Shown: positions 1 through 64,000 of the stretch, piece by piece
Layout of the letters: each line of letters opens with the position of its first letter
Position numbering within the stretch: position 1 is the first letter of the stretch
Source: a virus
DNA length: 64,000 bases
Reading direction: 5' to 3' (one strand)
IMG/VR virus record: IMGVR_UViG_3300042884_001120
Coordinates: 64,001-128,000 of that record
The notes under the pieces: generated by a model
What the model was told of the DNA's origin: nothing
Databases searched by the model: none
The model's input: only the letters and a program-made list of their open reading frames with translations
Position numbers and translations under genes: made by a program

Positions 1-362
1 TTAAGGTTCTGTTCAAAGATCTCTTCCAGTCCCAATACGGAAATCAGCCTTTCGTATGCGTTATTATGAATAACCTCTACATTGGCCATTACATAACCAA
101 GATCTTGAAGCGATGGGTGTGGGAGATTTTCCCCTAATTTTGCCCAAAAGGTCTTTACAGCTACTTCTATCTGCCCAATAGCCGATAGGGTGCGAATAAT
201 AATTTCCCTCTCTTGGTCAGAGAGATTTACCTTAAATTGCTGTATATCTGATTTAAAGGAGAATTCTTTATCTGTCCAAAACCCGTTGTGCATTGACTCG
301 ATAAAACTATCTACCCAAGGGTATAAGTTTGGTTTTCTGGAAATCTGTTCTTCAAATATCAT
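1..362 (-). CDS. nrdB: Ribonucleotide reductase class I beta subunit, N-terminal part (truncated by window edge)
   Basis: Not in ORF track. Manual translation from ATG 362: MIFEEQISRKPNLYPW...HNGFWTDKEFSFKSDIQQF...LSAIGQIEVAV...MANVEVIHNNAYERL, showing the FW..E motif and the ExxHxxxY iron/tyrosyl-radical motif. Confidence 0.9.
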   Translation of the reverse strand, partial: MIFEEQISRKPNLYPWVDSFIESMHNGFWTDKEFSFKSDIQQFKVNLSDQEREIIIRTLSAIGQIEVAVKTFWAKLGENLPHPSLQDLGYVMANVEVIHNNAYERLISVLGLEEIFEQNL

Positions 363-467
363 ATTATACTATAGTGTTGTAGTAATATTACAATATATTG
401 GCTAGTATTGAAAATAAAAAATGAAAAACTTAAAATTTTGGGGTAAGATTTAAAAAATTTGATTGTA

Positions 468-785
468 CTATTGCATCTTTCTGCGCTTTTTCCAATCTTT
501 AGAGAATTCTTTCTTTACTGGGTCGTTTTTTTTACCACCCCTTCTTTCGCTCATTTCTTTAGACAAATCCATAATATCTCCCAATGTGCCACCTTTATCT
601 GTTTTTTTAACAAAAGCTTTTGAGTCATGTGGATCTATTTTAGTGTCAAAGGCAAATAATGTTGGAAAATAAACACGATTCCATTCCGTGCCATTCTCAT
701 CTATATAAAACTTTTTATCATTCATTCCAAATGATAATTCTATAGTTTGTCCAGTTTTGGGATGTTCAAAAACGTAATTTGCCAC
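468..785 (-). CDS. FmdB-like small regulatory protein (Cys-less variant)
   Basis: MxxYxF...G...E N-terminus and phage FmdB-like layout; GTG start. Confidence 0.45.
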   Translation of the reverse strand: MANYVFEHPKTGQTIELSFGMNDKKFYIDENGTEWNRVYFPTLFAFDTKIDPHDSKAFVKKTDKGGTLGDIMDLSKEMSERRGGKKNDPVKKEFSKDWKKRRKMQ

Positions 786-789
786 AATT

Positions 790-963
790 TTACTTTTCTT
801 TTCTAATTATATACGCACGTTTGGAAGATCTTACCAGTTGACCATTTGGCATTCTAAAATAAGATGTCCCATCTTTAAACACTATCTGTTGTAAAGATTC
901 TGATGCAGATTTTATTAATTCTATATCTTTATTATTTGAATTGTCAGTATTTTCAGTTGTCAT
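790..963 (-). CDS. Hypothetical protein, 57 aa
   Basis: Manual ORF MTTENTDNS...YFRMPNGQLVRSSKRAYIIRKEK; overlaps the upstream stop (ATGA) and fills the gap to the next gene. Confidence 0.65.
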   Translation of the reverse strand: MTTENTDNSNNKDIELIKSASESLQQIVFKDGTSYFRMPNGQLVRSSKRAYIIRKEK

Positions 964-2048
964 AGCGATTTCATTATTTCTAGTATTGAATCTACCATTT
1001 TTTTATAGGTAAATTTATTTTGAAGTTCTAGACCATCGGTATTTACAGGGTTATTTCTAAACCTTTTCTCAACTTCTTCTAGTCCATTGATAAAGTCGTC
1101 TTCATTCCAGTCGAAGATATTCCCTTGATTAATATCCATGCCCTCTTTAAAGAACATGTTGTCATATACTGGGATTTTTCCAGATGGATTTATTAGAACT
1201 GTATTTTTATCTGTCATCCAGTCTTTATAGGCATGAGCATTTAAACCTACGCAGTGCTTGCCTAGGGCCACGCTCTGAAACTCTGGCAGTCCCCACCCTT
1301 CGCCGCCACTCATAGCAATTGCTATGTCATTATTATTAATAAATTTATTATAAGTTTCATTTGGGCCAATATATGGAATAAAATTTATATTCCAATATTT
1401 TTGTCCATTCAGTGCTTGCGTGATCAGCTGAGATTGCATGTTGGGGTCTAAAAACCTATTAAATATGTTGCAATTTAACATATACCCCTGTTTGTTGCCA
1501 TACTTTTTCACCCAAGAGGTTAGGATTTTCAAGTGACGTTTTCTGCTTGGCTCTAATTTTCCAAACATTCCAAATTGAATTATATCATTATTTTGTTCTT
1601 TTTCTGTTAAATTAAAATGGGTATCGTCAAAAGCTAATGGAATAAATTTAACATTTTCACACCCAGCCCAAAAAAATATATCTACAGAGTAATTACTGGA
1701 TAGTAAAACATTGGAATTATTTTTTACAATGTTTATTTCTGTCTCGGTTGGGGAATCTAGTTCGTAAAAACTAAGAAGAACTTGTTTGTCTGAAAAACTT
1801 TCTAAGCTACCAGATATGTGCCATAGTTTGAATACTGGAACATTTCTATTATGCTTTTTATTAGAAGAAAGAACACTTTTTTGTATCCACTCGAAAAAGT
1901 TAGAATCGTGTTTTTGAGTAGATAAGTCTATCTCTCCAATTGGAAATAGGCAGACTTCCATCCCACGAGAATATATTTCTCGCAGGATGGAAAGACTTAC
2001 TTGCCCTAGAGATGTCGAATTAAGAGGTAGGTGTAGGGCTATCTTCAC
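960..2048 (-). CDS. Glycosyltransferase, GT-B fold (GT4-like)
   Basis: MKIALH...SLGQVS N-terminus, RKRH, SGGEGWGLPEFQSVALGK donor-binding motif. Likely start is GTG 2048, because the track's 2132 start overlaps the upstream gene. Confidence 0.85.
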   Translation of the reverse strand: MKIALHLPLNSTSLGQVSLSILREIYSRGMEVCLFPIGEIDLSTQKHDSNFFEWIQKSVLSSNKKHNRNVPVFKLWHISGSLESFSDKQVLLSFYELDSPTETEINIVKNNSNVLLSSNYSVDIFFWAGCENVKFIPLAFDDTHFNLTEKEQNNDIIQFGMFGKLEPSRKRHLKILTSWVKKYGNKQGYMLNCNIFNRFLDPNMQSQLITQALNGQKYWNINFIPYIGPNETYNKFINNNDIAIAMSGGEGWGLPEFQSVALGKHCVGLNAHAYKDWMTDKNTVLINPSGKIPVYDNMFFKEGMDINQGNIFDWNEDDFINGLEEVEKRFRNNPVNTDGLELQNKFTYKKMVDSILEIMKSL

Positions 2049-2052
2049 AAGA

Positions 2053-2325
2053 TTAGAAAGGAATCTCGTCTGACTTCTCTGGCTTAGCCTGCTTAACAGG
2101 TGCGGAGTTGCTTGTGCCGACTGGGTTATCAAAATAAACCCTATAATCAGGCTGGTTAGAACCCTCTGGCTTATTAGAGTTGCTAAAAATAAGCAACTTG
2201 ATTTCCTGACCGTCCTTGGTCTTTACGCTACCGTTTAGGTAGGTGGTACCACTCTTACTAACGCGCTTCCATAGTGCTCCAGCTTCTTCTAGCTTCGGCT
2301 TGTTTGATGTGTTTGTATTTTCCAT
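2053..2325 (-). CDS. DUF736-like putative ssDNA-binding protein
   Basis: GALW...YLNG...PDYRVY core and an SSB-type acidic tail ending DEIPF. Confidence 0.65.
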   Translation of the reverse strand: MENTNTSNKPKLEEAGALWKRVSKSGTTYLNGSVKTKDGQEIKLLIFSNSNKPEGSNQPDYRVYFDNPVGTSNSAPVKQAKPEKSDEIPF

Positions 2326-2335
2326 AACAATTCAA

Positions 2336-2364
2336 ATTATAATATTAATGTTTCACGATGTCAA
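2336..2364 (-). promoter_or_regulatory. Consensus sigma70 promoter
   Basis: TTGACA (2364-2359), 17 bp spacer, TATAAT (2341-2336), 10 nt before ATG 2325. Confidence 0.85.
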
Positions 2365-2937
2365 TTTTTTTTTCGCTAGATCTATGAATTTGTTGTGCCA
2401 ATTCAGGGCTGTTTGAGGCGTAACGTTAAGAATCTTAGCAACTTCTGCATAATTCAAAATTTTATTTTTATTTGATAAATACCTGTAATAGATAGCATCT
2501 TTAATATTTTTATCTTCAATCTTGTCTAAAAGATCTATAATAGTATTGATAGCTTCTACTTTATTTGAATCTCTTGTTTCGCAGTTGTTCTTATTTAAGA
2601 GAAATTCAATTAAATCTTCTTCGGAGTTTACATATTTTGATATTTTATTTTTTAAGTTCAGACAGAAATATTTAACATTATTTGCCAACCATGTAGAAAA
2701 TTTAGATCCCATATCTGGCTTAAACGATAGAGCTGAAGAGTATATTATCCAATCTTTATTATCACTAAGCTCATTAAACTGGGCAGTAGACGCATTTAAG
2801 ATTTTTTTTCCAATTGAGAAGCATATGCCACTATGCCTAGATATAAGCTCAATTAGACTATCGTTACATGATTTTAACTTTATCTGTTTAACTAGATAAT
2901 TATCATCCACTATTTTTTTAGATTTTGTAGTTTTCAT
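2353..2937 (-). CDS. Phage sigma70-family sigma factor
   Basis: Region 2 (FKPDMGSKFSTWLAN) and region 4 HTH (NYAEVAKILNVTPQTA). Confidence 0.8.
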   Translation of the reverse strand: MKTTKSKKIVDDNYLVKQIKLKSCNDSLIELISRHSGICFSIGKKILNASTAQFNELSDNKDWIIYSSALSFKPDMGSKFSTWLANNVKYFCLNLKNKISKYVNSEEDLIEFLLNKNNCETRDSNKVEAINTIIDLLDKIEDKNIKDAIYYRYLSNKNKILNYAEVAKILNVTPQTALNWHNKFIDLAKKKLTS

Positions 2938-2950
2938 TTAAACTAGATTA

Positions 2951-2979
2951 GTTATAAACCTTTTTATACTTAAAGTCAA
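2951..2979 (-). promoter_or_regulatory. Sigma70-type promoter for sigma factor gene
   Basis: TTGACT, 17 bp spacer, TATAAC on the minus strand. Confidence 0.65.
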
Positions 2980-3019
2980 TTTAATTAGATTTTTTAAATA
3001 TTAAAAATAATAATAATTA

Positions 3020-3096
3020 TATTACGAACGGAGTGAGTAATAAACATTTACGAACAACGTGAGTAAATATTGTATGTGAGCTTGCGAACATGCAAT
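3020..3096 (+). repeat. Three tandem hairpins with internal GA/GA mismatches
   Basis: TATTAC-GA-AC-GGA-GT-GA-GTAATA; ATTTAC-GA-AC-AAC-GT-GA-GTAAAT; ATTGTATGT-GA-GC-TT-GC-GA-ACATGCAAT. Confidence 0.75.
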
Positions 3097-3134
3097 CAAC
3101 GAATATATACCTATATATATATTTTTTTATACCT

Positions 3135-3533
3135 ATGTCAATATTAATTTTAATCTTACTCTGTATTTTATTTTCTTCTATATCGCATTTATGGTTTAAT
3201 ACTGACTTTTTTCCTTTCTACGTTAAGCTATTTAAACCGCTCTGTCCAAAGAAGATTTATTCTTGGTTACTGATACAAGAATATTTTAACCGGCCAGTTA
3301 ATGAGATGAACTACTCTTCTTATATAGAGTATTTATCTGAAAAGAAACAGTTTTCAAAAAATTTCACAATAGTCTTTCTATTGAAGATTTTTTCATGCCA
3401 GTTGTGTTTAGGCATGTGGCTTTCTATTTTTTCAGTACTGTTATCTGGATCTAGTTTACTTTTTATTGGTTTTGCCTTTGTTTTAATTAGGGCCATAGAT
3501 AGTGTGTTAAATTATTTTTTAAAAATTCACTAA
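3135..3533 (+). CDS. Membrane protein, DUF1360-like
   Basis: Hydrophobic segments and a CQLCLGMW (CxxC...W) motif; likely start ATG 3135. Confidence 0.55.
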   Translation: MSILILILLCILFSSISHLWFNTDFFPFYVKLFKPLCPKKIYSWLLIQEYFNRPVNEMNYSSYIEYLSEKKQFSKNFTIVFLLKIFSCQLCLGMWLSIFSVLLSGSSLLFIGFAFVLIRAIDSVLNYFLKIH

Positions 3534-3552
3534 TTCCTATTATCATCTTTTA

Positions 3553-3996
3553 ATGAAAAGAATAGAGTTTTATAAACCACAGAAATCTGGAAATGGCACT
3601 TGTGCAACTTTTGAGAACGTAACTGCAATAGATGACCAGAAGAAAAATGGGTTTTATGTAAACCTATTAAAGCAGCACTCATGGAACGACTCTTCAAAGA
3701 CAGGGTCATTCAAGGAGAATGTAAATATCGCAGAAAAACATAAGAAAATAAAACTAAATGATTTAGAGCTTTGTAATATTCTATATGTTTTAGAGTCAAA
3801 TTCTGAAAAAAAATTCTCAACAGTACATAAAAATGTGGATAAGACCACCCCAATATTCTTCGAGCCATATATCAAAGATGGGGCTTTTATTGGTCACGTA
3901 TTAAAAATAGATGGAGTAGGAATAGCTTTTAATCTTGTAGAGTCAATCAAATTAAGAGAGTATATTAAAGCATCACTGCAAAATCTATATTCCTGA
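3553..3996 (+). CDS. Hypothetical protein (possibly nucleic-acid binding)
   Basis: 147-aa ORF in operon context. Confidence 0.6.
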   Translation: MKRIEFYKPQKSGNGTCATFENVTAIDDQKKNGFYVNLLKQHSWNDSSKTGSFKENVNIAEKHKKIKLNDLELCNILYVLESNSEKKFSTVHKNVDKTTPIFFEPYIKDGAFIGHVLKIDGVGIAFNLVESIKLREYIKASLQNLYS

Positions 3997-3997
3997 T

Positions 3998-5929
3998 ATG
4001 ACAAATAGAAAGAAGAGGGTTCTATTCCTTAGCGATTATGCCGGAGCGTTTACTGGATTCGGTAAAAATACTAAATTATTATTAAAGTATTTATACAAAA
4101 CCAAAAAATACGAAATATGTAATGCCGCACAGGGCTTACCAAAAGATGGCCCACATAATGATAGATTTCCTTGGAAAACAGTTGGAGTGCTCCCAAGCGA
4201 TCCGGCAAAAATTAATCAAATACAAAAAGATCCAAACCTAGGCAGGATGACTGCTTATGGTGACATGGAAATAGAAAATATAGTTAAAGAATTTAAACCA
4301 GACGTAATTTTTTCAGTAAATGATACTTGGGGATCGCATTTTGTGGTAGAGAAAAATTTCTTTAACACAATACCCACGGTATGCTGGAATACTTTTGATT
4401 CGCTCCCCCTACTTCCGGATACTGTAGAAAAAAGTAAAAAAATAAAGCATTATTGGACATGGAGTAACTTTGCTACAAAAGTATTTCATAAATACAATCA
4501 TTCACATGTAAAAAATCAATATCCTCTAGTTAATACAGATAACTTTTACAAGTTACCAGAAAGTAAAATAAAAGAAACTCTATTAAAGCATGGTCTACCA
4601 GAGGACTCATTTATTATTGGTTTTGTATTTAGGAATCAATTAAGAAAACTAATTAATACTCAAATTGAAGCTTACGCGCAATTTAAAAGACTTAATCCAG
4701 AGGTTAAAAATACATTTTTATACACCCATACTCACTATGGGGAAGGTTGGGACATACACAGACTATGTGAACAATACGGCGTAGATAAAAAAGAAATCTT
4801 GTGTACATATATTTGCAAAAGAACAAAAGAATATTTCATATTGCCATATACTGGACAAGACATTGAAAACCCCAAAACAAAAGAAAAAACACTAATAACA
4901 TCTAATTCCGGCTTTGGTATAACTGATGAACAGCTAAATGAAATATATAATATTTTTAGCTTTTACTCGCACCCAGCCACTTCCGGAGCTTGTGAGTTGC
5001 CATGTGTAGAAGCAGCGTTAACAGAAAAAATAATAGCTACTTGCGCTTACTCGTTTGGAGAAGATATCATAGAATTAAACAAGGGCTCAATAGGATACAA
5101 GTTTAGTTTTTATACTGAACATGGTACACAGTTTTTAAAATCCCAACCATCCGCTTCAAACATGTCACAAGTTTTCAAAAAAATATATGACATGAATAAA
5201 GACAAGAAGCGTGGTCTTGAAAAACTCTCAAGAGAGTGGGCGCTGGAAAATTACTCTATAGACGTTAATGGAGAAAAAATAGAAAATTTTATTGATAGCT
5301 TAAAAACACTAGAAGAAAAAGATTTTGACTTCGAAGGTTCGAAAACTAAATCAAATCCTCAAGCTCAAATTATTCATATTGAAGATAATAGGGAATGGAT
5401 AAAACAACTTTACTGCAAGATTCTAGGTAGGGAATCTATTGAAAATAATGACGAAGGCCTGATACATTGGGAAAAGCAATTATCAATTGGCGCACAAAGG
5501 AATGATATAGAAAAATACTTTAGAAATGTAGCCATTAACGAAGAAATTAAAAATAAACCCATTCAGTTATCTGATCTTTTCGATAAAGACGAAGGACTTA
5601 AAAGAGTTCTTCTAGTTCAACCAGAAAGCTTGGGAGATGTTTTCCTTGTTACAGCGCTATTCGAATCCTTGAGAAAAAGATACCCTCAAGATACTTATAA
5701 AATCTACATAGCAACAAAGCCAGAATATAGAGACATCATAGACGGCAACCCATTTATTGATAAGTGGATACCATACCATGAAATAATGGACTCGGCACTA
5801 GCAATGGAGGGCAGAGGAGAAGATAAGGGTTATTGTGATATTGTTTACCATCCATATTTTTCAACTCAAAGATTGTTAGATTATACACACAATGGTATTG
5901 ATAAAATTGATTTAGATATACATAATTAA
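3998..5929 (+). CDS. Multidomain glycosyltransferase: GT4-like + DUF4214-like + GT9 N-terminal domain
   Basis: RVLFLSD...TGFG, RNQLRK, GACELPCVEA (GT4); WIKQLYCKILGR...DEGLIHW (DUF4214-like); RVLLVQPESLGDVFLVTALFESLRKRYP...NPFID (GT9 N-domain). Confidence 0.85.
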   Translation: MTNRKKRVLFLSDYAGAFTGFGKNTKLLLKYLYKTKKYEICNAAQGLPKDGPHNDRFPWKTVGVLPSDPAKINQIQKDPNLGRMTAYGDMEIENIVKEFKPDVIFSVNDTWGSHFVVEKNFFNTIPTVCWNTFDSLPLLPDTVEKSKKIKHYWTWSNFATKVFHKYNHSHVKNQYPLVNTDNFYKLPESKIKETLLKHGLPEDSFIIGFVFRNQLRKLINTQIEAYAQFKRLNPEVKNTFLYTHTHYGEGWDIHRLCEQYGVDKKEILCTYICKRTKEYFILPYTGQDIENPKTKEKTLITSNSGFGITDEQLNEIYNIFSFYSHPATSGACELPCVEAALTEKIIATCAYSFGEDIIELNKGSIGYKFSFYTEHGTQFLKSQPSASNMSQVFKKIYDMNKDKKRGLEKLSREWALENYSIDVNGEKIENFIDSLKTLEEKDFDFEGSKTKSNPQAQIIHIEDNREWIKQLYCKILGRESIENNDEGLIHWEKQLSIGAQRNDIEKYFRNVAINEEIKNKPIQLSDLFDKDEGLKRVLLVQPESLGDVFLVTALFESLRKRYPQDTYKIYIATKPEYRDIIDGNPFIDKWIPYHEIMDSALAMEGRGEDKGYCDIVYHPYFSTQRLLDYTHNGIDKIDLDIHN

Positions 5930-5954
5930 TATCAATAAAAATGGAGGAATTATT

Positions 5955-7133
5955 TTGCACCTACTAGAAACATACGCCCTATCTACAGCAAGCAAGATAG
6001 GAAAGCCATATATACTTAAAAAATATTTTCCAATAGATGCGGAAAAATATATAACTATTCAAAATAGTAGCGGAATGCCCGGCAAATGTTATGATTTTTT
6101 TGAAGAAGTTGTTAAATTTTTAAAACCGTTACTGGATAGTAACAATTATAAAATAGTACAAATAGGAGACGAAAAAGATAGAAAAATATCCGAAGCCTTA
6201 GATTTAACTGGTAAAACTAATATAAATCAAACTGCACACGTAATATCAAGATCCTTACTTCATTTGGGTAATGATAGTTTCGCGGTTCATATGGCCAGTG
6301 CATTTGATGTCCCAACAGTTGCTCTTTATGGAATAACAACTCCAGAAATAGCTGGGCCATACTGGTCGAATAAAAAGATTAATTTATACTCAAATAAATT
6401 CAAGCCAAGCTTTAATCCAAATGAGTCTCCCAAAACTGTTAATAATATAAAAATAGAAGAAGTCGTTACCGCATGTGAACAACTACTATTTGGTAAAAAA
6501 TCTATAAATATAACCACTAATTATATTGGTTCTAGATATAATGATAGAATCATAGAAAGCATACCAAATCAAGTTATAAACAAAGAATTCTTTAAAGATA
6601 CTATCTTAAATCTAAGGTTTGACTATTTGGATGATGTAAGTGACCTTTCTAGTACTTTTTATAATTTATCGCAAAGAAGGTGTGCCATTGTTACTGATAA
6701 GGCCATAAATATAGAAAATTTAGAAAATGTAAAACAAAATATCGAAATAGTAATATACGATGTTAGTAAAGATGTTGATATTAGTTTTATAAAAAAACTA
6801 GAGAAGTTTGGCATAAATTATGTCTGTACAGTTGATAAAAGTTCTGTAAATGAGGATGTTATAGAAACAAGAAAATTTGAATTAATGGATTTTTGTAATA
6901 TTAATTTATATTTTTCTACTCCTGAAAACTTACCGTTAGAAATTAAAAATGAAACCCTATTTAAATCTAATAGAATTATTTTAAGCAATGGTAAAATCTA
7001 CAATAGTAGAAGTGCCCAGCTTAGCGATATACCGATTGTCGCGCCGAATGCGCCAATAAAATACTCTGATATTAAAGATAAAAAAGAGTTTTTAAAAGAT
7101 ATTGATTACTGTTTCTTATATACTGAAAATTAA
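5955..7133 (+). CDS. GT9 (heptosyltransferase-like) C-terminal domain fused to unknown domain
   Basis: IVQIG...DLTGKTNINQTAHVI...HLGNDSFAVHMASAFDVPTVALYG.T.P...GP motif; TTG start. Confidence 0.85.
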   Translation: MHLLETYALSTASKIGKPYILKKYFPIDAEKYITIQNSSGMPGKCYDFFEEVVKFLKPLLDSNNYKIVQIGDEKDRKISEALDLTGKTNINQTAHVISRSLLHLGNDSFAVHMASAFDVPTVALYGITTPEIAGPYWSNKKINLYSNKFKPSFNPNESPKTVNNIKIEEVVTACEQLLFGKKSINITTNYIGSRYNDRIIESIPNQVINKEFFKDTILNLRFDYLDDVSDLSSTFYNLSQRRCAIVTDKAINIENLENVKQNIEIVIYDVSKDVDISFIKKLEKFGINYVCTVDKSSVNEDVIETRKFELMDFCNINLYFSTPENLPLEIKNETLFKSNRIILSNGKIYNSRSAQLSDIPIVAPNAPIKYSDIKDKKEFLKDIDYCFLYTEN

Positions 7134-7135
7134 AC

Positions 7136-7164
7136 TTGACTTATTTAGAAATTTTTCAGAAAAT
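7136..7164 (+). promoter_or_regulatory. Sigma70-type promoter, leaderless geometry
   Basis: TTGACT, 17 bp spacer, GAAAAT, then 6 nt to ATG 7171. Confidence 0.55.
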
Positions 7165-7170
7165 ATGTAA

Positions 7171-7992
7171 ATGGCAAGACAAAAGTTATCAAATACAGAA
7201 TCAATAGAAAAAGATTCCCCCCTCAATGTAGAGCTAGAAGCTCCTACACCTACTCGTTACCTAGACAAGGTAGACGGATTTTCTAGAGATAAAAATGGAT
7301 TTATACAATCTATAGAGTATGGGTTTAATCCAGATAATACAATTAATTGGCGTGGAATGATTAAGCCTGAACATCTAGTTCCTAACAGGGATTCCTTTAA
7401 AAATTCTCCAGACATAAATCTAAAGGAAATAGACGTATCAACACTTCCAGACAACAAGCTCCTGATTTTACTTGCTGGTATTAAAGAACTGGCGCAAATT
7501 CGTGGTTATGAAAACGTAGAATATGAGGTAATAGAGGCTCGTCCGGATTACGTTGCGGTAAAATGCACGATTAACTGGATAGGCAATTATGAAACCAGAA
7601 ATTCAAAAGTCAGTTTTTCTGCACTAGCGGATGCCCATTGGGATAATACACATAATTTTGCAAAAAACTTTTTAATGGCAATTGCTGAAAATAGAGCATT
7701 TGTTCGTGCTGTTAGAAATTTCTTAAAAATTAATATTGTTGGAAGTGACGAAATGGGTGGTAAGAATTCCCCAGTTTCGAATACTGAATACGAGCCATCT
7801 ACAGGCCCAGACCCAGTATCACTTTTGCAAAAAACAATGAATGATTATAATATATCATTCGATAAAATCAAAGATGGGGCAATAAAAAAGGGTATAGAAG
7901 GCGCAGAAACATGGTCATCCTGTGATGATATTCCCCCATTATCTATATTTACTATAGTTAGCGGAATAAAAAGTAAAAATAAGTTATCTTAA
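7171..7992 (+). CDS. Putative single-strand annealing protein (Rad52/Sak-like)
   Basis: MAIAENRAFVRAVRNFLKINIVGSDE helix motif typical of phage SSAPs. Confidence 0.55.
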   Translation: MARQKLSNTESIEKDSPLNVELEAPTPTRYLDKVDGFSRDKNGFIQSIEYGFNPDNTINWRGMIKPEHLVPNRDSFKNSPDINLKEIDVSTLPDNKLLILLAGIKELAQIRGYENVEYEVIEARPDYVAVKCTINWIGNYETRNSKVSFSALADAHWDNTHNFAKNFLMAIAENRAFVRAVRNFLKINIVGSDEMGGKNSPVSNTEYEPSTGPDPVSLLQKTMNDYNISFDKIKDGAIKKGIEGAETWSSCDDIPPLSIFTIVSGIKSKNKLS

Positions 7993-8207
7993 TGAAATCC
8001 ACCGGAATTATTGTTCAGAACACTAATCCTACAAGTCAATTAGGAATATCTAAATTCGAAACTTGTTCATTTAGAACAGATAATAAAATTATTAAAAAAT
8101 CTTGCTGTTCAACAAATAATGTTTCTGGCTATAAGTGTAATTTAAGAAATATTTTTCCACTTTCGTATATACAGCATTGCGAAAAATGCGATAAGTATCA
8201 GCCTTAA
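7992..8207 (+). CDS. Small Cys-rich hypothetical protein
   Basis: 71 aa with 6 Cys; TAATG overlap with the upstream gene. Confidence 0.55.
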   Translation: MKSTGIIVQNTNPTSQLGISKFETCSFRTDNKIIKKSCCSTNNVSGYKCNLRNIFPLSYIQHCEKCDKYQP

Positions 8208-9067
8208 ATTAGCTTACCACCAAATCTTTGACCAAGAGTAGATACAGTGCTTTCACAATCTTTTTTACATGTTTCATTAAACCTACTTTCGTCTCCCCCA
8301 TCCCAATAAAATCTATCACAACATCTTGTTCCTATTTCTATAGAGCCATCAACAGAAACCAAAGTTGGCGTATTTCGCGAGAAACTTGAACCATAAAATG
8401 GTATTACCCCATAAGTTGAAAACTTGACGCCACCTAATACATTTATATTTCCCGCATATCCTGCGATTTTAGACGACATAGATAAGGATGAAGATTGTAA
8501 TAAAATAAATATTTTAGGCCAATATAATCTTTTGGCAAAAACTATATCAGACATATCTATTTTTATATAGCCACTTGCACCAACGAATGTATGAATTGGA
8601 CCAGCTGAGCATAAGACTCCTTCATTAACCCTTACAATTGAACTAGTTAGAATATTTGGAGATATAGATTTATCAATCTCTACTGTTTTTTGTGTAACAC
8701 CATTTATAACACCTTCTCTTTCTTTTCTTATTTTTTTTCTATAAGTATTTATAATTTTCGTATAGCCATTTAAATTAGCGTTATTACCAGACCCTCCAAG
8801 ATTTATATTAGCTAAACCAGCATTTGCGCCAATTATACCCCCCGTGTTCCCACCTCCTTCTATAAACTGAGTGAACGGATCATCACCACCAATAGACGAA
8901 GAACCAATACGTACTCTATAACTTCTAACGGTCCAATATAATTTTACCATCTCTCCCAATGTTAAACCAATTGGCCTATCGCTACCAGATCCAGTCAAAT
9001 AATTTCTTTCTGGTAACTCGTCAGGATTATATGGCAAATGGCCTAAAAAATTTACATTAAAGCTCAT
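8204..9067 (-). CDS. Putative tail-associated protein
   Basis: Last gene of the late operon; Cys-rich C-terminus. Confidence 0.55.
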   Translation of the reverse strand: MSFNVNFLGHLPYNPDELPERNYLTGSGSDRPIGLTLGEMVKLYWTVRSYRVRIGSSSIGGDDPFTQFIEGGGNTGGIIGANAGLANINLGGSGNNANLNGYTKIINTYRKKIRKEREGVINGVTQKTVEIDKSISPNILTSSIVRVNEGVLCSAGPIHTFVGASGYIKIDMSDIVFAKRLYWPKIFILLQSSSLSMSSKIAGYAGNINVLGGVKFSTYGVIPFYGSSFSRNTPTLVSVDGSIEIGTRCCDRFYWDGGDESRFNETCKKDCESTVSTLGQRFGGKLI

Positions 9068-9683
9068 TTACAGAATTTATAGAATTTAAATGATTTGAGC
9101 CACCTAAATATGGACTTGGAAAAATAATTGGCACCCCACTCATCATGGAGGCCAATAAGATTATGTCTGTACTTAATATTTGAACAGGGGAAAAAGATGC
9201 TCCATCTGTTGGTAGTGGTTTTGTGCCGCCATTTTTATTCGTATCATCGCTTCTATAACCAATTAATGAGTAACATTTAATTTGACGTTTTCCATCTACT
9301 AGTTTTTTTACTCTGCCACTAGAATCAAACTCGTCTGTTGGGTTTATCCAGAACATATCTGGATAACTTTTCCATAAATTTGGATTATTCTGATTTACAT
9401 TTCCAGCCTCTGCTCCAACCGTTGTACACTTAATCTCGGCACCACTTACTTGAAGATTAGGTAATATTGTAAAATCTATATATATTTTTTGATTTGCCTC
9501 AAATGCTAATTTCTGATTTAAGCCCTTTATTGGTATAAAACTGCCAGTATTATAGCTAAAAGTAGAAAAACAAACACCATTGCTAACCATATAACCACTA
9601 CCCTCTCCAGTCCAAGGAACTATTTCAAATGGAATGTTTCTAGCTTCTTCTTGTGGAGTACTTTTTCTTCTAAAATAAGACAT
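9057..9683 (-). CDS. Putative tail-associated protein
   Basis: Likely start ATG 9683 (MSYFRRK), just after the upstream stop. Confidence 0.55.
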   Translation of the reverse strand: MSYFRRKSTPQEEARNIPFEIVPWTGEGSGYMVSNGVCFSTFSYNTGSFIPIKGLNQKLAFEANQKIYIDFTILPNLQVSGAEIKCTTVGAEAGNVNQNNPNLWKSYPDMFWINPTDEFDSSGRVKKLVDGKRQIKCYSLIGYRSDDTNKNGGTKPLPTDGASFSPVQILSTDIILLASMMSGVPIIFPSPYLGGSNHLNSINSVNEL

Positions 9684-9696
9684 AATAATATATAAA

Positions 9697-12600
9697 TTAT
9701 AAATTTTTAATACCAAGTAATCTAAATGTAATACCAGTACCAGAAGGCCCAAAGTTCTTACCGCTAATAACGATATCCGCCACATCTATCTGCTCATTAT
9801 CTAAAGTATTTAAAATATTAGAGTAAAAAGATCTAAGCTGAATTACAGAAGAATTATTACCTATCGAGTTAGATTGTATAGAGTTATAGTAATTTAGCCC
9901 ACTTAAAAGATTATTATCCCTATATGAAATAATATTAAAGTTCATTCCAGTTTCTATATCCCAAACACCAGTAAAGGATCTTACTCCGGTAAATTTATTA
10001 ATATATCCTGTTATTGCACCAGAAGCGTATCCAGTATAATAACCTGTTGAAGCAAACGATACAGATGCCATTCCTGAAAAATTACTAGATGGAGACATTT
10101 GTAAATAAGAAGTTTTACCGCCAATTAATGTAGGATTTGGGATATTAATACCTGAGGTATTTGATGTTAAAGTAATAGAATTTCCAGAATCCCCAATAGC
10201 TATTGAAGTTAAAATTATTCCACTAGGCCCAAAAGCTGATCCAGTGCATAGAAAAACTCCCGAATTATTATTGATAATATCAACTAAGGCAGCTCTGGTA
10301 TTAAAAAAATCTGGTGCCAAATAATTTAAAGTATCATCATTATATGATATACTCTTATTATTAATAGATATAAAATCAAAATTATTTAATTTAGTATTAT
10401 CAATATAAACAACTCCAGTAGATTGCTGAAGCCCAGTTATTAATGGGTAATATGGATAATTATTATTATCAATATAATATCCACTTCCAGTAGCCATAAA
10501 TGATTGATTGTAATATCCATCATTGGAAAGGCCTCCTGTAATACCAGTTAGATAAAAATATCCAGTTACTCCAGTTTCACTATAACTCACTCCAGTTAAT
10601 AATCCAGTAAATTGTCCACTGGTTTTACCTGTTACATAAATATTATTATTTGAAAATAAACCACCAAGTGAGGTCGCCTTATCCACAATTGATTTTTTTA
10701 TAATAGTTTCCTCCGTAGAAAAAATACCACTTCCAGTAATATTTTTTGTATAAGTTTTGTCAAAAACCACTTCTTTAGTTCCAGTGTCGTAAAAATAATA
10801 ACCATCAAAAGTATGCGATAATAAGCCAGTTCCAGTAAAATTTCTAGTCAAAAATCCCGTAATATTACCAATATACTTACCGCTTCTATTTAGAAACTTT
10901 ACATTCCCTTCATTTACTGTTGGAATATATTGAATTTCTTCATTATAAGCTCTATAAACACCACTCATAGAGTCTCCACTAATAGTATAGTTATAATCTC
11001 CACTAAAAATAAGTGGTACAATATCACCTATATTAACAGTATAATCAGCACCTATTAAACATGATGACTGTCCAGAATGAGTGGTGATTCCAGTTTTTAA
11101 AGCGGAAAATAAATTTAAATTTTTGAAATAAACTTCATTTTTAGGTATTGAATAACTTTCCCTTCCTGCTGGTATTACGCCACTGAAATTTCTTGCAACT
11201 ATTCTATATCTATCAAAATTCAAATTAGTAATATCATATCCACTATTTGATAACCAGCAATTTAAATATTGTCCAGTTGGATCTAATACCCATCCAGTTC
11301 TAATATAAGATAAATATACATCTTCACTTTTTCCCTTATCTCCAATATTATCTGCCGTTACTCCCGAGCATAAATAACAATTGGTATCTGGAAAACTATA
11401 TTTAATAGCTATCGTAGGAACGTTTCCCTTGGAACACGCTTCCGAATCTTGTACTAAATTTAATTTTAATTTTTCAGACCATTTTGCGCAAGGGTCAACC
11501 AGATCGCTCCCACTGCACCCATTTACTCCAATTGGCCAACCAGTTGGGGTTTCAACTTTTATATCTCTAGATACTTGAATGGGCCCTCCACACTCTGGTT
11601 TAAGGTTTAGTGTTGATAATTGCGTTAAATCTAAAATAGTTTTAAAACCACCACTTATAGGATTTTCCACAAGAGTAATTTCTTCATTAGTAAAGTCTTG
11701 ATCTAATGACGCCATGCCTTGTCCAGAAGACAAGAAGTTATCATTTTGCATGTTTAATTTAATCGTGTCACCCTTTCCTGTAAGAAGTTTATACAATCCA
11801 CTTCTACGATCCAGTACTGCCCACCTACCATCAAGAGATCTCATAGCATTTGTTTGGCCCTGTATTTCTATAACATCTGGAATTAAGTAATCAAAACCAT
11901 TTTTTATGCTTTTTGTATAAGTTTCAGAATACTGTGGACTCCTATCCACTAAACTAAGACTGAAATTAAAACCTGATATATAATTTCTAAGAGATTTAAA
12001 TCTAATGATATTATTGTAATCTTCCTTGCCACTGTATTCTATACCAGTTAGTTTTTCGAATTGCATTAAACTTCCAGTTATATAAATCCCACTTGACTGC
12101 CCAGACAAACATTCATATGGATACCACACTGGGTAAGATCTTCCTAACCTATTATTAAGTGCGGAATTTAAACTGTCAATGCTATTAAAATCGTTTGGAT
12201 AAAATAATGAAAATCCAGTTGTTGGATAAATTGGATTATTATTTAAATGATAAGCTTTATACAAACCAGTATAGTCATAAGTATATAAAGAAAAAGACAA
12301 ACTGTCACCACTAATGAAATTGTTATATTTAATTTCACCAGTTCTAGTTGCAAAAAAATCAGTAATTGAAGAATTCTGTGTTACAGTATTTTGAGAAGCC
12401 GCACCATCGAAACCTTTAAAGAACGGATCACTTTTAAATCCAGATTTAAGTCCAGATATGTATTGATCATATGCAGTACCAGAAAGTGCTCCAGTATAAC
12501 ATATAACAATATCTTCAGGTGTCTCAATATCACCACACTCCGTAGGTTTAATACAGTAACCAGAATACGATGTAAAACTAATGCCAGTTGATTGCGAAAG

Positions 12601-14184
12601 AGATGGTATCTTTAAACTTTTTAAATAATTTAGTTTATTTTGTTCTTCATACCCACTATTAACTACTATATTATCAAAAGTAATTTTTTGAACAAGTTCT
12701 ACGGCATAAGAAAAAACATTCTTAGATAAACCTGACATATTAACACCCGTAGAAACATCATAAGCAGCCCAAATTTTATCATCCGCTGACAGTACTGAAT
12801 AAGTTGGCGGCTTAAAATTTAAATTTTTTACTTTAACACCTTGCCTAACTAGCTGTTGTGGAGAGAAAGTATCTTTAATTTTAAAATTTGTACTATAAAA
12901 ATCTTCATAAAAATAATCTGACACAATAACACCAGCATCTCCAGTAGCGATCCCAGTATAATTAAATTTTGCAAATTCTCCACTATTTTCTAACCAAGAA
13001 TCTCCACTTTTATATAGCCATAAATTTTTATATACCTCTATTGCCGTGTCAGTTGGATAGCTATACCTATCATCGTTTTGATATAATATATTACGACCAG
13101 ATCCATTATTATATATAGTAGATACTTGCAATGGTGAAATTGTTTTATTCCATATAGCAACTTCATCTACTAATCCACTAAATGGATTAAACATAATGTC
13201 TCCACTAACAAAACCGCCAAGACCGAATCCAGTAAATAGTCTATCAAATGTACTTGAATAAGAACCGGCCAAACTACCATTCCAGTACAATTTCATGCCA
13301 ACATTTTGCTGCGATGTTAACACAACATGATTCCATCTATTTGGTAGCCAAGGTTGATATTGTGCAATATTAGCACTCTCCACCCCATCATATACCCAAC
13401 CACCTAATCCAGTATTATCTTTATCAGCTAAAACTAGCGCCTGATTTCTTCCAGTTATTCCAGTTCCAGATATGGTACCAAGCGTCCAAATACAAGAAAG
13501 TTGATCAATGCCGCTCATGTTATAAGCATTAAACCAACAAGAAATAGAGTAATTATTTGGACCAACAACTATTCCAGTAGAGTTAAGGTAGTTAAGTCTG
13601 GAGTCTGAAACAAAAGCTGCGGCAGCGTTATTAATTCCACTTGCAGACCCGACAAAGCCTGATTGTAATAAAGTATTATTTTGCCCATTAATGCTATTGG
13701 GCCTATTTCCGGCAAATTGATTTAGTTTCCAATAAGCAATCAAATCATTAGTTAAAAATCCACTATATATCCCACTTCCACTTCCAATAGTTTGACCAAG
13801 AGAAACTATAGCTCGATTATATTCAGAACCTATAGACCCATTATTAGTAGCTATAATTAAGTTATTTCTTAAAAAATCTCCAGAACCAGAGGTGTAAGTA
13901 GAAATAAATTCAAATTCATCAATAAAATCTAAATTGGTAGTATTAAATACCTCGAAGGCATATTGCCATGTAGGAGTTGGCGTTGGGGTTGGGGTCGGCG
14001 TGGGGGTTGGGGTAGAAGTTGGGGTTGGTGTAGGCTCAGTAACATCCACTAAAATAGCTAAATTATAAGTGTTACCAGCCGAAATACCACTAGCCAATCT
14101 TCCAGTAACTAAATTCGGGACATAGTTCTCCAAAGAGTCGCCAGAACCCCAAGCATATAGATATCCAGTTTGATTAGTTGCCAT
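9697..14184 (-). CDS. Large tail fibre/spike protein: single RCC1 repeat, PT linker, LamG/concanavalin domain, S/T-G-rich body
   Basis: LIAYWKLN...YSISCWFN...WNHVVLT...KLYWNG...FSGLVDEVAIWNKTIS is a LamG_3 pattern; (PT)n linker. Confidence 0.75.
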   Translation of the reverse strand: MATNQTGYLYAWGSGDSLENYVPNLVTGRLASGISAGNTYNLAILVDVTEPTPTPTSTPTPTPTPTPTPTPTWQYAFEVFNTTNLDFIDEFEFISTYTSGSGDFLRNNLIIATNNGSIGSEYNRAIVSLGQTIGSGSGIYSGFLTNDLIAYWKLNQFAGNRPNSINGQNNTLLQSGFVGSASGINNAAAAFVSDSRLNYLNSTGIVVGPNNYSISCWFNAYNMSGIDQLSCIWTLGTISGTGITGRNQALVLADKDNTGLGGWVYDGVESANIAQYQPWLPNRWNHVVLTSQQNVGMKLYWNGSLAGSYSSTFDRLFTGFGLGGFVSGDIMFNPFSGLVDEVAIWNKTISPLQVSTIYNNGSGRNILYQNDDRYSYPTDTAIEVYKNLWLYKSGDSWLENSGEFAKFNYTGIATGDAGVIVSDYFYEDFYSTNFKIKDTFSPQQLVRQGVKVKNLNFKPPTYSVLSADDKIWAAYDVSTGVNMSGLSKNVFSYAVELVQKITFDNIVVNSGYEEQNKLNYLKSLKIPSLSQSTGISFTSYSGYCIKPTECGDIETPEDIVICYTGALSGTAYDQYISGLKSGFKSDPFFKGFDGAASQNTVTQNSSITDFFATRTGEIKYNNFISGDSLSFSLYTYDYTGLYKAYHLNNNPIYPTTGFSLFYPNDFNSIDSLNSALNNRLGRSYPVWYPYECLSGQSSGIYITGSLMQFEKLTGIEYSGKEDYNNIIRFKSLRNYISGFNFSLSLVDRSPQYSETYTKSIKNGFDYLIPDVIEIQGQTNAMRSLDGRWAVLDRRSGLYKLLTGKGDTIKLNMQNDNFLSSGQGMASLDQDFTNEEITLVENPISGGFKTILDLTQLSTLNLKPECGGPIQVSRDIKVETPTGWPIGVNGCSGSDLVDPCAKWSEKLKLNLVQDSEACSKGNVPTIAIKYSFPDTNCYLCSGVTADNIGDKGKSEDVYLSYIRTGWVLDPTGQYLNCWLSNSGYDITNLNFDRYRIVARNFSGVIPAGRESYSIPKNEVYFKNLNLFSALKTGITTHSGQSSCLIGADYTVNIGDIVPLIFSGDYNYTISGDSMSGVYRAYNEEIQYIPTVNEGNVKFLNRSGKYIGNITGFLTRNFTGTGLLSHTFDGYYFYDTGTKEVVFDKTYTKNITGSGIFSTEETIIKKSIVDKATSLGGLFSNNNIYVTGKTSGQFTGLLTGVSYSETGVTGYFYLTGITGGLSNDGYYNQSFMATGSGYYIDNNNYPYYPLITGLQQSTGVVYIDNTKLNNFDFISINNKSISYNDDTLNYLAPDFFNTRAALVDIINNNSGVFLCTGSAFGPSGIILTSIAIGDSGNSITLTSNTSGINIPNPTLIGGKTSYLQMSPSSNFSGMASVSFASTGYYTGYASGAITGYINKFTGVRSFTGVWDIETGMNFNIISYRDNNLLSGLNYYNSIQSNSIGNNSSVIQLRSFYSNILNTLDNEQIDVADIVISGKNFGPSGTGITFRLLGIKNL
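13970..14040 (-). repeat. Pro-Thr tandem repeat (linker)
   Basis: TEPTPTPTSTPTPTPTPTPTPTPT, 6-bp periodicity. Confidence 0.9.
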
Positions 14185-14243
14185 ATTATTCCTTTTGCCT
14201 TATAATATTACACTTGATATATTATTTTTTTAAATTTATATGA

Positions 14244-15071
14244 TTAATAATCATAGTAATAAATGCCCAAACACGGCGGTATTGGCTTTGGAGGAGAACC
14301 GCTAGATTGTGGCGTACTAGTTAATAATAAGCCATGTGGATAATTTATATCAATATCCCTTACTCCAGTTAAACCTGTTGGGAACGGGTTTGGGAAAAGG
14401 CCTTCCTCACCACCCCATATCTGAATACCTGAACCTGCTCCACTATGAAAAGTAACTGTACAGTAATCATCTGCATAGATATCATAAATATCTGCTAAAA
14501 CTGTTGGAAAACTTAATTGACCATAGCTATCGTCTCCCCATCCAGTAATAGTATTATCATTTAACAATGCCACCGCGTGTGTCCATCCAGCCGAGATTTT
14601 TTTTACGCCAGTTAATGAATCACCTCCATATACTCGATTATAATAATCTATTCCCCATCCAGTTATTTTATTTTGTAATGTAATTGCCAATCCGTAGTAT
14701 GAATTTACTGATATAGATTTTATTCCAGTTAGCTTCGGTACAATTTTTTCAGAATACATTTGCCCACAACCAGTTACAGTACTATTGCTATCTAGAATGT
14801 AAGTAGTGTATTGATCCACCGCTATATCAACAGCTGGATAACTAAAATTTGGAATATTTTTTTGTCCAAAATCTGAATCTCCAGTTCCCCAAGCCAGTAC
14901 TTGTCCATTGTCAGTAAGCGCAATAGCGTGTTCTATTCCAGCGGCCACTTTTTTTACATTGTATAGCCCACTAGCAAAATTAAATTTTTCTATAAATTTA
15001 CCTCCGTTTGGTAAATCCAAAGTCTTATTGCTATTATTTCCCCAACCTATTGCTTGTGTTGTTATAATCAT
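14244..15071 (-). CDS. RCC1-repeat protein (six repeats)
   Basis: Repeats such as VAAGIEHAIALTDNGQVLAWG and ISAGWTHAVALLNDNTITGWGDDSYGQ. Confidence 0.85.
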   Translation of the reverse strand: MIITTQAIGWGNNSNKTLDLPNGGKFIEKFNFASGLYNVKKVAAGIEHAIALTDNGQVLAWGTGDSDFGQKNIPNFSYPAVDIAVDQYTTYILDSNSTVTGCGQMYSEKIVPKLTGIKSISVNSYYGLAITLQNKITGWGIDYYNRVYGGDSLTGVKKISAGWTHAVALLNDNTITGWGDDSYGQLSFPTVLADIYDIYADDYCTVTFHSGAGSGIQIWGGEEGLFPNPFPTGLTGVRDIDINYPHGLLLTSTPQSSGSPPKPIPPCLGIYYYDY

Positions 15072-15074
15072 ATA

Positions 15075-18000
15075 TTATGGACATGGGCACCAATCGCCAC
15101 CACAGTCTAATGGTGCGTTTCGAGTTAAAACTGAGCTACCGATTACTAGCGAGGCGCCAGCTGCGGCCTCTTCGCCTTGTAGTTTTTTATTGCTAGCATA
15201 AACTCTAGTATTAGATGCATCAAAAGCCTGCGCTTCGACACTAGCATAAGTCGGTGTCCATAGCGGCATTGGACTAGGCCAAGATACGGTAATGGTATCT
15301 TCCGGCCCATTTAAGGTGCCGACTAATACTGGAGCACATCCAGCAGCTGCCGAATTTCCCGGTGCGGAGGCATACCCACCAGTTCTATAAACTCTTACAG
15401 GATAAGCAATCTCGTCACAACCTGCCGGTGATGATGGGTATGGAACCAATTCGACATCAACCACGCGCTCATGTGGTCTCCAATAACCGCCATCTCTATC
15501 AAATACACCGTCGGGACAGTTCGAGTCTAATGGTATGTCAAATTTACTAAAAGCAAAATTTCCTCGATGTACTATTAACTGTAAAGTTCCTCTTGAAGAT
15601 GGTTTTATAAAAGACACTGGATATCTATATATAAAACTAAAATTATTATTAGTTCTTGTTATAAGTGACTGCATCCCGCCATTTCTTCTATCATAAACAA
15701 TTCTTCCGCCATTAACTAGGTAAACTCTATAATCCACACTAGGATCACCCCCCATAATCTCTCCATCAATAACCCATGTACTACCACAAACATTAGAGTT
15801 CTCACAACAATATGCTTGAGATAGATTTACTCCATATTCAAACGGTGTACCTCGACCATTTATGGTGGGAAATTCTGGACACTCTCTAGGTGGTGGTGTG
15901 GGTCGTGGCGGATATACGGTTGGTGGAGGATTAAATACGTTGTCACAATCCGGACATTGTGGCGGTTCTGGCGGTTCTGGCGGTTCTGGTGGTTCTGGAG
16001 GCTGTGGCGGCTCTGGAGGCTCTGGAGGCTGTGGTGGTTCTGGGGGTTCTGGCGGTTCTGGTGGCTGAGGCGGAGGGGGCAATATATTTGGATCTATAAG
16101 CTTAAAATCTATAAAAGAACTATTATTGTAAGGATACACCACCTCGTTAACTGGTGTTACAGTTTTTGAGCAATTGCCGGACTCATCATCATATAGTGAA
16201 AAGGTAGCTGTTGTTCTTGCATAATTAACCGAAGGATGTTCAAATATATTACCAAGTTTATAATTTGTATTAACTTGAAGGGATAAGGTTCCATTGCTAG
16301 TTTTTTCGTATTTACTGTTTGGGTAAACTGGTATAGCAAAATACTTAACGCTTTCATTAGGTTTTAGTATATAATCAAATATAAAACCACTAATTCTATT
16401 TTCATCTGAAAGATAGGGCAAATTATTATTTGTATTTTGAAATTGGGCAACCAATGTTCCACTTTGCGTATAATTTGTATATCCAGTTCTATTAACTTGA
16501 AAAGCAATATATTGATCTTTCTCGCATCCAGTATAGTCGCTATGACTCAAATAAATATTAGAAGACATTTGGCTTGGCACTATATTTTTAGATCTTAATT
16601 CTAAAGTATGATAACCAGTAGAAAAATTTTGAGTAACATTTAATCCACCAGTTTGTCCTAATAAATTGTTATTATAATTTATGTAATACCCACCACTCCA
16701 CTGCGTACCAGTTCTCGTTTTTTCATAAAAAACATTTCCAAAACCTGTTTTAACAACTATTTCAGATGGTGCCACTTTATACAATATATTTTTATTATAA
16801 AATACACCCGTAGTACCAGTAAAAAACCCCAAAACCCCACTAACGTTCATACCAGAATAAACGCCGGAAGATATAAAATAACCTGTTTCAAAATTTAAAT
16901 AATTCAATTTATAGAAATTAGCATATAGCATTTCTCCAGTTGTTACTGATTTGAAATTAAATGACAATGGATATTGTATATAACTTTTACCTGTAATTTT
17001 AAAATTAACACTAGTATAATCTTCATCATCAAATAAATTATACTTACCAGATACGTATGTTATGTTTTGATATTGGGAAACTTTCTTATAGCCAGTTTCT
17101 TCCGTTGTTAATAATGGCTGTTTCCAACCTAGAAAATCTATTCCATAGCCTGAAATTTTGCTATTATCTTTTGATATATAACCACCGGTAAAATATGGTT
17201 TTTGATATATATTATCATATACACCACTAGTCCCGCCTATGGTTGTTCTTTTATATTGATAACCACCAATTCCAGTATTTTTTTCATAAACAAATTCACC
17301 GCTATCAACAGGTAAATTATATAATTTAACTATAGGTGTAAAAACTCCAGTTTCATCTTCCAAAGAAATGGAGTTAGGTATTCCAGTTACAGGAATTTCA
17401 AAATCTAAATCTATTTCGTCACATCCAGCAAAACTTTTTCCAGTGGATATTATTTGTGAAATTATACCTGTTGTGAACTTAGTTTCATCAAACTTATCTT
17501 TAATTGGATTAAAATTTTCTATTAAATTAGTATTCCCACTAACCATTCCACTAAATGGCCTTGAAAATACATAATAACCGGGTTCATATATTGAACCGAA
17601 GTCGCCCATAAACTTGCCAGAAAGCCTTTCTCCAGTTGCAAAACCATATCCAATTAGGCGAATTTTATCTGTAAAATTTCCAGTAACAAATATTGTTGGA
17701 CTGGTTAAATTAATAATTTCCAAATCCTTGGAAGCAAAATCACCAGTAATTTTTCCAGTATATGGCACGAATCCATTGAAATTACCACCACTAGATATAA
17801 TTCCATATACAAACTGATTAAATATAACTCCAGAAGCGTTACCAGTAATATTGCCACCAGTAACATTGCCACCTAAATAAGAAATGTATCCACTATAATT
17901 TATATTATTTGAATAGCCAGTTGCTAATAGGTCAGTAGTTCCTTGTATATCACCAATACCAGTAGCCAATGTACTATAAAAACCACTTACAATCTTATCA

Positions 18001-18992
18001 TCCGATATTTTATATAAAGAACCTAATCCGGTTCCAGTTCCAAATTCGTATTGTGAATTTAGCGCGTTTAAACCACTTAATAATCCAGTTATATTTCCAG
18101 ATAAATACCCAGTACCAGAAATAAATCCTGATACTATTCCAGAATTTTGAAATCCAGTAGACTCTACATTTCTATAATAATTTCCAGTTATTCCGCTAAC
18201 GTAATTCAAACCTATACTTAAATCAACACCAGAAGGATTTCTGAAAGATATATTATATAAATTATAGTTATTATTATAAATCGTATCATTTTCTGGCCCA
18301 AACGTAAGATAATATAAATCATCAGTAATTAGTCTACCAGAAATTTGAACGTATAAATCTTTTTTACCAATATCGCTATATATTGATATAGGTATATCTT
18401 GTGTTGCGGTATTGCCAGTTAACGAATTAACAATAAAGAAAGATGCGTTACCGTTAGCTGGAACAACTAAATTTGTTGCACCACTTAATGTAAAATTTCT
18501 ATTATTTGTACTGCCAGAAAATATAGTAAATGGACTAGATCCACTATTATATATAGTAAATGGAACTATCTCTCCAGCATAGAATACCAAGAATGGATTG
18601 TATGAAGTTTGTGGCGTTTTTCCTAAAATTGTTAAATTATTTAAATTAACACATTGTCCACTAACATCTTTAAGAACCACCTTATTCAGATCGCCAGTAG
18701 TATTTCTCTCTAAACCCAAATATAAAGGTATGTTATTTTTATATAAATCTAATGTTTTTGTACCAATATTTCCGGATAACCCCAAAATTTCATTGTTCAG
18801 ATATGAACCAACTACTTCGTTCTTTGGCGAAAGAATCTTACCATTATGAAGAGTAAATATATTACAATTACCACCGATCCCAGAAAAAGATGCCGAAAAT
18901 TTTCCATAAGTGTTTGCAATTTCATATGAAGAACTCCAATTTATACTTTTTTGTGGATAGATTGTCCTATACCTTTCACCTGTAATTACCAT
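15075..18992 (-). CDS. Large tail protein: S/T-G-rich region, Calx-beta-like domain, Pro-rich linker, Cys-rich C-terminus
   Basis: E...FQVNRTG...PNESVKYFAIPV...YE...ATFSLYDDE resembles Calx-beta; position after the baseplate genes. Confidence 0.65.
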   Translation of the reverse strand: MVITGERYRTIYPQKSINWSSSYEIANTYGKFSASFSGIGGNCNIFTLHNGKILSPKNEVVGSYLNNEILGLSGNIGTKTLDLYKNNIPLYLGLERNTTGDLNKVVLKDVSGQCVNLNNLTILGKTPQTSYNPFLVFYAGEIVPFTIYNSGSSPFTIFSGSTNNRNFTLSGATNLVVPANGNASFFIVNSLTGNTATQDIPISIYSDIGKKDLYVQISGRLITDDLYYLTFGPENDTIYNNNYNLYNISFRNPSGVDLSIGLNYVSGITGNYYRNVESTGFQNSGIVSGFISGTGYLSGNITGLLSGLNALNSQYEFGTGTGLGSLYKISDDKIVSGFYSTLATGIGDIQGTTDLLATGYSNNINYSGYISYLGGNVTGGNITGNASGVIFNQFVYGIISSGGNFNGFVPYTGKITGDFASKDLEIINLTSPTIFVTGNFTDKIRLIGYGFATGERLSGKFMGDFGSIYEPGYYVFSRPFSGMVSGNTNLIENFNPIKDKFDETKFTTGIISQIISTGKSFAGCDEIDLDFEIPVTGIPNSISLEDETGVFTPIVKLYNLPVDSGEFVYEKNTGIGGYQYKRTTIGGTSGVYDNIYQKPYFTGGYISKDNSKISGYGIDFLGWKQPLLTTEETGYKKVSQYQNITYVSGKYNLFDDEDYTSVNFKITGKSYIQYPLSFNFKSVTTGEMLYANFYKLNYLNFETGYFISSGVYSGMNVSGVLGFFTGTTGVFYNKNILYKVAPSEIVVKTGFGNVFYEKTRTGTQWSGGYYINYNNNLLGQTGGLNVTQNFSTGYHTLELRSKNIVPSQMSSNIYLSHSDYTGCEKDQYIAFQVNRTGYTNYTQSGTLVAQFQNTNNNLPYLSDENRISGFIFDYILKPNESVKYFAIPVYPNSKYEKTSNGTLSLQVNTNYKLGNIFEHPSVNYARTTATFSLYDDESGNCSKTVTPVNEVVYPYNNSSFIDFKLIDPNILPPPPQPPEPPEPPEPPQPPEPPEPPQPPEPPEPPEPPEPPQCPDCDNVFNPPPTVYPPRPTPPPRECPEFPTINGRGTPFEYGVNLSQAYCCENSNVCGSTWVIDGEIMGGDPSVDYRVYLVNGGRIVYDRRNGGMQSLITRTNNNFSFIYRYPVSFIKPSSRGTLQLIVHRGNFAFSKFDIPLDSNCPDGVFDRDGGYWRPHERVVDVELVPYPSSPAGCDEIAYPVRVYRTGGYASAPGNSAAAGCAPVLVGTLNGPEDTITVSWPSPMPLWTPTYASVEAQAFDASNTRVYASNKKLQGEEAAAGASLVIGSSVLTRNAPLDCGGDWCPCP
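15958..16080 (-). repeat. (PPE/PPQ)n 9-bp tandem repeat
   Basis: Units such as GGCGGTTCT/GGAGGCTGT encoding PPQPPEPPEPPEPPQ. Confidence 0.9.
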
Positions 18993-19010
18993 AATAATTA
19001 TTTACACTTT

Positions 19011-21599
19011 TTATATACCCGAATCTTTTAAGAAATTTATTTCGTTTGTTGTGGGCATATTACCATTCAGACTACCAACTGGTCTAATTTTGTCTATTAG
19101 GTTCTGCATTATATACTCATCACTTGGTGGTTGTACAACCTTATCTTCAAATGAATAAGAAGTATATATACCATTATCTGACACAGTTATCTGTATAGAA
19201 GAGAGCCCGTCACTAACATTATACTGAACTGGCATTAAACCAGCTACTTTAAATGACGCTGTTTTTTGCACTTCTATCATTTCATAGCTAGAGTTATCAT
19301 AAATAGAATCTACATAATTTTTAATATCCCCTTCTGGTATTATACAATTTTGCGAATTACCTCTTACTAAATTTAAGTTATCTTCTCTAATTTCTTTAAA
19401 ATTATAATCAATTTGTGCTACATTAGTACTACTAATATCTCTAGTTATAGTATATTGAATTTTTGGTATTACTTTTGAGAAACTTGCGGAAGCGCGTATA
19501 TGAATATCATATCCCGCATCTCCATCATTAAAATTACTTAAATCACTCAAACATTGCGATGGGGTAAATATTTCCATGCCCGGCAGCGTAATTTTGGCAC
19601 ACTGATTACTTTTTAATCCATACTTACCCAGAACCTTGCTTACTTGATCGCCATTTGTAGATTCAATAGACTCTACCTTATCTGTTTGGGCCGGAGTATC
19701 TAATGGGTGCGCCGATGCACCAATTTTTACTGAAAAATCATTTAATTCTCTGGCAAAAAATAATTTAATATTTGTATTTTGCCTTGCTTCGGGAAACAGT
19801 CTGAAAAGAAAGTTAGGTCTTCCTTCAGTATTCCCAAAAACTTTTGGCAAATGCTCCTCGTACCATTTGAAAAGCGAATCGTAATATTTTAAGTCATCGC
19901 CACTTGGACTCCATTTAGCATCTCTATTTAACAATAAAAAAGAACTACTTGCACGAATTTTTTTATCTTTATCGCCACCATTCGCCTGAGTAAATGGATC
20001 TTGATTTTGCTGTTGATCTGACTTTAAATCGTTCTTTAACCCAGCAACTAAAGAACCAGACTGGTGCCCAAAATTAAAAATATCTAATCCATTAAGATCT
20101 TGACGCGCTGGATACCATTGAACGCCGCCATCTGGACTCTCCGCGTCTATCTGAGTTCTACTATTACTCGCTCCGGGTACTGGGGTATTAAATTTTTTAT
20201 GCCAGAATTTACCCAAAAAATTCTTAGCCATATACTCAGCATCTGAAAACTGCTTTTCAGCTAACTCTTCATTTACTTCGGCAACAAAAAAGTAATAAGA
20301 CGGGTTAGTAAGCGGATCTCTATTGTTTTTCTTGTCAAAATCCTGAAGATTTTTTAAATCTTCTTTTGCTAGCTTTTTTTTGCACGACACGAAATTAGCA
20401 CTACCATTAACAGCAGAATATACATCAAGTATTTTCATATTGCCAAACTGACTCAATATCTTGTTCTGCTGAGATGGTAACTCTTGACTATCTTCGCCTT
20501 TTTGTATTTTATAGTAATTATTGGCTGTATCGGCATTTAATATTGCGTAATAACGAAACCAAACAAAGGCATCTCTTACAGATCTGCCATAATACGATAA
20601 TGCCGCCTCAAGTTCTTTTAATTTTATAAACTCAGTCCCATTCGGGTTTTCTTCGCTATAAACACTAGGATCTAATAGATCCTTCATAGTTAAGCACTTT
20701 AAATTTTGGAAAGATTGGCTTTGAGATAATTCGCATGGATAGTTTTTTACAAGGCCTTCTTTTGCAAAGTAACCTAATAAACCCCTACTAAATGTATTTT
20801 GTTTACTACCACCATATTGCAAATCAATAACATTACTAATTCCTTCTAACTCCGAAATTGCGGGAATTTTTAATGGGTGTTTTCTATCTACAAAAAACAA
20901 CTTATTAACTATTGGGTCCCAATAATAAGCCAATCCCAAATCAGAACACCATGCGCCTAAAACATCCTTTAGTTTTCCAGTATGTTGGGCACGAAACCTA
21001 TTATTAATATTAGATGGCGCATCGTAGGAGAGTGGTAATTTACCTAATAAATCATTGAATGTATAATATACATCCAAGATTTGAAAATCTGCTAAAGACT
21101 GATCACAGGTACTTTGATATTTATTTTCTGGAGTATTGGGGCATGGATCACAAGGGTCTATAATAGTTTCATTAAGTTCTTGATAACTTACAGTAGAATC
21201 ATAATTTTTATCGCATGGATGATACTCTTTTCCAACAATAATCAAATTCTTTGCACCACCGCTCTGAAGGCCATGTCTTTTATAAAGGCCAACATACCAT
21301 CTATCTAAATCTGCACTTTTATCTACATACTTTAAATTTAGTATTTTTTGATCTGGTGATTTGCTTATATCATAACTAACTAAATAACCATTAAAAACAA
21401 AAGAACCTATGCTAACTTTAGCAGTATCTTCGAAAGTTAGCTCGTTATCAATATCTGGATACCGACCATTTTCACTCACTACGCTAACAGATAGTGTAGA
21501 TGGTGATGATCCATCATTAAAATCCCAAGATATATTATAGGGTAGCCCCCCATAAAAATTTCCCTTGATATCACTAACTGTAAGAATTTTTGTAGGCAT
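19011..21599 (-). CDS. Putative baseplate hub/tail tip protein
   Basis: N-terminal PSTLSVSVV...FVFNGYLVSY...LKYVD pattern and YYWD motif of hub-like proteins; synteny. Confidence 0.55.
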   Translation of the reverse strand: MPTKILTVSDIKGNFYGGLPYNISWDFNDGSSPSTLSVSVVSENGRYPDIDNELTFEDTAKVSIGSFVFNGYLVSYDISKSPDQKILNLKYVDKSADLDRWYVGLYKRHGLQSGGAKNLIIVGKEYHPCDKNYDSTVSYQELNETIIDPCDPCPNTPENKYQSTCDQSLADFQILDVYYTFNDLLGKLPLSYDAPSNINNRFRAQHTGKLKDVLGAWCSDLGLAYYWDPIVNKLFFVDRKHPLKIPAISELEGISNVIDLQYGGSKQNTFSRGLLGYFAKEGLVKNYPCELSQSQSFQNLKCLTMKDLLDPSVYSEENPNGTEFIKLKELEAALSYYGRSVRDAFVWFRYYAILNADTANNYYKIQKGEDSQELPSQQNKILSQFGNMKILDVYSAVNGSANFVSCKKKLAKEDLKNLQDFDKKNNRDPLTNPSYYFFVAEVNEELAEKQFSDAEYMAKNFLGKFWHKKFNTPVPGASNSRTQIDAESPDGGVQWYPARQDLNGLDIFNFGHQSGSLVAGLKNDLKSDQQQNQDPFTQANGGDKDKKIRASSSFLLLNRDAKWSPSGDDLKYYDSLFKWYEEHLPKVFGNTEGRPNFLFRLFPEARQNTNIKLFFARELNDFSVKIGASAHPLDTPAQTDKVESIESTNGDQVSKVLGKYGLKSNQCAKITLPGMEIFTPSQCLSDLSNFNDGDAGYDIHIRASASFSKVIPKIQYTITRDISSTNVAQIDYNFKEIREDNLNLVRGNSQNCIIPEGDIKNYVDSIYDNSSYEMIEVQKTASFKVAGLMPVQYNVSDGLSSIQITVSDNGIYTSYSFEDKVVQPPSDEYIMQNLIDKIRPVGSLNGNMPTTNEINFLKDSGI

Positions 21600-21603
21600 T
21601 TTG

Positions 21604-23748
21604 TTAAAAAAGGTCGTTATTATTATATAATATATCAGAATTTATATCAAAAATACCGCTTCCAGCATTACTGTCAAAATTCGGCAATTCTAAATAATCT
21701 ACCCCAACATTTAAACGTTTTCCAGACAAATATACTTCCGAATAGTTAGTATAATATCTATTTTCAGCTTTAATTAAATTACTATTTCCAGTGATATTAT
21801 AATCAAATATGGCTGGCAGTAATAACAAATCTCCAGATCCGTAAGAAAAAATCCCATTATATTCATCAAAATATAAACCCGATGGGGTTACAGCGTAATC
21901 ACAATTAATTCCAATATTTTCAATTTTTCCAGAAATCATTTTCCTGCCAGAAAAGAATAGCCTACTATTGGTTGGCCAATCAAGAATAAATCCAACTCCA
22001 GATGGATAATAACCAGAAGCCATACAGCCCGAAGAATTAATTAATCTATATGTAACCCAAGACCATATGTTTAGCGAAGAACCATTACCAATTGCTCTTA
22101 TTTTACTAAAATTATTATTCAATCTAGGTATAATACTTGAATATCCACCAGATATATTATTAATTAATGCTATATTAATCCCACTTTCAAGTCCACTTAT
22201 CTCACTTAAAATTTGTAAAGATACTGACCCAACCCCAGCGCCACTAGCATATATAAATATTAAGGAACTTTCCCCTGAAGATACGTCAACCCAATCACCA
22301 GTAAAATCTACTGACTGTCCAGTTGCTAAAAATCCAGTTTTTATTTCTGCAGATTCAGAATAACAGCCGCCCAAACTAAAATCTTTTATATATAAATTAG
22401 TATTATAAGCGTTTTCAACGCTATCAATTATAACCATGTCATTATCACTAGAATTACTACTAAAAAATACTTCATTTCTAGAATTAACCAAATAATCATT
22501 TGATATATTATTTTTTATGTCATATACAGAACCACTTGTAATATTTATTCCAGAAATTTTTGCCAATCCATTTTTTGAAATATAGTAAAAATAATTAGCA
22601 TCATAATTATTAAAAAAAGAGTTTTTGACATAGTCATATTGGCCCTTTAAATTTGTTCTATATGTATAATCATAATTGCCGGTTGGAACGCTTATATCAA
22701 CAACCGCATTATCTTGCATATTGTTTAATATATTTATTTTTGATCTACCAAAAGAATTGACAAAATTACTGTTAAAAACAACATATCCACCACTATATCC
22801 AGTTGACTCAATCACCCTTTGTCCAGAAAGAGGAATTATTCCAGTACCATATTCTGTACCAGTAAGTGCTATTTGGGAATAGCCAGTATACTCAATACCA
22901 AAATCATCAATAAGAACACCAGTAGCAATAATTGAATAACCAGTTATATTAGAATAATACTCAGTTATGCCAGTAGAATATCCAGTTATTTCATTAATAG
23001 TGACCTGTTCGACATAGGGAGTATCTGGTATAAAACTATGTGCAAAACCAGTATTTAAGTATACAATATCATTTAGATATACATAAGGACTAAACAGCAT
23101 AAACTGCTGCATATAGCCAGTGAATCTTTTATTATAGTTATAACTATTTACTACATTGGTATTATAACCTAAGTATATATTTTTAGGATCAAAAATATAA
23201 TTACCATCAATTAAAAAATTATTCGAATTTAGTTTGTTATAAAAATAATTATAATCACCAAATGAAATTTTATTATTGGTTACCGTTAAATATACAGAAC
23301 CCTTATCCGATAGCGTGGAACTAGAAGTGAAAACCTGAGGGCCATTATTTGTATAATATTCGAAATATAAAGCGTTATTAGCAGTGAAACCAAATTCAAA
23401 GCCCTTGTAATAGAATCCCGAGCCGTTATTTCCGGTATCTACTGTTGATATTAAAGTGCCTCCTCCACTAGCCAAATTTTCATAAACTACTACATAAGTA
23501 CTATCTGATAAATTAATATCATTTCCAGTATTTGTTATCTTAACAGAATTACCAGAAAAAAATCCATTTCCAGAATTATTCCAGAAACCATTTAATGTGG
23601 GAACTATCTGTCCGCTAACTTCCGCACCAATTCCACTAATATTAGTAATAGAATTTCCAGTTAAATTAAAATCAAAAAACACCCTGCAATTATCATTTGC
23701 AACGCTATTATATAAGTTTAAAAAATATGGAACTGAGTGATTTGACAT
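21604..23748 (-). CDS. Tail protein with N-terminal LamG-like domain
   Basis: VFFDFN...YLGY...FTGYMQQFMLFS pattern; S/T-G rich. Confidence 0.6.
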   Translation of the reverse strand: MSNHSVPYFLNLYNSVANDNCRVFFDFNLTGNSITNISGIGAEVSGQIVPTLNGFWNNSGNGFFSGNSVKITNTGNDINLSDSTYVVVYENLASGGGTLISTVDTGNNGSGFYYKGFEFGFTANNALYFEYYTNNGPQVFTSSSTLSDKGSVYLTVTNNKISFGDYNYFYNKLNSNNFLIDGNYIFDPKNIYLGYNTNVVNSYNYNKRFTGYMQQFMLFSPYVYLNDIVYLNTGFAHSFIPDTPYVEQVTINEITGYSTGITEYYSNITGYSIIATGVLIDDFGIEYTGYSQIALTGTEYGTGIIPLSGQRVIESTGYSGGYVVFNSNFVNSFGRSKINILNNMQDNAVVDISVPTGNYDYTYRTNLKGQYDYVKNSFFNNYDANYFYYISKNGLAKISGINITSGSVYDIKNNISNDYLVNSRNEVFFSSNSSDNDMVIIDSVENAYNTNLYIKDFSLGGCYSESAEIKTGFLATGQSVDFTGDWVDVSSGESSLIFIYASGAGVGSVSLQILSEISGLESGINIALINNISGGYSSIIPRLNNNFSKIRAIGNGSSLNIWSWVTYRLINSSGCMASGYYPSGVGFILDWPTNSRLFFSGRKMISGKIENIGINCDYAVTPSGLYFDEYNGIFSYGSGDLLLLPAIFDYNITGNSNLIKAENRYYTNYSEVYLSGKRLNVGVDYLELPNFDSNAGSGIFDINSDILYNNNDLF

Positions 23749-25340
23749 TATATTGAAAAAATTGATGTTTCTGCGGTATCGCTTATAGTGAAAGAATACG
23801 TATATCCATTATCTTCTGCTCGCAAATTTCTTTCAACTCTATCTTCAACTCTTAATCTATTGCTAAAACCCACAGTATATAAATTTAAAATTTCTATTGC
23901 CTTGTTTCTTACTAACGAAGTTTTGTCATCCGAAGTTTCAAAAGTTGCACTACCCTGCACTGAAATTTGTCCACGACTAAACATATTTAAATTAAAAGCA
24001 CCATTATTGCCATCAAGATATTGTATTGGATTGTATTTATTTATTGAAGGGGTTATTGACAAATTCCATTCAAAAGTTTTAAAACCAGCTGGTGGAATCT
24101 GACTGTTATCAAAACTTGACTGGATAGAAATAGTTCCATTTATTCTATCTCTCTTAACGCTATAATTTTTAGCGTTGGTATTCATCGGTAAACTGGGATT
24201 AGTTACATTTTGTAAATAAAATTGTTGGCATAGTGGTATTATATTTAAATTATTTAAAGCGGCCTCTGCTTTGGCCAATCTACTGGATTCTGGCCCCCTT
24301 GCTGTTAAAGTTCCATTAAAACCAACCGAAACCTGATCGGTTAGAAATTCGTTATTAATATCTATATTATAATCGAATTTTATATCTTGAGGATCACTTG
24401 TGTAACTATAATTAAAATCTATCTTGTTATCAATGTCGTTCTCGTTAATTGAAAAACTTTCTGGCTCAATATTTAAATAAGTATAATTTGTTAATTTAGT
24501 AAAATTAGTTAATGTTATATTATATGGTTTAAAATTAGCAAACTCTGCTCTTAACTGCGCCATTGTTTTACATGACCCGCCATCTAAATTTCCATTAATA
24601 GATGCGGTATACAAACCTCTCTCATCATCATAATCAGCATCTACATTATAAGATATTATGCTAGAAGTTCTTGCGCCTTTTCTTAAAAGATAATCAATAT
24701 CAATGCTGTACTCGGAATTAAATCTATTAACTGTTTCTGAAATTTTTCTTGGACACAAGTTAGATTGCGATGGCGTAATATTAATAAATTTCGGCAGAAT
24801 TAAAGAACTAACCCCAGTTAAAGATTGTACATAAGACCTAGCATTACTTAGGGCATTATTTGTACCATTTGAAGTATTAAATCCTCGCGCTGAAAATGAT
24901 CTAGTAATTGCCACTGTTCCATCTTGCTGTTCCGTATATTTAATAGTAGAGACCGGATCTAACACCCCATATGTACCCGTAAATAAGTTTTCCGAATAAG
25001 ATGTTAAATCTATAGTAAAATTTAACATACCAACATAATTAGACTGATCAAAGTCAATAGAGTTTACTTTTATATATTTACCACTAAAAAGAGATTGCCC
25101 ATCTTGTTTGATTTCAAGATTTTTAAAATCCTCACGAAAACCAGAAAAAACCTTGTTTTGTTTAAATATTAAATCTGAATAGGAATCAGAGCATATACCA
25201 GTAACCATTCCCTGTAATGTTATCTTTTTTGACACGCCCCATCTCTGACCATAACTAATAAACTCGTCATCAATACCTATGAATGGCGTAGGTGCTACGC
25301 CACTAAAAACATCAATTCCATTGTAAAAAACCTTTACCAT
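23748..25340 (-). CDS. Putative distal tail protein (paralogue-like of upstream gene)
   Basis: Second gene after the tape measure; beta-rich; start ATG 25340 or TTG 25349. Confidence 0.55.
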   Translation of the reverse strand: MVKVFYNGIDVFSGVAPTPFIGIDDEFISYGQRWGVSKKITLQGMVTGICSDSYSDLIFKQNKVFSGFREDFKNLEIKQDGQSLFSGKYIKVNSIDFDQSNYVGMLNFTIDLTSYSENLFTGTYGVLDPVSTIKYTEQQDGTVAITRSFSARGFNTSNGTNNALSNARSYVQSLTGVSSLILPKFINITPSQSNLCPRKISETVNRFNSEYSIDIDYLLRKGARTSSIISYNVDADYDDERGLYTASINGNLDGGSCKTMAQLRAEFANFKPYNITLTNFTKLTNYTYLNIEPESFSINENDIDNKIDFNYSYTSDPQDIKFDYNIDINNEFLTDQVSVGFNGTLTARGPESSRLAKAEAALNNLNIIPLCQQFYLQNVTNPSLPMNTNAKNYSVKRDRINGTISIQSSFDNSQIPPAGFKTFEWNLSITPSINKYNPIQYLDGNNGAFNLNMFSRGQISVQGSATFETSDDKTSLVRNKAIEILNLYTVGFSNRLRVEDRVERNLRAEDNGYTYSFTISDTAETSIFSI

Positions 25341-25374
25341 AAGTACCAATACTTATTTACACTTTTTTGAACAC

Positions 25375-26913
25375 TTATGGCAATGAAGTTATCGATGCAT
25401 TTAGAGAAAAACTTCTTGAAAATGGGTTATAAGTATAGCTAACATCAGATAAAAACTCGCTAGAGCTATTTAATGGCGATATATAAGACTTAGCGGCCGC
25501 CAAGTAAGTGCCCAAACTGGTTGTAGCCTTACCATTCAAGTTTACAGTATAGGAAATTGTATTTGGTAATAAATTTGGCTGTTTTTGTAATATTTCCTTA
25601 TAATTAACAATATTAAAAGTACTGGCCAAGTTTCTATTAAAAGTTTTACTAATTGTTATTAGAGCTTTTCTTACATCTATATTGCTACCCAAATTAGAAT
25701 CGGAATTTGTATATTTTACAGTATAATCTACTTTTCCAGCAACCTTGTTAAATGTAGTTGACTGTGTAACAATTTTAATACCATTAACATAAGAAGATAA
25801 TCTTGAAGATATATTTGGACTAATTGCTAGCCAACCGTTTCTAGCATTTTGATATTTTACATCTATAATATGGTCAAAACCAACAACACTTCCCTGTTCT
25901 GTCAGTGTATATTGCCCAGCTTCCGATTTATCTACTGTAATTTCATATTGCCAATAGTAAGAGCTTTGAATTCTTTCTGTATTAGAGAAAACTATAGTAT
26001 AACTAACAGTGCCCTCAAATGGGGCCGCTGCCCAAGATTTAGTTATTGGATTTGTAGCTAAAGTATTATTACTAGCAGTTGGTAGGTAGTTTGTAAAAAT
26101 AGTATTACATCTTGAATAAGCATTAGCAATATCAGCTTTTGCCTGAGTGTTTGCAGTATCAAATGCAGTTGTTGTATGTCCAACATATTCAGCTTTTTCT
26201 GTTATTTTACCAACGCCAGCGTTATCAAAATCAATACTATGACTTAAACTTAAAGAGTAAACAGAATTAGAGTCTTTATTTATTTCAAAATTTCTTGAGA
26301 ATTGATACTCATTATTAATACTATCATAACTTTCATCGTAGTATTTTTTAATCTGCGAATCGTTGTATTTATTTCCAACAGTATTAATTAAATTATTATT
26401 GTTAAAGAAGTTTTCGGCCATTGTTTTGGCCGCTGTAACTGCGTCCAAAGAATACGGCCCCTTTAAACTAAAATTAATCGACTGCGAATAATTATCTTTA
26501 TTTAAGTTACGATCAAACGTACTAGATTCCGAGAAGTTCTCCAAGTACTTGGAATAAGTAAATATTAGTCCACCATAATCAGTTCCCAATAAACTAGAAA
26601 AATCCCCTTCTTCTGGAATGTCTATATTGACAGTGTAAGTTTTTGTTCTTACGTCATTACCATTGGCAAAACTAATACTTGTTATTGTACCAAGTCCAAA
26701 ATCATTACCATTAATTACTATTGGTTGCCAATTTTCAGAATCTAGTTCAAAAGATTTTAAATCAGTAATAATGCCAGTAACACCATCAGAATTTGTCAGG
26801 TCTAATAATAAACCTTCTATAGCTAATTTTTTAACTGTTCTATAACGAACTGTATCTGAAAAAAACTCAGAAGTTCTGGAAACAGAAAGTAATGTAGCAT
26901 TATTAAAGTTCAT
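25375..26913 (-). CDS. Putative distal tail protein
   Basis: Immediately downstream of the tape measure gene; beta-rich. Confidence 0.55.
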   Translation of the reverse strand: MNFNNATLLSVSRTSEFFSDTVRYRTVKKLAIEGLLLDLTNSDGVTGIITDLKSFELDSENWQPIVINGNDFGLGTITSISFANGNDVRTKTYTVNIDIPEEGDFSSLLGTDYGGLIFTYSKYLENFSESSTFDRNLNKDNYSQSINFSLKGPYSLDAVTAAKTMAENFFNNNNLINTVGNKYNDSQIKKYYDESYDSINNEYQFSRNFEINKDSNSVYSLSLSHSIDFDNAGVGKITEKAEYVGHTTTAFDTANTQAKADIANAYSRCNTIFTNYLPTASNNTLATNPITKSWAAAPFEGTVSYTIVFSNTERIQSSYYWQYEITVDKSEAGQYTLTEQGSVVGFDHIIDVKYQNARNGWLAISPNISSRLSSYVNGIKIVTQSTTFNKVAGKVDYTVKYTNSDSNLGSNIDVRKALITISKTFNRNLASTFNIVNYKEILQKQPNLLPNTISYTVNLNGKATTSLGTYLAAAKSYISPLNSSSEFLSDVSYTYNPFSRSFSLNASITSLP

Positions 26914-26916
26914 TTA

Positions 26917-29900
26917 TTAAGTGATGTTAAGACCAAGAACGTTGAAAAGAGGTTTTGGTTTTTTGGGCGGCGGATTTAAACTTGGATCCTTAGTTACGGT
27001 TGCGGCTGCTATTGCCTCTACTTTGGCTAATCTTCCCTGTATAACATCAATAATTTCCTGATCAACACCTTGAAGCTCTTGTTGAATTTGTTGCCCCTGA
27101 GCTTGTGATGCGGCATTTATTGCGATTGTAATTGGAGAATTAAAACTAAGAGATGATTCGCCCGCTTGTGCTTGAGTCATATTTCTTTGAGTTTCTTCTT
27201 TTTGTCTTTGTATAACATCCATTTCCCCCTGAGTACTTAGCATCATACCCTGATATGGATTTGCTAGAGGGGAACCCGGTAAGGTCTGAGCCCTTTGTGA
27301 TTCAAGTGCGGCATCTGGCATTGTGAACCTTTCTCTATACATTTGGTTAGGTGCTGATTCTAGTAAATTACGCCCACCCATTAAAGCCGCACTATTCATG
27401 CCAACAGCTGGATTAAATATTGTTGACAAGTCTCCCCCTTTTTGTACTTCTTGTGCCGCCATGCCCGGAAGCTGCGCACCTTGTCCAGCTAACCCTCCCA
27501 AAATACTTACCATATTAGAAAGATAGCCATTTGACATTCCTATCTGCGTTGTAAAAACATCTCCTAGACTTCTTATTCCGTCTGGAATTTTATTGACCTC
27601 TTCTGTAGCCGCGCCGTATGTTGCCGATAAAGCAGCGCCTTCCGGACCTAGTTTGCTTATTATATCAGATTGCTTGCCCCTAAGTTGTTCAACTCGCGCG
27701 CTTTGTATATTAGCATCAGTTGGCTTAAATGCTATACCAGCCTTAACCTTTGCCGCCTCCATCAAGCCCTGTTCTGAAGTAAGCGCACCAGTGGTTTGCC
27801 TAACGGTTCTTGCAGCCATTGCTGGATCCAAACCAACTTTCGCTAAATTAGCCTCAATTGACGCCTGTTGTTTTTGACCAATTTTAGCCATAGATTCTAC
27901 CGCCATTTGATACATTGGATTGCTTGTGTCTATAGTGCCTCCTGTGGCTTGATAGGCTTTTATCCAATCGCTAGCGGCCTGTCCCCTTTGTTCGTCCGTA
28001 GCTGTCGTGTCTTTTTGTACGGCAATAAAATTATCTGTGGCCTCTGTAAATTTATCTGACACTGAATTGTCTCCCATTCCGCCATCGTTAAACATCTGAT
28101 CCATCGTTCCACCCAATTTATCCATTTCCTGAATAGTTACTTTAATTAACTCGTCCAGACGCTGAACAGTTTTGGTAGCAGCATCTTTTTGCGCAGCGAA
28201 TAGTAATTTATTATTACTATTGAATGTTTCTCTAAGTTTATTAAGCTGCTCCTCATCTTTAACCCCATTTTCTTTTAATGCAGAAATCATTCCCTCAGTA
28301 TCATATTGCTCTAATGGGCCCAAGGGCCCTTGTATTGTATTAGTTTTAACTGACCCAATTTTAGCAGATATATCTTGAATTTTTTTTGAAAAATCTTGAT
28401 TGCCAGTCACTCCAGATAAGTCACCTAACTGACCTCTTATATCATTATACTGACTAAAATCTTTAACTCCAGTGGCTGTTGGTATTGCTTTTTCGAACGC
28501 TGTATTCAAAGACTGTTTAATGGCCTCATCTATGTCTGCCGCAGATTTAGTTTGCTGTGCGCCAATAGTATCTTGATATATATTTTTTGTTTTAAGGTTT
28601 GATGCAGCTTTTTCAAACCCAAGTGCCTCTAAAATATCAACCTGTCCAGTTGATTTTGTTCTTTTAAAATCCGAAGCAAATTCTGCACCTGAAGTTGCAA
28701 TGCTTGTTCTCGTTGCAATATCCATACTTGATATTACTTTTTTCAACTTGTTTTCAAAATCTTGCAAGGCTTTTACGGCCGCCTGATTACGATCCACAAA
28801 ACCCTTGGCCGTATTCCTAGCCCCATCTAGTCTTATTCTTTTTTCTTCTGAAATTGCCTTGGCTAAATCTTGTGCAAAACTCTGCCAAGAATTTCCAAAC
28901 TGTTGTTCTAATTTTCCAGCTTGCTCCTCAGTAAGTCCTAGCGCACCTCTCAATTTACTTAAATCAATAGTTGCAGATGATAATTCATCACCCATTGCCT
29001 TAAGTTCAGCGTCAGTCTTTCCGCTAATAGCTTGCTTTGATATTTGCGCACCAAATTGTTCTTTATTAATTTTTCCGCCAATAGCGGCTTCAGCAATAGA
29101 AGTTGACTGAACTGCCGCTCCTTGTTTTGCTAGTCTATCACTTAAAGTTTTTAATACATCAGTTAGATTTTTTTGAGTTTTTGCGAAATCAAGACCACCA
29201 GCACTTATAGCCTTTTGTGCTTCTGGACTTGCATTACTTGCGATAGCTCTAATTTCTTTTTCTAACGCTACGGCCTCTCTAGAACCAGCATTACCACCTT
29301 GTCTTAATTCTTGCAGTTGTTCTAATTTTGGAAGTACAGCTTGAGTAACTTCGGCAAGCCTTGATTGCTCTTCCGATGTTTTTTTGGTGGATGCCTGCAA
29401 TTCTGGAAGGTTTGTCCTCGACTCATTTAACGCTTTAGTCCAAGCAGTTAATCCGCCGACAGCCAAACCAAGCGCCCCACCAATAGCGGTTCCGACAGGC
29501 CCTAAGGCGCTACCAACTAAAGCCCCAGTACCAGCGGCAGATAGGGCGGTTCCAATGCCAGTAACTGCGGCAGATTTAACTCTACCTTCTTTATTTGTGG
29601 TATCTATAGATGAGGCAACGGTTTCAGCTATAATCGGTGCAAAAGCCAACGCTGTTCCAGCAGCGCCAGCACCAGCCTGTAGCCTTGATGCGTTACGGGC
29701 GCCACGACTCAGTGTTTCGGCACCACCAGCTTGAATTGTTTTTAGTTTTGCGCGCCTGTCTTTAATTTCTTGGGCAAGCTGATTTCTTTCCTGCGTCTGT
29801 GTTGCGCTTAATTGTTTTGCCGCCTCACGCCTCTGGGAAATTTCTTCGGTAGTAACCTGTATTAAAGCCGCTTTTCTTGTGGCAATTTCTTCTTGATACG

Positions 29901-32706
29901 AGCGCTTGACATTTGGAATTTGAAAAGCTAGTAGTGTTGCAAAACTTGTAAGTTGCGCGCCAACAGCTGTAACAGTTGAACTAATACTAGTACCATCTCC
30001 CTCTGCAAAATTTGGTATATATCCCTTTGCATAACCACGATTTGACATCGCGCGTTTATCGGCTGAGGTAGAGCCCTCGTCTCGCTTGTTAAACACGCCA
30101 ACACCCATTGGATTACTAGAATTTACTAGCTCTGGATATTGTCTGGTATATATGCCGCTCTTCGGTACTCCAGCGCCAATTTCGCGTGATATTGATTCGT
30201 TTAAGGCATTTGCAAAGTTAGGAATATAGCCACTTGCAAATCCGGGCTTTCTTCTTGCTGGCTTACCGGGTGCTTTTCTTTTCGTTCGCTGTTCGGCACT
30301 GCTTCCAAGTATGGCATCTCTACCACCCCTTTCTTTAATAACTTTATCAGCAAAACTTAAAAGATTACCAGAAGATGCGGATACTTTAAAATCAGCAAGA
30401 TTTCCAGCATAACCAAATAATTGTTTTAATTTATCAGCGTTTTGTCCACCCCTTACGTCAAAATCTCCCATATTTGCTGTAGATTTTGCCGCTATATAAT
30501 CTAACGATTTAGATATAGCAACTTCAAACGCAGACCCAACAAAACCCTGTAAAGCGCCATAAGCACCCCTAGACCCACCATCTTTTTCACTTAAAAAACT
30601 CTGACTCAGAACTGATTCATCAACACCCTGACCAAGTGGTTGTAAAGTTTTTATATAATCAGCAACTGTCTGTAATCCTTGTTTTTTTATCAACTCATTT
30701 AAATTACCAGCTGGTTTTACTGCGCCCTTTTTATATCCACGGACTGGTATATCCGTTACTAATATATCTCTATTATTTTTTCCAACTGAACTTGCGTTCG
30801 GAAATGTTCCATATTCTGGAACTAACACGCTTGCATTAGAGTTTATACTAGTTTTTGCATTAGATTCTGCAAAATTAGGAATATATCCACGACCATACAT
30901 TGGAATAACAGCAGAATCACCATTTTTACCAAATCTTGGTATTTCCACTTCTTCACTATTCTTAATAAATTTCTTACCACCAATAGTTCCTCTACTTAAT
31001 TGCGCCCTTGGGTTTTTAGCACCTAATGCTTTAGCTTGCGCTTCTTCCATTGCGTACTGATCAGCAAAATTTGGAATATAACCAGCGGCTTTCGTAGTTA
31101 CTGGGACTTGACTGCCCTTTGGAACTCTAACACCAGCGCCAAATAAATTTTTTGATATTTGGGAAGTTAATGCGGCCTGTTGCTGCATTTGTGTAGTTTG
31201 TTGCTGAAGAACTGTTAATAAAACCTGAGAAGCCTGATTGACACTCATTGCCCCACTCGCCATTTGTTGATACAGCTGTGGATTTTTTGCTAATATTGCA
31301 GAAATACTAGCTTGAATACCTTGCTGTTGAGATGCCGTTGCGTTTAAACCTAGCAACTCCTTCACACTTCCTGCTGAAAATTTTGCGAAGTCTCCAAAAA
31401 GTTTTAACAAAACACCACCAACAAGTGCCAAACCGGGACCAGCGATAATATCTCCTAGCCCCTTTAAGATGCCATTTCCAATTTTGCCGCCAACACTTTC
31501 GCTATCTACATTATTTAAAGACTCTAATAAACTATTTCCTCCACCAACTAAATTTTCTAGCGCTGGGCCAAAAAGAGACTCTCCAGATTTTGCGGCAAAC
31601 TGGGTTGCATTTTGCTTTAGGGCGTTAACTTGCGCAGCTAAAGTTTTGTTTAATTGATCATTTCTTGTAATCGCCTCGTTTGTCGCAGTAGAAGATATTT
31701 GAACTGCGTTATTATAAACAGAATACTCTTTACCCAAATCAGATAGGGCAGCTTTTAAAATGTTAATCTGGAAAACACCACCGACAGCTTCAGCAACCGA
31801 AGCCTGTTGTTGAGAGCCAAGAGTATCATAAACCTTTCCAAGATCTTTTAATAAATCAATAGTTGATCTTAGTTGTCCACTAGCATCCGTAGTTTCGATA
31901 CCGAGACTACCAAGTAAGTCAACAACCTTACCACGCTGAAGCCTTGTAAAAATTGTCTTAAACGAGTTACCAATAACTGCACCACCACGGGCAGTTGTCT
32001 GCTGTGCAGAGGTAACCAAACCAATAAGTTCATCTAACTGAACACCAGATTGAGAAGCACTGCTACCAACACGACTAATTGCTTCTGCCAAGTCAGCGGA
32101 ACTAACCGCGAACGCCGCATCAACTGTTGCAAACTTATTAACTATTTGCGTTGCAGTTACAGACTGAGAGGCGAAACTGTTAACAGCTGCCGTTAATGCC
32201 TCAACGCTCTTTACTGTATCTAAACCGCTTAATCTTGCTAAAATCAGGGCCTCGCTTGTACGTTTTAGCGTCTCCTCTACACCAAGGCCCTGACGTGAAA
32301 ATTCTGTAGCGGCCTTTGCGACTTCCGCAAACGACTGGCCGGTATTTTTTGCAACATTAAAAAGAGAATCGCCAAATTTAGCTATTTGTTTATCAGATAC
32401 ATTTAAAATTACATTAATATCTGCAAGAGATTTCTCTACTTCAATCGTAGATGTTATTAATGATTCGAAAGCCTTATTTAAACCATATAAAATAGTTGCA
32501 CTAGCACCGAAAGCAACAACACGCGCGTTTGCCGCATCCAAGGATTTATTAAATTCAGAAAGCTGTCCAGTAATTCTACCTAATGGCTGGTTGCCCTTAG
32601 TGCTTAAATTTAAATTAAGATTATACTGTTGATTAACTAGTTTTTGTATCGCAGCATATGCTGGAGATACATTAGCATTAATATTAACTGTTGCTTGTGC
32701 GGGCAT
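26917..32706 (-). CDS. Tail tape measure protein (TP901-type core) with internal GYIPNFA-delimited cassette
   Basis: 1929 aa, Ala/Gln-rich helical; AATEFSRQG...TARGGAVIGNSFKTIFTRL TMP core; hydrophobic segments; follows chaperones and tail tube. Confidence 0.92.
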   Translation of the reverse strand: MPAQATVNINANVSPAYAAIQKLVNQQYNLNLNLSTKGNQPLGRITGQLSEFNKSLDAANARVVAFGASATILYGLNKAFESLITSTIEVEKSLADINVILNVSDKQIAKFGDSLFNVAKNTGQSFAEVAKAATEFSRQGLGVEETLKRTSEALILARLSGLDTVKSVEALTAAVNSFASQSVTATQIVNKFATVDAAFAVSSADLAEAISRVGSSASQSGVQLDELIGLVTSAQQTTARGGAVIGNSFKTIFTRLQRGKVVDLLGSLGIETTDASGQLRSTIDLLKDLGKVYDTLGSQQQASVAEAVGGVFQINILKAALSDLGKEYSVYNNAVQISSTATNEAITRNDQLNKTLAAQVNALKQNATQFAAKSGESLFGPALENLVGGGNSLLESLNNVDSESVGGKIGNGILKGLGDIIAGPGLALVGGVLLKLFGDFAKFSAGSVKELLGLNATASQQQGIQASISAILAKNPQLYQQMASGAMSVNQASQVLLTVLQQQTTQMQQQAALTSQISKNLFGAGVRVPKGSQVPVTTKAAGYIPNFADQYAMEEAQAKALGAKNPRAQLSRGTIGGKKFIKNSEEVEIPRFGKNGDSAVIPMYGRGYIPNFAESNAKTSINSNASVLVPEYGTFPNASSVGKNNRDILVTDIPVRGYKKGAVKPAGNLNELIKKQGLQTVADYIKTLQPLGQGVDESVLSQSFLSEKDGGSRGAYGALQGFVGSAFEVAISKSLDYIAAKSTANMGDFDVRGGQNADKLKQLFGYAGNLADFKVSASSGNLLSFADKVIKERGGRDAILGSSAEQRTKRKAPGKPARRKPGFASGYIPNFANALNESISREIGAGVPKSGIYTRQYPELVNSSNPMGVGVFNKRDEGSTSADKRAMSNRGYAKGYIPNFAEGDGTSISSTVTAVGAQLTSFATLLAFQIPNVKRSYQEEIATRKAALIQVTTEEISQRREAAKQLSATQTQERNQLAQEIKDRRAKLKTIQAGGAETLSRGARNASRLQAGAGAAGTALAFAPIIAETVASSIDTTNKEGRVKSAAVTGIGTALSAAGTGALVGSALGPVGTAIGGALGLAVGGLTAWTKALNESRTNLPELQASTKKTSEEQSRLAEVTQAVLPKLEQLQELRQGGNAGSREAVALEKEIRAIASNASPEAQKAISAGGLDFAKTQKNLTDVLKTLSDRLAKQGAAVQSTSIAEAAIGGKINKEQFGAQISKQAISGKTDAELKAMGDELSSATIDLSKLRGALGLTEEQAGKLEQQFGNSWQSFAQDLAKAISEEKRIRLDGARNTAKGFVDRNQAAVKALQDFENKLKKVISSMDIATRTSIATSGAEFASDFKRTKSTGQVDILEALGFEKAASNLKTKNIYQDTIGAQQTKSAADIDEAIKQSLNTAFEKAIPTATGVKDFSQYNDIRGQLGDLSGVTGNQDFSKKIQDISAKIGSVKTNTIQGPLGPLEQYDTEGMISALKENGVKDEEQLNKLRETFNSNNKLLFAAQKDAATKTVQRLDELIKVTIQEMDKLGGTMDQMFNDGGMGDNSVSDKFTEATDNFIAVQKDTTATDEQRGQAASDWIKAYQATGGTIDTSNPMYQMAVESMAKIGQKQQASIEANLAKVGLDPAMAARTVRQTTGALTSEQGLMEAAKVKAGIAFKPTDANIQSARVEQLRGKQSDIISKLGPEGAALSATYGAATEEVNKIPDGIRSLGDVFTTQIGMSNGYLSNMVSILGGLAGQGAQLPGMAAQEVQKGGDLSTIFNPAVGMNSAALMGGRNLLESAPNQMYRERFTMPDAALESQRAQTLPGSPLANPYQGMMLSTQGEMDVIQRQKEETQRNMTQAQAGESSLSFNSPITIAINAASQAQGQQIQQELQGVDQEIIDVIQGRLAKVEAIAAATVTKDPSLNPPPKKPKPLFNVLGLNIT

Positions 32707-32745
32707 ACCTTGTTCCGAGTATTTTTACTCACACTTATTTACACT

Positions 32746-33765
32746 TTACAACTTATCGCGCGCATTAAGATATTCGGATTTTTCGAGTGTACCGCCACTT
32801 TCTTCGGCCAACTGTAATAAACTTTTGCCGCCAATTTTTTCAACCTTTACTCCCAAGTCCTTTAAATCTGATTGCGTGGCGCCAACATGACCAGTTACTC
32901 TGGTAGAACTATTTTTTAAGTTTTGTTTACTTTTTGCGCTAGAACCACTAGATTGTGAATCCACCCAAGACACAAGCCTTTCTGGATCAGACAGTATTTC
33001 ATCATTGATCGGTTTGCCACCCTCAGCAGAATTTTGTATTATATTTTTAAACATTTTACCATAAATAAGTAAATCTATTTGATACTTTGTACAAAGAGCC
33101 GTCGCCTTACCCCAAAAATTCATGGGAATACAGTCTGTAATATAAATTAAATTTTGAAAAAACATACAAGCAGATACTAACCTGATATTTTCTAGACTTA
33201 ATCTTGATATATGTCCATTAAAACCCGTCCGTATATCCTCCACAACGTCTTCAGATAAATAATAATAATCATTCTCTGACTCGAACACCCTTTCTGTCAA
33301 ACCTTCGTTTTTATAGGTTAATTTCAAGATTGTTTCATCATAAAATTTATCGTTAGCATACTTCTCCAAAGTATAGCCCACAACCTCATTTCTTTGCTTA
33401 TGATAAGTAAGTAAGACCCTCTCATTTCTAACTATCTGTTTTTGAATATCTTCTTTTTGCGATTTATATAATAACTTTTCTTTTGTTTTATGTAGGTTTT
33501 TAACAGTCTTTTTTAAGAAATCTATGGTAACTTCGTTTTGTGACGACCACCACCCTTCAGCAATAGCTCTTTCTAACTTCTCCGCTTCTGTCTCTAGGCC
33601 ACGATTTTTTGCATCTTGATATATTATATCATACCTATCATATATACTAAAGTGCTCGGCTTGACTTGGGTGTTTAAAGAAATAGTCTATACCATTTATC
33701 GTTTTCTTGGAAAACCCACAGGCTATTTCATTATAAATCCTGCCGTACTCTGTAGATTTATCCAC
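32746..33765 (-). CDS. Putative tail assembly chaperone 2
   Basis: Position directly before the TMP; helical; GTG start. Confidence 0.5.
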   Translation of the reverse strand: MDKSTEYGRIYNEIACGFSKKTINGIDYFFKHPSQAEHFSIYDRYDIIYQDAKNRGLETEAEKLERAIAEGWWSSQNEVTIDFLKKTVKNLHKTKEKLLYKSQKEDIQKQIVRNERVLLTYHKQRNEVVGYTLEKYANDKFYDETILKLTYKNEGLTERVFESENDYYYLSEDVVEDIRTGFNGHISRLSLENIRLVSACMFFQNLIYITDCIPMNFWGKATALCTKYQIDLLIYGKMFKNIIQNSAEGGKPINDEILSDPERLVSWVDSQSSGSSAKSKQNLKNSSTRVTGHVGATQSDLKDLGVKVEKIGGKSLLQLAEESGGTLEKSEYLNARDKL

Positions 33766-33770
33766 ATCGC

Positions 33771-34532
33771 TTAAGAGTTACCTTCAGGGGTGGTATTTTC
33801 CAACTCCTTAGTTTCGGTTTTATCTGGCTGTTTATTAGCGGCCTCATCTAGTTGCTTGAAGTCTTCTTCGGTTTCTGCGCGGCCTAGGAACCATAAAGTA
33901 ATTAGGTAAGAAACACGTCTAATTGATGATTGTAATGCCTCGTCGTCGGACTCTTCAATCTCATCATATCTATCAAGATTTTCATCTAACGTATTCTTGT
34001 CAAAGAATTTAGCAAAATCAGTGCCCTTTTCTTGATAAAGTAGATTTGTAATCCACCATAGGATAGTGCGATTTCTAGCCTTTGCTTCGGCAGTGTTTTC
34101 AAAAATATTAATCTGCGCGCTTTCAAAAGATTGAATTTGCCTTCTAACCTCATCTAATTCTGTTGTTAGTTTATTTAATAATTGCTTGTCTTCTTCCGTA
34201 CGAACACCATCGGTCTTAATCAAAAGAGACTGAATGTCAAAAGTCTTATCACGAAATGCGGTTAATAGTTCTCCATATACTTCCCTATCTTGCTCGCTTA
34301 TGCTTCCACCACCATTTGACAAAATTGTATTCCAAGCGGCCTTTGGTAAAACGCCAGCTTTTGCAAACCTAGAAACTTCACTAGCAAAAAATAATTCGCC
34401 ATCCTCACGCAGTCTCCTATTTGGTTTAAGTAGAGCAAAATTTAAAACTTCCTTATTAGAGGTTCCGTCCGAGTTTTTTACTTCTTTTTCGGTACTAAAT
34501 TTATAATACCATTTCTTGTTATTTTGTTGCAT
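33771..34532 (-). CDS. Putative tail assembly chaperone 1
   Basis: Position between tail tube and TMP; coiled coil. Confidence 0.5.
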   Translation of the reverse strand: MQQNNKKWYYKFSTEKEVKNSDGTSNKEVLNFALLKPNRRLREDGELFFASEVSRFAKAGVLPKAAWNTILSNGGGSISEQDREVYGELLTAFRDKTFDIQSLLIKTDGVRTEEDKQLLNKLTTELDEVRRQIQSFESAQINIFENTAEAKARNRTILWWITNLLYQEKGTDFAKFFDKNTLDENLDRYDEIEESDDEALQSSIRRVSYLITLWFLGRAETEEDFKQLDEAANKQPDKTETKELENTTPEGNS

Positions 34533-34540
34533 ATAATATA

Positions 34541-34765
34541 TTATTTCTGCTTGAATGTGAAATCAAAATTATCTAACTGTTCTTCCATATTACGAATGCA
34601 GTTATTTCCATAATCTAATATACGCTTTCTGGTATATTGAAAATCTTCTTCACTTATCTTATCTTTATTTTTTAAATCTTCTATTGTGTATAGAAGTGAC
34701 AAGTAAAGTTTCTTAACCTCACGTGAGGTCGCGCCAATGACAAAATTATTAATATCAAAACTCAT
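34541..34765 (-). CDS. Hypothetical protein
   Basis: 74-aa ORF with own GTGTAA motif (34802-34807). Confidence 0.65.
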   Translation of the reverse strand: MSFDINNFVIGATSREVKKLYLSLLYTIEDLKNKDKISEEDFQYTRKRILDYGNNCIRNMEEQLDNFDFTFKQK

Positions 34766-34811
34766 CCTTTTACCTTTGTTACCTTATTATACCAAATATA
34801 ATTACACCTAT

Positions 34812-34847
34812 AAAAAAATAATGGGCACCTTTTACGGTGCCCATTAT
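34812..34847 (-). terminator. Rho-independent terminator after major tail gene
   Basis: 12-bp stem ATAATGGGCACC/GGTGCCCATTAT followed by a T-run on the minus strand. Confidence 0.85.
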
Positions 34848-34870
34848 AATTATAGTTTAATTTTTATTAA

Positions 34871-35962
34871 TTAAAGGTAACTTCCAGAGATGAAAACGCC
34901 CCTATTTAAGTCTTGAGGACCACCAATCTGCACCTGATACTCTGCACTAAATGTGGCATTATCACCAATCGAAGTGGAAATTGATTGAGAATTTACTTTA
35001 GCTCCCTTTAGGGTATAAGCTAGAGAAGGTGTCCCCAAAGCTCCACATGCTGGCTTTCTCATAATAACAGATAAGTCAAAAGTTCCAGTCTGACAGATCA
35101 TATCTGCTAAATTACCATCCTGTAAATCTCCAAGAATTGCTTCTACAGAAAGAGTAGCCTGTACTGGGAAATCAATTTCACGAGAGAAGGCGAATCTATT
35201 ACCCAGTTTCTGTAATGGAGTTCTACCTAGGTCAAAGGCTAATGAAAAACTCTGAACCTTTAAGTCGTCGATATTAACACCAGTTAAACCATCAATATTT
35301 AAAGTAATATCTCCGGGCTGTAGTGCTGTTACTTGTGAGGCATTATCATTAGTGCTTGCAACTGGCAACTTGAAAAACGATCCTGTAACTGGCTGACCAT
35401 TAGCTGCATTAATAGCTGGAATTACAGTTGATGCAGTAATATCTGAATAAACTCTAATATTTAGGGCCTCTAAGTCAACACTGGTAGTTGGGATATCACC
35501 CACGGCACCTTCTACGGAATAGGAGGTAATGAAAGCATTTCCAACACCTATAACTCCACTGCGTGTTCCAGCATACCCAACGGCATCATTTCCTTCGTCA
35601 GCAATCAAGAGGAAGTAATTCTTTTCGTCACTTGTCTTGTTCAAGATACCCGATAAGCAAGAAACTGCTGTCTGCGAACCGGTTGTTACAGTTAATCCAA
35701 GATATTTTTCATTACTGCCATCTGTAGGATAGTAACTGAAACTAGAACTTACGGTTGGTGCTTCAACTTCAACACGGTCTATAGCAGCAAGATTTCCATA
35801 TTGGTTAACATCAGTGAAGTTTCTTGAAAAGTCTTCATCAAAAGATTGAACACGAGTTAGTTGCTTGATAGTACCAACTCCAGTATGTTGACCTGTAGCG
35901 CTACCAGTAACTTGCCCCGCAAAGAGTGATAACACATTATATATTGTACGATTTCTTGGCAT
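34871..35962 (-). CDS. Major tail tube protein
   Basis: MPRNR start, RVQS motifs in two similar halves, strong terminator downstream, synteny. Confidence 0.75.
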   Translation of the reverse strand: MPRNRTIYNVLSLFAGQVTGSATGQHTGVGTIKQLTRVQSFDEDFSRNFTDVNQYGNLAAIDRVEVEAPTVSSSFSYYPTDGSNEKYLGLTVTTGSQTAVSCLSGILNKTSDEKNYFLLIADEGNDAVGYAGTRSGVIGVGNAFITSYSVEGAVGDIPTTSVDLEALNIRVYSDITASTVIPAINAANGQPVTGSFFKLPVASTNDNASQVTALQPGDITLNIDGLTGVNIDDLKVQSFSLAFDLGRTPLQKLGNRFAFSREIDFPVQATLSVEAILGDLQDGNLADMICQTGTFDLSVIMRKPACGALGTPSLAYTLKGAKVNSQSISTSIGDNATFSAEYQVQIGGPQDLNRGVFISGSYL

Positions 35963-36020
35963 AAAGTTTTAAAAGGTTACTATTAATTACATTCATCTAC
36001 CTAAAATAGACACTATAGAA

Positions 36021-36875
36021 TTAATTAAATCTTGGGGTTCTTACGTCAGATAGCTCGAAGTCAACGATTGCCGCCACTAACTTGCTATTCATTTTTTTAT
36101 TTTCTGTTTCAGACAATCTAGAAACAGTCACCCTATCCACGTAAACCCAATCATTTTGTCCAGTACATAAATCAAAATAATTATAACTAGATAATCCAGA
36201 TTTTAAATCTCCATATATATTATATGGTAATTTTTGCGGTGATACTAGTGGGAATGTTTTTCTAGCACTATCCGCCATAATAGAAATTGCACCATCTAGC
36301 GAATATATGTTCTCCGCCAAAATAACACACCTCATAGAACTCATCGTATTATCCTGCCCACCAAAAGCAAATGGTTTATTTTGAATACTTGTATTCTTAA
36401 AGAATATACAGGGATATGGATCATCATTCCAAGCTAATGCACCAGTAACTCTAGTTACTTTTGGCATTGGATCATATCTTTTTTCAAATAGTAAGTTTTC
36501 TTCTTTTTCATCTGTATAGTACAGATTGAATTCCTTAAAAGAATAGGCAATAGATAAGTTTTGTAAATTTTGAGATACCGTATTATTAAATAACACTCTT
36601 CCTCTATTAAAATCTAAAGCAGTTCCACTTATCCCCCTAGGAATAAAAGTGCCATTTGAAAAAACGCCGCTAGGAATCAATGCGTTCTGTACACTAGTGT
36701 CTAGAACCCACTGCTTAAAAGGTGAGCCATAAATTGTATTTTGTGAAAAAGTTGGGTCTTGAGATAAATATAACTTACCACTAAAATTCTGAAAGGCCTC
36801 TCCCTTATAAAGCATTTCATGGTCTAACCATAAATAAAAACTAGATGTTAAACTATTTAAATAAGTAGGTTTCAT
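36021..36875 (-). CDS. Putative tail terminator/completion protein
   Basis: YPCIF...PFAFGG motif; directly upstream of the tail tube. Confidence 0.55.
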   Translation of the reverse strand: MKPTYLNSLTSSFYLWLDHEMLYKGEAFQNFSGKLYLSQDPTFSQNTIYGSPFKQWVLDTSVQNALIPSGVFSNGTFIPRGISGTALDFNRGRVLFNNTVSQNLQNLSIAYSFKEFNLYYTDEKEENLLFEKRYDPMPKVTRVTGALAWNDDPYPCIFFKNTSIQNKPFAFGGQDNTMSSMRCVILAENIYSLDGAISIMADSARKTFPLVSPQKLPYNIYGDLKSGLSSYNYFDLCTGQNDWVYVDRVTVSRLSETENKKMNSKLVAAIVDFELSDVRTPRFN

Positions 36876-37450
36876 TTTAGTCTTTTTACGAAGTTTTCAA
36901 GCATACTAGAAAAGTATGGCACGGGCTTAAAACCCGTACTCCTTACACTTTTTTCGGATTGTGCTCCAGAGCCAGATCTTGATTTATTATATTTACCATA
37001 AAGATACTGACCCAAGCCAGATATTGATCTTTCTACATCATACAACCAACTCCTACCAGCCTCCCAAGGCATTTTAGTAACCGCTTCAAACTCTGACTTT
37101 GCAGGAATTTTAACGGCAAAAGTAAATATACCACTATCACTCGCCTTGAGGAATTTGCCCAATGTTATTTGACTTATTAGTTCACGAACTGGTTGTACGG
37201 GATTTGATTCTCTATTAAAACCTATAAATGAAAATAAATTTCCTATCCCACCCAAAGTGCCCGAAGAATTTGAAGTATCTGGGCCAGCCTGAATTTCCTT
37301 TGTAACTGGATGATCATTAAAGTCTTTTTGTAAATTGTTTTTATTTTCTGCAACAATTTTCTCTGCTTGTGTCTGTATATATGCCCTAAGTTCCTTATCG
37401 GAAAAAATTTCCCTATTAAGTTGCTTGAGATTTATCGTACCCTTTGCCAT
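36872..37450 (-). CDS. Putative neck/tail completion protein
   Basis: Synteny; GNLFSFIGF, PWE motifs. Confidence 0.5.
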   Translation of the reverse strand: MAKGTINLKQLNREIFSDKELRAYIQTQAEKIVAENKNNLQKDFNDHPVTKEIQAGPDTSNSSGTLGGIGNLFSFIGFNRESNPVQPVRELISQITLGKFLKASDSGIFTFAVKIPAKSEFEAVTKMPWEAGRSWLYDVERSISGLGQYLYGKYNKSRSGSGAQSEKSVRSTGFKPVPYFSSMLENFVKRLK

Positions 37451-37887
37451 TATAGTGACTCCTCTAAATATAAAGTATAGAAATCACCAGTAAATAGACC
37501 ATGTGATTTACCTATTTTATTTGCACTAACTAAACTAAATGCCCTGCCATCTATTTCTATTTTTTCCGCACCACTTATATAGGCAACAGCATCGGCCTGA
37601 ACTTTGATTCTGCAAGTATTTCCAAGTATGTTTTCTCTTATATCTTTTTGGTCGTGTGTAATAGCTTGGTCACTCCACTTTATGCGCGCATTAAAGATGC
37701 CACTTGATGGAACAAAAGACTGGTCAATATCTGGCTGTTCTTGATATAAAAAATTATAGTTTTGAGTTGTGGATATAATTGTCCTATTTGGTATTTTCCA
37801 TACGATAATAGGCCTAGAAAAAGTATCATGTATATTAACAAATACTTGACTATATGCATTTTTTTCGCCCAGTGTTAATAAATCCAT
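37450..37887 (-). CDS. Putative head closure (stopper) protein
   Basis: Size, beta-rich, IEIDGRAF motif, synteny. Confidence 0.5.
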   Translation of the reverse strand: MDLLTLGEKNAYSQVFVNIHDTFSRPIIVWKIPNRTIISTTQNYNFLYQEQPDIDQSFVPSSGIFNARIKWSDQAITHDQKDIRENILGNTCRIKVQADAVAYISGAEKIEIDGRAFSLVSANKIGKSHGLFTGDFYTLYLEESL

Positions 37888-37888
37888 A

Positions 37889-38428
37889 CTAATATAATTC
37901 CCTATAATAATTTCTATTATATTCTACAATAACATAATTATTTAAAGCCACTGTATCGTCCCCAACCACCTGATTTGGAGTAGCTTCATACTTTAGATAC
38001 ATTTTTACAGATTTATCTAAATTCTGCTTGGTGTCGGACGCAATACCCCTGAGAGTTTTACTGACTTCATTTTTATTTACGCGACTTATTCTACTATCTC
38101 CCTCCGCAAGCGATGTCCAGTCTCCAGCCGCTGTGCTAGCGCTAATTGCCGTGTCTCTAGCCAGTTGTGAATAATAATTATATTCAAATACTAAAGAATA
38201 AATTGCTAACTCATTATTGCCCGGCTGTGGGGTTATTGCATATCCAGTTACCCCAGTTACTCCAGTTATATATTCTGAAATATAATTTGTCCCAATTAGG
38301 TTATTTAGTTTACCTAAATTTGAATTATCCAACACCCATCCACTTACTCTACTTAAAGAATAAGCGGTAGGTTCCCCAATCTGCCCATAAATACTATTTA
38401 CAAAGTTGTCTAAATAATTATTGCTCAC
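37889..38428 (-). CDS. Putative head-tail adaptor
   Basis: Helical with SLAEGDSRISR hairpin motif; synteny. Confidence 0.55.
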   Translation of the reverse strand: MSNNYLDNFVNSIYGQIGEPTAYSLSRVSGWVLDNSNLGKLNNLIGTNYISEYITGVTGVTGYAITPQPGNNELAIYSLVFEYNYYSQLARDTAISASTAAGDWTSLAEGDSRISRVNKNEVSKTLRGIASDTKQNLDKSVKMYLKYEATPNQVVGDDTVALNNYVIVEYNRNYYRELY

Positions 38429-38457
38429 ATACTATTTTACACATAATATCGTTGCAA

Positions 38458-38832
38458 TCACGCACCTTCTCTAAGTATCTTTTGCGCTCTTTGGTTAATA
38501 TCGTTAATTGTCTTAGATAGCCCACCAATATCGTGTGGAGTCATACGAGTATTCCAGCGTTCAAATTCCGTACATAGCCTTGAAATTAAAACCCTGCGAT
38601 CTTCTATTGGAACTAATCCAATTTTATAGGCATGAGTCTGCAAATCTGTTTGATTCATTTCGGAAATCTGATTTTTATAATCTTCTATATTTGTAACTGA
38701 ATACAAGGACAAGCACTCACCCATAATCGAATCTAAAGAACCAGCAATCTGAACTTGTGGTTTCTCATCGCACTTTCCATCTAGTTGTGCCTGTTTATCT
38801 AGTTTTACGGAGTTCTTTTTAGTTTTGCTCAT
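38458..38832 (-). CDS. Hypothetical protein
   Basis: Likely start ATG 38832 (MSKTKK). Confidence 0.6.
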   Translation of the reverse strand: MSKTKKNSVKLDKQAQLDGKCDEKPQVQIAGSLDSIMGECLSLYSVTNIEDYKNQISEMNQTDLQTHAYKIGLVPIEDRRVLISRLCTEFERWNTRMTPHDIGGLSKTINDINQRAQKILREGA

Positions 38833-38876
38833 ATATATTATTAACTGATTAATATTAATTATCAATTTTAATTACA

Positions 38877-38911
38877 AAAGAAAAAGCCGCCATTTCTGGC
38901 GGCTTTTCTTT
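38877..38911 (-). terminator. Rho-independent terminator after major capsid gene
   Basis: AAAAGCCGCCA-TTTC-TGGCGGCTTTT with A/T tails on both sides. Confidence 0.9.
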
Positions 38912-38930
38912 GATAGTTGTTTAAGTCTTA

Positions 38931-40040
38931 TTAGACGATTAAACCGCAAACTGCACGAGCGTCAGTTACTACACGGCCCTCTTCAACATAACTGTAGAAG
39001 CCAACCTTCTGACTGCGAGCTAGGAACTGGTCATCAGGAAGAACCTTAACCTGTCCACGTGTCTCACTCTGGATGGAAACTGGGCGTAAGAAAGCGTTAC
39101 GTGTGGAATCCACACCAACGATTACCTGACTTGTGGATCCATTGAAAGTACTTCCACCGTAGGAAGTTCCACCAGCGAAGGCGGCGAATAGATCGTTGTA
39201 CTTACGTCCAACACCTAGTTCTAGTAACTCATGGATTGTAACACCAAAGATCTCACTTGTTCCAGCACTGCGATAGATTTCCTCACGGATACTATCAGGT
39301 AGTGCAATGGCTGTGTTACTCTGTGTGGATCCAGTAGAACCAGTACGAGTATTCATTGGCTGATAAGCAAACCCACGGATCTGCTCCTTGACCTCTGGAC
39401 TTACGAATAAGTCTGTTAGACCACGACTCTGTAGTGCGGAAGGTGTTCCACCAGTGTAGGCGGCATTCAATCTACGAACTAGTGTCCATAGCTTGTTCAT
39501 GTCGTCTAGCTGATATGTACCAGCTGTTCCAGTGCGGATGATGTGCTTCTGGGACTGAGTAGAAGCCTCGGCAAGAGCCTTAAGGACAACTGCCCACGCA
39601 TTACGCTCCTGCTTAACAAGAAGCTCGTTGGCCATACGCTCTAATCCAGCTGCAACAACGTCTAAACGTGCTCTGCGGACATAACGCTTCTCCATGGAGA
39701 TTGCGCTATCTAAGCGATATGTACTAACCTTCATCTCCTGAGTGCCCTGTACGAAGTTAGTTGGTAGGCCACCACCGACTGTCTGACTCCAGACACTAAT
39801 GGTTCCTTCCTGTGCTCCATAGTATAGATCTAGAGGGATTGATGGAGAATCATCTTCATCAAACTCAATATCACGATAAATAGCGCTAGCAGTACCAGTC
39901 TGTAGTAGCACTTGCTGAACTACCTGACTAATGAAAGCTGCGAAAGCTTCCTGAGCCTCTAGGGCTGTTGATTTATTGTCCGAGGCAAGAGCCTTGATTA
40001 GCTCAACCTGTTCTGGATTTTTTTCGAATTGGATTTTCAT
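38931..40040 (-). CDS. Major capsid protein (HK97 fold)
   Basis: 369 aa; follows protease/scaffold and decoration genes; biased codon use; terminator downstream. Confidence 0.85.
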   Translation of the reverse strand: MKIQFEKNPEQVELIKALASDNKSTALEAQEAFAAFISQVVQQVLLQTGTASAIYRDIEFDEDDSPSIPLDLYYGAQEGTISVWSQTVGGGLPTNFVQGTQEMKVSTYRLDSAISMEKRYVRRARLDVVAAGLERMANELLVKQERNAWAVVLKALAEASTQSQKHIIRTGTAGTYQLDDMNKLWTLVRRLNAAYTGGTPSALQSRGLTDLFVSPEVKEQIRGFAYQPMNTRTGSTGSTQSNTAIALPDSIREEIYRSAGTSEIFGVTIHELLELGVGRKYNDLFAAFAGGTSYGGSTFNGSTSQVIVGVDSTRNAFLRPVSIQSETRGQVKVLPDDQFLARSQKVGFYSYVEEGRVVTDARAVCGLIV

Positions 40041-40059
40041 ATTTTTAAATTTTTAGATA

Positions 40060-40596
40060 TTATAGCTCGATTTTTAGAAGAGCGAAACCTTCGTCATTCT
40101 TAGGGCCAAGGAACTTACCTACAGTTGCATTACCATAAGTAACAACCTTGATCTCGCCATTTCCGGAATCGGAAACTGCTGCTCCACTGCCGAAAGCTGG
40201 TGTTCCAACGACGGGGCCAACTAGTACAACACCCTTTGTTAGAATTGGGGCTGCCTGTCCACTAATAATTACGTCCATTTCAGCGGCCTTACGGGGCTTA
40301 AATAGAAGTTTTTCGCCATTTTCATCAACGCTACGAACGTCCTTTAGAAGAAGACCAACAATCTGGCCCTTTGCTGCGCCAGATGGTGCTGGAGAAACTG
40401 TCCAAGGAACTCCTAGGTGGGATGAAACGCTATTTCCAAATACGGAAATGTTATCAACTAAAGTTGAATCTTTGAGGTTAATACCCTGTCCATCGGCTAC
40501 GACGACAGTGCCCTTATCGACACTTGCGCCAGAGACAGCGAATAGGTTAATAACATCGTGTTCACTATAATCACGGAATGGTTTTAAGTTACTCAT
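40060..40596 (-). CDS. Capsid decoration/cement protein
   Basis: Small Gly/Val-rich beta protein between scaffold and MCP. Confidence 0.7.
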   Translation of the reverse strand: MSNLKPFRDYSEHDVINLFAVSGASVDKGTVVVADGQGINLKDSTLVDNISVFGNSVSSHLGVPWTVSPAPSGAAKGQIVGLLLKDVRSVDENGEKLLFKPRKAAEMDVIISGQAAPILTKGVVLVGPVVGTPAFGSGAAVSDSGNGEIKVVTYGNATVGKFLGPKNDEGFALLKIEL

Positions 40597-40627
40597 ATGT
40601 TTTTGTTTAAATTTTTGTTAGATATAA

Positions 40628-42340
40628 TTATCTATTGATCTTTACACTATTTTTATTGAAAGCGGCACTTATTTTTTCAACTAAGCTAATTTCTTGTGTG
40701 CTAGATGTGTTTGGGATGATTTGTTTCTCTTCTTTTACCGAAGAAACAATCTCTTCAACAGACTTCTCTTCTGATGGAGACTCTTCGGTTTCTACAACAA
40801 CAGCTTCTTCAGCGACCTCTTTGGCGGGAGCTTCAACAGCAGCTTCTTCCTCAACGGTACTAGCAACTACTTCTACTGTTTTATTTGTTTTTTTCTTAGC
40901 GGAAGCGATTGTGCTGAATTTGTTATACCACTTCTCGAAAGCCTCGTCATTCTCGATAGCATGTAAATCTTCTGCAATAATTTCACGATCCTCGTTGGAT
41001 AGATTAAACTCTTCATCAACAAGCGACATACGACGCTGGAAAGTTGCTTCAATTTCCTGAGCCTTGATAGCGTCCTGCATGGAATTGAATTCTTCTTTAA
41101 GCTTTTCGCTCTCAGTCTTCATCGCTTCTATCTCGCCCTTAAGCATGTTAACTTTTTCTTCGGCATTAACTAGTGCGTTATCTTTTTCTTCTACTTTGGA
41201 TTGCCAATCTTTTGAAAGGTCAGCAATACTATTAGAAATAAATTCACGAACTGCGCTTGCAGAAACTTCCTTAATGGAATCTTCTGTGATGTCTTCAATC
41301 TTATTAATTTGCATAGTACTTTTTACATCATAATTATCACAAGGGACACTTTTTTTATTAATTTCATTCTCTTGATTTTCATTTTTATTATTAGCGTCTT
41401 CTTCTACTATCTCAATTTCTTGCTTATCATAGGAAATAACTACACCCTTAACTTCCGCTGCCGGGTTGTTAGTGAAGCCTATTCCTAATGGCAATACTGT
41501 TCCTTGTAGATTCAGTAAAAGTAAATTACCGTCCTCATCTGAACCCTTTCCACCAAAGACTCTTAAAGAATCTTTTATTTTTAAAATTTCTTCCTCATCG
41601 TCTATTATATAGGCTTCAGCCAAATTCTTGCTTCCTTTAGCTATATTAAACTCGTTAAAACCAAGCTCCCAACTAGCACTAACCGATAGATAGTCTGTAG
41701 AGCTTGGGTCACTGCTCTTAACAAGTTCTTCCGCAAACTCTGGATTAACAATTTTCCATACATAGCCAGAAAGAACTACGTTGAAAGGTTCTTTACTTGC
41801 AGATACCTGTTCAAGAGTTAATGGATTGCTAGTACCAAATTCACTAAAACCATAACCAGTACAAAAACCTACAACAGTTTTTCTATTATGTTCAATATTA
41901 AAAGGCTTATTAACAAAATTTTCAACCATAGCTAGTGCTACTTCTGTACTAATTATATGACCATTTTTGTTACCACGATTTACAACAAATGCGTCAAAAG
42001 CTACGCCCATTAAGTCTTTATTTATATCCAAATCAACTTTTTGTGGCAGATATGATTTTAATTGATCAATAGATGCTACAGCTAAATACTTATCTTCCTC
42101 AAATGGAACCATTGCCTGTACTATAATGCCATCAAACTTTACTTGGTATTTAAATTTATCCATGTTAAAATTTACACTGTCTGCCTGAATATGCGCAATA
42201 TTTTTTAATTTACGATTTACTAATAATTCATTATTTGCATTATTTGCAAATTCAAATGCACATAAATTAGTTTTACTACCGGGCCTGTATTCTAGATCAG
42301 AATAATCGAAACCTGTTTGCGCTTTTTCTTCTATTATCAT
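40628..42340 (-). CDS. Prohead protease-scaffold fusion (nested starts at 42163 and 41314)
   Basis: NKNG, KPFNIEH, VSASWE, GIGFTNNPA protease motifs; acidic coiled-coil C-terminal scaffold. Confidence 0.85.
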   Translation of the reverse strand: MIIEEKAQTGFDYSDLEYRPGSKTNLCAFEFANNANNELLVNRKLKNIAHIQADSVNFNMDKFKYQVKFDGIIVQAMVPFEEDKYLAVASIDQLKSYLPQKVDLDINKDLMGVAFDAFVVNRGNKNGHIISTEVALAMVENFVNKPFNIEHNRKTVVGFCTGYGFSEFGTSNPLTLEQVSASKEPFNVVLSGYVWKIVNPEFAEELVKSSDPSSTDYLSVSASWELGFNEFNIAKGSKNLAEAYIIDDEEEILKIKDSLRVFGGKGSDEDGNLLLLNLQGTVLPLGIGFTNNPAAEVKGVVISYDKQEIEIVEEDANNKNENQENEINKKSVPCDNYDVKSTMQINKIEDITEDSIKEVSASAVREFISNSIADLSKDWQSKVEEKDNALVNAEEKVNMLKGEIEAMKTESEKLKEEFNSMQDAIKAQEIEATFQRRMSLVDEEFNLSNEDREIIAEDLHAIENDEAFEKWYNKFSTIASAKKKTNKTVEVVASTVEEEAAVEAPAKEVAEEAVVVETEESPSEEKSVEEIVSSVKEEKQIIPNTSSTQEISLVEKISAAFNKNSVKINR

Positions 42341-42376
42341 ATATTTATATTATAAATTTTTACAAATAAAAACAAA

Positions 42377-42991
42377 TTAATTTATACAGGAAAGGATTAA
42401 ATTTGACTCTGCATCGCGTCTTTCCAATAGGCCATCTAGCCCCCTGTCCTTCCATATACGTTTCATTTTTTGAAACTCAAGGGCAATACTTCTATAATCC
42501 TTTTTCGGCACAAGGATTTTTATTTCCCTCATTTCCCTACGACTATCACCAGTTAAGCTAGACCCACGGTTAAAAACTAATGAGACAATTGCACCATACG
42601 CATTATCACATAGCTTATCTAGTTCTGGGAAAGCTCTTTCGGCAAGCTTGGCAAACTTAGGCCAAATAAGATCATTAAAAATATCTACAGCTTGATCCCA
42701 AGTTATAATTATACCACTATTTTTATATTGATTTGTATACTCCTTACCGGCTAGCCCCTTTTTGCCAGACGCGCCTTTAACAATGTCTAATTGCTTTTTA
42801 GGTAAAAAATTAAATATCTTTTCTAGCTCTGCGGGAGTATAGTAACCACAATCCACTCCTATACCAAGCGTCATGCCGCTTGCGCCACCGGGCCACGTTG
42901 GCTTGGCTAAAAACCTATCGTAATACGACTTACCACCCCCTACTTCGTACTTCAATATTAAATCTAGTGCTTTTGGTGAAGGTTTTTTCAT
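42377..42991 (-). CDS. Endolysin (lysozyme fold, pesticin-C-like)
   Basis: KYEVGG...WPGGASGMTLGIGVDCG...AIVSLVFNRG...GLLERRDAE. Confidence 0.85.
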   Translation of the reverse strand: MKKPSPKALDLILKYEVGGGKSYYDRFLAKPTWPGGASGMTLGIGVDCGYYTPAELEKIFNFLPKKQLDIVKGASGKKGLAGKEYTNQYKNSGIIITWDQAVDIFNDLIWPKFAKLAERAFPELDKLCDNAYGAIVSLVFNRGSSLTGDSRREMREIKILVPKKDYRSIALEFQKMKRIWKDRGLDGLLERRDAESNLILSCIN

Positions 42992-43425
42992 ATTAATATC
43001 TCAGAAATATCGTAATCATCTTCTTTTGTATTATGCGTCAGAATAACTTCTTTCTTTTCAACCACAATCTCTCCCCTTACCTCTGCATTAGAAGCACTGT
43101 TATATTTTAAATCAACAACAGCTTCAACACCAAGGTACGAAGCAATGATAATGGCAAATATTTCTATAGTTTTAGAAAATAAGGTAACAAAGGCCGCCAC
43201 ATGTTCAGGCATTCTTATTGCAAGAAGTATTGCAACACTAGAATAATATAAAGCAGCTAACATTAATATTGAGGTAAATATAACAAAGAATTTTTTTGAA
43301 GAAAGATGGTTAGTCTCTTCCATTTTTTGTTTTAAATAATCAGGAGTATTTGGGGGCACCTTACCATTTTGTAGAAAAGCGCTAGCCGACCTTGCAATAC
43401 CCGTAATATTTTCAAATAAGCGCAT
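42988..43425 (-). CDS. Putative holin
   Basis: SSKKF followed by two TM segments; overlaps the endolysin start. Confidence 0.65.
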   Translation of the reverse strand: MRLFENITGIARSASAFLQNGKVPPNTPDYLKQKMEETNHLSSKKFFVIFTSILMLAALYYSSVAILLAIRMPEHVAAFVTLFSKTIEIFAIIIASYLGVEAVVDLKYNSASNAEVRGEIVVEKKEVILTHNTKEDDYDISEILI

Positions 43426-43426
43426 A

Positions 43427-44011
43427 TTAAAATAATCTAAATCCGCTATTCATTCTAATATAGATATATCCACCAATTGCTGCAATAAGAACTGCAATAA
43501 TAATATTTCTCCAAAGTATAGCTAAGTCTTTCTCTAGCAATTTCTTTTGCATAACATTAAGATCCCTTACCATCTTATTTTGCATTTCCTGTTGCTTTGT
43601 ACGTTCAGCATCAAACTCACTTCTAGCCCTTGTTAAAATTTCATTATCTTTCTTTAATTGAACAGCAATATCTTTATCCTTTAACAGGTTATCATATTCT
43701 GTGGAGTTAACTACTACTACTTTATCACTTTTATACTGCTCTGGAACAATTACAATTCTCTGTTTTGAATCATTTACCTGTATAGGATTTTGATAAATAG
43801 CACTAATTCCAATTCTTTTTTTAGGTGGATTAATTAACTTTACAGTTTCGTTAATATAACTTTCAGCTAAATCAATTCTAGCCAAATCAATAGAATCTTT
43901 GGTAGCATAAACAGATTGGCTTACTGCCTCTGTTTGCTTTTCGGTATAAACTGTACAGCCACTTAGTACAAATATACTTAATATAATTAATATATTAAAT
44001 GCTATTCTCAT
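43427..44011 (-). CDS. Putative unimolecular spanin
   Basis: Lipoprotein signal (LSG/C), coiled coil, C-terminal TM; adjacent to holin and endolysin. Confidence 0.7.
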   Translation of the reverse strand: MRIAFNILIILSIFVLSGCTVYTEKQTEAVSQSVYATKDSIDLARIDLAESYINETVKLINPPKKRIGISAIYQNPIQVNDSKQRIVIVPEQYKSDKVVVVNSTEYDNLLKDKDIAVQLKKDNEILTRARSEFDAERTKQQEMQNKMVRDLNVMQKKLLEKDLAILWRNIIIAVLIAAIGGYIYIRMNSGFRLF

Positions 44012-44044
44012 ATTATGATTTACACATAATATTAATAACTTTAA

Positions 44045-45994
44045 CTATTCTATTTCGCTGTGTAGTAAAAGTATAGCTGTTTTACGATCAACCGAATGTT
44101 TTTGAGATATCTCATCAACCTTAGTCATATTATCCGTAACCTTGACTGGGTTATTGATATAAGACGCGATGCTCTCATTCCATTTATCTGGAGTTTCATT
44201 TGTTGCAATGGTCTCAGCAACTTCTTTAATTATATTTTTTTGCTCTTTAGATAACTTATTTTTCTTATAAGACTTCTTGAGGGAGTCTTCGATACTGGAA
44301 ATAAGTGAATCAAATTTAACTAGATTCTCTGCTAATTTTTTTGCACTTAATTTTGACTGCTGTTTTTCTTCACTGCTTCCGCCAATTTTACCTATTCTGT
44401 TTGTAATTTTAGGCGTACCTGTACCCGCTGGTCTACCGGGCATATTATTGGCTACCTTAGATTTTTTTTCTTCTGGCTTACCACTAGAGCCAGTCTGTTG
44501 CACCTTATTTAGTAGTGGCTGATACAAGCCCTGATCTTGAAGTTCTACAAATTTTTTCTGAGACTCAATGCTCTCTTCGGGTAACGGAAGCCTACCAGTT
44601 TCAATTGCAGTTATTCCTTCCTCTGGAGTTAATGCCCCCAACTCAACAAGTCTTGTATATATACGAGTAAGATTTGCGTCATCTCTAAAATCCGAATCTG
44701 TAAATCTAGCAGTAGGTATAGATTTAAACCCTAATTTTTTACCAATATCTTTCATTTCTGGTACAAGAAATTGATTTAAAAACGCCTCTCTAGCATGTTT
44801 TAATCTGGACAAAAATACTTCTACCTTTGTGCTAGTATTCGAATATTTTTCATCACCAACTAGTACGTTATTTAGTCCGTATCTAATATCTCTATCAACA
44901 ACTTCATATTTTTTAGGATCTAGTATTTGACCAATTTCTGGTATGACAAATTTTATATTAGTAGTATAATCAGTTACTAAAATACGACCCACACTTTCAT
45001 TTTCGAAAATTTTTCTTAAATTTACTATCTGCTCTTTACTTGGCATTCCAACCTCGTCGTTACCCATTGTAACCAATAAGATGGCCTGTTGTACGGTTCG
45101 GCTAATTGCCATGTCAATATTTTTTAATTCCTGTTTCCAGTTAATATCCTCAAGAACGGGGAAACCCATTGGCACACTGAATGGCTCGTAGTCTTGTTTT
45201 TTATAAAAAACCGCCTTCACGCGACTAGGATCTAAATTAAACATTAGAAACTGATTTCCCTGATTCATTTTTCCACCCTGACGTATTTCTCCGAATTCTT
45301 TTATTTTTTGAGCTAATTCCTTATCCTCATCCGTTTGTGGATTAGTCATTACCTGTATTTCAAAATCATTTAATACTTTTACGTAACGCGGACTCACAAA
45401 AGATGCCGAACCAATAGATTGAATATCAGCTGGGTTTAATACTATATATCTTATAGGAATATCCTGATTTTGGGCAGCTAGAATTTCACTGATCTGCATC
45501 ATATCATCTTTACTGAACTCTGCATTTAATTTATACAAAAATACGTTTCCACTACGGAAAAACTCCCTGAAAAACATATCCTGTAATTTCCATAGGTTAA
45601 CTCTTTCACCCCAAGCTTTAAAAAATTTGAGTGATTGCGAGTTTCCACCAGTAAAATATATTGACGAACATGTAAAATCCGTCATTAAGTCAATTGTATT
45701 TCTAAAAATTGAAAAATTATAATAAGCCTTTTGACAAAGAATAATAGCATCACGAATACTTACTGTAGAAGTGTACTTGCCGAGACCACCACCATAAGCG
45801 AATGGTATAACACCACCTTCTATATTTGCATACTTATCAGTACGGGCAATAGTAGATGCCGCGTTTCTGCGAACGGTGGAACCCACTTCACCACGAGAAG
45901 AGGCCGCAATTTCTATATTTTTTTTATTACCATTACTGGAACCCTCGATTATCTGTGGTTCTGGAAAAGATAAATTTTTCGCCTTATTGCTCAT
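44045..45994 (-). CDS. Portal protein
   Basis: Follows TerL; YYNFSIFRNTIDLM, FREFFRSGNVF portal-like motifs. Confidence 0.85.
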   Translation of the reverse strand: MSNKAKNLSFPEPQIIEGSSNGNKKNIEIAASSRGEVGSTVRRNAASTIARTDKYANIEGGVIPFAYGGGLGKYTSTVSIRDAIILCQKAYYNFSIFRNTIDLMTDFTCSSIYFTGGNSQSLKFFKAWGERVNLWKLQDMFFREFFRSGNVFLYKLNAEFSKDDMMQISEILAAQNQDIPIRYIVLNPADIQSIGSASFVSPRYVKVLNDFEIQVMTNPQTDEDKELAQKIKEFGEIRQGGKMNQGNQFLMFNLDPSRVKAVFYKKQDYEPFSVPMGFPVLEDINWKQELKNIDMAISRTVQQAILLVTMGNDEVGMPSKEQIVNLRKIFENESVGRILVTDYTTNIKFVIPEIGQILDPKKYEVVDRDIRYGLNNVLVGDEKYSNTSTKVEVFLSRLKHAREAFLNQFLVPEMKDIGKKLGFKSIPTARFTDSDFRDDANLTRIYTRLVELGALTPEEGITAIETGRLPLPEESIESQKKFVELQDQGLYQPLLNKVQQTGSSGKPEEKKSKVANNMPGRPAGTGTPKITNRIGKIGGSSEEKQQSKLSAKKLAENLVKFDSLISSIEDSLKKSYKKNKLSKEQKNIIKEVAETIATNETPDKWNESIASYINNPVKVTDNMTKVDEISQKHSVDRKTAILLLHSEIE

Positions 45995-46030
45995 ATTTTA
46001 TTATAAAGATTAATTACACCAAAATCTGTT

Positions 46031-47932
46031 TTAAATCAGCACGGCTACAAATTCAGTGTTCTTTTTCTTATTATTTTCTGGAGATATCATATCAAAATAA
46101 CATTTTACAGCCCAATTACCTAACATTAGTGTTGTATAATTATCCTTTCTCGCACGATTAACGCTAGTTGACTTTCTTAAGTGCGAAGGTAGGTCAAAGC
46201 TTTGTGTTCCCCTAGAAGTGGTCGTAACTTCAACATTGGCACACTGGTCTTTTGTATCCTTAACAATAAAGTCTTGCTGTTCTATAAATTCTCTAACTGT
46301 TAATTTTTTTGTTTCATATTCATTATCAGCACGATCTCCAATACCCCTTGGATAAACATAATCCATTGGCAAATTCATAGTAAACATATTTTCTAAAATT
46401 TCAGGGTGATTACTAGCTCTAGATGCAAACCATATTTTTTTATGATCAATACAAGTCTGCAAATAAGAGTTGGCTCTACCTAAAAACGCTGACGTGAAAT
46501 ACTGCTTTACGCAAATCGCCCCAATATCTTTATTATATTGCCTAGCTGCCTCTTTTAACATTTTACTATAATCTTCATTTTCCGCATCGGAATCAAAATC
46601 TATAAACTTAATAGACCTGTTCATGTCTTTAAAATATTGAGAATTATTTACAGCATCAATAAAGGTATCTGCACCAGCATGGTCAATAATCATGAATGTT
46701 ATATTAAAATTCTTAAATATATAATATAAATACTTAATATGATCCTGTAAAGAACTGCCAGCCGCTTGATACCCATGAACAAGTATTCCCTGTTTCTTTT
46801 CCTCGTCTAGCTCAATAACGCTCATTGCAAAATAGTCAGAGCTTCTAGAAGAAGAGAAGTTAGGATCTATAGCAAGTATATACTTTTTATCAGCATCTCC
46901 AATAATTTTTGTAGTTGGATATTCACCATCTGGTATTGTACAGACATGCATTTTCTTTGGCGAAAAATAACTATCACCACCATCAATAAATCTTGCACAA
47001 TATTCTCGAAGGAATGAGTTGTGTGAACTGCCTCCATTTTTGGCTAATTGAATTGCAGCCTGATCTACCATGTGATTAGGTAATGCCTCATAACCTAACT
47101 GTGATATAAAGTACGTACCGGGTAATTCCCCTTCTTTTGCCTCTTGCTCTTCTGGATTTTCAATTAAATTCGCCCATTGCTCGTGTACCCTAAACAAATG
47201 CTCGAAAGTATAGCTAGCAGAACTAAGTGCTAGCATTTGAGAAGTGTTTTCAAAAATTTGTTTATTATCTGGATGCAATAAACCCTTTTTAATAAGTTCT
47301 TCTTCTAACTTTCTAGTTCTAATTCTATCACTAACATCTCTTGGTGAACTCAAGAACGGCATTAGCACGTTATCAATAATATCTGGAGGCAACAATAGAA
47401 ACTCGTCAAGAATAAGAACGTTTGCACGAATACCACGAATCTTTTCGCCAGTAAGCGGGATAGCAGTAATGCTACCACCATTGATTAGCCATTCGTATTG
47501 ATCATTACGTTTCATTTTGTCACCAAAACATTGTCTTGCCAACGATGCCTCTGGACTTGCTAAAAATTTCTCAATTTCATTAAACAGTCTTCTACTTGTA
47601 CGAAAGTTAATTGACGCGATTAATATTTTAGTACCGGGCTCGAAAATGCATTTTAGTACGCAGTAAACAGCTGCACTAAAACTTTTTGCGCAACCACGAC
47701 CCCAAACCAACATGCAATAATTACGATTAAAAAATGATTTTATCGTTAATTCCTGATAGGACTCTAAAGTAATGCCAAGTGCTAACTCAGTGGTAAAGCC
47801 CAAGTTATGGCGCATGAATTTAGCCAGTGACCGTCTAGCGTCTTCATCACTAAGCTCACCAGTAAGTTTTAATAACTCCTCGTTAACGTTAGTGGGATTT
47901 TTACTGCGTTGACTTCCTACTATTAAGCTCAT
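46031..47932 (-). CDS. terL: Terminase large subunit
   Basis: Walker A GRGCAKS, Walker B RGIRANVLILDE, LSSA coupling motif, nuclease AIDP...SDY...KD. Confidence 0.93.
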   Translation of the reverse strand: MSLIVGSQRSKNPTNVNEELLKLTGELSDEDARRSLAKFMRHNLGFTTELALGITLESYQELTIKSFFNRNYCMLVWGRGCAKSFSAAVYCVLKCIFEPGTKILIASINFRTSRRLFNEIEKFLASPEASLARQCFGDKMKRNDQYEWLINGGSITAIPLTGEKIRGIRANVLILDEFLLLPPDIIDNVLMPFLSSPRDVSDRIRTRKLEEELIKKGLLHPDNKQIFENTSQMLALSSASYTFEHLFRVHEQWANLIENPEEQEAKEGELPGTYFISQLGYEALPNHMVDQAAIQLAKNGGSSHNSFLREYCARFIDGGDSYFSPKKMHVCTIPDGEYPTTKIIGDADKKYILAIDPNFSSSRSSDYFAMSVIELDEEKKQGILVHGYQAAGSSLQDHIKYLYYIFKNFNITFMIIDHAGADTFIDAVNNSQYFKDMNRSIKFIDFDSDAENEDYSKMLKEAARQYNKDIGAICVKQYFTSAFLGRANSYLQTCIDHKKIWFASRASNHPEILENMFTMNLPMDYVYPRGIGDRADNEYETKKLTVREFIEQQDFIVKDTKDQCANVEVTTTSRGTQSFDLPSHLRKSTSVNRARKDNYTTLMLGNWAVKCYFDMISPENNKKKNTEFVAVLI

Positions 47933-48867
47933 AGCTTTACCTCGTTATCAAATAGATATTGTAAATCAGTAGTTTTAGCTTTTTCTTTCATATCTAAAAT
48001 GTATAATACTTTTTTTGTTAAATCTGCCCTGCCATCACAAAAGACAAACTGAACATTATCAAATTGTCTACATATTTTTCTCATATGGTGCATTATATAG
48101 TCACCACTGCACATTCCGAAAGTTCTTTTGCAATAAAGCGCAGTATTTAGAGGTGATTCAATTAAAACTACTATATAAATCCCAAGTTTTTTAGCTCTTT
48201 CTATTTCCCTAACAAACCTATCAAACCCACCACTTAATGTAGAGAAGAAGTCACTTATACTTTTTCTCTCTATAACTAAACTATCATCTTTATGTACAGC
48301 GTAATCCCCACATTCTAATTTGGAAGAAATTATTTTTAAATCATTAAACTGTAAGGGTTTTTGCTCTCTAGTATCTACAACCATTTGATCTAATGATATG
48401 TTATTTAAGTCTTTTATAGTATGTTTTTCTTTATAATTAAAATTACATTTTAATTTCAATGAACTAGCTATGTCACAAAAAGATTTTCCACAAAACTCAT
48501 GAAATGTTTCAATAGATGGCAAACAAGCTATTGTTTTTATTTGCGACTGACTTGGAATACAGTCTAATCCCTTAACTAAACAATAATCAGTAAGTTTAGA
48601 TATTAAATAATTGCACGAAGATTCTAAATCAGACTCTTTTAGCCATTTTTTTAAATTTCTTTTATTGATAAAATCATTTAAATAGTATTGTTCAAAGGAT
48701 TTATATTCTATTTTTTGCGCATCAAGGAAATCTGATTTTGGGTAGTACTGTGTAAAGTATTTTTTTGCAGTAATTTTGTGTATTTTTACGTGCTTTACAA
48801 TTTCATCCCCATTTTCAAAATTCTTATTGCAAATTTTGCACTGTAAGTATATAGAATATTTATTCAT
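47929..48867 (-). CDS. C2H2 zinc finger + ERCC4 (XPF/Mus81-type) nuclease
   Basis: CKIC...HVKIH; VDTREQ...GDY...IERKSISDF. Confidence 0.88.
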   Translation of the reverse strand: MNKYSIYLQCKICNKNFENGDEIVKHVKIHKITAKKYFTQYYPKSDFLDAQKIEYKSFEQYYLNDFINKRNLKKWLKESDLESSCNYLISKLTDYCLVKGLDCIPSQSQIKTIACLPSIETFHEFCGKSFCDIASSLKLKCNFNYKEKHTIKDLNNISLDQMVVDTREQKPLQFNDLKIISSKLECGDYAVHKDDSLVIERKSISDFFSTLSGGFDRFVREIERAKKLGIYIVVLIESPLNTALYCKRTFGMCSGDYIMHHMRKICRQFDNVQFVFCDGRADLTKKVLYILDMKEKAKTTDLQYLFDNEVKL

Positions 48868-48872
48868 AATTG

Positions 48873-49991
48873 TTATCCATTAACCATGTCATTTATATCT
48901 ATTCCACGAATAACCGCCTTTAATTCGTCCATGGAAGATAATCTCGCAGCCTCCTGCTTTAAGTTTTCTTTTTGGGCTTCAGCTAGTAATATAATACCCT
49001 TTCTTCTTTCCTCGTCTTTCCATGCTTGTACTAAATTTAAAATACTCGCATTCTCATCTTTACGCTGCTGTAGGCGTTTAGACCTATCATCAACAAGGGA
49101 TTTATACAATTTTTGCTGTCGAGATCTACATTGGTTATATTCTGTATGTAGATTATTTATAGCGTCATTAAGTTGCATTTTAATATTTCTACCCTCGCCA
49201 TCTCCACTACTATTTCTTAACATCTCTCTCAACTCTTCTACTTGCTGTAAAACACTTGCGGCAGTAACTACTTCAGTACATAGAACAATAAACTGATCCA
49301 ACTCTTCCTGACTAAGCGCTTCCTTGTCATACGTATATCTTATGAAAGCATCTTCAAATAACTGCCGATCTCCAGAAGTTTTATATGTATTTATCTGATA
49401 ACAAAAACTAAAAGTATTTAAATATCTTTGTAGTACGTCAATTTGTTTTAACTGCGATGCTTTTAAAACGTCGAGTGACCAACCTAAATTTAAATATTTA
49501 TTTATTCTAAATAGAACCTGATCTTGCCTTCTGGGTGGGAAATAAGCACCCACTGGGGTTTGCGCATCCCTATCGGGGTTATAATTAATAGTTTCCAGAT
49601 GTTCTGGATCTTGCTTTTGTAAAGACTGTATATAAGCATTGACCTCCCTACATTCAAGAGTTACATGTGTTAACCTGTCATTAGTAAATAGTGTTTTTGC
49701 TAATTCAACATAATGCTGATCTTTATAATTATTTTTAATAAATTCCTTTTGCTCGTCCGTTAATTCAACCCTCTCTCTTTGGGTAACTGACTTGTTTTTA
49801 TAAGTAATTTTATTATCAAGTAAAAATTTCTTTACATTCCGCCCTTCCTTACTTCTACTATCAATAGAATCGTCCTGATATGCATATGCAGTTAACTCAG
49901 TAATTGTTGCATCTGGGTTTTTGGCCACCAATTCTCTTATCCTCTGTTTTTGCTCTGGCAGTAAATCTGCATCAGTTATCTCTTCGCTCAT
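48873..49991 (-). CDS. Hypothetical helical protein (small terminase candidate by position)
   Basis: N-terminal HTH-like segments and C-terminal coiled coil upstream of TerL. Confidence 0.45.
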   Translation of the reverse strand: MSEEITDADLLPEQKQRIRELVAKNPDATITELTAYAYQDDSIDSRSKEGRNVKKFLLDNKITYKNKSVTQRERVELTDEQKEFIKNNYKDQHYVELAKTLFTNDRLTHVTLECREVNAYIQSLQKQDPEHLETINYNPDRDAQTPVGAYFPPRRQDQVLFRINKYLNLGWSLDVLKASQLKQIDVLQRYLNTFSFCYQINTYKTSGDRQLFEDAFIRYTYDKEALSQEELDQFIVLCTEVVTAASVLQQVEELREMLRNSSGDGEGRNIKMQLNDAINNLHTEYNQCRSRQQKLYKSLVDDRSKRLQQRKDENASILNLVQAWKDEERRKGIILLAEAQKENLKQEAARLSSMDELKAVIRGIDINDMVNG

Positions 49992-50680
49992 AGTATTTCC
50001 TTTGCAAGTTCTCTAGCTTTTTGTAAAACTTTAGATTTAATTTTACTTATTTGTCTATAAGCTGGCCTGCCATCTTTATAACTTAATTTATATCCCATTT
50101 TTTTTGCTATAGCGGCCTCCTCTAAGTGCTGTAAAAACATTAAATCATATAATTTCCATTCAATATTCGACAAGTTTTTTTTCATTATATCGTTAAATGA
50201 TGGAATCATTCCTTCGATATCTATATAAGATTCCTTGCTTTCTATAAGAGACTCTAAATTTGTTTCTGGATTTTGTGTGTTTGGAGTATGTATGCTTACT
50301 GGAAATTTTATATCATAAGCATTCTTTTTTGTTTTTTCCCATTTAGAATAAGATTTACAAGAATTGTTCTGTGTGCCGTATACCGAGCAATTATGGTCTC
50401 CGGTATTGTATGGACATTTTAAACATGGTCGTGAAAAATTTGAATAATGATTTCTTAACATGTTCGTAATCTGATGGTTAATTACTTGATTTAACCAAGG
50501 TCTTAATGGCCTTACGTCATCCCATTTATCCCATTTATTATAAATATGAATCCTAAGCCTCTGTGATACATCTTGAAAATCCATCCAAGCAATAGCAGTT
50601 AAGTGCCAGCGATTTTTACGTTTACTAATTTCTTCGTCAATAATATCAATACTATCTTCAAATGAAGGCTTTATTGTCAT
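49988..50680 (-). CDS. Phage sigma factor-like protein (late sigma candidate)
   Basis: DFQDVSQ...WDDVRPLRPWLNQVI region-2-like segment; C-terminal HTH (EAAIAKKMGY). Confidence 0.7.
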   Translation of the reverse strand: MTIKPSFEDSIDIIDEEISKRKNRWHLTAIAWMDFQDVSQRLRIHIYNKWDKWDDVRPLRPWLNQVINHQITNMLRNHYSNFSRPCLKCPYNTGDHNCSVYGTQNNSCKSYSKWEKTKKNAYDIKFPVSIHTPNTQNPETNLESLIESKESYIDIEGMIPSFNDIMKKNLSNIEWKLYDLMFLQHLEEAAIAKKMGYKLSYKDGRPAYRQISKIKSKVLQKARELAKEIL

Positions 50681-50691
50681 AATAAATTATT

Positions 50692-51231
50692 TTAAGCCTG
50701 TCCGTTATTACCACGAAGTGAACCCGCCTCTTTTTGAAAATCACTCAGAACATCATCAGCTGTCCTATTATGAATCGGGGCATTATCATTAAATGAGTCA
50801 CTTGATGGTTTATAATTATTTACGTAACCATTTGTTAATAAATTCTCGAAAGAAATTCCCTCGGCCCTTCGTGCTTCAACTTTAAATTGTGGCTTTATGT
50901 ATTTAAATTTACTAGTATCAAAATCTTCAGAATCTATATATTCAATATCATCACTAGCGAACTGTTGCTCACTTGAAGTATCTTCGGATAAAATGTTTAC
51001 CCTATATTGTGGTGGCATGATCTTTTCAAGAGTAGCATTTATACGCTCATTCTGCTCTTGGCTCAATGGCTTGGCTTCTGCTAGGGACGCAGAGTTAGAC
51101 GGGAAGAGTTTTTTTAAATTATCGGACACATTTGGTTTGGTCGCAAAGCTAACACCACATTCCGAACAAAATTTTGGCATGTTTAAATTATATATAGTGG
51201 GCTTACCACACGAGGAGCAGAAATATTTCAT
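50692..51231 (-). CDS. Zinc-ribbon protein
   Basis: YFCSSCG...PKFCSECG. Confidence 0.7.
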   Translation of the reverse strand: MKYFCSSCGKPTIYNLNMPKFCSECGVSFATKPNVSDNLKKLFPSNSASLAEAKPLSQEQNERINATLEKIMPPQYRVNILSEDTSSEQQFASDDIEYIDSEDFDTSKFKYIKPQFKVEARRAEGISFENLLTNGYVNNYKPSSDSFNDNAPIHNRTADDVLSDFQKEAGSLRGNNGQA

Positions 51232-51318
51232 ACACTTATTATCAAATAATTACACATAAAATTCTAAATTCTCTTTTGAATGGCCTTTTGGTAATATTCA
51301 CAGTGTAATATTATATTA

Positions 51319-51909
51319 ATGCTTTCGTTAACTAGTTCGGATATTTTTAAAACAATACAAAACGATTTGGCTGAAAATGATGGTAAAATTTTTATACAAA
51401 AAGGCAAGTATTGCGCTGGTCATAGCAAGTGCGAAGGAATCTTTTACTTTAATAGTAAAGAACAACCTATAATAAAAGTAGCAACTGGCGGCAAAACACA
51501 AGAAGAATGGGTTGGCGTATTAATTCATGAGTACTGTCATTTTTTACAATGGCATGAGAATAGTAAAATTTGGGAAGAGTTTGATAACCAAGACTTTACG
51601 TTTGAAAATGTTATAAGTAATCCCAAAAAATTTAAGAAAGAGATTTTAGTTTTATTGAAATTAGAATTAGACTGTGAAAAACGTGCGGTTAAAATAATAA
51701 AAAATAATAAACTATTTTGTACTAAAGAGTACGCCAAATTTGCTAACGCGATTCTCTATAAATATGGTTATTTATATGTAAATAACATTTGGCCGAATTC
51801 TGGCGCTAAATATAGAGCAATAGCAGATCACTGCCCAAATGTTCTATTAAAATCGCATCTTAACTATATAGAAATACCTAATTCTATAAGTACACTATAC
51901 TCAAGTTAA
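51319..51909 (+). CDS. Zincin-like metallopeptidase
   Basis: LIHEYCH (HExxH) plus downstream ELDCE. Confidence 0.65.
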   Translation: MLSLTSSDIFKTIQNDLAENDGKIFIQKGKYCAGHSKCEGIFYFNSKEQPIIKVATGGKTQEEWVGVLIHEYCHFLQWHENSKIWEEFDNQDFTFENVISNPKKFKKEILVLLKLELDCEKRAVKIIKNNKLFCTKEYAKFANAILYKYGYLYVNNIWPNSGAKYRAIADHCPNVLLKSHLNYIEIPNSISTLYSS

Positions 51910-51910
51910 C

Positions 51911-52645
51911 TTATCCGCCCCGTCTAAGGCTCTCAAAGCTTTCAATAACATAGGAAAGAATTTCAGATCTTACAATATCTTCTTTTCCAAATTGGAAAGT
52001 ATGTATACCATGTTGTTTTGATACATCATTATCAAACAGATTATAAACACGGTTAAAACCGCTGTTTTTAATATCTGATTGTTGATCATCACCAAGGATG
52101 TATAGATTTGAAAAATTAGCCATACGGCTCATTACGAGTAGGAAGTCTTCCACGCGGCAGTTCTGGGCTTCGTCCATGATAAATGCGGCGTTTGCAATAT
52201 TTAAACCACGTAGGAACCCTAGTGGTAAACCTATAAAACGATTGTCATTACTTAATGCCCTGACTTGTGGTTCTGGTAATAGCTCATTTAATTTGTCCAT
52301 TAATGGCTGTATGTATGGACTCATTTTTTCATCTGTTGTTCCCTTTATATATCCGATACCATGAATTGAACTCTCAACAGGTACTCTGCTATAATAAATT
52401 TCTGATATCTTTTTTTCCTTTATTTTTTTCAGGGCCATGTATGTGGCAAGTAATGTTTTGGATGTTCCAGCGACACCCTTGATTATGATAACCCTTGTAT
52501 TTTTATCATTTGCTAGTTCAAAAAACTGCTTTTGTTTATCAGTCCAAGGTAATTCTCTTAAACTTAAATCAATACTTACTTTTGTTCTTTTCTTGTCAAC
52601 ATAGGGAGAAGTATCTTTTTTGCTTTTATCTGTTTTATTTTTCAT
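51911..52645 (-). CDS. phoH: PhoH-like ATPase
   Basis: GVAGTSKT, FLRG, MDEAQN, LGDDQQSD, DIVRS motifs. Confidence 0.93.
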   Translation of the reverse strand: MKNKTDKSKKDTSPYVDKKRTKVSIDLSLRELPWTDKQKQFFELANDKNTRVIIIKGVAGTSKTLLATYMALKKIKEKKISEIYYSRVPVESSIHGIGYIKGTTDEKMSPYIQPLMDKLNELLPEPQVRALSNDNRFIGLPLGFLRGLNIANAAFIMDEAQNCRVEDFLLVMSRMANFSNLYILGDDQQSDIKNSGFNRVYNLFDNDVSKQHGIHTFQFGKEDIVRSEILSYVIESFESLRRGG

Positions 52646-52783
52646 AAAAATTTTTGTAGGAACAAATTCTCGAACGTGAGAATTTATGGGGCGAAGTTTT
52701 GAAAAAGTGTCTGAAGACAGTTTGGGCCACTTGAAAATCTATTCCCGAACTATGGGAGGCCAATATATTCACTACTATATATA

Positions 52784-53461
52784 TTACACTTTATGTAATG
52801 TAATTTTACCTAAATTATCTATTGTAATGTAAGAACATTCCGCATAGGTAAAACATCCGGTATTGGCATATGTAATATCTTCAACATTTGTGTGTTCGTG
52901 CTGATGAACATGTGAACAAATAATTGAATTATAATTTTGATTTTTTGCCCACTTAATTGCATTTTGCCGCACTCTACTTGCGGCGTGTATCCAATTCTTG
53001 CTACGCTTTTTGAAAAAACCCGGCACACGCTGTTCTTTTGGGTCTATTGCCTGTAACCAGTAATATATTCCGCCCGCTATGTGTGTTAATATAGGATGAT
53101 CTCCTATGAAACTATCAAATTGATCGCCATGAGTTACAATAATTTTATTATTATTAACATTAATTCTAACTTCTCTTGAGTGCTCGTATCCTATGAATTC
53201 AGACAGTATCTTTGAAACATCTTCATCGTGATTACCGGCATTCCAGTAACACTTGCTATTTTTAGTTAGTTTTCGTAAACTCGATAACAGGTGCCAATCT
53301 TTTTTGCCTAATCTTTTTGTATGGTTTACATCTATTATATCACCATTTAGTATAATATTTTTAGCCGGAATATTTTTTATAACCCATTCGAACTTATCAT
53401 GTTGACAAACCAAACTCGTAAGGTGTAAATCTGAAACAATTAAATACTCATATTCTTTCAC
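52784..53461 (-). CDS. Calcineurin-like metallophosphoesterase (LpxH/YbbF-like)
   Basis: SDLHL, GDIID, GNHD, HGD, SHVH motifs; likely GTG start at 53461. Confidence 0.85.
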   Translation of the reverse strand: MKEYEYLIVSDLHLTSLVCQHDKFEWVIKNIPAKNIILNGDIIDVNHTKRLGKKDWHLLSSLRKLTKNSKCYWNAGNHDEDVSKILSEFIGYEHSREVRINVNNNKIIVTHGDQFDSFIGDHPILTHIAGGIYYWLQAIDPKEQRVPGFFKKRSKNWIHAASRVRQNAIKWAKNQNYNSIICSHVHQHEHTNVEDITYANTGCFTYAECSYITIDNLGKITLHKV

Positions 53462-53536
53462 ACTATATATTACAAAGTTTTTTTGAACATTCCAACAAAA
53501 GTTTTGTCTCAATATTGTAACAAAAATTACAACAAT

Positions 53537-53986
53537 ATGAATATAACACTAGTACCTAAAAAAATAGTAAACATACCCAATTATACAGTTGGAAGTATTA
53601 ATTCGTCTTATGATCCATTTCAAATACTTGACACTTGGTCTAGTAAATGGTCTGGAATTTGGGACGACTTCGACGCGGTCACCAGCCCATCATTCAACTC
53701 TAAGCTATTGAATAAGTGGAAGCAAGACGAGACCAATCAGGATAAATTCAAACTTGAAATTGAACTTCCAAGGTTTAAATCTGAGAATATTAATGTATCC
53801 ATAGATAATGGCGTACTACATGTGTCCGCCGAACAGGATAGTTTAAAATTCTATTCTTCGGAAAGTTTTCCTGACTTTTTAGATGCGAAAACCATTGCGG
53901 CCAAACTTGACCACGGCGTTCTTTACGTGTCGGCAAGCAAATTAGAAGCGGCGAAACCAAGAAAAATTAAAGTACAGGTTGGGTAA
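53537..53986 (+). CDS. Small heat shock protein (Hsp20)
   Basis: LEIELP...INVSIDNGVLHVSAE...IAAKLDHGVLYV...PRKIKV; likely start ATG 53537. Confidence 0.9.
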   Translation: MNITLVPKKIVNIPNYTVGSINSSYDPFQILDTWSSKWSGIWDDFDAVTSPSFNSKLLNKWKQDETNQDKFKLEIELPRFKSENINVSIDNGVLHVSAEQDSLKFYSSESFPDFLDAKTIAAKLDHGVLYVSASKLEAAKPRKIKVQVG

Positions 53987-53992
53987 GTAATA

Positions 53993-54265
53993 CTAAACCG
54001 AATCTTTGGTTGGCGAGTCAGGCTCTTGTTTGGCTCGCCAATTTTTTTTGTACTCACTAACCTTGTTTAAATTATTCTTTTGCCACTCGCGAACCTCGGC
54101 AATACGATCCTTTTTTATTATTTCGTATCTTTCGCGCTCTACCTTGCGACAGCAGGTTTTGCACCAAGCGTGAAAACCGTCCCTGCTCTTGCGGTTAATA
54201 CTAAAGCAAATTAAGGGTATTTCAGTTCGACAAAGGCCGCAGATTTTAGTGACTTCTGCTTGCAT
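53993..54265 (-). CDS. Stand-alone Cys4 zinc domain of the type found N-terminal to HNH/endoVII homing nucleases
   Basis: KICGLC...F...DG...WCKTC, with no nuclease domain following. Confidence 0.6.
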   Translation of the reverse strand: MQAEVTKICGLCRTEIPLICFSINRKSRDGFHAWCKTCCRKVERERYEIIKKDRIAEVREWQKNNLNKVSEYKKNWRAKQEPDSPTKDSV

Positions 54266-54275
54266 TCGGAAAGTT

Positions 54276-54608
54276 TTAATTTATATCCTCTTCAGTTGTG
54301 CCTGATTCGGTTGCGTCCTCTTCAGTTGTGACTGGTTCGGTAATATCCCATTGTATTGGAGGCGCGTCCTCTATCACTTGAGGAACAGGTACTTCCTCAA
54401 TCACGGGAGGGCGAACCAGATTGTTGTCAATTATATACTGCTCACACTCCTCTAGTGTTCCGACGAAAAGATTCGCCTGTGTTGATGTATATAAGGGTTC
54501 CAGATTATAAGAAATAATATTTTTACTGTCATCAAAAACTAAATGCCAAAGGTTTTCATGCTCTTCGGCACTAAATGACCATCCTTGTGAATTTTTTTCT
54601 ATAATCAT
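54276..54608 (-). CDS. Hypothetical acidic protein (possible fibre chaperone)
   Basis: Directly downstream of an adhesin-like gene. Confidence 0.55.
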   Translation of the reverse strand: MIIEKNSQGWSFSAEEHENLWHLVFDDSKNIISYNLEPLYTSTQANLFVGTLEECEQYIIDNNLVRPPVIEEVPVPQVIEDAPPIQWDITEPVTTEEDATESGTTEEDIN

Positions 54609-54615
54609 ATTATTT

Positions 54616-56547
54616 TTAGTTAGTTAGTGTTAGTGTGGAACTGGCGCTATCATACGTGGCAGTTCTTCCGGCAGCTGAACCCTGTAGGGTTATTACGGAA
54701 TAATTATTAACTGTAGGTCCGGCGAATAGTTGAAAAGACTCTCCGAGTGCGGGGACAGAATTGAACACCACAATTAAACTAGTGCCTGCGCTGAACGATG
54801 CAGAAGTTATTCTTGCGTACGGGTCACTAAATGGCAGACGATTTACTAATGTACCACCTGTTATGGTTGTGGAGCCAGTATATGTCGGACCAATATTTAA
54901 AGCAGGGACACCTGAAAGAGTTAATGTACTAAATGGATTTGTTTTAATTAAATTAATATTACCAGAAATACTTCCATTGTATATTGAGTTATGGGCATTT
55001 TGAGGATTGATTGTTAAATTAGCAACGGTTGAAGAGTTATTAAATATCTTACATCCCGTCCCTCCGTTGTTAATACTTCTAAAGATTTGACCGTTTCCAT
55101 TTAAATTAATGGTTTCTGTGCCTCCAAAAGTTATATTATCATTATTAATTGCAAGTGGAACATCGCATCTAACATTACTGCCACCAATAATTCTTAAGGT
55201 TTGAAACCTATTCCCACTAACAGCTATAATTGCTGTTGTCACGCCTATAAAACCAAAATTAACAGCTGTACTATTAAAAATTACAGGAGAGCCAGTTAAA
55301 ATAGCAGTTGTATTAGTGTTTCCAAAAATATTTACAAGAACTGCTCCCCAAGTTGGTGTTCCTGAAATACCACCATTAAATGTTAAAGTAATGGATGGAG
55401 CACCGAAAGCAAACTGAACATTTTGATTAACGGGACCGCCAGTAACAAAGGTAATCGGACCATTAAATGTTGTAGACTTTCCTACATTGATTAATGACAG
55501 AGTGCCTACACCGGAAACATAAGATGAATAAATAGGATTGTTGATAACAACAGTTGCTGGTATGGCAGTTGGTTGTATTAGAATAGGAAATGACGCAGTT
55601 GTTTGTAAATAAACACTTCCAGTTCCAAATGGGTTGCTATTAAAAACGCTCACAAAACCACTATTAATAAATGTATCTCCTGTATAGGTATTATTACCAC
55701 TCAATGATAATACTCCTGATCCAAGTTTTGTTAAATTTCCAGAGCCGCCAATATTTCCACCAAGAACAATTGGGCCACTATTACAATTTACACCCCTACG
55801 CGTTCCAGATAGTAGAATATCATTACGAATTGTCTGGGTTCTGCTGGTATTATTTACGATTCCACTATAGGTTAGAATAAATCTATTACCAGTAATAGTA
55901 ATTGCTCTGGAACCCGCATCAAATATTATACCATTGAATTGCGTGTCCGTTGGGAGATCGTTAAAAGCACGGTTAGGACCGATGGGGTCGCTGAAGTAAA
56001 TTGCGTCATAATTAACGGGAACCAGACCATTCGCCCAGTTTACTCCGCTGCTAAACACAGGGTTCTGCGTAGGTGTACCTGGCGCGCCATTAATCCATGC
56101 TTGATCTGCGTACCCATTTACCAAATAATCAACATTAAAATCCAACTTATCTATTTCCGCCTGATATTTATTAACATTATTTATTCTAATGGTTCTGTCT
56201 ATTGTGCCCATTTGTGCCCCGGTTAGATTAAAATTAACAGTCTTATTGGCGGCGCCGGTTATAGAATTACGATTGGCATAAATACCAGTTGCCACATCCT
56301 CCAAACTCTCTTTTGTTAGGTAGTTGTTTTCAAAACGCAGCGTTTGCAAAAGCGGGGCGCCAGATGTAGATATACCAGTGAGTACTGTTATACCATTACC
56401 AGATGCGGTAATGCCGGTAAGGTTAGGAAATATTGATAAATCAACAGTACCGCCCAGTGGCGTACCACCAACGCCAGTTGGGGAAGTTAACTCTAACCCG
56501 AGTTCCCTGATAAATGTTCCACCTAAAATTCCAATTTGTTCTGGCAT
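54616..56547 (-). CDS. Adhesin-like beta-helix protein with autotransporter-associated beta-strand repeats and LRR-like N-terminus
   Basis: GSGNLTKLGSGVLSLSGNNTYTGDTFINSG and TYTGSTTITGGTL repeats; DLSIFPNLTGI / LQTLRFENNYL. Confidence 0.75.
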   Translation of the reverse strand: MPEQIGILGGTFIRELGLELTSPTGVGGTPLGGTVDLSIFPNLTGITASGNGITVLTGISTSGAPLLQTLRFENNYLTKESLEDVATGIYANRNSITGAANKTVNFNLTGAQMGTIDRTIRINNVNKYQAEIDKLDFNVDYLVNGYADQAWINGAPGTPTQNPVFSSGVNWANGLVPVNYDAIYFSDPIGPNRAFNDLPTDTQFNGIIFDAGSRAITITGNRFILTYSGIVNNTSRTQTIRNDILLSGTRRGVNCNSGPIVLGGNIGGSGNLTKLGSGVLSLSGNNTYTGDTFINSGFVSVFNSNPFGTGSVYLQTTASFPILIQPTAIPATVVINNPIYSSYVSGVGTLSLINVGKSTTFNGPITFVTGGPVNQNVQFAFGAPSITLTFNGGISGTPTWGAVLVNIFGNTNTTAILTGSPVIFNSTAVNFGFIGVTTAIIAVSGNRFQTLRIIGGSNVRCDVPLAINNDNITFGGTETINLNGNGQIFRSINNGGTGCKIFNNSSTVANLTINPQNAHNSIYNGSISGNINLIKTNPFSTLTLSGVPALNIGPTYTGSTTITGGTLVNRLPFSDPYARITSASFSAGTSLIVVFNSVPALGESFQLFAGPTVNNYSVITLQGSAAGRTATYDSASSTLTLTN

Positions 56548-56648
56548 ATTAATTTATATTACACTGCGAGAAAATACCTGACACCTTGTATTGTATTATA
56601 CAAGATGTATTATATTATATAAAATATATTATATAAATTATAATTAGT

Positions 56649-56840
56649 ATGAAAAGTACATTAAATAAATTTAAACTAAATGATAATATTGAGTTTTTAG
56701 AGAAAAGTACTAGAAACTGGCGTTATGGCAAGATTGTCGAAATAATTAATGAGAATAAATATAAAATATATAGCGGAATGGATATTTTTTGGGCCAAACA
56801 AGTTAAAAACGGCGAAAAGTTTCAGCTTGAGACATTCTAA
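56649..56840 (+). CDS. Small hypothetical protein (SH3/Tudor-like)
   Basis: FKLNDNIEF...WRYGKIVEI pattern. Confidence 0.5.
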   Translation: MKSTLNKFKLNDNIEFLEKSTRNWRYGKIVEIINENKYKIYSGMDIFWAKQVKNGEKFQLETF

Positions 56841-56846
56841 TACTGT

Positions 56847-58277
56847 TTATATATAAATTAACGGACTGACTATATTAACGCCATTTTGTATTATCGCCTG
56901 TGCAATACGTTCGTCGCAAGTTGATACTATCTTGCGCTTGCCGCCAACAAGTAATCCGTTGAGTAGTGGTGCTGGTGCGCCTGATGCTAGCTGTAAATTC
57001 ACCAAACCTGTTAGGAATCCAGTCCATGGAACCTCTTTTGGGTTCTCGCCAAGGTGGTTTTCCCAGTTTAGTAATGTTGCCCACAGGCCGTCACCACCAG
57101 TGTTTGTGAAATATAGCGTTGCGGTGGCTTGTCCACCTATGTAATACGTGCCATTAATGTATAGGTCTCCATTAACTGTGCCCGTGTTGTAACTTGAGTC
57201 GAAAAACGCTGCGTTTCCATTAGTAACCGTGCCACTGTTGTAGCTAGTATCGTTAAAGGTGGCGTTTCCTATTACTATTCCTCCGCTAGCGTTATAGCTA
57301 AAGTCGTTAAACGTGGCATTTCCTGAGACTGTGCCAGCAGGAAAGGAGTTAAAGCTAGTATCGTTAAACGTGGCGTTGCCTGTTACTGTGTCGAAGTTGC
57401 GGCTAAGGCCGTTAAACGTGGCGTCTCCTGTTACTGTGCCGTTGTTACCGCTTTCTGAATCAAATGTGGCATTTCCTGAGACTGTGCCGCCGTTGTAACT
57501 ATATTCATTAAAGGTAGCGTTCCCTGAGACTGTGCCGTTGTTGTCGCCAGATTCGTTAAATGTGGCGTCTCCTGTTACTGTGCCGCTGTTGTAGCTATCC
57601 CCGTTAAACGTGGCGTCTCCTGTTACTGTGCCGCCGTTGGCGCTATAGTCGTTAAACGTGGCATCTCCCAAGACTGTGACGTAGTTGCGGCTAAGGCCGT
57701 TAAACGTGGCGTCTCCTGTTACTGTGCCTTGGTTGAAGGCACCCCCGTTAAACGTGGCGTCTCCTGTTACTGTGCCGAGGTTGTAACCACCACTAAACGT
57801 CCATGTTGGGTTGGCGGTTGTAAATATCCAACTGGAAGGGTCATAAGTCCAACTAAGATTACCATATGTAAATGTGACTGGAGTTTCGGAAGTAAAATTG
57901 TAAGAACCAGCACTACCAAACCTAATATCTACAAATGAACTTGCCGTAAACGTGGCATCTCCCGTTACTGTTCCATCGTTCTGGCTAAAGTCGTTAAACG
58001 TAGCGTCTCCTGAGACTGTGCCGTAGTTGCCGCTATAGTTGTTAAACGTGGCGTTTCCTACTGCTCCAGTAAAGTTCACAGGAACGGGATTATCAACATA
58101 AATATGAGCAAGAGTTACTGACGTAGATGGGCCGCTAAACATAGGACTCGACAGATACACAGTATCCCCATTAGCAGGGAGGGCTAACGCAGGAGTGATA
58201 AACGAGGCATCAGACCACCAGTTGCCTAGCGTGTCCCATGCATAATCTACTGCGTTGTTGTAGTAGAGGTTAGCCAT
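56847..58277 (-). CDS. Beta-solenoid repeat protein (16-aa repeats)
   Basis: About 15 copies of NxGTV(T/S)G(D/N)ATFNxxSx, flanked by W.T..NW motifs. Confidence 0.8.
   Translation of the reverse strand: MANLYYNNAVDYAWDTLGNWWSDASFITPALALPANGDTVYLSSPMFSGPSTSVTLAHIYVDNPVPVNFTGAVGNATFNNYSGNYGTVSGDATFNDFSQNDGTVTGDATFTASSFVDIRFGSAGSYNFTSETPVTFTYGNLSWTYDPSSWIFTTANPTWTFSGGYNLGTVTGDATFNGGAFNQGTVTGDATFNGLSRNYVTVLGDATFNDYSANGGTVTGDATFNGDSYNSGTVTGDATFNESGDNNGTVSGNATFNEYSYNGGTVSGNATFDSESGNNGTVTGDATFNGLSRNFDTVTGNATFNDTSFNSFPAGTVSGNATFNDFSYNASGGIVIGNATFNDTSYNSGTVTNGNAAFFDSSYNTGTVNGDLYINGTYYIGGQATATLYFTNTGGDGLWATLLNWENHLGENPKEVPWTGFLTGLVNLQLASGAPAPLLNGLLVGGKRKIVSTCDERIAQAIIQNGVNIVSPLIYI
57170..58060 (-). repeat. 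48-bp tandem repeat array
   Basis: Core CCGTTAAACGTGGCGTCTCCTGTTACTGTGCC repeated, with a non-repetitive break at about 57790-57940. Confidence 0.9.
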
Positions 58278-58585
58278 TAGCGTCTGGTTGCGGGAAGGAA
58301 TAGGTCAGATATTGCTTTAGCAGGATCCGTTCCCAGAATTTCGGATATACGAGCGTCTACATCCTGATCGGTAAATTGTCCGATAGCACTATATGCTTCC
58401 CCCGTCCAAAGAGTGATAGGACGATTAACCCCCTTAATAATCGCCATGGCAACCCTTGCTGTGTTATCATAAGTAACAATATAATCAATACTATCGAGGA
58501 CAACTGGCGCGAAGTGTTTTATTGTTCCATCAGACTTTTTGATGGAAGGTATGCTAATCGTGATGGGTGATTCTAGAGTTATCAT
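58277..58585 (-). CDS. Hypothetical protein
   Basis: LWTGEAYSAIGQFTD motif; TAATG overlap with the downstream gene; GTGTAA motif upstream. Confidence 0.7.
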   Translation of the reverse strand: MITLESPITISIPSIKKSDGTIKHFAPVVLDSIDYIVTYDNTARVAMAIIKGVNRPITLWTGEAYSAIGQFTDQDVDARISEILGTDPAKAISDLFLPATRR

Positions 58586-59030
58586 TATTATTATATATTA
58601 TAATATAAATTTACACTAATACAGTGGACACCTCCTCATTCATCCTTGTTTTTTGTTTTTTTACCATTGAGTTAGGGTTAATATAATATTTTTATTCATA
58701 TTTGGCACACGAGCGCGTAGCATTCGCGCGCGCATTTATTCGTAGCGGCGGATACTTTAGTATTTAGCCACTGAACTATTAGTTTAAACTGGTTTAAACT
58801 TTTAAACCGGTAGAAGTGGCGGTGATTTCTGAATAATGTATGTATTTTGTTGATGGAGATTGAAATTTGACCCTACCGGCATCTTACCCGGTCTTACAAG
58901 GTCAATTTTTCGGAAAAAGGGGGGGTATGCCTATGTGTGCGTGTTGTCATACATACTCACACTCAAAATAAAAATGAATTAAAATAAAAAAGTTCTTGTG
59001 TTTCTACATGAATGATCCTAGTATAGACAC

Positions 59031-59138
59031 ATGAACAATAAGAACACGCAGACGCTCGACGAGAGGATTGCTGAAGCTAATCGCAAGGCCGCACAGATCG
59101 CCCTTGCCAACCTCAAGGCTGATCCCTTGAATCAGTAA
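59031..59138 (+). CDS. Early microprotein, 35 aa
   Basis: MNNKNTQTLDERIAEANRKAAQIALANLKADPLNQ; own promoter. Confidence 0.7.
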   Translation: MNNKNTQTLDERIAEANRKAAQIALANLKADPLNQ

Positions 59139-59181
59139 TAAAAAACTTTACAACACACCACAAAACAACAACACTACATCA

Positions 59182-59373
59182 ATGAAAACATACAAAATCG
59201 TGAGAGGTTTCTTTGAGGGAAGAAGCAAGACAATCAAGCGCGGCCTTACTCTTGAAGAGGCTCGTGAACACTGCCGGAACCAAGAGACATCTTCGCGCAC
59301 TTGTTCGGAAGCTACCGCTAAGCGGCTCGGGCTAGTCGGTCGCGTGTGGTTTGATGGTTATGAAGAGGAATAA
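59182..59373 (+). CDS. Early hypothetical protein
   Basis: YKIVR...GLTLEEAREHC...WFDGY; own promoter. Confidence 0.8.
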   Translation: MKTYKIVRGFFEGRSKTIKRGLTLEEAREHCRNQETSSRTCSEATAKRLGLVGRVWFDGYEEE

Positions 59374-59414
59374 AAAACTTTACAGCACACAACAAAACAA
59401 TCACACTAGAACAA

Positions 59415-59528
59415 ATGAAACACCACCTCACAACGCTCCTAATCCTCATCGACTTTATCGCCTTTGGTCTTGTCGCGCTGTTTGCGGTCGGCTCGCTTGT
59501 CCTTGCAATGGAGACTTTCTCACGCTAA
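59415..59528 (+). CDS. Early membrane microprotein, 37 aa
   Basis: MKHHLTTLLILIDFIAFGLVALFAVGSLVLAMETFSR; own promoter. Confidence 0.7.
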   Translation: MKHHLTTLLILIDFIAFGLVALFAVGSLVLAMETFSR

Positions 59529-59538
59529 TCTCGCTACC

Positions 59539-59634
59539 ATGAAACGCATCGCCTTCCTTGTCTTACTTACCATAATCACCATGCTTCCCTTCGCTGCTAT
59601 CTTCTACTACGCTGACCAACTCTGTAACCACTAA
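59539..59634 (+). CDS. Early membrane microprotein, 31 aa
   Basis: MKRIAFLVLLTIITMLPFAAIFYYADQLCNH. Confidence 0.6.
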   Translation: MKRIAFLVLLTIITMLPFAAIFYYADQLCNH

Positions 59635-59693
59635 TGGAACTTCTCTTGATTTCTTTTGTGATTGCTGTTGCAATCTATCACAACAACGCATAG
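59634..59693 (+). CDS. Possible hydrophobic micropeptide, 19 aa
   Basis: MELLLISFVIAVAIYHNNA; TAATG coupling. Confidence 0.45.
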   Translation: MELLLISFVIAVAIYHNNA

Positions 59694-59702
59694 AATAAAC
59701 GC

Positions 59703-59849
59703 ATGATCCTCGCCATCTACAAACTATCACAACACTTCTTCCATCGCTCTGCATACCATGGTCGCAGGGGAAACCCTGTCAGGATGTGGGTTAGCTACTA
59801 CATCAGTCAGGCATTGCTTGAGACAAAGACATTCATCCAATCACGATGA
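59703..59849 (+). CDS. Early microprotein, 48 aa
   Basis: MILAIYKLSQHFF...; tiles the operon. Confidence 0.55.
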   Translation: MILAIYKLSQHFFHRSAYHGRRGNPVRMWVSYYISQALLETKTFIQSR

Positions 59850-59995
59850 GCATTGTCACACAACTGCAATGCAAGAAGGCGTTTGCCGAATGGTGCGCCC
59901 TGCATCGCATACCCATTAAGAAGTATCCTGCTTACGGCTTGCGCCTGTATGGTATATGGGAACGCAAATGGAATAGAAGGTATGACACTGTATAA
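59846..59995 (+). CDS. Early microprotein, 49 aa
   Basis: MSIVTQLQCKKAFAEW...; ATGA overlap. Confidence 0.6.
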   Translation: MSIVTQLQCKKAFAEWCALHRIPIKKYPAYGLRLYGIWERKWNRRYDTV

Positions 59996-59996
59996 C

Positions 59997-60167
59997 ATGA
60001 AGAAGATCATAGTAGAATCAAGATGGAAGGGTGACACCAAGTGGAGCTATCGTGCCGAGCTAGTAGGTAGCACAGAGACCAAGGCCCTGCTACAATACTA
60101 TAAGCTTGTCGCACAAGATGAGCGGCTCAAGTGCAAGAATGAATATAGGGTAAGGCTAGTGGAATAG
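59997..60167 (+). CDS. Early microprotein, 56 aa
   Basis: MKKIIVESRWKG...; likely real start within track ORF 59853..60167. Confidence 0.65.
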   Translation: MKKIIVESRWKGDTKWSYRAELVGSTETKALLQYYKLVAQDERLKCKNEYRVRLVE

Positions 60168-60169
60168 CT

Positions 60170-60214
60170 AAAGCCCTGAAGATCAACGACTTACGACGCC
60201 GGGCCCCGCCGGGC
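60170..60214 (+). repeat. Composite repeat copy 1 (imperfect palindrome + GC-rich element)
   Basis: AAAGCCCTGAAGATCAACGACTTACG-ACGCCGGGCCCCGCCGGGC. Confidence 0.9.
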
Positions 60215-60341
60215 ATACGATGCAAGACAACTGTAAGACAGTGCATATGTCAAGAGAAAAGATATTGTCATACACAAATAAAAATGTAAAAAAATAAAAG
60301 TTTTTGTTGCGTTCTGATCCGTTCTGCCCTATCTTAAAACC

Positions 60342-60551
60342 ATGAAGAACAAGACCGCCCCTCTAAACTTTGACAACGTGTGCAACATCCGCACTTACCT
60401 CGCCCTTTCGATCAAGGGGGAAATCAAGTTACGACGCGAAACTGTGACTTACTGGGGCGCATCTAGCGCAATGGCTAAACTGCACAATCAGCGAGTGCGT
60501 GACATGGTCAGGGCATACAGGGCCGCGAAAGGAATCGAAATAAAGTTTTGA
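60342..60551 (+). CDS. Early hypothetical protein
   Basis: Own promoter TTGCGT-17-TATCTT. Confidence 0.75.
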   Translation: MKNKTAPLNFDNVCNIRTYLALSIKGEIKLRRETVTYWGASSAMAKLHNQRVRDMVRAYRAAKGIEIKF

Positions 60552-60582
60552 CACGGCAATACCAAAAGACGATACTATGAAT

Positions 60583-60813
60583 ATGAAAACCGACATCACA
60601 CACAACACCACCTCCGAACTCATGCTCCGCGCCGTTAACGACCGCGAGCTTTCCACCCTCGTTGAGAGGAGCTTTGAGGAGTGCGACTTGGGGATCATCA
60701 AGCGTCAACTGATGAGGGCCTTTGTTTACACAGGGGCGCAGATGACGGCCTTTGAGCAGGAATGGGCGTTGTCATACAATGACTGGTATTCGGAACATTG
60801 CCCGAACGAATAA
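60583..60813 (+). CDS. Early hypothetical protein
   Basis: Promoter TTGACA-17-GATACT places the likely start at ATG 60583. Confidence 0.75.
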   Translation: MKTDITHNTTSELMLRAVNDRELSTLVERSFEECDLGIIKRQLMRAFVYTGAQMTAFEQEWALSYNDWYSEHCPNE

Positions 60814-60817
60814 TCAC

Positions 60818-60949
60818 ATGAACACCGAACGCTTTGTCATACAAGTGAAAGACATCCGCAAGCGCCAACGCTTTGCGCCCTTGCAGAAGTTAATTGCTTC
60901 AAAAAAGCTCTATAAAAGGAGAGCTAAACATCGGGCCGAACGGGATTAA
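60818..60949 (+). CDS. Basic microprotein, 43 aa
   Basis: MNTERFVIQVKDIRKRQRFAPLQKLIASKKLYKRRAKHRAERD. Confidence 0.7.
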   Translation: MNTERFVIQVKDIRKRQRFAPLQKLIASKKLYKRRAKHRAERD

Positions 60950-60952
60950 CAC

Positions 60953-61002
60953 AAAGCCCTGATAATCAACGACTTACGAAGCCGGGCCCCGCCGGGCGCG
61001 CG
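60953..61002 (+). repeat. Composite repeat copy 2
   Basis: AAAGCCCTGATAATCAACGACTTACG-AAGCCGGGCCCCGCCGGGCGCGCG. Confidence 0.9.
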
Positions 61003-61131
61003 TTGTCTTACAATCTCTCACTTGTTATATCATAGTTGCTCAGCCAGTGTCAAGCATTTTCTGCAAAAAAAATTTAAAAAAACAAAAAAATACCTATTGC
61101 TTTTCTCATGGGCGCATGATACATTTTAATC

Positions 61132-61350
61132 ATGAAAACGAAACTAGCACTAAACGGAAGGGAAGTTGATTCCCAGTCAATCAACATTGAAGGCGTGAAT
61201 CGCGCTGACTATCCAGACTTTGCAGATGCCTTCATCGGTGAAGCGGTTTGGATGAACGATGGAACAGCCTTGAATGACGAGGAGTTAGAGCAACTCACCG
61301 AGGAAAATGGCGAACTGGTAAACCAGTTGGCGCATGAAAACTTTTTTTAA
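61132..61350 (+). CDS. Acidic early protein
   Basis: DYPDFADAFI...LNDEELEQL; promoter TTGCTT-17-TACATT. Confidence 0.8.
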   Translation: MKTKLALNGREVDSQSINIEGVNRADYPDFADAFIGEAVWMNDGTALNDEELEQLTEENGELVNQLAHENFF

Positions 61351-61391
61351 TCTCCTGTTGACAAAATCGCAAAAACTGAAATAATCAAATC

Positions 61392-61703
61392 ATGAACAAC
61401 ACGAACACCAAGGAAGCAATCAGGGAACAGGCAAAGCAGAAACTCGCCGCGCTTGTGATTGGCAAGGTCTACTCTCACGAAAACGAAACTTTCGTTTACG
61501 AGGGTGACGACCGCGCAACTCTTCGCAACATGTCGGTTTCTAGCGGTGATGTTCCGTTGCTTCGGCATGACGGAAATCTGGTGAACATGTCTGTCCTCCT
61601 TGGTCTCAAGGAGTCTTACATGAGCAGGGAGGAGTTTGATGCGTCTTACAACAACACCTCTAACGCCATGACTGAATGGTGCCACAAAAACAATCAATAC
61701 TAA
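61392..61703 (+). CDS. Early hypothetical protein
   Basis: Promoter TTGACA-16-AATAAT. Confidence 0.75.
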   Translation: MNNTNTKEAIREQAKQKLAALVIGKVYSHENETFVYEGDDRATLRNMSVSSGDVPLLRHDGNLVNMSVLLGLKESYMSREEFDASYNNTSNAMTEWCHKNNQY

Positions 61704-61814
61704 TATAATATAACATGAGCCTACATAGAATCTCACTACATATAAATTGCTTGATTAATAGGCCAAAAAATTGGCGTTTCTACATGTTAGGTATTCTCAG
61801 AGAGCTGTCTCTAT

Positions 61815-61864
61815 AAAGTGTTGAGGATCAGGGACTTACAGTGCCCGGCCCCGCCCGGCCCGCG
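61815..61864 (+). repeat. Composite repeat copy 3 (arms swapped)
   Basis: AAAGTGTTGAGGATCAGGGACTTACA-GTGCCCGGCCCCGCCCGGCCCGCG. Confidence 0.85.
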
Positions 61865-61972
61865 TTGTCATACATTCTCGCACCACGTGTTGTCAAGCGT
61901 TTTCTCCCATCCGGTCGAAATTTTTTTATAAATAATTATTGCACACAGATCCCTTTGTGGTATTCTCTAATC

Positions 61973-62110
61973 ATGGAAAACGAAATGAACCCGAAGGAAC
62001 TAGCAACGGATGATCTCGCCGCCTATGCCGCCGAATATGAGGCATGGATTGACGAGATGGAAAAACTCGTCGCAGAGCATGGCAACCCTAACGCTTGGAG
62101 CTGGAAATAA
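61973..62110 (+). CDS. Acidic early microprotein, 45 aa
   Basis: MENEMNPKELATDDLAAY...; promoter TTGCAC-16-TATTCT. Confidence 0.75.
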   Translation: MENEMNPKELATDDLAAYAAEYEAWIDEMEKLVAEHGNPNAWSWK

Positions 62111-62146
62111 GTTGACACGATAATAAAAATCCTTTTTAATTACTTT

Positions 62147-62512
62147 ATGAACCCAGACACCAACAACGAGGTCGCCGCGACCCCTGCAACTATGACACCG
62201 CAAGAAATCAACCGACGAATCGCCATCGCCTGCGGGTGGAAGTTGCTTCCTAATAGCTTTCCCCCGAATAGCCGTTTATGGGAGCATCCTAGCGGGAAGA
62301 GAGCCTATGAGCCTGATGATCTCCCCAACTACCACGGCGACCTAAACGCGATGCATGAGGCGGAAAAGGTACTGTCACGCCAACAGACTGAGTGGTATGT
62401 CACAACACTATGCCTTGAGGTACAGCCAGAGCCATCGTTACACAACGCAACAGCCAGCCAACGAGCCGAGGCTTTCCTCCGCACAATCGGACAATGGGAG
62501 GAGGTAAAATGA
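62147..62512 (+). CDS. Phage ABA-sandwich-like domain protein
   Basis: INRRIAIACGW...PNYHGDLNAMHEAE...ATASQRAEAFL. Confidence 0.65.
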   Translation: MNPDTNNEVAATPATMTPQEINRRIAIACGWKLLPNSFPPNSRLWEHPSGKRAYEPDDLPNYHGDLNAMHEAEKVLSRQQTEWYVTTLCLEVQPEPSLHNATASQRAEAFLRTIGQWEEVK

Positions 62513-62808
62513 ACCACGAAACCGACACACCGCGAACGGATACCGCTATCTGGAGGCTAACTAAATTTGATTCCGCCCTACTTGAGCACGAAGGGGAGAC
62601 TCTAAATGAGATTCACTGCGCCTCACATGATGAGGCCGAATGTCTCGTTGATCTCCTAAACGAGAAGGAACGCGAACTCGCCGCATCCGAGGCCGAGGTT
62701 GAGAGGCTCCGTGAGGATAACCAAAAGCTACGCGCCCGCCTCAATTATGTTCAGGGGTGCGAATGCGACAACTACCTTCATCCCTACTGCAACAAACTAA
62801 CAAAATGA
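62509..62808 (+). CDS. Hypothetical protein with TDTPRTD motif and coiled coil
   Basis: ATG 62509 preceded by GGAGGAGGT; ATGA overlap. Confidence 0.7.
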   Translation: MNHETDTPRTDTAIWRLTKFDSALLEHEGETLNEIHCASHDEAECLVDLLNEKERELAASEAEVERLREDNQKLRARLNYVQGCECDNYLHPYCNKLTK

Positions 62809-63074
62809 ACACCAACACCACAAAGCAAATCGGTATCATCGCAATCGTCGCCCTCTCCTTTGGACTGGTTGACTCACTAGCAACCTCTCTTTACTGGCGG
62901 CATCTCGCCATTAAGCACGGCGCGGCATTCTATGAAACAAATAGCTGGGGCATTCCTAGCTTCAAATGGAATGATGTCTCGTTCGCACAAGCTCCGTTTC
63001 AAGACGGCACTTACTATTCAAAGAAAATGGAAGAGGCTGAAAGCAAGCGCATCCGTTCCCTTGGTATCAAATAA
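62805..63074 (+). CDS. Membrane-anchored hypothetical protein
   Basis: Start 62805; TM segment then AIKHGAAFY...FKW. Confidence 0.7.
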   Translation: MNTNTTKQIGIIAIVALSFGLVDSLATSLYWRHLAIKHGAAFYETNSWGIPSFKWNDVSFAQAPFQDGTYYSKKMEEAESKRIRSLGIK

Positions 63075-63083
63075 GAAAACAAT

Positions 63084-63311
63084 ATGATTAAAAACAATTT
63101 TAATAAAATGGATTTTGATCTTATGCTTGATGCCTTTGAAGAGGCAACGGCAAATGTTCCTCGCCGTGAGATGGTAAAGAAACTTCTGCAAATACAGGTT
63201 GAGCGTGATGCGGCAATTACCTTTGGCCTTGCGTTCTGTGAGACTACAGGCAATGTCTCTGGACTGATTAACGACTTCCGCGCATTCACAAGGGCAATCG
63301 GAGAGGCTTGA
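63084..63311 (+). CDS. Hypothetical protein
   Basis: Tiles the operon. Confidence 0.65.
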   Translation: MIKNNFNKMDFDLMLDAFEEATANVPRREMVKKLLQIQVERDAAITFGLAFCETTGNVSGLINDFRAFTRAIGEA

Positions 63312-63342
63312 CACTATAACCAAAAAATATTTTAATAACTAT

Positions 63343-63609
63343 ATGGAAAAAATTACCTACCGCATTGAAATGAAAATCTCTGCTCCTCATAAGGGATGGG
63401 GGAAATGGAATCTGCTTCATGTGTCCAGAACTGAACGTGCGGCATATAATTGGTTACGCAAAAATTCAACCAATGAAGATATATGGAAGCATAATAAAGT
63501 TTTTCGTATTGAAAAGATTGAGCCTCCATTCTCTATAACCATGCACACACTTTCCAAGAAAGCGTTGCACGATGCGGTTAACAAGATTGCGCCAATATTG
63601 ACCACCTAA
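63343..63609 (+). CDS. Early hypothetical protein
   Basis: Promoter TTGACA-17-TTTAAT. Confidence 0.75.
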   Translation: MEKITYRIEMKISAPHKGWGKWNLLHVSRTERAAYNWLRKNSTNEDIWKHNKVFRIEKIEPPFSITMHTLSKKALHDAVNKIAPILTT

Positions 63610-63706
63610 AGGGCTTGACGCACTAACCAAAAAATATATTCATCATAATATGAAAAACAAGAAAGTCCTTGACACCTCCTCCTAAAGCATATAGAATATA
63701 CAAATT

Positions 63707-63796
63707 ATGAACATTATAGACATCATTGCAATCAGTTTTCTTATCCCACCTTTTCTTGGCTTGGCTGTAGTTGTTCTTGATAAACTAGGCTTTTAA
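63707..63796 (+). CDS. Membrane microprotein, 29 aa
   Basis: MNIIDIIAISFLIPPFLGLAVVVLDKLGF; promoter TTGACA-17-TAGAAT. Confidence 0.6.
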   Translation: MNIIDIIAISFLIPPFLGLAVVVLDKLGF

Positions 63797-63870
63797 TAAT
63801 ATGACCAATAGACCCAATTTAACAGAAGAAGAGAAGGAGCACTATAACCAAAAAATACTTTAATAAGATT

Positions 63871-64000
63871 ATGAAGAAAGAACTATCTGAAAAAATTGTA
63901 TTACTCATGGGTGCAGTTTGTCTTGGTGGATTAATTGTATTCCTTAACGCTGTTCTGGTAGCCTTTCTCTGGAACTGGCTAATGCCCGCAATTTTCGGAA
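63871..64000 (+). CDS. Membrane protein (truncated by window edge)
   Basis: MKKELSEKIVLLMGAVCLGGLIVFLNAVLVAFLWNWLMPAIFG. Confidence 0.7.
   Translation, partial: MKKELSEKIVLLMGAVCLGGLIVFLNAVLVAFLWNWLMPAIFG

What the first reader, a model, noticed from the sequence alone, without database searches (positions are those of the whole stretch)
9697..38428. Extreme S/T-G dipeptide enrichment confined to tail-surface proteins: candidate phage glycosylation sequon
Seen (manual counts, approximate): about 95 SG/TG in the 1495-aa protein, about 65 in the first ~940 aa of the 1305-aa protein, and about 40 in the 714-aa protein. Clusters also occur in tail tube (VTGSATGQHTG), adaptor (YITGVTGVTGY) and terminator. 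By contrast there are only about 20 in the 1929-aa internal TMP and about 2 in TerL. The motif is aperiodic, lies in unrelated folds and is not a DNA repeat. Known: some mycobacteriophages glycosylate virion proteins with their own GTs. Inference: convergent accumulation of an O-glycosylation sequon for the phage's GT4/GT9 enzymes, giving a dense glycan coat on the tail.
Basis: partly seen in the sequence, partly recalled or inferred. Interest (0 to 1): 0.85.

Follow-up and report, generated by a model that had tools for sequence, protein, structure and literature searches.

The report
Ser/Thr-Gly-rich phage tail proteins
The outer tail proteins of this uncultured 154-kb lake phage and its relatives carry about three times too many Ser-Gly and Thr-Gly pairs at the corners of beta-strands, beside a conserved set of phage sugar-transferase genes; this fits sugar-attachment sites, but attachment is not shown.

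Summary
The 1495-, 1305- and 714-aa tail proteins carry 96, 68 and 42 [ST]G pairs against 30, 24 and 13 expected (z 14, 11, 9), and 56% of their glycines follow Ser or Thr. The signal is strictly in frame, one-directional (G[ST] is not enriched), aperiodic and not caused by repeats. It is absent from the TMP, hub, capsid and 167 other ORFs, and from T4, lambda, T5 and phiCD211 fibres. It is also absent from 149 composition-matched LamG proteins.

- **Placement:** sites are conserved with S/T swaps and sit at strand/loop junctions of a confident LamG model, often where the family has N/D-Gly.
- **Distribution:** nine of eleven related genomes show the signature, in non-homologous distal tail proteins.
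- **GT link:** all eleven carry a tail-adjacent GT4/split-GT9 module. No GT gene tracks the motif. GT60, GT17 and GT2 are missing from motif-positive relatives, and one complete genome has the core module with almost no enrichment.

My best reading is O-glycosylation acceptor sites (about 0.4). A lineage-specific structural idiom is the main rival (about 0.3). The scan has noted this signature before, on this genome and on at least eight others.

The parts
9697..14184 (-). 1495-aa distal tail protein. It has an N-terminal PT linker and a LamG/ConA-like domain. [ST]G runs at 4-11 per 100 aa along its whole length.
   Evidence: 96 observed against 29.7 expected, z 14. Even density. Laminin_G_3 E 2e-13. 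The orthologue P0012 has O/E 3.04.
13060..13797 (-). LamG domain of the 1495-aa protein (residues 130-375), used as a known-fold test case. It has 15 [ST]G sites.
   Evidence: O/E 2.82, the highest of 213 homologous LamG domains (median 1.2). Most sites lie in loop insertions or where the family has N/D-Gly. AF2 model has pLDDT 79 and pTM 0.82. Eleven of 12 sites in the confident part lie within 2 residues of a strand or helix end.
14244..15071 (-). 275-aa RCC1-repeat protein, mildly enriched.
   Evidence: RCC1_2 E 1.2e-25. 12 observed against 5.3 expected, z 3.3.
16173..18992 (-). First 940 residues of the 1305-aa tail protein, enriched.
   Evidence: 67 of the protein's 68 sites lie here. Whole protein z 11.
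15075..16172 (-). Last 365 residues of the 1305-aa protein, behind a PPEPPE linker. This part is Cys-rich, has higher G+C, and has only 1 [ST]G.
   Evidence: G+C is 0.40 in this stretch against about 0.32 nearby.
21604..23748 (-). 714-aa tail protein lying between the 533-aa and 862-aa baseplate-type proteins. Its N-terminal domain is a ConA-like jelly roll. Enriched.
   Evidence: 42 observed against 13.1 expected, z 9. Ten homologues are all enriched (z 7.6-11), with position-conserved sites and S/T swaps. The fold match is to lectin-like jelly rolls. The model as a whole is poor (pLDDT 56).
19011..21599 (-). 862-aa hub-like protein, an internal control. Not enriched.
   Evidence: 5 observed against 7.3 expected. 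It is conserved in G2, G3 and G9.
23748..26913 (-). 533-aa and 512-aa baseplate-type proteins. Not enriched; the 512-aa protein is depleted.
   Evidence: 6 against 6.1 and 1 against 5.8.
26917..32706 (-). Tape measure protein (1929 aa). Not enriched.
   Evidence: PhageMin_Tail E 9.5e-28. 20 observed against 27.4 expected.
960..2132 (-). 390-aa GT4-like protein of the core GT module.
   Evidence: Weak Glycos_transf_1 match, E 0.0046. Orthologues in all the genomes compared, at E 1e-81 to 1e-183.
3998..5929 (+). 643-aa protein made of GT4-type, DUF4214 and the N-terminal part of a GT9.
   Evidence: Weak Pfam matches. Residues 532-591 match positions 1-56 of LPS heptosyltransferases. Atlas clusters are viral Glycos_transf_1/DUF4214. 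It is 36-75% identical in at least 133 viral contigs.
5955..7133 (+). 392-aa protein made of the C-terminal (nucleotide-sugar) domain of GT9 plus about 210 further residues. It has its own ribosome-binding site.
   Evidence: Glyco_transf_9 E 2.4e-14, profile positions 105-238. Nearest solved structures are 3TOV and WaaF. NCBIfam names it heptosyltransferase II/III. GGAGG lies 8 nt before the TTG start.
7171..7992 (+). 273-aa conserved protein of unknown family that closes the GT module.
   Evidence: No family match. Orthologues in all the genomes compared.
54616..58277 (-). Two Thr/Gly-rich beta-helix-like proteins (643 and 476 aa), only moderately enriched.
   Evidence: O/E 1.7-1.8, z 3.5-4. 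PATR E 2.9e-9 and a weak bactofilin match.

Best explanation
The [ST]-Gly pairs are acceptor sites for O-glycosylation of the distal tail proteins by phage-encoded enzymes.

**Shown**
- A unit made of a hydroxyl residue followed by Gly has been added on top of an otherwise normal composition.
- It sits at beta-strand ends and starts and in surface loops of fast-evolving peripheral tail proteins.
- It is kept by purifying selection with free Ser/Thr exchange.
- The same is seen in non-homologous tail proteins across a wide, uncultured aquatic phage lineage.
- Every member of that lineage that I compared carries a GT module converging on the tail genes. The module is a GT4-like protein, a GT4+DUF4214+GT9-N fusion, a GT9-C protein and a 273-aa protein, together with gmd.

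**Inferred**
- In the cytoplasm, a GT of this module (most plausibly the split GT9 pair) puts a first sugar on the exposed hydroxyl at strand-loop-strand corners. Gly leaves room for the enzyme.
- Accessory GTs and methyltransferases, which vary between clades, extend the glycan.
- The result is a dense glycan cover (4-11 sites per 100 residues) on the peripheral tail, but not on the capsid, tube, TMP or hub.
For: 1. **Size and specificity.** z is 9-14, against at most 3.4 in fibres of T4, lambda, T5 and phiCD211. In 149 LamG-bearing proteins of the same S+T and N+D content, O/E is at most 1.79.
2. **Hydroxyl-specific and directional.** [ST]G:[ND]G is 6.7 against 1.2 and 0.98 in controls. VG, IG, YG, PG and EG are depleted, and G[ST] is 0.8-1.0. 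Neither turn nor strand propensity predicts this.
3. **A unit added to normal composition.** Removing the pairs brings Gly to 4-6% and S+T to 13-15%.
4. **Constraint.** S/T before G keeps its class in 73% of homologue cells, against 42% for other S/T. G after S/T is kept in 81%, against 53% for other G.
5. **Known fold.** The phage LamG copy is the top outlier of 213 domains. The extra sites are in loop insertions and at N/D-Gly turn positions. In the model they lie at strand/loop junctions.
6. **Lineage.** Nine of 11 related genomes have strongly enriched distal tail proteins that are not homologous to those here. All carry the GT module next to the tail genes.
7. **Sugar supply.** gmd, FkbM methyltransferase, GT17, GT2 and a strong GT60 polypeptide-GlcNAc-transferase match (E 3.6e-67) show a rich sugar repertoire.
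8. **DNA as the target is less likely.** No ThyA-type hydroxymethylase was found; the Tet/JBP search was uninformative because its controls did not ring.
Against: - No GT gene tracks the motif. GT60, GT17, GT2 and FkbM occur only in G0/G2/G3, and GT60 is absent from the complete, strongly enriched G003.
- The core module is present and syntenic in the complete genome G011. Its 1739-, 1486- and 2439-aa tail-region proteins are not enriched. Only two proteins of about 400 aa show z 3-3.6.
- The phage GT9 matches LPS heptosyltransferases, and TibC was not among the PDB sequence hits.
- Published work on BAHT and ETEC sites reports a structural motif and Asn/Thr neighbours, not Gly at +1 (PMC5000012).
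- Asn is the commonest replacement of S/T where Gly is kept (17 cells, mostly two sites), as expected for a plain turn.
- Non-target ORFs show no avoidance of [ST]G (O/E 1.1).
- There is no mass-spectrometric or other direct evidence, and no cultured relative.
Confidence: 0.4

Rival explanations
1. This is a lineage-specific structural idiom with no modification. [ST]-Gly would be this lineage's preferred way to end or start short beta-strands: an ST-turn cap plus a left-handed Gly. It would be used in rapidly diversifying beta-sandwich and fibre modules, and inherited and spread through a shared pool of exchangeable tail modules. On this reading the GT module serves something else, such as changing the host envelope.
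For: - Sites lie at strand ends and starts and at hairpin corners.
- Positions are conserved among homologues, and Asn-Gly substitutes at some of them.
- At least two enriched proteins share a ConA/LamG-like jelly-roll fold class.
- G011 has the GT module without the signature, and no GT tracks it.
- The GT9 looks like an LPS heptosyltransferase.
Against: - The same fold elsewhere does not need it. 212 other LamG domains have median O/E 1.2, and 149 composition-matched proteins reach at most 1.79.
- Turn statistics favour N/D-Gly and strand ends favour V/I/Y, yet these are depleted.
- Other beta-rich virion proteins of the same phage (hub, 512 aa, 533 aa, tube, capsid) lack it.
- It recurs in proteins with no detectable homology, so some lineage-wide pressure is still needed.
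Confidence: 0.3
2. This is an adaptation for chemical stability. Selection would remove Asn-Gly and Asp-Gly, the sequences most prone to deamidation and isoaspartate formation, from long-lived exposed tail loops, and replace them with Ser/Thr-Gly.
For: - At two conserved LamG turn positions the family has N/D-Gly and the phage has S-Gly.
- Two sites are NG in distant homologues of the 714-aa protein and SG in the close clade.
- The [ST]G:[ND]G ratio is shifted 5- to 7-fold.
Against: - The deficit of [ND]G (43 observed against roughly 70 expected) is far smaller than the excess of [ST]G (about 190) in the enriched set.
- NG and DG are no more depleted than the average of the other XG pairs.
- The most conserved LamG Asn-Gly is kept.
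- The capsid and tube, which are equally exposed, are not affected.
- Model phages show nothing similar.
Confidence: 0.07
3. The sites take another enzyme-directed modification or interaction at the hydroxyl (phosphorylation, acylation, a cross-link), or they are recognition sites for an assembly chaperone rather than for a glycosyltransferase.
For: The same hydroxyl-specific, directional and conserved pattern applies. No GT phyletic pattern explains the motif.
Against: No kinase, acyltransferase or cross-linking enzyme was seen among the genes scanned near the tail module. GTs are the only modifying enzymes conserved next to the tail genes.
Confidence: 0.08

Closest known systems
Virion glycosylation of mycobacteriophages (Che8 and relatives; Freeman et al. 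2023, cited in PMC11256854)
   Same: Phage-encoded glycosyltransferases attach glycans covalently to structural proteins of the virion.
   Different: In those phages the glycosylation is shown by experiment, the hosts are actinobacteria, and the capsid (and, from my own recollection, the tail tube) is the target. No [ST]-Gly rule is known there. Here the candidates are the peripheral tail proteins only, the phage lineage is uncultured, and nothing has been shown.
Bacterial autotransporter heptosyltransferases (TibC/AAH) that hyperglycosylate AIDA-I and TibA (PMC4358343; PMC5000012)
   Same: These are cytoplasmic GT9-type enzymes that put many sugars on Ser/Thr of a beta-rich surface protein. 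Recognition is thought to be of a short structural arrangement rather than a linear sequon, which resembles the strand-loop-strand placement seen here.
   Different: The phage GT9 is split over two ORFs and fused to a GT4/DUF4214 protein. By sequence it matches LPS heptosyltransferases and not TibC. Reported ETEC site motifs have Asn/Thr near the site, not Gly at +1.
Eukaryotic O-glycosylation rules with a small residue after the acceptor: Ser-Gly for proteoglycan xylosylation and (T/S)-G within the EOGT site of EGF repeats (my own knowledge, not tested here)
   Same: A hydroxyl residue followed directly by Gly serves as the acceptor context.
   Different: The enzyme families are unrelated (GT14, GT61), the setting is the secretory pathway, and further flanking requirements apply.
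Ordinary hairpin corners: Asx/ST-turns followed by a left-handed Gly (G1 bulge)
   Same: The placement is the same: a polar capping residue at a strand end followed by Gly.
   Different: In ordinary proteins Asn and Asp are at least as common as Ser and Thr at this place. [ST]G:[ND]G is about 1 in the controls, against 6.7 here.

Membership tests
Phage-encoded virion O-glycosylation system | The phage itself encodes glycosyltransferases and sugar-nucleotide enzymes. | tested here: met
   GT9 E 2.4e-14, GT60 (PF11397) E 3.6e-67, GT17 E 2.9e-28, GT2, FkbM, gmd E 1e-110.
Phage-encoded virion O-glycosylation system | Glycan is covalently bound to virion proteins. | not testable with these tools
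   This needs mass spectrometry or glycan staining of virions or recombinant proteins. There is no cultured relative.
Phage-encoded virion O-glycosylation system | The presence of the transferase goes with the presence of the acceptor signature across relatives. | tested here: inconclusive
   The core module is in all 11 genomes: 9 strongly positive, 1 weak and incomplete, and 1 complete genome (G011) almost negative. The accessory GTs do not track the motif.
Bacterial autotransporter heptosyltransferase (BAHT: TibC/AAH) | GT9-type GT-B fold. | tested here: met
   The N-terminal part of GT9 lies at residues 532-591 of the 643-aa protein, and the C-terminal domain lies in the 392-aa protein.
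Bacterial autotransporter heptosyltransferase (BAHT: TibC/AAH) | Closer to TibC/AAH than to LPS heptosyltransferases. | tested here: not met
   The PDB sequence search finds 3TOV, WaaF and WaaC, and not TibC, at E up to 1. NCBIfam's best matches are LPS heptosyltransferase II/III and RfaQ.
Bacterial autotransporter heptosyltransferase (BAHT: TibC/AAH) | Iron-binding dodecameric ring. | not tested
GT60 polypeptide GlcNAc-transferase as the enzyme that sets the motif | Present wherever the motif is present. | tested here: not met
   PF11397 was found only in G000 and G002. It is absent from the complete G003, G013 and other motif-positive genomes.
Low-complexity or tandem-repeat protein | The excess is explained by repeated units at the DNA or peptide level. 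| tested here: not met
   TRF finds only the two Pro-rich linkers and two arrays of at most 56 nt. Spacing is aperiodic. There are no self or cross BLASTP matches, apart from one shared 100-aa domain.
DNA-level motif (restriction, methylation, Chi-like) | The motif is enriched regardless of reading frame. | tested here: not met
   [CG]TGG[AT] occurs 72, 49 and 31 times in the coding register, against 0-8 in the other two frames.

The most novel reading that the evidence does not exclude
A widespread, wholly uncultured lineage of large aquatic siphophages hyper-glycosylates its peripheral tail proteins at a simple two-residue acceptor. The acceptor is Ser/Thr-Gly at beta-hairpin corners, with 40-100 sites per chain. 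The enzymes would be a tail-adjacent complex built from a GT4 fusion and a GT9 split over two polypeptides. This would be the first sequon-like rule for protein glycosylation in phages.
Probability: 0.35. Interest if true: 0.85.

Novelty: new variant of a known kind. Interest (0 to 1): 0.6.

Why it matters
If the pairs are sugar-attachment sites, three things follow:
- They would give a sequence-readable marker of virion glycosylation in metagenomes.
- They would extend phage protein glycosylation from actinobacteriophages to a large aquatic lineage.
- They would point to a new acceptor rule and an unusual split GT9 enzyme.

A glycan cover on receptor-binding tail proteins would bear on host recognition, virion stability and decay in water.

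If instead the pairs are purely structural, the result is still useful in two ways. It is a striking, lineage-specific rule of loop design that current turn statistics do not predict. It is also a warning against reading glycosylation from sequence bias plus neighbouring GT genes.

Tried and rejected
- **Composition or chance.** Rejected by shuffles and by natural-protein controls.
- **DNA-level motif.** Rejected, because the motif is frame-specific.
- **Repeats.** Rejected.
- **Motif-specific codon pair (NNT-GGA).** The T-ending bias before Gly codons is genome-wide and also holds for V, A, L and G. My first idea, avoidance of Shine-Dalgarno-like AGGA, was not borne out. A modest GGA preference after S/T remains unexplained.
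- **Avoidance of [ST]G in non-target proteins.** Not seen (O/E 1.03-1.12).
- **Signature in core virion proteins compared between motif-positive genomes and G011.** Uninformative (O/E 0.9-1.5 everywhere). The one exception is the 284-aa protein at 36021-36875, which is about 2-fold enriched in positive genomes and 0.8 in G011, on small numbers.
- **Phyletic profile of all G0 genes against the motif.** Only replication genes and one 90-aa ORF separate the motif-positive genomes from G011, and no GT does.
- **AF2 model of the whole 714-aa protein.** Too poor (pLDDT 56) to map sites outside the N-terminal jelly roll.
- **Homology searches.** PHROGs and the GenBank phage collection gave no useful relatives of the tail proteins or of the 643-aa GT.
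- **Literature.** Searches found no paper describing an [ST]G rule in phages. Freeman et al. 2023 is not held.
- **DNA glycosylation as the role of the GTs.** No ThyA-type hydroxymethylase was found. The Tet/JBP search was uninformative because its controls did not ring.
Full report
**Setting**

The window is bases 64001-128000 of a single 154,360-bp phage record with direct terminal repeats. G+C is 36%, and about 31-33% in the tail genes. All the large structural genes lie on the minus strand.
- TerL is 46031-47932. Its nearest GenBank relatives are large siphophages of Firmicutes at only 22-25% identity.
- There is a weak capsid match at 38931-40040.
- The TMP is 26917-32706.
- Downstream of the TMP come proteins of 512, 533, 714, 862, 1305, 275 and 1495 aa.

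**The observation**

| Protein | Observed [ST]G | Expected | z (500 shuffles) |
|---|---|---|---|
| 1495 aa | 96 | 29.7 | 14 |
| 1305 aa | 68 | 23.5 | 11 |
| 714 aa | 42 | 13.1 | 9 |
| TMP | 20 | 27 | not enriched |
| 862 aa | 5 | 7.3 | not enriched |
| 533 aa | 6 | 6.1 | not enriched |
| 512 aa | 1 | 5.8 | depleted |
| TerL | 2 | 4.1 | not enriched |

- Of the 366 glycines in the three enriched proteins, 206 follow S or T.
- TG (O/E 3.45) and SG (2.84) are the two most over-represented dipeptides, and every other XG is depleted. EG is 0.08, PG 0.12, YG 0.27, VG 0.39, DG 0.50 and NG 0.59. The reverse pairs GS and GT are at 0.77.
- Flanking positions lean to I, F, V, A and L before the pair and to I, Y, V and F after it. 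Spacing is aperiodic.
- Density is even, at 4-11 per 100 residues. The exception is the last 365 residues of the 1305-aa protein, which hold one site.
- Taking the pairs out brings Gly to 4.4-6.1% and S+T to 13-15%, the normal values for this phage. The pair therefore behaves as a unit added to an ordinary composition.

**What it is not**

- *A DNA motif.* [CG]TGG[AT] occurs 72, 49 and 31 times in the coding register of the three genes, against 0-8 in the other two frames.
- *A repeat.* Tandem repeats cover only the PT and PPEPPE linkers and two arrays of at most 56 nt.
- *Shared ancestry of the enriched proteins.* They do not match each other by BLASTP. The one exception is a 100-aa domain shared by the 714-aa protein and a 116-aa ORF.
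- *A motif-specific codon pair.* The strong preference for T-ending S/T codons before Gly is a genome-wide codon-pair bias. It is seen equally for V, A, L and G, and in non-enriched genes.

**Natural-protein controls**

- Fibres and tail proteins of T4 (gp34, gp37), lambda (J, Stf), T5 (pb1-pb5) and phiCD211 (including a 1759-aa RCC1 fibre) have O/E 0.7-1.9, z at most 3.4, and 10-31% of Gly after S/T.
- A search with the LamG domain of the 1495-aa protein against 1.84 billion representatives returned 150 large LamG-bearing proteins. Apart from the orthologue (O/E 3.04), their median O/E is 1.16 and the maximum is 1.79.
- These controls have the same S+T (18.7%) and N+D (13.8%) content as the enriched set. 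Even so, their [ST]G:[ND]G ratio is 0.98, against 6.7 in the enriched proteins. It is 1.2-1.3 in the phage's other ORFs and other virion proteins.
- The 167 non-enriched ORFs of the genome have O/E 1.11, so there is no avoidance.

**Where the sites sit**

- Among 213 homologous LamG domains, the phage copy has the highest O/E (2.82 against a median of 1.2).
- Of its 15 sites, only two lie where [ST]G is common in the family.
- Two lie at conserved Gly columns where the family has mostly N or D.
- Most of the rest lie in columns that are gaps in most other members, that is, in loop insertions.
- The AF2 model of this domain is good (pLDDT 79, pTM 0.82). Eleven of the 12 sites in its confident part fall within two residues of a strand or helix end. 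Either S/T is the last strand residue with Gly opening the turn, or the pair directly precedes a strand.
- The whole 714-aa model is poor (pLDDT 56), but it shows the same tendency. Its N-terminal 240 residues match lectin-like jelly rolls: CBM40, and the jelly-roll subdomain of clostridial receptor-binding domains. This is a fold-class match only.

**Conservation**

Ten homologues of the 714-aa protein, at 33-91% identity, are all enriched (z 7.6-11). The sites are largely fixed in position, with frequent S/T exchange. In the eight homologues at 67% identity or less:
- S/T before Gly keeps its class in 73% of cells, against 42% for other S/T.
- Gly after S/T is kept in 81%, against 53% for other Gly.
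- Where S/T is lost but Gly is kept, Asn is the commonest replacement (17 cells, mostly two sites).

**The glycosyltransferases**

Next to the end of the tail block, and converging on it, lie four genes:
- a weak GT4-like gene (960-2132);
- a 643-aa protein (3998-5929) with a GT4-type N-terminal part, DUF4214, and the first roughly 110 residues of a GT9;
- a 392-aa protein (5955-7133) that begins with the C-terminal domain of GT9 and has its own GGAGG ribosome-binding site;
- a 273-aa protein of unknown family (7171-7992).

These rest. Elsewhere the genome encodes gmd, an FkbM methyltransferase, GT17, GT2 and a GT60-type polypeptide GlcNAc-transferase. The GT60 gene (E 3.6e-67) lies beside three enriched ORFs. 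No ThyA-type hydroxymethylase was found, which weakens DNA glycosylation as the purpose of the GTs. The Tet/JBP search rang nowhere, not even in the controls, so it says nothing.

**Relatives and the co-variation test**

The 643-aa protein has relatives at 36-75% identity in at least 133 IMG/VR contigs, and none in GenBank phages. It is far better conserved (66-75%) than the tail proteins (33-46%) in the same contigs. I read eleven genomes in full or nearly so.

| Result | Genomes | Detail |
|---|---|---|
| Strongly enriched | G000, G002, G003, G008, G009, G010, G012, G013, G015 | ORF z 6.5-15, in or near the tail block |
| Weak | G014 (67% complete) | z 4.5 |
| Almost negative | G011 (complete, 137.7 kb) | 1739, 1486 and 2439 aa have 17/16.9, 12/11.3 and 31/35.6 observed/expected; only two proteins of about 400 aa reach z 3-3.6 |

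- The enriched proteins of G008-G010 have no detectable homology to those of G000. They do occupy the same places, between and after the conserved 533-like and hub-like proteins, which are never enriched.
- The core GT module and gmd belong to the core genome of all the genomes compared, G011 included, where the module is syntenic with the tail genes.
- The accessory GTs (GT60, GT17, FkbM and two GT9-like ORFs) occur only in G000, G002 and G003; GT2 matched none of the six relatives compared. GT60 is absent from the complete G003 and from G013.
- No GT gene of this phage therefore has a distribution that follows the signature.

**Weighing**

Four features are not predicted by beta-turn or strand propensities:
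- the hydroxyl specificity;
- the direction of the pair;
- the unit-like addition to a normal composition;
- the excess over the same fold elsewhere.

A purely protein-intrinsic explanation also has to account for the restriction to peripheral tail proteins of one lineage, across non-homologous sequences. This points to a lineage-wide factor acting on exposed hydroxyls. The only conserved candidates next to the tail genes are glycosyltransferases, one of them of the GT9 type. That family includes the enzymes that hyperglycosylate beta-rich autotransporters (PMC4358343). I therefore rank O-glycosylation acceptor sites first.

My confidence is only about 0.4, for these reasons:
- The comparative test gives no positive support.
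- G011 is a near counter-example.
- The GT9 resembles LPS enzymes.
- Published autotransporter site motifs do not have Gly at +1.
- The placement at hairpin corners, with occasional Asn substitution, is what a structural role would also give.
- Replacement of deamidation-prone N/D-Gly explains only a small part of the excess.

**Earlier notes of the scan**

The same signature was noted on this genome (e1-5881228) and on at least eight other genomes. One of them appears to be my G009, going by ORF coordinates. Earlier follow-ups reached both readings.

Noticed in passing
window 3998-7133 (+): A GT9 glycosyltransferase is split at its interdomain boundary. Its N-terminal part is fused to the end of a 643-aa GT4/DUF4214 protein. 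Its C-terminal domain opens the next ORF, which has its own GGAGG ribosome-binding site and a TTG start. The two-ORF arrangement is the same in G002 and G003 and, by orthologues and synteny, in G011.
   Followed up: partly
window 15075-16172 (-): The last 365 residues of the 1305-aa tail protein lie behind a PPEPPE linker. They are Cys-rich, sit in a stretch of 40% G+C (neighbours about 32%), and hold a single [ST]G. This looks like a recently acquired tip domain.
   Followed up: no
genome 32538-32888 (L002:12538-12888, +) and window 21604-23748: A 116-aa ORF beside the GT60 gene is a free-standing copy (29% identity, E 1.6e-10) of residues 469-568 of the 714-aa tail protein. That segment is an insertion missing from most homologues.
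   Followed up: partly
whole genome: There is a genome-wide codon-pair bias. Before a Gly codon, T-ending synonymous codons are preferred over A-ending ones (T/(T+A) 0.68-0.82 against 0.44-0.56) for V, A, T, S, L and G. It is not explained by avoidance of AGGA.
   Followed up: partly
L006:130-220 (-), genome about 148130-148220: ARAGORN calls a tRNA-Ser with anticodon ACT (A at position 34), which would read AGU. It is one of 18 phage tRNAs. No tRNA-Gly is encoded.
   Followed up: no
window 54616-58277 (-): Two Thr/Gly-rich proteins (12-13% each) have a PATR autotransporter-type repeat and a weak bactofilin-like match. They lie where G+C rises to 38-43%, are probably beta-helical, and are only moderately [ST]G-enriched.
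   Followed up: no
window 21604-23748 (-), residues 1-240: The N-terminal domain of the 714-aa protein has a ConA-like lectin jelly-roll fold. The best structural matches are CBM40 and the jelly-roll subdomain of clostridial receptor-binding domains. This is a fold-class similarity only, which suggests a glycan-binding tail module.
   Followed up: partly
window 47929-48867 (-) and 2353-2937 (-), 49988-50680 (-): An ERCC4-type nuclease with an N-terminal C2H2 zinc finger lies beside TerL. There are also two sigma-70/ECF-like factors, one of them inside the GT module.
   Followed up: no
window 36021-36875 (-): The 284-aa core tail protein is about 2-fold [ST]G-enriched in all motif-positive genomes (58 observed against 29 expected when summed) but not in G011 (2 against 2.4). 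The numbers are small.
   Followed up: partly

Follow-up and report, generated by a model that had tools for sequence, protein, structure and literature searches.

Can two neighbouring phage genes together encode one beta-propeller? The question is raised by a pair of genes in a 64,000-nt stretch of DNA (the window) from an uncultured phage with a genome of 154 kb. The original prediction held that a protein with six RCC1-like repeats (P0001) is completed in trans by a single repeat at the start of the next protein, the fibre P0002, and that this joint tethers an exchangeable head to the fibre. The features considered here are listed in Table 1.

Table 1. Features of the locus, with positions in the window.
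Feature	Position	Strand	Description
P0003	15075..18992	(-)	1305-aa fibre-like protein, upstream of P0001 (ORF list, sequence)
P0001	14244..15071	(-)	275 aa; six short (37-51 aa) RCC1/BLIP-II-type repeats
P0001 C-terminal tail	14247..14303	(-)	Residues 257-275; predicted disordered, pLDDT <50
Intergenic spacer	14185..14243	(-)	59 nt between P0001 and P0002 genes
P0002	9697-14184	(-)	1495-aa fibre; gene next downstream of P0001
Lone RCC1-type repeat	14047..14184	(-)	P0002 residues 1-46; strands c, a, b
Flexible linker	13969..14046	(-)	Pro/Thr-rich; P0002 residues 47-72; from translation
P0002 fibre body	9697..13968	(-)	Pfam and homologues P0017-P0021, loci L002-L015

P0001 contains six RCC1-like repeats

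The repeats of P0001 score above the Pfam gathering threshold and thus place the protein in the RCC1-like family, the match to RCC1_2 (PF13540) reaching 89 bits (cut-off 22, E 1.2e-25) and that to RCC1 (PF00415) 22.4 bits (cut-off 21.7). A repeat HMM built for this analysis found exactly six domains (E 2e-6 to 7e-17), and DSSP assignment on the AlphaFold2 (AF2) model gave six c strands and six a-b hairpins, with the strands laid out as c-[a b c]x5-a b. The six repeats originally read from the sequence are therefore borne out by Pfam, by the repeat HMM and by the modelled secondary structure. A seventh repeat hidden within P0001, one of the findings that had been named as fatal to the idea, was sought with the repeat HMM and in the DSSP assignment of the AF2 model, and none was found; since the DSSP count is six followed by a disordered tail (residues 258-275), we conclude that the protein lacks one. 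P0001 thus departs from the usual RCC1-like arrangement, in which one polypeptide holds all seven repeats or blades.

The disordered tail carries a conserved motif, P-x-C-x(2-4)-aromatic x3-D. This Cys/aromatic motif is also found in the tails of P0004-7, P0108 and P0118 and at loci L010 and L012. In P0119 the Cys is retained and the aromatic part is degenerate, and the tail of the L015 module has no Cys. The tail could possibly serve as a latch or as a second docking peptide.

The fibre begins with a single repeat

Residues 5-46 of P0002 can be aligned over the full repeat length with the six repeats of P0001, in the same strand register. The lone repeat gave no match to Pfam at E<=1, and the generic repeat HMM scored 11 bits on the single sequence (shuffled sequences: 95th percentile 4.1, maximum 13.6). 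Comparison of a profile of nine orthologous lone repeats with the RCC1-repeat profile by hhalign gave an E value of 1.7e-5 and a probability of 79%, with 36 columns in register. The lone unit keeps the RCC1 repeat signature, namely WG, P, TG, (I/V)SAG and a hydrophobic b strand, and an HMM of the lone repeat found a single match across the 154-kb genome. Alignment, hhalign and translation thus agree with the earlier description of a protein that opens with exactly one repeat and continues into a Pro/Thr-rich linker. Among the orthologous fibres that we read, the lone repeat runs into a Pro-rich linker, and in P0020 another such linker precedes it; these flanking linkers indicate that the repeat lies outside any larger fold in cis. 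The body of P0002 contains a Laminin_G_3/ConA-like domain at residues 199-355 (Pfam), and its C-terminal ~1000 aa are conserved. A PHROG search with P0002 and P0003 returned nothing.

The six-repeat protein and the lone repeat occur together

Exactly six repeats were counted in P0001 and in each of eight relatives (P0004-7, P0108, P0118, P0119 and the L015 module), at identities of 22-88%. The count stays at six even where repeats 5 and 6 are separated by a large insert, or where there are N- or C-terminal fusions. The same layout is kept at L010 and L012, although the sixth c motif of the L010 module, the tenth, is degenerate. The insert of L012 looked by eye like a metallophosphatase; this assignment was not adopted, Pfam giving nothing for it at E<=0.001.

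Each of the six distinct loci that carry a lone repeat (the window, L002, L003, L009/L010, L012 and L015) has a six-repeat module immediately upstream, 5-59 nt from the end of the module to the gene with the lone repeat. Conversely, no six-repeat module was found at the five related loci that lack a lone repeat (L004, L005, L006, L013 and L014). Where the same lineages encode paralogous domains within a single chain, these have seven repeats, as seen at the N-terminus of P0021, at the N-terminus of the L015 protein, and in L005, a distant relative with its seven repeats at the N-terminus of the fibre. The lone repeat has a mean pairwise identity of 52% among nine orthologues, compared to 44% for the fibre body, and between lineages it outscores most of the six repeats. 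This comparison of sequences strongly supports reading the six-repeat protein and the lone repeat as a functional pair. The fibres that bear a lone repeat form one clade, so that a single origin, and not selection acting repeatedly, may account for their co-occurrence with the six-repeat module.

Searches of viral and metagenome contigs with P0001 or its alignment yielded no related loci, and among deposited phages BLAST revealed no close relative, with a 30%-identical RCC1 gene of Marinobacter phage PS6 as the sole match. The lone-repeat alignment matched only the contig of L002 and L008 among viral contigs. L008 was rejected as a lone-repeat locus because the match there is an ordinary internal repeat, one of many RCC1 repeats in a protein that is 3395 aa or longer. 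The search of representative sequences was dominated by giant multi-RCC1 proteins and gave no usable alignment.

The split between the genes is old

The coordinates place the two genes 59 nt apart and, as had been noted, out of frame, since 15071-14184 = 887 = 3x295+2. The spacer carries AGTGTAAT, which includes the promoter-like GTGTAA motif noted earlier between the genes; on the minus strand it occupies 14213-14208, and the ATG of the fibre gene follows 23 nt later. An AAGGA Shine-Dalgarno-like site also stands ahead of this ATG. Across the genome, 30 of 76 GTGTAA sites precede an ORF start by no more than 60 nt, and the identical AGTGTAAT is found in this spacer in L002, L010 and L012.

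It is conceivable that one gene was recently broken or recoded, whether as a pseudogene, through a sequencing frameshift, or for expression as a fusion by programmed frameshifting or read-through. At L002 and L015 the two ORFs share a frame and a single stop codon divides them; this, and the seven cis repeats of L005, fit such an origin. The frame relation differs among loci, however, the window, L003, L010 and L012 having their ORFs in different frames; in addition, a conserved 20-aa tail and the promoter-like AGTGTAAT lie between the parts at four loci, and the split is retained over branch lengths of 1-2 substitutions per site. We consider this explanation very improbable, and reject recent breakage, given that the split is old and conserved within a clade. 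The survey of homologues for split versus fused genes thus shows a split conserved within a clade, and seven repeats in cis in the distant relative L005. When similarities were compared repeat by repeat in a matrix, the 6 + 1 units and the cis seven-repeat domains showed no diagonal, which bears neither way on fission of an L005-type ancestor.

Predicted structure of P0001

AF2 modelled P0001 alone as an apparently closed six-fold ring (pLDDT 80, pTM 0.81), but a run made without the partner cannot settle whether the ring is open or closed. The seam is the least confident part of the model, with pLDDT of 57-80 compared to >90 in the middle. At L002 the two ORFs are naturally in frame, and a model of their read-through product (836 aa, with the TAA treated as a residue) folded too poorly to be informative, with a pLDDT of 45 and with the lone repeat and strand c1 unfolded.

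The model superposes on RCC1-like structures. Its best fold match is BLIP-II (Z 23.8, rmsd 3.0 A, 228/271 residues, 23% identity), followed by matches that include HERC2 RLD3 (Z 20.4) and Prp20 (Z 20.4). BLIP-II aligns with the model from first to last residue with about one blade skipped. Unrelated structural matches are nearly all six-bladed (TolB, tectonin, NHL, YWTD, sialidases), and seven-bladed WD40 proteins are almost missing among them. The solved RCC1-like structures that were matched are all seven-bladed single chains, unlike the six-repeat P0001, and include no six-repeat and no split member.

The apparently closed ring bears on two further explanations. In the first, P0001 would be a self-sufficient six-bladed propeller, the lone repeats of a presumably trimeric fibre would form a foldon-like knot of three hairpins for trimerisation, and the co-occurrence would stem only from the lone repeat having arisen as a partial copy of the neighbouring gene. 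The AF2 monomer resembles such a closed ring, blade number is plastic in propellers, and co-occurrence within a single clade of fibres could be historical. This explanation leaves unaccounted for, however, the constant six and constant one as against seven in the cis paralogues, as well as an adjacency that survives heavy domain shuffling, and we know of no precedent for a three-bladed RCC1-type assembly. We regard it as unlikely. In the second, P0001 would again be a closed six-bladed ring, and the lone repeat would dock on its face or rim, in the manner of a peptide or an edge strand, without insertion into the ring. Propeller faces often bind peptides, the co-occurrence and conservation suit any mode of docking, and AF2 apparently closes the ring, but the full RCC1 signature and register are kept in the lone repeat and would be needless in a surface ligand; we consider such docking less probable still.

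A proposed joint between the two proteins

We consider it moderately probable that P0001 and the N-terminal repeat of P0002 form one seven-bladed propeller of the RCC1/BLIP-II type from two polypeptides. Because the c-a-b register is shared, P0001 and the lone repeat, read one after the other, add up to the strand layout of an entire seven-bladed chain. In the proposed arrangement, P0001 would provide strand c1, five complete three-stranded blades and the a6-b6 hairpin. Tethered by Pro-rich segments, the lone repeat of 40 residues would contribute its strand c to finish blade 6 and its a-b hairpin to form blade 7, which the N-terminal strand c1 of P0001 would close. Two blades would thereby be shared between the chains as a double Velcro, with one P0001 per fibre chain. 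We infer the physical complex, the insertion into the ring and the stoichiometry. The original proposal of completion in trans is partly supported: it stands as regards a functional pair, on comparative grounds, and is less secure as regards the ring, which AF2 apparently closes with P0001 alone, an outcome that had itself been named beforehand as refuting the idea.

The joint would act as a constant docking interface with variable accessory domains on either side. Around it lie inserts such as a BNR propeller, as well as Ig/MBG domains and additional seven-repeat propellers. An exchangeable head on a fibre is too simple a description, as both partners carry variable accessory domains and either might be the head. 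On balance we lean slightly towards a wider reading, in which completion of an RCC1-type propeller between chains is a generic plug and socket of tail fibres, with the six-repeat protein as socket and the 40-residue repeat as plug, around which enzymes, lectin-like propellers and Ig domains are swapped.

Comparison with known systems

Sec13 is an open six-bladed propeller that is closed in trans by one blade of Nup145C, Sec31 or Sec16, and its own N-terminal strand serves as Velcro (PMC2922654). The proposed phage pair resembles Sec13-Nup145C, Sec13-Sec31, Sec13-Sec16 and Seh1-Nup85, in each of which a six-bladed protein and a blade from its partner make seven; at six loci a six-repeat partner is accompanied by a single blade-sized unit attached by a linker, as in the Sec13/Seh1 systems. 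Sec31 has a seven-bladed propeller of its own that precedes the insertion blade, an arrangement with parallels in P0021 and L015. The Sec13/Seh1 systems are eukaryotic and consist of WD40 propellers with four-stranded blades and alpha-solenoid (ACE1) partners, whereas the phage pair is a tail-fibre module of the RCC1/BLIP-II type with three-stranded blades and a beta-rich fibre with Laminin_G_3 as partner. Unlike in Sec13, the donated unit would straddle two blades, and the phage complex is one that we infer rather than one observed. Lacking WD40/ACE1 homology, the phage 6 + 1 pair would be an analogue and not a member of the Sec13/Seh1 type.

BLIP-II, the Streptomyces beta-lactamase inhibitor protein II (PDB 1jtd/3qhy), shares with P0001 the short RCC1-like repeats of ~40 aa and the three-stranded blades, but it is a secreted enzyme inhibitor with seven repeats in one chain, whereas P0001 has six and a conserved Cys/aromatic tail. 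The repeat family and fold are also common to RCC1, the HERC2 RLD, UVR8 and RPGR (PF00415, PF13540, PF25390).

Phage receptor-binding proteins are attached in a modular, swappable manner through N-terminal docking elements at the T4 gp34-gp37 junctions and in the branched tailspike adaptors of G7C and CBA120-type phages, and the proposed P0001-P0002 joint shares this modularity, although the PHROG search detected no homology to these systems. To our knowledge, none of these adaptor joints completes a beta-propeller across chains, and completion in trans is known solely from eukaryotic membrane-coat and nuclear-pore proteins. The literature that we searched contained no report of a split or trans-completed phage propeller. 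If correct, the phage pair would be the first trans-completed propeller of the RCC1 type, and the first of any type outside the eukaryotic coat and pore proteins, representing an independent origin of such completion. It would also constitute a new type of joint for assembling and diversifying phage fibres, and would offer protein engineering a small genetically encoded coupling pair, with a tag of ~40 residues and a socket of 275 aa.

The gene upstream of P0001 may add to this arrangement. The stop codon of P0003 lies 3 nt ahead of the P0001 start, so that the two genes may be translationally coupled. A syntenic large protein with a P0003-like N-terminus is found in L002, L003 and L005, and P0003 is possibly a third partner.

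Six Repeats in P0001 and One at the Start of the Fibre

Motif positions, a repeat HMM made for this analysis (six domains, E-values 2e-6 to 7e-17) and AF2 secondary structure all placed exactly six repeats in the RCC1-repeat protein P0001, and Pfam matched it to RCC1_2 at 89 bits (cut-off 22), confirming the count originally predicted. In the AF2 model, each repeat consists of strand c (xxxWG) followed by hairpin a-b (the (I/V)SAG and hxLAL strands), giving the order c1-[a b c]x5-a6 b6. A seventh repeat concealed within P0001 was ruled out, as all three methods gave six and the tail, residues 258-275, is disordered.

The gene for the fibre P0002 starts 59 nt downstream in a different frame, as had been described. 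Residues 5-46 of P0002 match the six repeats of P0001 across the entire repeat length, and a 26-residue Pro/Thr linker follows directly. Pfam did not detect this lone repeat; scored as a single sequence with a generic repeat HMM, it reached a modest 11 bits (shuffle maximum 13.6). The profile of nine orthologous lone repeats was placed by hhalign in register with a generic RCC1-repeat profile (E 1.7e-5, 36 columns). The alignment and the translation agree with the original prediction that this protein opens with one repeat and a linker.

The GTGTAA motif noted between the genes was found in the spacer, and AGTGTAAT occurs 14-23 nt ahead of the fibre start in four loci of related phages. GTGTAA(T/A) is under-represented genome-wide (76 sites versus approximately 105 expected), and 30 of these occur no more than 60 nt ahead of an ATG ORF (ORFs of at least 60 aa). 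Judged from this distribution, it behaves like a phage promoter element.

Positions of features in the window and in related loci (L002-L015)
Feature	Sequence	Position	Strand
P0001, 275 aa, RCC1-repeat protein	window	14244-15071	minus
GTGTAA, P0001-P0002 spacer	window	14213-14208	minus
Spacer element	L002	9980-9987	
Spacer element	L010	4938-4945	
Spacer element	L012	4373-4380	
Six-repeat module with repeat 5/6 insertion	L002	7652-9958	
Six-repeat module with repeat 5/6 insertion	L010	1869-4916	
Six-repeat module with repeat 5/6 insertion	L012	2164-4365	
In-frame TGA	L012	3505-3507	
Seven repeats in cis	L005	8471-9800	
Partial RCC1 arrays	L015	6400-7480	
Long RCC1 frame	L008	1-10185	
Large upstream protein (P0003)	window	15075-18992	minus
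Large upstream protein	L002	3477-7646	
Large upstream protein	L003	2581-6522	
Large upstream protein	L005	1803-7415	
310-aa ORF	L003	6569-7501	

Conservation of the Six-Plus-One Arrangement

Six repeats are present in each of the P0001 relatives P0004-7 (55-88% identity), P0108, P0118 and P0119, and in the C-terminal module of an 859-aa L015 protein. L010 and L012 share the P0001 layout, the sixth c motif being degenerate in L010, and a Cys-containing C-terminal tail is kept in all relatives except L015. Apart from repeat count, the modules vary greatly in domain content. Insertions concentrate in the loop joining repeats 5 and 6: the L002 insert (450-580 aa) carries a BNR-repeat region and a small beta domain, the latter alone forming the short insert of P0108; that of L010 is large, with no domain assigned; and that of L012 differs from the others, with GDxH and FHHPP motifs, phosphoesterase-like by eye, and no Pfam match. 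An MBG Ig-like domain precedes the module in P0119 and L015, and P0006 and P0108 have additional C-terminal domains. The L012 insert contains one in-frame TGA, beyond which no further stop breaks the frame across the last repeat and conserved tail; candidate explanations are read-through, a sequencing error and a newly formed pseudogene.

The lone repeat is N-terminal in the fibre homologues P0017, P0018 and P0019 (L002) and in L010 and L012. In three other fibres it lies internally, preceded by an N-terminal domain and Pro/Thr linker (P0020), by a seven-repeat propeller belonging to the fibre itself and then a region without assignment (P0021), or by seven copies of an approximately 120-aa repeat, Ig-like by eye (L015). 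In the fibres read, a Pro-rich linker follows it. The lone repeat is no less conserved than the fibre body, with mean pairwise identities of 52% and 44% respectively, and has higher between-lineage scores than most of the six repeats. In the fibre-body tree, the fibres bearing it group in a single, well-supported clade whose internal branches are deep. In L015, two consecutive ORFs between the lone-repeat ORF and the fibre body end in partial RCC1 arrays, the first of one repeat and the second of three behind a long Pro/Thr linker; possible readings are additional pieces of split propellers, insertion of a cassette, or frameshifts in the assembly. L008, a viral contig of 17 kb, is taken up by a single open reading frame encoding at least 3395 aa, mostly canonical RCC1 repeats plus a ConA-like insert.

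Each of the six distinct lone-repeat loci, which are the only independent-looking ones and come from one clade, has a six-repeat module whose end lies 5-59 nt ahead of the lone-repeat gene; no such module was found in any of five related loci lacking the lone repeat. In L005, the N-terminus of a distant fibre homologue (25% identity) holds seven RCC1 repeats in cis, with an approximately 135-aa insert after repeat 2, and a separate six-repeat gene was not found there. Compared at the sequence level, the 6+1 split is old and conserved. The recent breakage that would have undercut the original prediction is contradicted by the retention of six-plus-one in diverged relatives. How the two genes relate in frame also varies among loci, and AGTGTAAT is kept before the fibre start in four; conserved recoding or a recent break is therefore excluded, and an origin by breakage or recoding of a single gene is exceedingly improbable.

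A Predicted Docking Pair

A blade in BLIP-II-type propellers has three strands, and the structural blade in the AF2 model of P0001 is a(n), b(n), c(n+1). P0001 therefore has five blades complete, with strand c1 left free at the N-terminus and hairpin a6-b6 left free at the C-terminus. The lone unit has the order c-a-b, and P0001 followed end to end by this unit has exactly the strand layout of a full seven-blade chain. Blade 6 would gain its missing strand from the lone strand c, and the lone hairpin would form blade 7 with c1 of P0001, so that the donated unit would straddle two blades, both shared between chains. P0001 alone could instead close through c1 with a6-b6, and sequence alone thus cannot choose between the two rings.

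The P0001 model (14 sequences; pLDDT 80, pTM 0.81) has confidence above 90 in the central blades and of 57-80 at both ends. Its best structural matches are seven-bladed RCC1-like proteins, headed by BLIP-II (Z 23.8, rmsd 3.0 A, 228/271 residues), which aligned from first to last residue with approximately one blade skipped. Unrelated matches are almost all six-bladed propellers, seven-bladed WD40s being nearly absent. From the alignment ranges and match list, we infer a closed, six-fold ring for the monomer model. Closure of P0001 alone, a point against the original prediction, is thus suggested by the monomer model, but its seam is the least confident region. The model counts only weakly against completion in trans, because AF2 without a partner tends to satisfy free edges and because of this uncertain seam. 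A self-closed six-blade P0001, alongside a foldon-like trimer of the lone repeats, draws on the same model and is unlikely. For the natural in-frame read-through in L002, the predicted fold was too poor to use.

The P0001-type module and the lone repeat are very likely a docking pair, because six-plus-one is constant despite heavy domain shuffling, because seven repeats are standard both for paralogues in cis and for every solved relative, and because the register matches, the genes are tightly adjacent and the 40-residue unit is linker-flanked. Ring completion in trans would be the most economical mechanism for this pair and is somewhat more likely than not; docking without ring insertion is quite doubtful. 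The closest precedent is Sec13: its six-bladed propeller is open until Nup145C, Sec31 or Sec16 donates a single closing blade, and the Velcro is Sec13's own N-terminal strand (PMC2922654). The likeness is one of analogy, not homology. The picture of an exchangeable head originally proposed needs amendment because both partners bear variable accessory domains. The joint appears to be an unchanging socket-and-plug connection, with the accessories being swapped around it.

Genomic Setting

The IMG/VR virus record (154,360 bp, with direct terminal repeats) includes the window as bases 64001-128000, at approximately 32% G+C; a search of deposited phages found none close to this virus. The P0001/P0002 pair lies inside a long minus-strand tail module, transcriptionally downstream of a 1929-aa tape measure protein. 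The module is a series of very large fibre-like proteins, to which PHROG and Pfam searches gave no names. The gap between the stop of P0003, the upstream fibre-like protein, and the start of P0001 is 3 nt in the window (3-5 nt across the window and L002), which hints at a chain order of P0003, P0001, P0002. Only in L003 does a 310-aa ORF, without a Pfam match at E<=0.01, separate the large upstream protein from the six-repeat gene. The large upstream proteins of the window, L002, L003 and L005 share M-x-I-[TS]-G-x-x-[YIK]-R-x-I-Y-x-Q as an N-terminal signature, and their Cys-rich C-termini are variable; P0003 further contains a long (PEPPEP)n stretch.

What the first reader, a model, noticed from the sequence alone, without database searches (positions are those of the whole stretch)
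30004..31083. Tape measure protein carries a cassette delimited by four exact GYIPNFA motifs
Seen: GYIPNFA occurs four times (31063-31083, 30868-30888, 30211-30231, 30004-30024; aa 542, 607, 826, 895). The amino acids are identical but the codons differ, so selection acts on the peptide. The motifs bound three non-helical modules of 58, 212 and 62 aa. The cassette lies between hydrophobic segments (IIAGPGLALVGGVLLKLFG before; TAVGAQLTSFATLLAF and GALVGSALGPVGTAIGGALGLAVGG after). Known: TMPs are ejected, often proteolytically processed, and can span the inner membrane. Inference: the TMP is a polyprotein whose motifs are cleavage or release sites, placing cargo in the cytoplasm at injection. 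The two short flanking modules could be the processing machinery.
Basis: partly seen in the sequence, partly recalled or inferred. Interest (0 to 1): 0.9.

Follow-up and report, generated by a model that had tools for sequence, protein, structure and literature searches.

The report
Motif-fenced swappable modules in tape measure
The tail-length "ruler" protein of an uncultured 154-kb phage carries folded inserts, one of them enzyme-like, each fenced by the same nine-residue peptide, and related phages swap inserts exactly at that peptide; whether the protein is cut there is untested.

Summary
GYIPNFA occurs four times in the 1929-aa tape measure protein (TMP, window 26917-32706, minus strand), with different codons, and nowhere else in the 154,360-bp genome.

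The motif (A-x-G-[YF]-[IV]-P-N-F-A) stands at every module border in more than 300 related metagenomic TMPs, with 2-9 copies each.

Between near-identical phages, nucleotide homology stops at the last codon of motif 2 and resumes 3 residues before motif 3.

The layout is ordered, not a free cargo string:
- Two small related bookend domains, sN and sC.
- A nearly universal but fast-diverging module A.
- Optional extras in relatives, for example P-loop modules.

Module A keeps E728, D750 and D772-x-K774 in about 265 of 267 versions. It folds confidently (pLDDT 90) but matches no solved or viral structure, so the nuclease reading is inconclusive.

Nothing here shows cleavage, release or entry into the cytoplasm. 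One lead supports cutting: phage T5's TMP is cut at SFVPR|AEGG, which holds the only [FYW][IVL]P in that protein.

This scan found the same motif-fenced TMP cassettes earlier in other genomes. The searched literature does not mention the motif.

The parts
26917..32706 (-). Tape measure protein gene, 1929 aa (P0001)
   Evidence: ORF. PF10145 E 9.5e-28 at aa 119-310. PHROG TMP families down to E 2.8e-51. N-terminal part about 26% identical to Bacillus siphophage TMPs such as SPbeta YomI.
31777..32352 (-). PF10145 (PhageMin_Tail) region, aa 119-310
31393..31449 (-). Hydrophobic segment before the cassette, aa 420-438
   Evidence: Kyte-Doolittle peak 1.86
31063..31083 (-). Junction motif 1, GYIPNFA, aa 542-548
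   Evidence: This first copy is degenerate (GYIPEFA or GYIPSFA) in one clade of relatives.
30889..31062 (-). Small bookend domain sN, aa 549-606. It holds internal echoes of the motif (EIPRFG, AVIPMYG).
   Evidence: Module family of about 90 members. Alignment A5. Related to sC by BLASTP at 29-39% identity, E about 1e-5, and by hhalign at probability 98%, which is partly driven by the shared motifs.
30868..30888 (-). Junction motif 2, GYIPNFA, aa 607-613. This is the left recombination breakpoint.
   Evidence: 80% nucleotide homology with L066 and L068 ends at window 30869. Protein identity of 93% ends at aa 613.
30232..30867 (-). Module A, aa 614-825. Enzyme-like domain: N-terminal 5-stranded beta subdomain, then a helical/strand core.
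   Evidence: AF2 mean pLDDT 90, pTM 0.82. An A-type module is found in 281 of 300 related TMPs. 359 clusters at 50% identity, nearly all long TMPs or fragments. No Pfam, PHROG or PDB sequence hit. No fold match.
30385..30525 (-). Conserved E...D...(D/E)xK signature of module A: E728 (30523-30525), D750 (30457-30459), D772-x-K774 (30385-30393)
   Evidence: In 267 distinct A modules: E 248 plus D 17; D 265; D/E 265; K 265. Invariant in alignments A2 and A4.
30211..30231 (-). Junction motif 3, GYIPNFA, aa 826-832. This is the right recombination breakpoint. It is preceded by a basic linker of about 25 aa that the model places with low confidence.
   Evidence: Homology with L066 and L068 resumes at window 30240, which is aa 823. 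pLDDT falls to 56-70 at the tail of module A.
30025..30210 (-). Small bookend domain sC, aa 833-894. Predicted as a helix plus a beta hairpin.
   Evidence: Family of about 272 members, last module of nearly every cassette. Invariant R, E, G, L, N, G, V, E in alignment A3. pLDDT 71-85 in the cassette model.
30004..30024 (-). Junction motif 4, GYIPNFA, aa 895-901
29917..29973 (-). Hydrophobic segment directly after the cassette, aa 912-930
29437..29574 (-). Uncharged glycine-zipper-like run, aa 1045-1090, with six [GAS]xxxGxxx[GAS] hits
   Evidence: Glycine zippers of TMPs and of the T6SS DNase Tde1 are linked to membrane translocation in PMC10240207.
32746..33765 (-). 339-aa gene directly upstream of the TMP, in the chaperone position. 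It travels with this TMP lineage.
   Evidence: tblastn finds it upstream of the TMP in 26 related loci, down to about 25% identity. No Pfam or PHROG hit.

Best explanation
The TMP carries a modular insertion between its N-terminal helical part and its membrane-active hydrophobic and glycine-zipper segments. In this window the insertion reads motif-sN-motif-A-motif-sC-motif.

Shown here:
- The nine-residue peptide A-x-G-[YF]-[IV]-P-N-F-A is a junction signal selected at the peptide level.
- It is independent of which modules flank it and lies in linkers that the model leaves unstructured.
- Phages exchange modules by recombination with breakpoints on the motif.
- Backbone length stays constant while cassette size varies.
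- Module A is a conserved enzyme-like domain with an E...D...(D/E)xK acidic/lysine signature, and it diverges or is replaced much faster than its surroundings.

Inferred, and my commitment:
- The motif is a processing site. The TMP would be cut there during tail maturation or after ejection.
- The cutter would be a protease whose site cannot drift. That is either because it is a host enzyme or because four or more copies must all keep matching it.
- The modules ride in the tail lumen and leave with the TMP ahead of the DNA.
- Module A would then act on nucleic acid at or inside the inner membrane.
For: Motif conservation and context independence:
- 528 copies in 120 TMPs have G, P and N at 100%, F at 96%, I/V at 99% and Y/F at 96%. 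A at -2 is 82% and A at +6 is 80%. Conservation stops sharply on both sides, with basic residues upstream and acidic ones downstream.
- The same peptide borders modules of 61 sequence families.

Location in flexible linkers:
- The motifs fall in stretches with pLDDT under 50.
- The linker before the motif varies in length.

Exchange at the motif:
- L066 and L068 are syntenic with the window at 80% nucleotide identity over 11.8 kb. Homology ends at window 30869 and resumes at 30240.
- P0010 and P0013 have 92-95% identical backbones but only 21-25% identical module A.
- Backbone length is 1552-1646 aa in near relatives while the cassette ranges from 360 to 787 aa. The correlation is -0.006 over 211 TMPs.

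Precedent for cutting a TMP at the border of an enzymatic domain:
- T5 pb2 is cut after R1127, between its hydrophobic stretch and its metallopeptidase domain (PMC10038345).
- I read the T5 site as SFVPR|AEGG. It holds the only [FYW][IVL]P tripeptide in the 1219-aa protein, and shuffles place one there with probability 7.5e-4. Compare G[YF][IV]PNF-AE(G) here.
- Lambda gpH is also cut, by an unknown catalyst (PMC12617516).

Access to the cytoplasmic face:
- Lambda TMP is labelled from the cytoplasmic side of the inner membrane during injection (PMC13190303).

Enzyme-like module A:
- E728, D750, [DE]772 and K774 are kept in about 265 of 267 versions, against about 20% overall identity.
- In the model they sit on a helix, a strand start and a strand.
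Against: - No cleavage product, protease or mass-spectrometry data exist for this lineage. The phage is known only from metagenomes.
- No peptidase domain was detected in the TMP. The genome's HExxH ORFs are not linked to the tail module.
- sN contains internal degenerate motif copies (EIPRFG, AVIPMYG). In marine relatives the sN position is a tandem array of IPN[FY] units with glycine-rich spacers. That looks more like a structural or multivalent docking unit than a set of cut sites.
- One clade has GYIPEFA at the first site.
- The T5 resemblance is short and was noticed after the fact.
- The fold of module A matches no known nuclease. The best PD-(D/E)xK row is PspGI at Z 3.6, rmsd 5.0, 117 aligned, which is within the noise.
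- The homologue sets were seeded with this cassette, so frequencies are biased.
Confidence: 0.4

Rival explanations
1. The motif is a structural or docking staple and is not cut. It would bind a constant partner at each border between bulky modules. The partner could be the same motif of the other TMP chains (keeping the trimer in register), the tail-tube lumen, or the assembly chaperone. The cassette would then be packed or looped out without changing tail length, and the modules would stay attached to the TMP.
For: - Degenerate motif copies lie inside sN, and marine relatives carry tandem IPN[FY] arrays there.
- In marine sC the last motif follows the domain core directly (NTRDEPTGAIPNFA).
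- Pro-Asn is a classic turn pair (my own knowledge).
- Backbone length is independent of cassette size.
- A 339-aa gene in the chaperone position co-occurs with the lineage.
Against: - AF2 leaves the motifs unstructured in the monomer.
- The linker before the motif varies in length.
- A strand that packs against its neighbours should co-vary with them, yet the motif is the same beside 61 different module families.
Confidence: 0.35
2. Self-cleavage at the invariant Asn. The Asn side chain would attack its own peptide bond (PN|F), as in asparagine peptide lyases. The conserved acidic residues of sN and sC might help.
For: - Asn, Pro and Gly are invariant in 528 copies.
- The motif does not drift across lineages with only about 25% backbone identity, as expected if chemistry rather than a co-evolving partner fixes it.
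- Viral maturation cuts at Asn, including Asn|Phe in tetravirus capsids, are known (my own recollection, not checked here).
- sC has invariant R-E and N-x-R-D-E.
Against: - Known Asn lyases need a folded active-site environment, not a 9-mer in a flexible linker.
- Borders between two cargo modules lie far from sN and sC.
- The first site tolerates Asn to Glu or Ser in a whole clade.
Confidence: 0.1
3. The motif matters only as DNA. It would be a short homology patch that lets phage recombinases swap cassettes, and the peptide itself would be neutral.
For: Breakpoints coincide with the motif to the codon.
Against: - The four copies differ at synonymous sites.
- Codon use in 165 copies equals the gene background, so there is no constraint at DNA level.
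- Amino-acid invariance across lineages with 25% identity can only reflect selection on the peptide.
Confidence: 0.03

Closest known systems
Phage T5 tape measure pb2 and its maturation cut into pb2* and pb2C (Linares et al. 2023, PMC10038345)
   Same: - A TMP with an embedded enzymatic domain, cut at the border between a hydrophobic stretch and that domain. The fragment stays in the tail and leaves on infection.
- The local sequence SFVPR|AEGG resembles G[YF][IV]PNF-AE(G).
   Different: - T5 has one site, one C-terminal M23-type peptidase domain and no repeated motif.
- Here there are 4 (2-9 in relatives) identical motifs in the middle of the protein, swappable modules, no peptidoglycan hydrolase, and no shown cut.
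Polyvalent proteins of phages and conjugative elements (Iyer et al. 2017, PMC5512222)
   Same: One large virion-associated polypeptide strings together unrelated effector-like domains. It is thought to be processed into units after delivery.
   Different: - Those proteins are mostly head-packaged or conjugation-delivered and carry a zincin-like peptidase for processing. The paper does not mention tape measure proteins (0 occurrences).
- Here the carrier is the TMP, a fixed junction peptide marks every border, and no peptidase domain was detected.
Thermus phage P23-45 gp96, a TMP fused to a virion RNA polymerase (Chaban et al. 2024, PMC10770324)
   Same: A TMP carries a cytoplasm-acting enzyme that works at the very start of infection.
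   Different: That is a single N-terminal fusion of a known fold. There is no junction motif, no module exchange and no bookend domains.
Demarcation motifs of polymorphic toxins (CdiA VENN, Rhs PxxxxDPxGL; my own knowledge, not checked here)
   Same: A short invariant peptide marks the point where a conserved carrier meets a rapidly exchanged domain. In Rhs it is also the cleavage site.
   Different: - Those motifs occur once, before a C-terminal toxin that is paired with an immunity gene.
- Here the motif flanks every module on both sides, inside a structural phage protein, and no immunity gene is evident.
TP901-1/SPbeta-type TMPs with embedded lytic domains (PF10145; SPbeta YomI)
   Same: The N-terminal 400 aa are homologous, at about 26% identity. 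Enzymatic domains embedded in TMPs are common in this family.
   Different: No cultured-phage TMP in the INPHARED collection matches the cassette.

Membership tests
Tail tape measure protein, TP901 family (Pfam PF10145) | Match to the PhageMin_Tail profile above the gathering score | tested here: met
   97.9 bits against a cut-off of 33.2, E 9.5e-28, aa 119-310. PHROG TMP families.
Tail tape measure protein, TP901 family (Pfam PF10145) | Position in a tail gene block, with hydrophobic or glycine-zipper segments in a very long protein | tested here: met
   The gene lies between capsid and neck genes and a row of large downstream ORFs. The order is identical in relative L066. Hydrophobic segments are present.
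PD-(D/E)xK nuclease superfamily (module A) | Catalytic signature E ... D ... (D/E)xK | tested here: met
   E728, D750 and D772-x-K774 are kept in about 265 of 267 distinct modules.
PD-(D/E)xK nuclease superfamily (module A) | Signature residues sit on a helix, a strand start and the next strand of an alpha/beta core | tested here: inconclusive
   In the pLDDT-90 model E115 lies on helix 100-121, D137 before strand 138-139 and D159-K161 in strand 157-160. However, a helix (144-151) separates the two strands. Coordinates could not be inspected.
PD-(D/E)xK nuclease superfamily (module A) | Fold or profile similarity to a known member | tested here: inconclusive
   No Pfam hit. No PDB sequence hit. 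Foldseek against PDB gave best E 0.63. VIA wide gave best Z 4.3, with PspGI at Z 3.6, rmsd 5.0, 117 aligned. BFVD gave none.
PD-(D/E)xK nuclease superfamily (module A) | Metal-dependent nuclease activity | not testable with these tools
   Needs expression and assay.
Polyvalent proteins (Iyer et al. 2017) | Several unrelated effector-type domains in one virion-delivered polypeptide | tested here: inconclusive
   In this window there is one enzyme-like module plus two small domains. In relatives there are up to 5 or more modules, including P-loop domains (Walker A in 31 of 33). Delivery is untested.
Polyvalent proteins (Iyer et al. 2017) | Embedded zincin-like (MPTase) or other peptidase that processes the protein | tested here: inconclusive
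   No peptidase family was found in the TMP or in 18 modules of relatives. A divergent one is not excluded.
Processed TMPs of the T5 pb2 type | Proteolytic cut at the border of an embedded domain | not testable with these tools
   Only a local resemblance to the T5 site could be tested: SFVPR|AEGG against G[YF][IV]PNF-AE, shuffle p 7.5e-4 for the tripeptide at the site.
Processed TMPs of the T5 pb2 type | C-terminal M23-type peptidoglycan hydrolase domain | tested here: inconclusive
   No such Pfam hit in the 1929-aa protein at E up to 1.

The most novel reading that the evidence does not exclude
A widespread lineage of uncultured aquatic phages uses its tape measure protein as a programmable delivery polyprotein. 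One universal nine-residue junction peptide serves as the cut or release site and also as the plug-in point for exchanging ready-made enzymes. These include a nuclease-like domain of a fold with no known relatives and small P-loop NTPases, which would enter the host ahead of the DNA. If the same peptide logic explains the still unknown TMP cleavage of T5 and lambda, it would point to a shared, possibly host-encoded, TMP-processing protease.
Probability: 0.25. Interest if true: 0.88.

Novelty: new variant of a known kind. Interest (0 to 1): 0.68.

Why it matters
- TMPs are known to carry single lytic domains and, in one case, an RNA polymerase. T5 and lambda cut theirs by an unknown mechanism.
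- Here hundreds of TMPs share one invariant junction peptide that fences exchangeable folded modules. That gives a concrete, mutable sequence with which to ask how TMPs are processed and what they bring into the cell.
- The cassette is a recombination hot spot between otherwise near-identical phages. That is the signature of an arms-race locus, and TMPs are now known to be targets of host defence (SNIPE).
- Module A is a confidently folded, conserved enzyme-like domain with no structural relatives found.
- The junction peptide could also become a tool for loading proteins into phage tails.

Tried and rejected
Searches that found nothing:
- Pfam, PHROG and PDB-sequence searches of the cassette and of module A.
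- Pfam on sN and sC.
- tblastn of the cassette against 50,697 phage records. The major capsid protein also found none.
- No relative in 185,579 GTDB species genomes, so it is not seen as a prophage.
- ESM Atlas: module A best score 0.81, below a usable level. sC gave no usable hit.
- Literature search for GYIPNF, GFIPNF, GYVPNF and IPNFA gave only unrelated hits.

Structure work:
- AF2 of the whole cassette with 26 sequences was poor (pLDDT 52), and its fold search was uninformative.
- Fold searches with the good module A model found no match in PDB by Foldseek, PDB by VIA wide or BFVD.
- Complex prediction of sN against sC (a 'clasp' that loops out the cargo) returned no verdict. It counts neither for nor against. 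The tool was unreachable ten times before that.

Ideas rejected or left open:
- The motif acting as a DNA-level recombination patch is rejected by codon usage.
- Stand-alone homologues of module A do not exist in this data: the few short hits are gene fragments.
- HExxH ORFs exist in the genome (window 51319-51909 and three outside the window), but none is linked to the tail block. I did not pursue them.
- Resemblances to sortase (LPNTA-like), signal-peptidase (AxA) or OMP beta-signal motifs were considered from memory and dropped as poor fits.
Full report
**1. Observation**

The ORF at 26917-32706 on the minus strand encodes a 1929-aa protein. It matches Pfam PF10145 (phage minor tail / TP901 tape measure) at aa 119-310 with E 9.5e-28, and ten PHROG tape-measure families.

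A degenerate back-translation of GYIPNFA matches exactly four times, all in this gene. None of 100 shuffles gave any match. The motifs start at aa 542, 607, 826 and 895 and leave modules of 58, 212 and 62 aa.

The four DNA copies differ at synonymous positions. In the whole 154,360-bp genome the relaxed pattern G-x-[IVLM]-P-N-[FYWLM] occurs in no other ORF of 60 aa or more.

The last is a glycine-zipper-like run.

**2. The motif in relatives**

A search of the 5.8-billion-protein collection with aa 530-910 found 547 proteins. All of those listed are TMP-sized, and nearly all carry PF10145.

- All 120 listed proteins carry G[YF][IV]PNF, with 2 to 9 copies each.
- A logo from 528 copies gives A(-2) 82%, G 100%, Y/F 96%, I/V 99%, P 100%, N 100%, F 96% and A 80%.
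- Conservation collapses on both sides. Basic residues are enriched upstream and acidic ones downstream.
- IMG/VR and JGI/TARA contigs from marine and freshwater samples show the same motif, in TMPs only 25-35% identical to this one.
- Codon use in 165 motif copies from 62 genes equals that of the same amino acids elsewhere in those genes. The constraint is therefore on the peptide, not the DNA.
- The cassette has no match in 50,697 cultured-phage records and no relative in GTDB species genomes. The capsid protein also has no cultured relative.

This is an uncultured, apparently lytic lineage. A full-text search for the motif found nothing relevant.

**3. Modules vary and are exchanged at the motif**

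I cut 318 TMPs at the motif. This gave 857 modules in 61 sequence families, 31 of them singletons, and 74 distinct architectures. There is clear order in the layout:

- A small domain, sN, comes first.
- A related small domain, sC, comes last.
- One to five or more larger modules lie between them.

sN and sC resemble each other at 29-39% identity by BLASTP. hhalign gives probability 98%, but the shared motifs drive part of that score.

A profile of module A finds an A-type module in 281 of 300 proteins. Families that BLAST had called different, such as f5, f9 and f13, are divergent versions of A. A is therefore a nearly universal core of the cassette. Other modules come and go, the commonest being a 155-175-aa P-loop domain with GPAG[VT]GKTT. 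Both homologue sets were seeded with this cassette, so these frequencies are biased.

The strongest result concerns the boundaries.

- Contigs L066 and L068 have the same gene order as the window and are 80% identical in nucleotides over 11.8 kb.
- That homology ends at window 30869, the last codon of motif 2. It resumes at window 30240, three residues before motif 3.
- At protein level, identity is 93% up to aa 613 and then vanishes.
- Between the two motifs, L066 has a divergent A plus a P-loop module. L068 has a further module, an A and a P-loop.
- P0010 and P0013 have backbones 92-95% identical and sN 91-96% identical to the window, but module A only 21-25% identical. sC is 74-82% identical.
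- The more distant P0004 (61% backbone identity) has a closer A core, at 59%.

Among near relatives the protein minus the cassette is 1552-1646 aa, while the cassette ranges from 360 to 787 aa. Over 211 TMPs, backbone and cassette lengths are uncorrelated (r = -0.006).

**4. What the modules are**

A first AF2 model of the whole cassette was poor, with mean pLDDT 52. All four motifs lay in stretches under pLDDT 50, while sC reached 71-85 as a helix plus hairpin.

With a 41-sequence alignment, module A alone folded with mean pLDDT 90 and pTM 0.82. It has a five-stranded N-terminal beta subdomain followed by helices and short strands.

The following found nothing convincing:

- Foldseek against the PDB: best E 0.63.
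- VIA-align against 48,161 chains: best Z 4.3.
- Foldseek against BFVD.
- Profile and sequence searches of the PDB.
- The ESM Atlas.

The one row that covers most of the domain is the PD-(D/E)xK restriction enzyme PspGI, at Z 3.6, rmsd 5.0 and 117 aligned residues. That is within the noise.

Against this, in 267 distinct A modules with about 20% overall identity:

- E728 is E in 248 and D in 17.
- D750 is D in 265.
- Residue 772 is D or E in 265.
- K774 is K in 265.
- G724 and F727 are also nearly invariant.

In the model these residues sit on a long helix, at a strand start and in the next strand. That is the order of the PD-(D/E)xK signature. Module A is almost certainly an enzyme or a ligand-binding site built on acidic residues and a lysine. 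Calling it a PD-(D/E)xK nuclease remains a reasonable but unproven reading.

A profile search of 1.84 billion representatives found 359 clusters. Practically all are long TMPs or their fragments, so the domain is specific to this TMP lineage.

sN and sC have no family or fold match. sC keeps invariant R-E and N-x-R-D-E.

**5. What the motif does**

These points are shown:

- The motif is context-independent and selected at the peptide level.
- It sits in linkers, and the linker before it varies in length.
- It is where exchanged segments join.

Its molecular role is inferred. I favour a processing site, for four reasons.

- First, the same peptide beside 61 unrelated module families needs one constant partner.
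- Second, T5 and lambda TMPs are cut, in T5 exactly at the border of the embedded enzymatic domain (PMC10038345; PMC12617516).
- Third, I followed a lead from earlier notes of this scan and read the T5 site from the genome record. It is SFVPR|AEGG, and FVP is the only [FYW][IVL]P tripeptide in the 1219-aa protein. In shuffles one falls in the seven residues before the site with probability 7.5e-4. The motif here reads [YF][IV]PNF-A-E-(G).
- Fourth, the catalyst of TMP cutting is unknown, and old work cited there implicates the host. A host enzyme, or the need for four or more copies to keep matching one protease, would explain why the motif has not drifted.

The case against is real.

- sN contains degenerate internal copies (EIPRFG, AVIPMYG).
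- In marine relatives the sN position is a tandem array of IPN[FY] units with glycine-rich spacers. That suggests a structural or multivalent docking unit.
- In marine sC the last motif follows the domain core directly.
- One clade has GYIPEFA at the first site.
- No peptidase was detected.

I therefore give cutting 0.40 and a non-cut staple or docking role 0.35. Self-cleavage at Asn gets 0.10, as a special case with its own test. A purely DNA-level role gets 0.03.

**6. How the whole may work (inference)**

The cassette lies between a hydrophobic segment and a block of hydrophobic and glycine-zipper segments. Glycine zippers of TMPs resemble the one that carries the T6SS DNase Tde1 across the target's inner membrane (PMC10240207). 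Lambda's TMP is reachable from the cytoplasmic face during injection (PMC13190303).

So modules placed next to the membrane-active part could reach the inner membrane or the cytoplasm. Nothing here shows that they do.

Allelic replacement of module A between near-identical phages is what an arms-race locus looks like. TMPs are now known to be defence targets (SNIPE).

**7. Comparison and novelty**

The closest known cases are:

- T5 pb2, a processed TMP with one embedded enzyme.
- Polyvalent proteins (PMC5512222; that paper does not mention tape measure proteins).
- P23-45 gp96, a TMP-fused virion RNA polymerase.
- By analogy, the demarcation motifs of polymorphic toxins.

The gene is a member of the PF10145 TMP family. 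The motif-fenced, bookended, exchangeable cassette is a new variant of 'TMP with embedded domains'.

Earlier windows of this scan reported the same system in other genomes, and follow-up agents reached similar conclusions. It is therefore not new to the scan, although I found no paper describing it.

**8. Limits**

- Homologue sets were seeded with this cassette.
- No coordinates of the models could be inspected.
- sN, sC and the P-loop modules were not folded alone.
- The sN-sC complex job gave no verdict and counts for nothing.

Noticed in passing
L066:12752-13267 and L023:104-577 (relatives' TMPs): Small P-loop modules of 155-175 aa with Walker A GPAG[VT]GKTT and a Walker-B-like FILD are embedded in TMPs of close and distant relatives, beside module A. 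They give only sub-threshold PhoH/AAA Pfam hits. I know of no P-loop NTPase described inside a tape measure protein.
   Followed up: partly
window 32746-33765 (-) and 33771-34532 (-): Two genes of 339 and 253 aa sit in the tail-chaperone position directly upstream of the TMP, with no Pfam or PHROG hit. The 339-aa gene is found upstream of the TMP in 26 related loci down to about 25% identity. It is missing upstream of the TMP in L036, where a homologue of the 363-aa gene abuts the TMP.
   Followed up: partly
P0032, P0033, P0035, P0036, P0086 (long relatives, 2800-3100 aa): Further motif copies and sC-like modules lie near the C-terminus (for example around aa 1964, 2610 and 2686). Some TMPs therefore carry a second cassette far from the first.
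   Followed up: no
window 26917-29900 (-) against P0002, P0003, P0010: The C-terminal half of the TMP is itself mosaic. P0002 is 93% identical in the N-terminal 541 aa but 45% identical after aa 1096, whereas P0010 is 74% identical there.
   Followed up: partly
window 29917-29930 (-), aa about 926-930: A further IPN element (QIPNV) closes the first hydrophobic segment after the cassette. It may be a degenerate fifth copy of the motif core.
   Followed up: no
window 38931-42991 (-): Weak, sub-threshold Pfam hits mark a capsid protein (PF25209, 38931-40040) and a cement-like protein (PF22758, 40060-40596). A phage lysozyme (PF00959, above threshold) lies at 42377-42991, next to the head genes. 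No prohead protease was recognised between the 570-aa portal-sized ORF and the capsid gene.
   Followed up: no
window 51319-51909 (+); genome 5931-6632, 30842-31261, 39425-40681 (outside the window): Four ORFs carry HExxH motifs. They are candidate metallopeptidases of unknown role, and none lies in the tail block.
   Followed up: no
L074 (phage T5) pb2 aa 1124-1131: The mapped T5 pb2 maturation site SFVPR|AEGG contains the only [FYW][IVL]P tripeptide of the protein and is followed by A-E-G, like the motif here. This may mean that TMP processing sites share a common logic.
   Followed up: yes

Follow-up and report, generated by a model that had tools for sequence, protein, structure and literature searches.

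The tape measure protein (TMP) encoded in the window, the whole stretch of 64,000 nucleotides of viral DNA analysed here, carries between two copies of a GYIPNFA motif a domain (domain D) that represents a new domain family restricted to TMPs. A large TMP family of uncultivated phages, whose hosts are possibly Flavobacteriaceae, has domain D as a fixed component that defines the clade. The domain is strongly constrained and, according to an alignment-based structure model and covariation, appears to be a compact, folded α/β domain, and its E/D/(D/E)xK/K arrangement seems to follow the plan of a PD-(D/E)xK phosphodiesterase active site; it is by motif and local geometry only that the domain is placed in that superfamily. 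The most likely function, to which about an even chance is given, is that of a module delivered by the virion which acts as a metal-dependent nuclease or binds DNA ends.

The tape measure protein and its motif-delimited cassette

The product of the gene (P0001) matched PF10145 (PhageMin_Tail) in Pfam with E = 9.5e-28 (97.9 bits, cut-off 33.2) and ten tape-measure families in PHROG (best 2.8e-51). These matches, together with the hydrophobic segments and the place in the gene block, downstream of capsid and protease genes and on the same strand, characterize P0001 as a TP901-type TMP. Ten neighbouring structural genes gave no match in PHROG or Pfam except for a weak capsid one. The best-conserved part of the TMP is that of the PF10145 domain (mean identity of 63% for aa 1–480 among 29 relatives), and the hydrophobic segments downstream of the cassette are putative membrane-inserting parts of the protein. 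Neither P0001 nor six longer relatives gave a match to a peptidase family. The coordinates of all features are collected in Table 1.

Table 1. Features of the TMP gene and of its cassette (window positions; aa, residues of P0001).
Feature	Position	Strand	Basis
TMP gene, P0001, 1929 aa	26917..32706	-	ORF; PF10145 and ten PHROG tape-measure families
PF10145 (TP901-type TMP) domain, aa 119-310	31777..32352	-	Pfam
Gly/Ala-rich hydrophobic segment, aa 412-445, upstream of cassette	31372..31473	-	Kyte-Doolittle scan
GYIPNFA motif 1, aa 542-548	31063..31083	-	sequence motif
Short module A, aa 549-606	30889..31062	-	iterated HMM
GYIPNFA motif 2, aa 607-613	30868..30888	-	sequence motif
Folded domain D (predicted), aa about 617-800	30307..30858	-	AlphaFold2 model, conservation, covariation
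E728 codon (GSAFE, helix)	30523..30525	-	97% E, 3% D in 217 sequences; model helix H100-121
D750 codon (FDV, strand start)	30457..30459	-	100% D; just ahead of model strand 138-139
D772-F773-K774 codons ((D/E)xK strand)	30385..30393	-	D772 92% D, 8% E; K774 100%; model strand 157-160
K788 codon (Lys, next helix)	30343..30345	-	99% K
Basic linker, aa 801-825 (RTKRKAPGKPARRKP), low confidence	30232..30306	-	pLDDT 49-55 (AlphaFold2 with alignment)
GYIPNFA motif 3, aa 826-832	30211..30231	-	sequence motif
Short module B, aa 833-894	30025..30210	-	iterated HMM
GYIPNFA motif 4, aa 895-901	30004..30024	-	sequence motif
Hydrophobic Gly/Ala-rich segments, aa 908-930 and 1009-1093, downstream of cassette	29428..29985	-	Kyte-Doolittle scan

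The region 30232–30867 (aa 614–825), bracketed at both ends by GYIPNFA, is the centre of the minimal A-D-B cassette, the only one present in the window's own TMP. Across the family the motif has the consensus [KR]-rich, [AS], any residue, G[FY][IV]PN[FY][AS]; this seven-residue G[FY][IV]PNF[AS] element is sharply conserved. Iterated HMM searches matched module A in 78 relatives (E<1e-3) and module B in 208; the two modules showed no detectable kinship to each other (hhalign, 0.2%).

Within the region lie GSAFEVAI at aa 724–731 (30514–30537), GDFDV at aa 747–751 (30454–30468), LADFKVS at aa 770–776 (30379–30399; D772 at 30391–30393 and K774 at 30385–30387) and the basic tail RTKRKAPGKPARRKP at aa 807–821 (30244–30288), so that all the sequence elements on which the sequence-only reading had built its nuclease proposal were located in the 1929-residue TMP as described. 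In 96% of relatives the linker of aa 801–825 bears a net positive charge, but it is not a DNA-binding tail peculiar to the domain, because K/R enrichment precedes every copy of the motif (all 727 occurrences).

Signature residues and predicted structure of domain D

Conservation was evaluated in 217 unique homologous domain sequences, in which G724, F727, D750 and K774 were 100% conserved. The tetrad of E728, D750, D772 and K774 was also retained in eight divergent subgroups, joined to the family by hhalign at 88–99% probability. Among 29 relatives the domain core showed 45% mean identity, whereas the last 1000 residues of these proteins reached 15–21%. A comparable E..D..DxK regular expression matched 2.5% of 200-aa background windows of TMPs; a single such pattern could be due to chance, its conservation could not. 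A distance of 22 residues separates D from (D/E)xK, which falls inside the known range of PD-(D/E)xK proteins. A Toprim assignment (E...DxD) was rejected, D748 being not invariant and E728 helical.

Single-sequence AlphaFold2 prediction of aa 614–825 was uninformative (pLDDT 36.8). The prediction made with an alignment (A2) of 29 sequences had a pLDDT of 82.9 and a pTM of 0.75, and modelled N-terminal β-strands and three helices followed by a core of helix (E728), strand (D750), short helix, strand (D772, K774) and helix (K788). A two-copy complex prediction of the domain scored 0.33 against a mark of 0.42.

Covariation was analysed independently of this model by mean-field DCA (Neff 187). The pairs V751–F773 (z = 4.4), R752–L770 (z = 4.2) and G747–S776 (z = 2.9) set the D and DxK strands antiparallel, with D750 opposite F773/K774, and the pairs S725–F773 (z = 4.5), S732–F773 (z = 3.9) and V723–V775 (z = 4.3) placed the E728 helix on the DxK strand. 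No pairing was defined by DCA between the N-terminal strands and the core. From the strand and helix pairing, E728, D750, D772 and K774 would be expected to cluster.

Domain D thus resembles the PD-(D/E)xK superfamily (Hjc, Mrr_cat, PspGI, Bse634I) in the Glu on a helix, the Asp at a strand start, the adjacent antiparallel (D/E)xK strand, a conserved polar residue in the next helix and a hydrophobic x (F773) lying against the first helix. As modelled, it differs from the canonical αβββαβ core by the short helix between the D and DxK strands, by the lack of a fourth strand after the second (last) helix and by the addition of an N-terminal β region and two extra helices. Unlike the known members, it is confined to TMPs, and no similarity to any of them could be detected in sequence, profile or fold.

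The searches behind the last statement covered structures, sequences and profiles. The best Foldseek E-values with the domain model were 0.29 against PDB and 0.25 against BFVD, and a wide VIA-align search together with a recheck of Foldseek's own list gave nothing above noise. Pfam, PHROG, PADLOC and PDB sequence searches with the domain and 29 members returned nothing relevant even at E≤10; in particular, Pfam hmmscan of the 29 members found no nuclease family at that threshold, nor did a PDB profile search. The only reference family compared by profile, a 25-sequence Mrr_cat alignment from Flavobacteriaceae genomes, gave 0.1% in hhalign. An ESM Atlas feature search returned unnamed clusters and one TMP cluster only, with scores up to 0.83. 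Of the restriction-endonuclease-fold active site proposed in the sequence-only reading, the position of the signature residues on the expected helix and antiparallel strands was borne out by model and covariation, whereas no known nuclease fold or family was matched.

Distribution of domain D and modules of related proteins

Relatives in IMG/VR were obtained by an alignment-based scan; a scan with the single protein found nothing. Domain D was detected by HMM in at least 255 of 271 related TMPs, and hhalign added most of the remainder. It always occupies the same cassette, between basic G[FY][IV]PNF[AS] motifs; in TMPs of this set that lacked an HMM match, a divergent copy or another module fills the slot, and no empty allele was found among the 271. 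No homologues were found outside TMPs, standalone proteins included, and a word index searched for short, free-standing proteins homologous to domain D or to the slot-1 module of a relative (P0048) yielded none. The 377-aa cassette gave no tblastn match in 50,697 records of cultured phages, and screening of 185,579 species genomes yielded a single contig.

This distribution, confined to TMPs, near-universal in the relatives and fixed to one cassette, does not fit the sporadic or mobile cargo at first supposed. A homing-type mobile nuclease, flanked by self-processing half-domains in the manner of an intein, is most improbable and already largely refuted. The repeated GYIPNFA motifs and the two modules of roughly 60 aa that bracket domain D do recall such an element, and extra modules have been gained and lost in the cassettes of relatives. 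Against it, no empty slot was found among the 271 TMPs, domain D co-diverges with the TMP and lacks homologues elsewhere, the would-be half-domains A and B show no kinship, the domain matched neither Hint nor intein families (Pfam, E≤10), and G+C is uniform along the TMP gene.

In three TMPs (P0048, L036 and L027) the slot that follows motif 2 holds an additional module of unrelated sequence, and another (L021) has a divergent D-like module. A PD-ExK regular expression matched four of the five slot modules tested (those of P0048, L036, L027 and L021), the background being 2.5%; in hhalign comparison with the Mrr_cat alignment the odd slot-1 modules were not significant. In the larger, module-rich relatives the slots neighbouring domain D hold a GNAT (L025; PF00583, E = 2.3e-6, 28.3 bits, cut-off 20.7, with an RGxGxG motif), a Walker-A (P-loop-like) module and a PcfJ-like module (L027; PF14284, 28.3 bits, cut-off 25). 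Together these suggest a polyvalent, effector-carrying TMP. Because the GNAT and P-loop-like modules depend on cofactors, the cassette would be expected to work in a cytoplasm.

The same distribution bears on the possibility that domain D has no catalytic activity and serves the structure or assembly of the TMP, its conserved charges forming a network of salt bridges or metal contacts in the interior; it could take part in folding of the TMP or packing of its trimer, in chaperone binding, in tail-tube docking or in the trans-envelope conduit. Presence in essentially every TMP of the clade at a fixed position, the failure to match homologues outside TMPs or any enzyme fold or family, and the R752–E792 salt bridge at the top of the covariation list are in agreement with it. 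Such a role is nevertheless considered unlikely: strict retention of E, D, (D/E)xK and K, in which no exchange other than E for D or D for E occurs, at about 20–25% identity elsewhere is typical of a catalytic or metal-binding site, and the cassettes of relatives hold bona fide enzyme modules.

Proposed function and comparison with known systems

Virion delivery, also put forward in the sequence-only reading, is plausible because domain D is part of a TMP (PF10145), and is deduced from TMP biology. In the nuclease or DNA-end-binding reading, domain D would ride in the tail lumen within the TMP in an extended, non-native state and be expelled along with it upon infection. It might then refold at or inside the inner membrane or in the cytoplasm, bind DNA and cleave it with a divalent metal. 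Its substrate could be the DNA of the host or the end of the phage genome that enters first, and the domain may possibly act as a pilot that holds the DNA end. During genome injection, a fusion of TurboID to ManZ, a protein of the inner membrane, proximity-labelled the lambda TMP (PMC13190303), an observation counted in favour of delivery.

Several points count against the nuclease reading. No search linked domain D to a nuclease, its modelled topology deviates from the canonical core as described above, no standalone homologue supplies a functional context, and near-universal presence suits a structural or assembly role equally. In addition, three copies of a folded 20-kDa domain would be hard to fit in the lumen of the tail tube.

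TMPs are usually regarded as proteins that measure the tail and form a conduit, some of them bearing a motif for wall degradation. Enzymatic domains are known in those of mycobacteriophage TM4 (Rpf-like/peptidase motifs) and T5 (the muralytic region of Pb2), both of which attack the cell wall. Like these, domain D is a catalytic-looking globular module midway in a long TMP expelled into the host envelope; it differs in its nuclease-type signature and in belonging to a motif-delimited, multi-module cassette. In the literature searched, no TMP was described as having a GNAT domain or one with a nuclease fold.

The TM4 and T5 precedents also speak for another acidic-residue hydrolase, a peptidoglycan or envelope glycosidase or a phosphodiesterase acting in the periplasm during tail penetration. 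Pfam recognized no other wall hydrolase in the TMP or the neighbouring tail genes, the endolysin at 42377–42991 being the only one recovered, and in the model the helix Glu followed by a small sheet with Asp recalls lysozyme-like layouts. This assignment is, however, judged quite unlikely: the Pfam, Foldseek and VIA-align searches brought up neither a fold nor a family of lysozymes, transglycosylases or peptidases, two invariant lysines and a (D/E)xK strand are foreign to glycosidases, and the sister modules (GNAT, Walker-A) require cytoplasmic cofactors.

Returning to the nuclease reading, a wider and tentative proposal is that the TMP clade constitutes a "polyvalent tape measure", a new effector-delivery device in which motif-punctuated modules would be threaded through the tail into the host cytoplasm before the DNA, domain D being the obligatory first-strike or DNA-piloting enzyme. 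The module set would comprise the universal PD-(D/E)xK-like unit and optional GNAT, P-loop NTPase-like, PcfJ-like and further nuclease-like units, and the G[FY][IV]PNF[AS] motif would serve for processing or for docking.

In phages and conjugative elements, polyvalent proteins are large single polypeptides that accompany the DNA and contain effector domains, with GNATs and nucleases among the recurrent ones, that are gained and lost between relatives; they are delivered from the head or by conjugation and typically bear zincin-like MPTase processing domains (Iyer et al. 2017, PMC5512222). The TMPs of relatives likewise string together effector domains with gain and loss, delivery in this case being suggested by TMP biology. 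In contrast to the polyvalent proteins of that study (PMC5512222), the carrier is a TMP, no peptidase domain was detected and basic G[FY][IV]PNF[AS] motifs separate the modules. The window's own TMP carries domain D only, multi-domain sets being seen in relatives.

If the nuclease reading is true, a nuclease-type site fixed in about 490 TMP sequence clusters would mean that siphophage-type tails can inject catalytic effectors within the ruler. The acetyltransferase and NTPase-like sister slots point the same way, in parallel to the head-delivered polyvalent proteins. Domain D also offers a new, testable domain family. It has a bearing, too, on how TMPs arrive at the cytoplasmic side of the membrane, at which they encounter defence nucleases such as SNIPE (PMC13190303).

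Conservation and boundaries of the nuclease-like domain

The sequence-only reading had placed a PD-(D/E)xK nuclease-like domain (here domain D) as cargo within P0001, the tape measure protein (TMP) of the window, and all the motif strings quoted for it were found at the positions collected in the table. The interval 30232-30867 corresponds to aa 614-825, and its edges coincide exactly with copies 2 and 3 of the four GYIPNFA copies of P0001 (starting at aa 542, 607, 826 and 895). GYIPNFA is the local form of a seven-residue motif, G[FY][IV]PN[FY][AS], of which each TMP has 2-9 copies and by which all cassette modules are bounded. Across the 727 unique contexts of the motif, K/R accounted for 24-32% at positions −7 to −3, where acidic residues were almost absent, and position −2 was Ala or Ser. 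From this K/R pattern, the basic tail that had been assigned to the domain belongs to the extended motif; it is not specific, as K/R enrichment precedes the motifs generally. Candidate roles of the motif are a cleavage site, docking to the tube or a chaperone, and strand pairing.

On its own, an E..D..DxK pattern is no rarity: 2.5% of 200-aa control windows from TMPs match a similar regular expression, so the question of a chance motif was decided by conservation. Related TMPs were collected by a word-index search (50), a scan of IMG/VR with the TMP alignment (80 loci) and an HMM search run exhaustively over 1.84 billion representatives (493 clusters at E<=1e-3, 94 at E<=1e-30). Among 217 unique domain sequences, G724, F727, D750 and K774 were 100% conserved and K788 99%, while position 728 was E in 97% and D in 3%, and position 772 D in 92% and E in 8%. 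Mean identity to 29 relatives was 45% in the domain core, 63% in the N-terminal PF10145 region and 15-21% over the C-terminal 1000 residues. This conservation shows strong purifying selection on the domain. The four residues originally singled out are its most constrained polar positions, and the E/D/DxK observation is real and highly non-random.

All the database matches listed were TMP-length proteins or contig-end TMP fragments, and searches restricted to shorter proteins gave no standalone homologue of domain D. A relaxed iterated HMM detected the domain in 255 of the 271 collected TMPs; the remaining full-length TMPs formed subgroups joined to the family by hhalign (probability 88-99%), in all of which the FE...D...(D/E)xK...K pattern was kept. 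Since the domain is near-universal in the TMP family and no standalone copies were found, its description as mobile cargo was wrong, the label being apt for the accessory modules of relatives. The usual cassette order was motif, A, motif, D, motif, B, motif, where A and B are short flanking modules. The more specific proposal of an intein-like mobile nuclease was rejected and is considered highly improbable: a search for empty alleles was negative, no collected TMP having A fused directly to B; A and B showed no detectable relationship to each other; and Pfam found no Hint motifs in the domain region of P0001.

Coordinates of the features (window positions unless a locus or protein is named; aa without a protein name refer to P0001)
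Feature	Location	Strand	Remark
E728	30523-30525	minus	
GDFDV	30454-30468	minus	
D772-F-K774	30385-30393	minus	
Basic tail	30244-30288	minus	
TMP gene	26917-32706	minus	1929 aa; largest ORF of tail block
Motif-bearing cassette	30004-31083	minus	also in all related loci L002-L081
Model, beta strands	aa 617-658		
Model, helices	aa 669-686, 697-705, 713-734		last bears E728
Model, short strand	aa 751-752		directly after D750
Model, short helix	aa 757-764		
Model, strand	aa 770-773		D772 inside, K774 at its end
Model, helix	aa 779-792		K788
First-slot extra modules	L036:5885-6460; L027:5939-7084	plus	
First-slot extra modules	P0048 aa 614-803; P0049 aa 614-830		
Tandem nuclease-like copies	L009 TMP aa 648-871, 899-1125		
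GNAT module	L025:7580-7744; L021:7058-7591	plus	RGxGxG acetyl-CoA motif
Walker A module	L021:7613-8122	plus	
Walker A module	P0048 aa 1045-1218		
PcfJ-like module	L027:9734-10045	plus	inside 3605-aa TMP relative
Domain D in MAG	L082 / G001:C42:19497-19925		within 1449-aa open frame
Hydrophobic stretches	aa 412-445, 908-930, 1009-1093 (31372-31473, 29428-29985)	minus	Gly/Ala-rich
Tail-block genes flanking TMP	19011-26913 and 32746-36875	minus	eight genes
Large distal tail protein	9697-14184	minus	Laminin_G_3 / ConA-like lectin domain
RCC1-repeat propeller	14244-15071	minus	adjoins distal tail protein gene

Predicted structure, covariation and relation to known nucleases

AlphaFold2 gave a pLDDT of 36.8 for domain D without an alignment, and 82.9 (pTM 0.75) with an alignment of 29 sequences from the window and IMG/VR loci. 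The basic tail was of low confidence in the model, consistent with disorder. As a test of residue clustering apart from the model, mean-field DCA was applied to an alignment of 235 family members (Neff 187) and covered 16,878 pairs of variable columns; local i,i+4 couplings within the predicted helices validated the signal. Strand-strand couplings were V751-F773 (z=4.4), R752-L770 (z=4.2) and G747-S776 (z=2.9), whose i+j sums of 1522-1524 indicate two antiparallel strands with D750 facing F773/K774. Helix-strand couplings (S725-F773, z=4.5; S732-F773, z=3.9; V723-V775, z=4.3) indicate that the long helix lies against the DxK strand with its E728 face. From this pairing we infer that E728, D750, D772 and K774 are neighbours on a helix-strand-strand scaffold, and the predicted arrangement is, locally, that of a PD-(D/E)xK site.

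Pfam, PHROG, PADLOC and PDB sequence searches were empty for domain D, hhalign against a Mrr_cat alignment (25 Flavobacteriaceae loci; the sole reference nuclease family profiled) was not significant, and Foldseek with the domain model gave best E values of 0.29 (PDB) and 0.25 (BFVD). In contrast to the canonical PD-(D/E)xK core, in the modelled domain a helix lies between the catalytic strands, and the last helix is not followed by a strand. The nuclease-like reading is plausible and backed by conservation, secondary structure and covariation; membership in PD-(D/E)xK is supported by the motif and the predicted local geometry and not by the profile comparison, and the overall fold is putative. 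A non-catalytic structural role of the domain is regarded as unlikely.

Accessory modules and proposed function

In P0048, P0049 and L036 domain D lies one slot further on, an extra unrelated module occupying the first slot; L027 also has an unrelated module there, and no copy of domain D was detected in it. The first slot of L021 holds a divergent D-like module (hhalign probability 73%). The extra modules are unrelated in sequence, had no Pfam or PADLOC match (nor were short homologues found for that of P0048) and bear hairpin signatures of canonical appearance (PD...ExK or D...EVK). By eye, the unrelated modules look like minimal PD-ExK nucleases, as in L036 ("...PDFKKGDIFAEVK...") and P0048 ("...AAIDGYRIDGKKITIAEVK..."). 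A PD-ExK regular expression matched 4/5 slot modules against a 2.5% background which, the expression having been designed after the slot sequences were viewed, is supportive and not decisive. The nuclease-like domain was present twice, in tandem, in L009, L021 and P0113.

Longer relatives contained other modules as well, which lay between additional motif copies. A GNAT acetyltransferase module was found by phmmer in five TMPs (L021, L025, L032, L036 and L065), that of L025 matching PF00583 above the cut-off (E=2.3e-6) with the acetyl-CoA motif RGQGIAG. A module of about 170 aa in five related TMPs, placed between domain D and module B, combines Walker A (GPAGVGKTT / GPSGSGKTT) with FILD, a motif resembling Walker B, and gave weak Pfam PhoH / AAA matches. 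L027 contains a PcfJ-like module (PF14284, E=1.8e-6, above the cut-off).

Since acetyl-CoA- and NTP-dependent enzymes can work only in a cytoplasm, the cassette would act after delivery into the host; action in the producer cell is less likely. For the lambda TMP gpH, arrival at the cytoplasmic side of the inner membrane has been shown: TurboID-ManZ labelled it while the genome was being injected (PMC13190303). Domain D itself is folded, under strong constraint and confined to TMPs, and its E / D / (D/E)xK / K residues lie on adjacent elements. A cytoplasmic cassette makes a DNA-directed role of domain D physically sensible, and the domain may be a divalent-metal phosphodiesterase or a DNA-binding module that would be expelled with the TMP and then work on DNA at or within the inner membrane. 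We give this DNA-acting, TMP-delivered reading about even chances; that the domain is another envelope-directed hydrolase seems less probable still than a structural role. Being universal in the clade and not patchy, domain D probably serves a core infection step and not an optional anti-defence accessory function; the domain might handle the leading end of the DNA or attack host DNA at once.

In the literature, the nearest concept is that of polyvalent proteins (Iyer et al., PMC5512222), from a paper in which "tape" and "tape measure" have 0 occurrences. Polyvalent proteins usually contain MPTase peptidases; no peptidase family was found in P0001 or six longer relatives. P0001 would count as an enzyme-bearing TMP, or as a delivered protein of the polyvalent kind, in which both the domain family and the delimiting motif are new.

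The phage and its tail proteins

The source record (IMG/VR) is a complete phage of 154,360 bp with direct terminal repeats, of which the window covers bases 64001-128000; G+C is about 32%. Its TMP is of the TP901 type (PF10145 at aa 119-310, E=9.5e-28) and matched ten PHROG tape-measure families (best 2.8e-51). The lineage is uncultivated, with no match among 50,697 cultured-phage records. None of ten neighbouring structural genes had a PHROG match, and in the tail block the TMP gene is flanked by eight genes with neither PHROG nor Pfam matches; the tail proteins of the lineage appear unannotatable by sequence. Across 185,579 species-representative genomes, domain D occurred once only, in an uncultured Flavobacteriaceae MAG on a contig of 30 kb; this is a weak hint of the host, consistent with the low G+C, or else a phage contig that was grouped with the MAG during binning.

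Hydrophobic stretches on either side of the cassette look like the membrane-inserting segments proposed in other TMPs. The distal tail protein with its Laminin_G_3 / ConA-like lectin domain (E=2e-13) and the adjoining RCC1-repeat propeller are probably receptor-binding parts.
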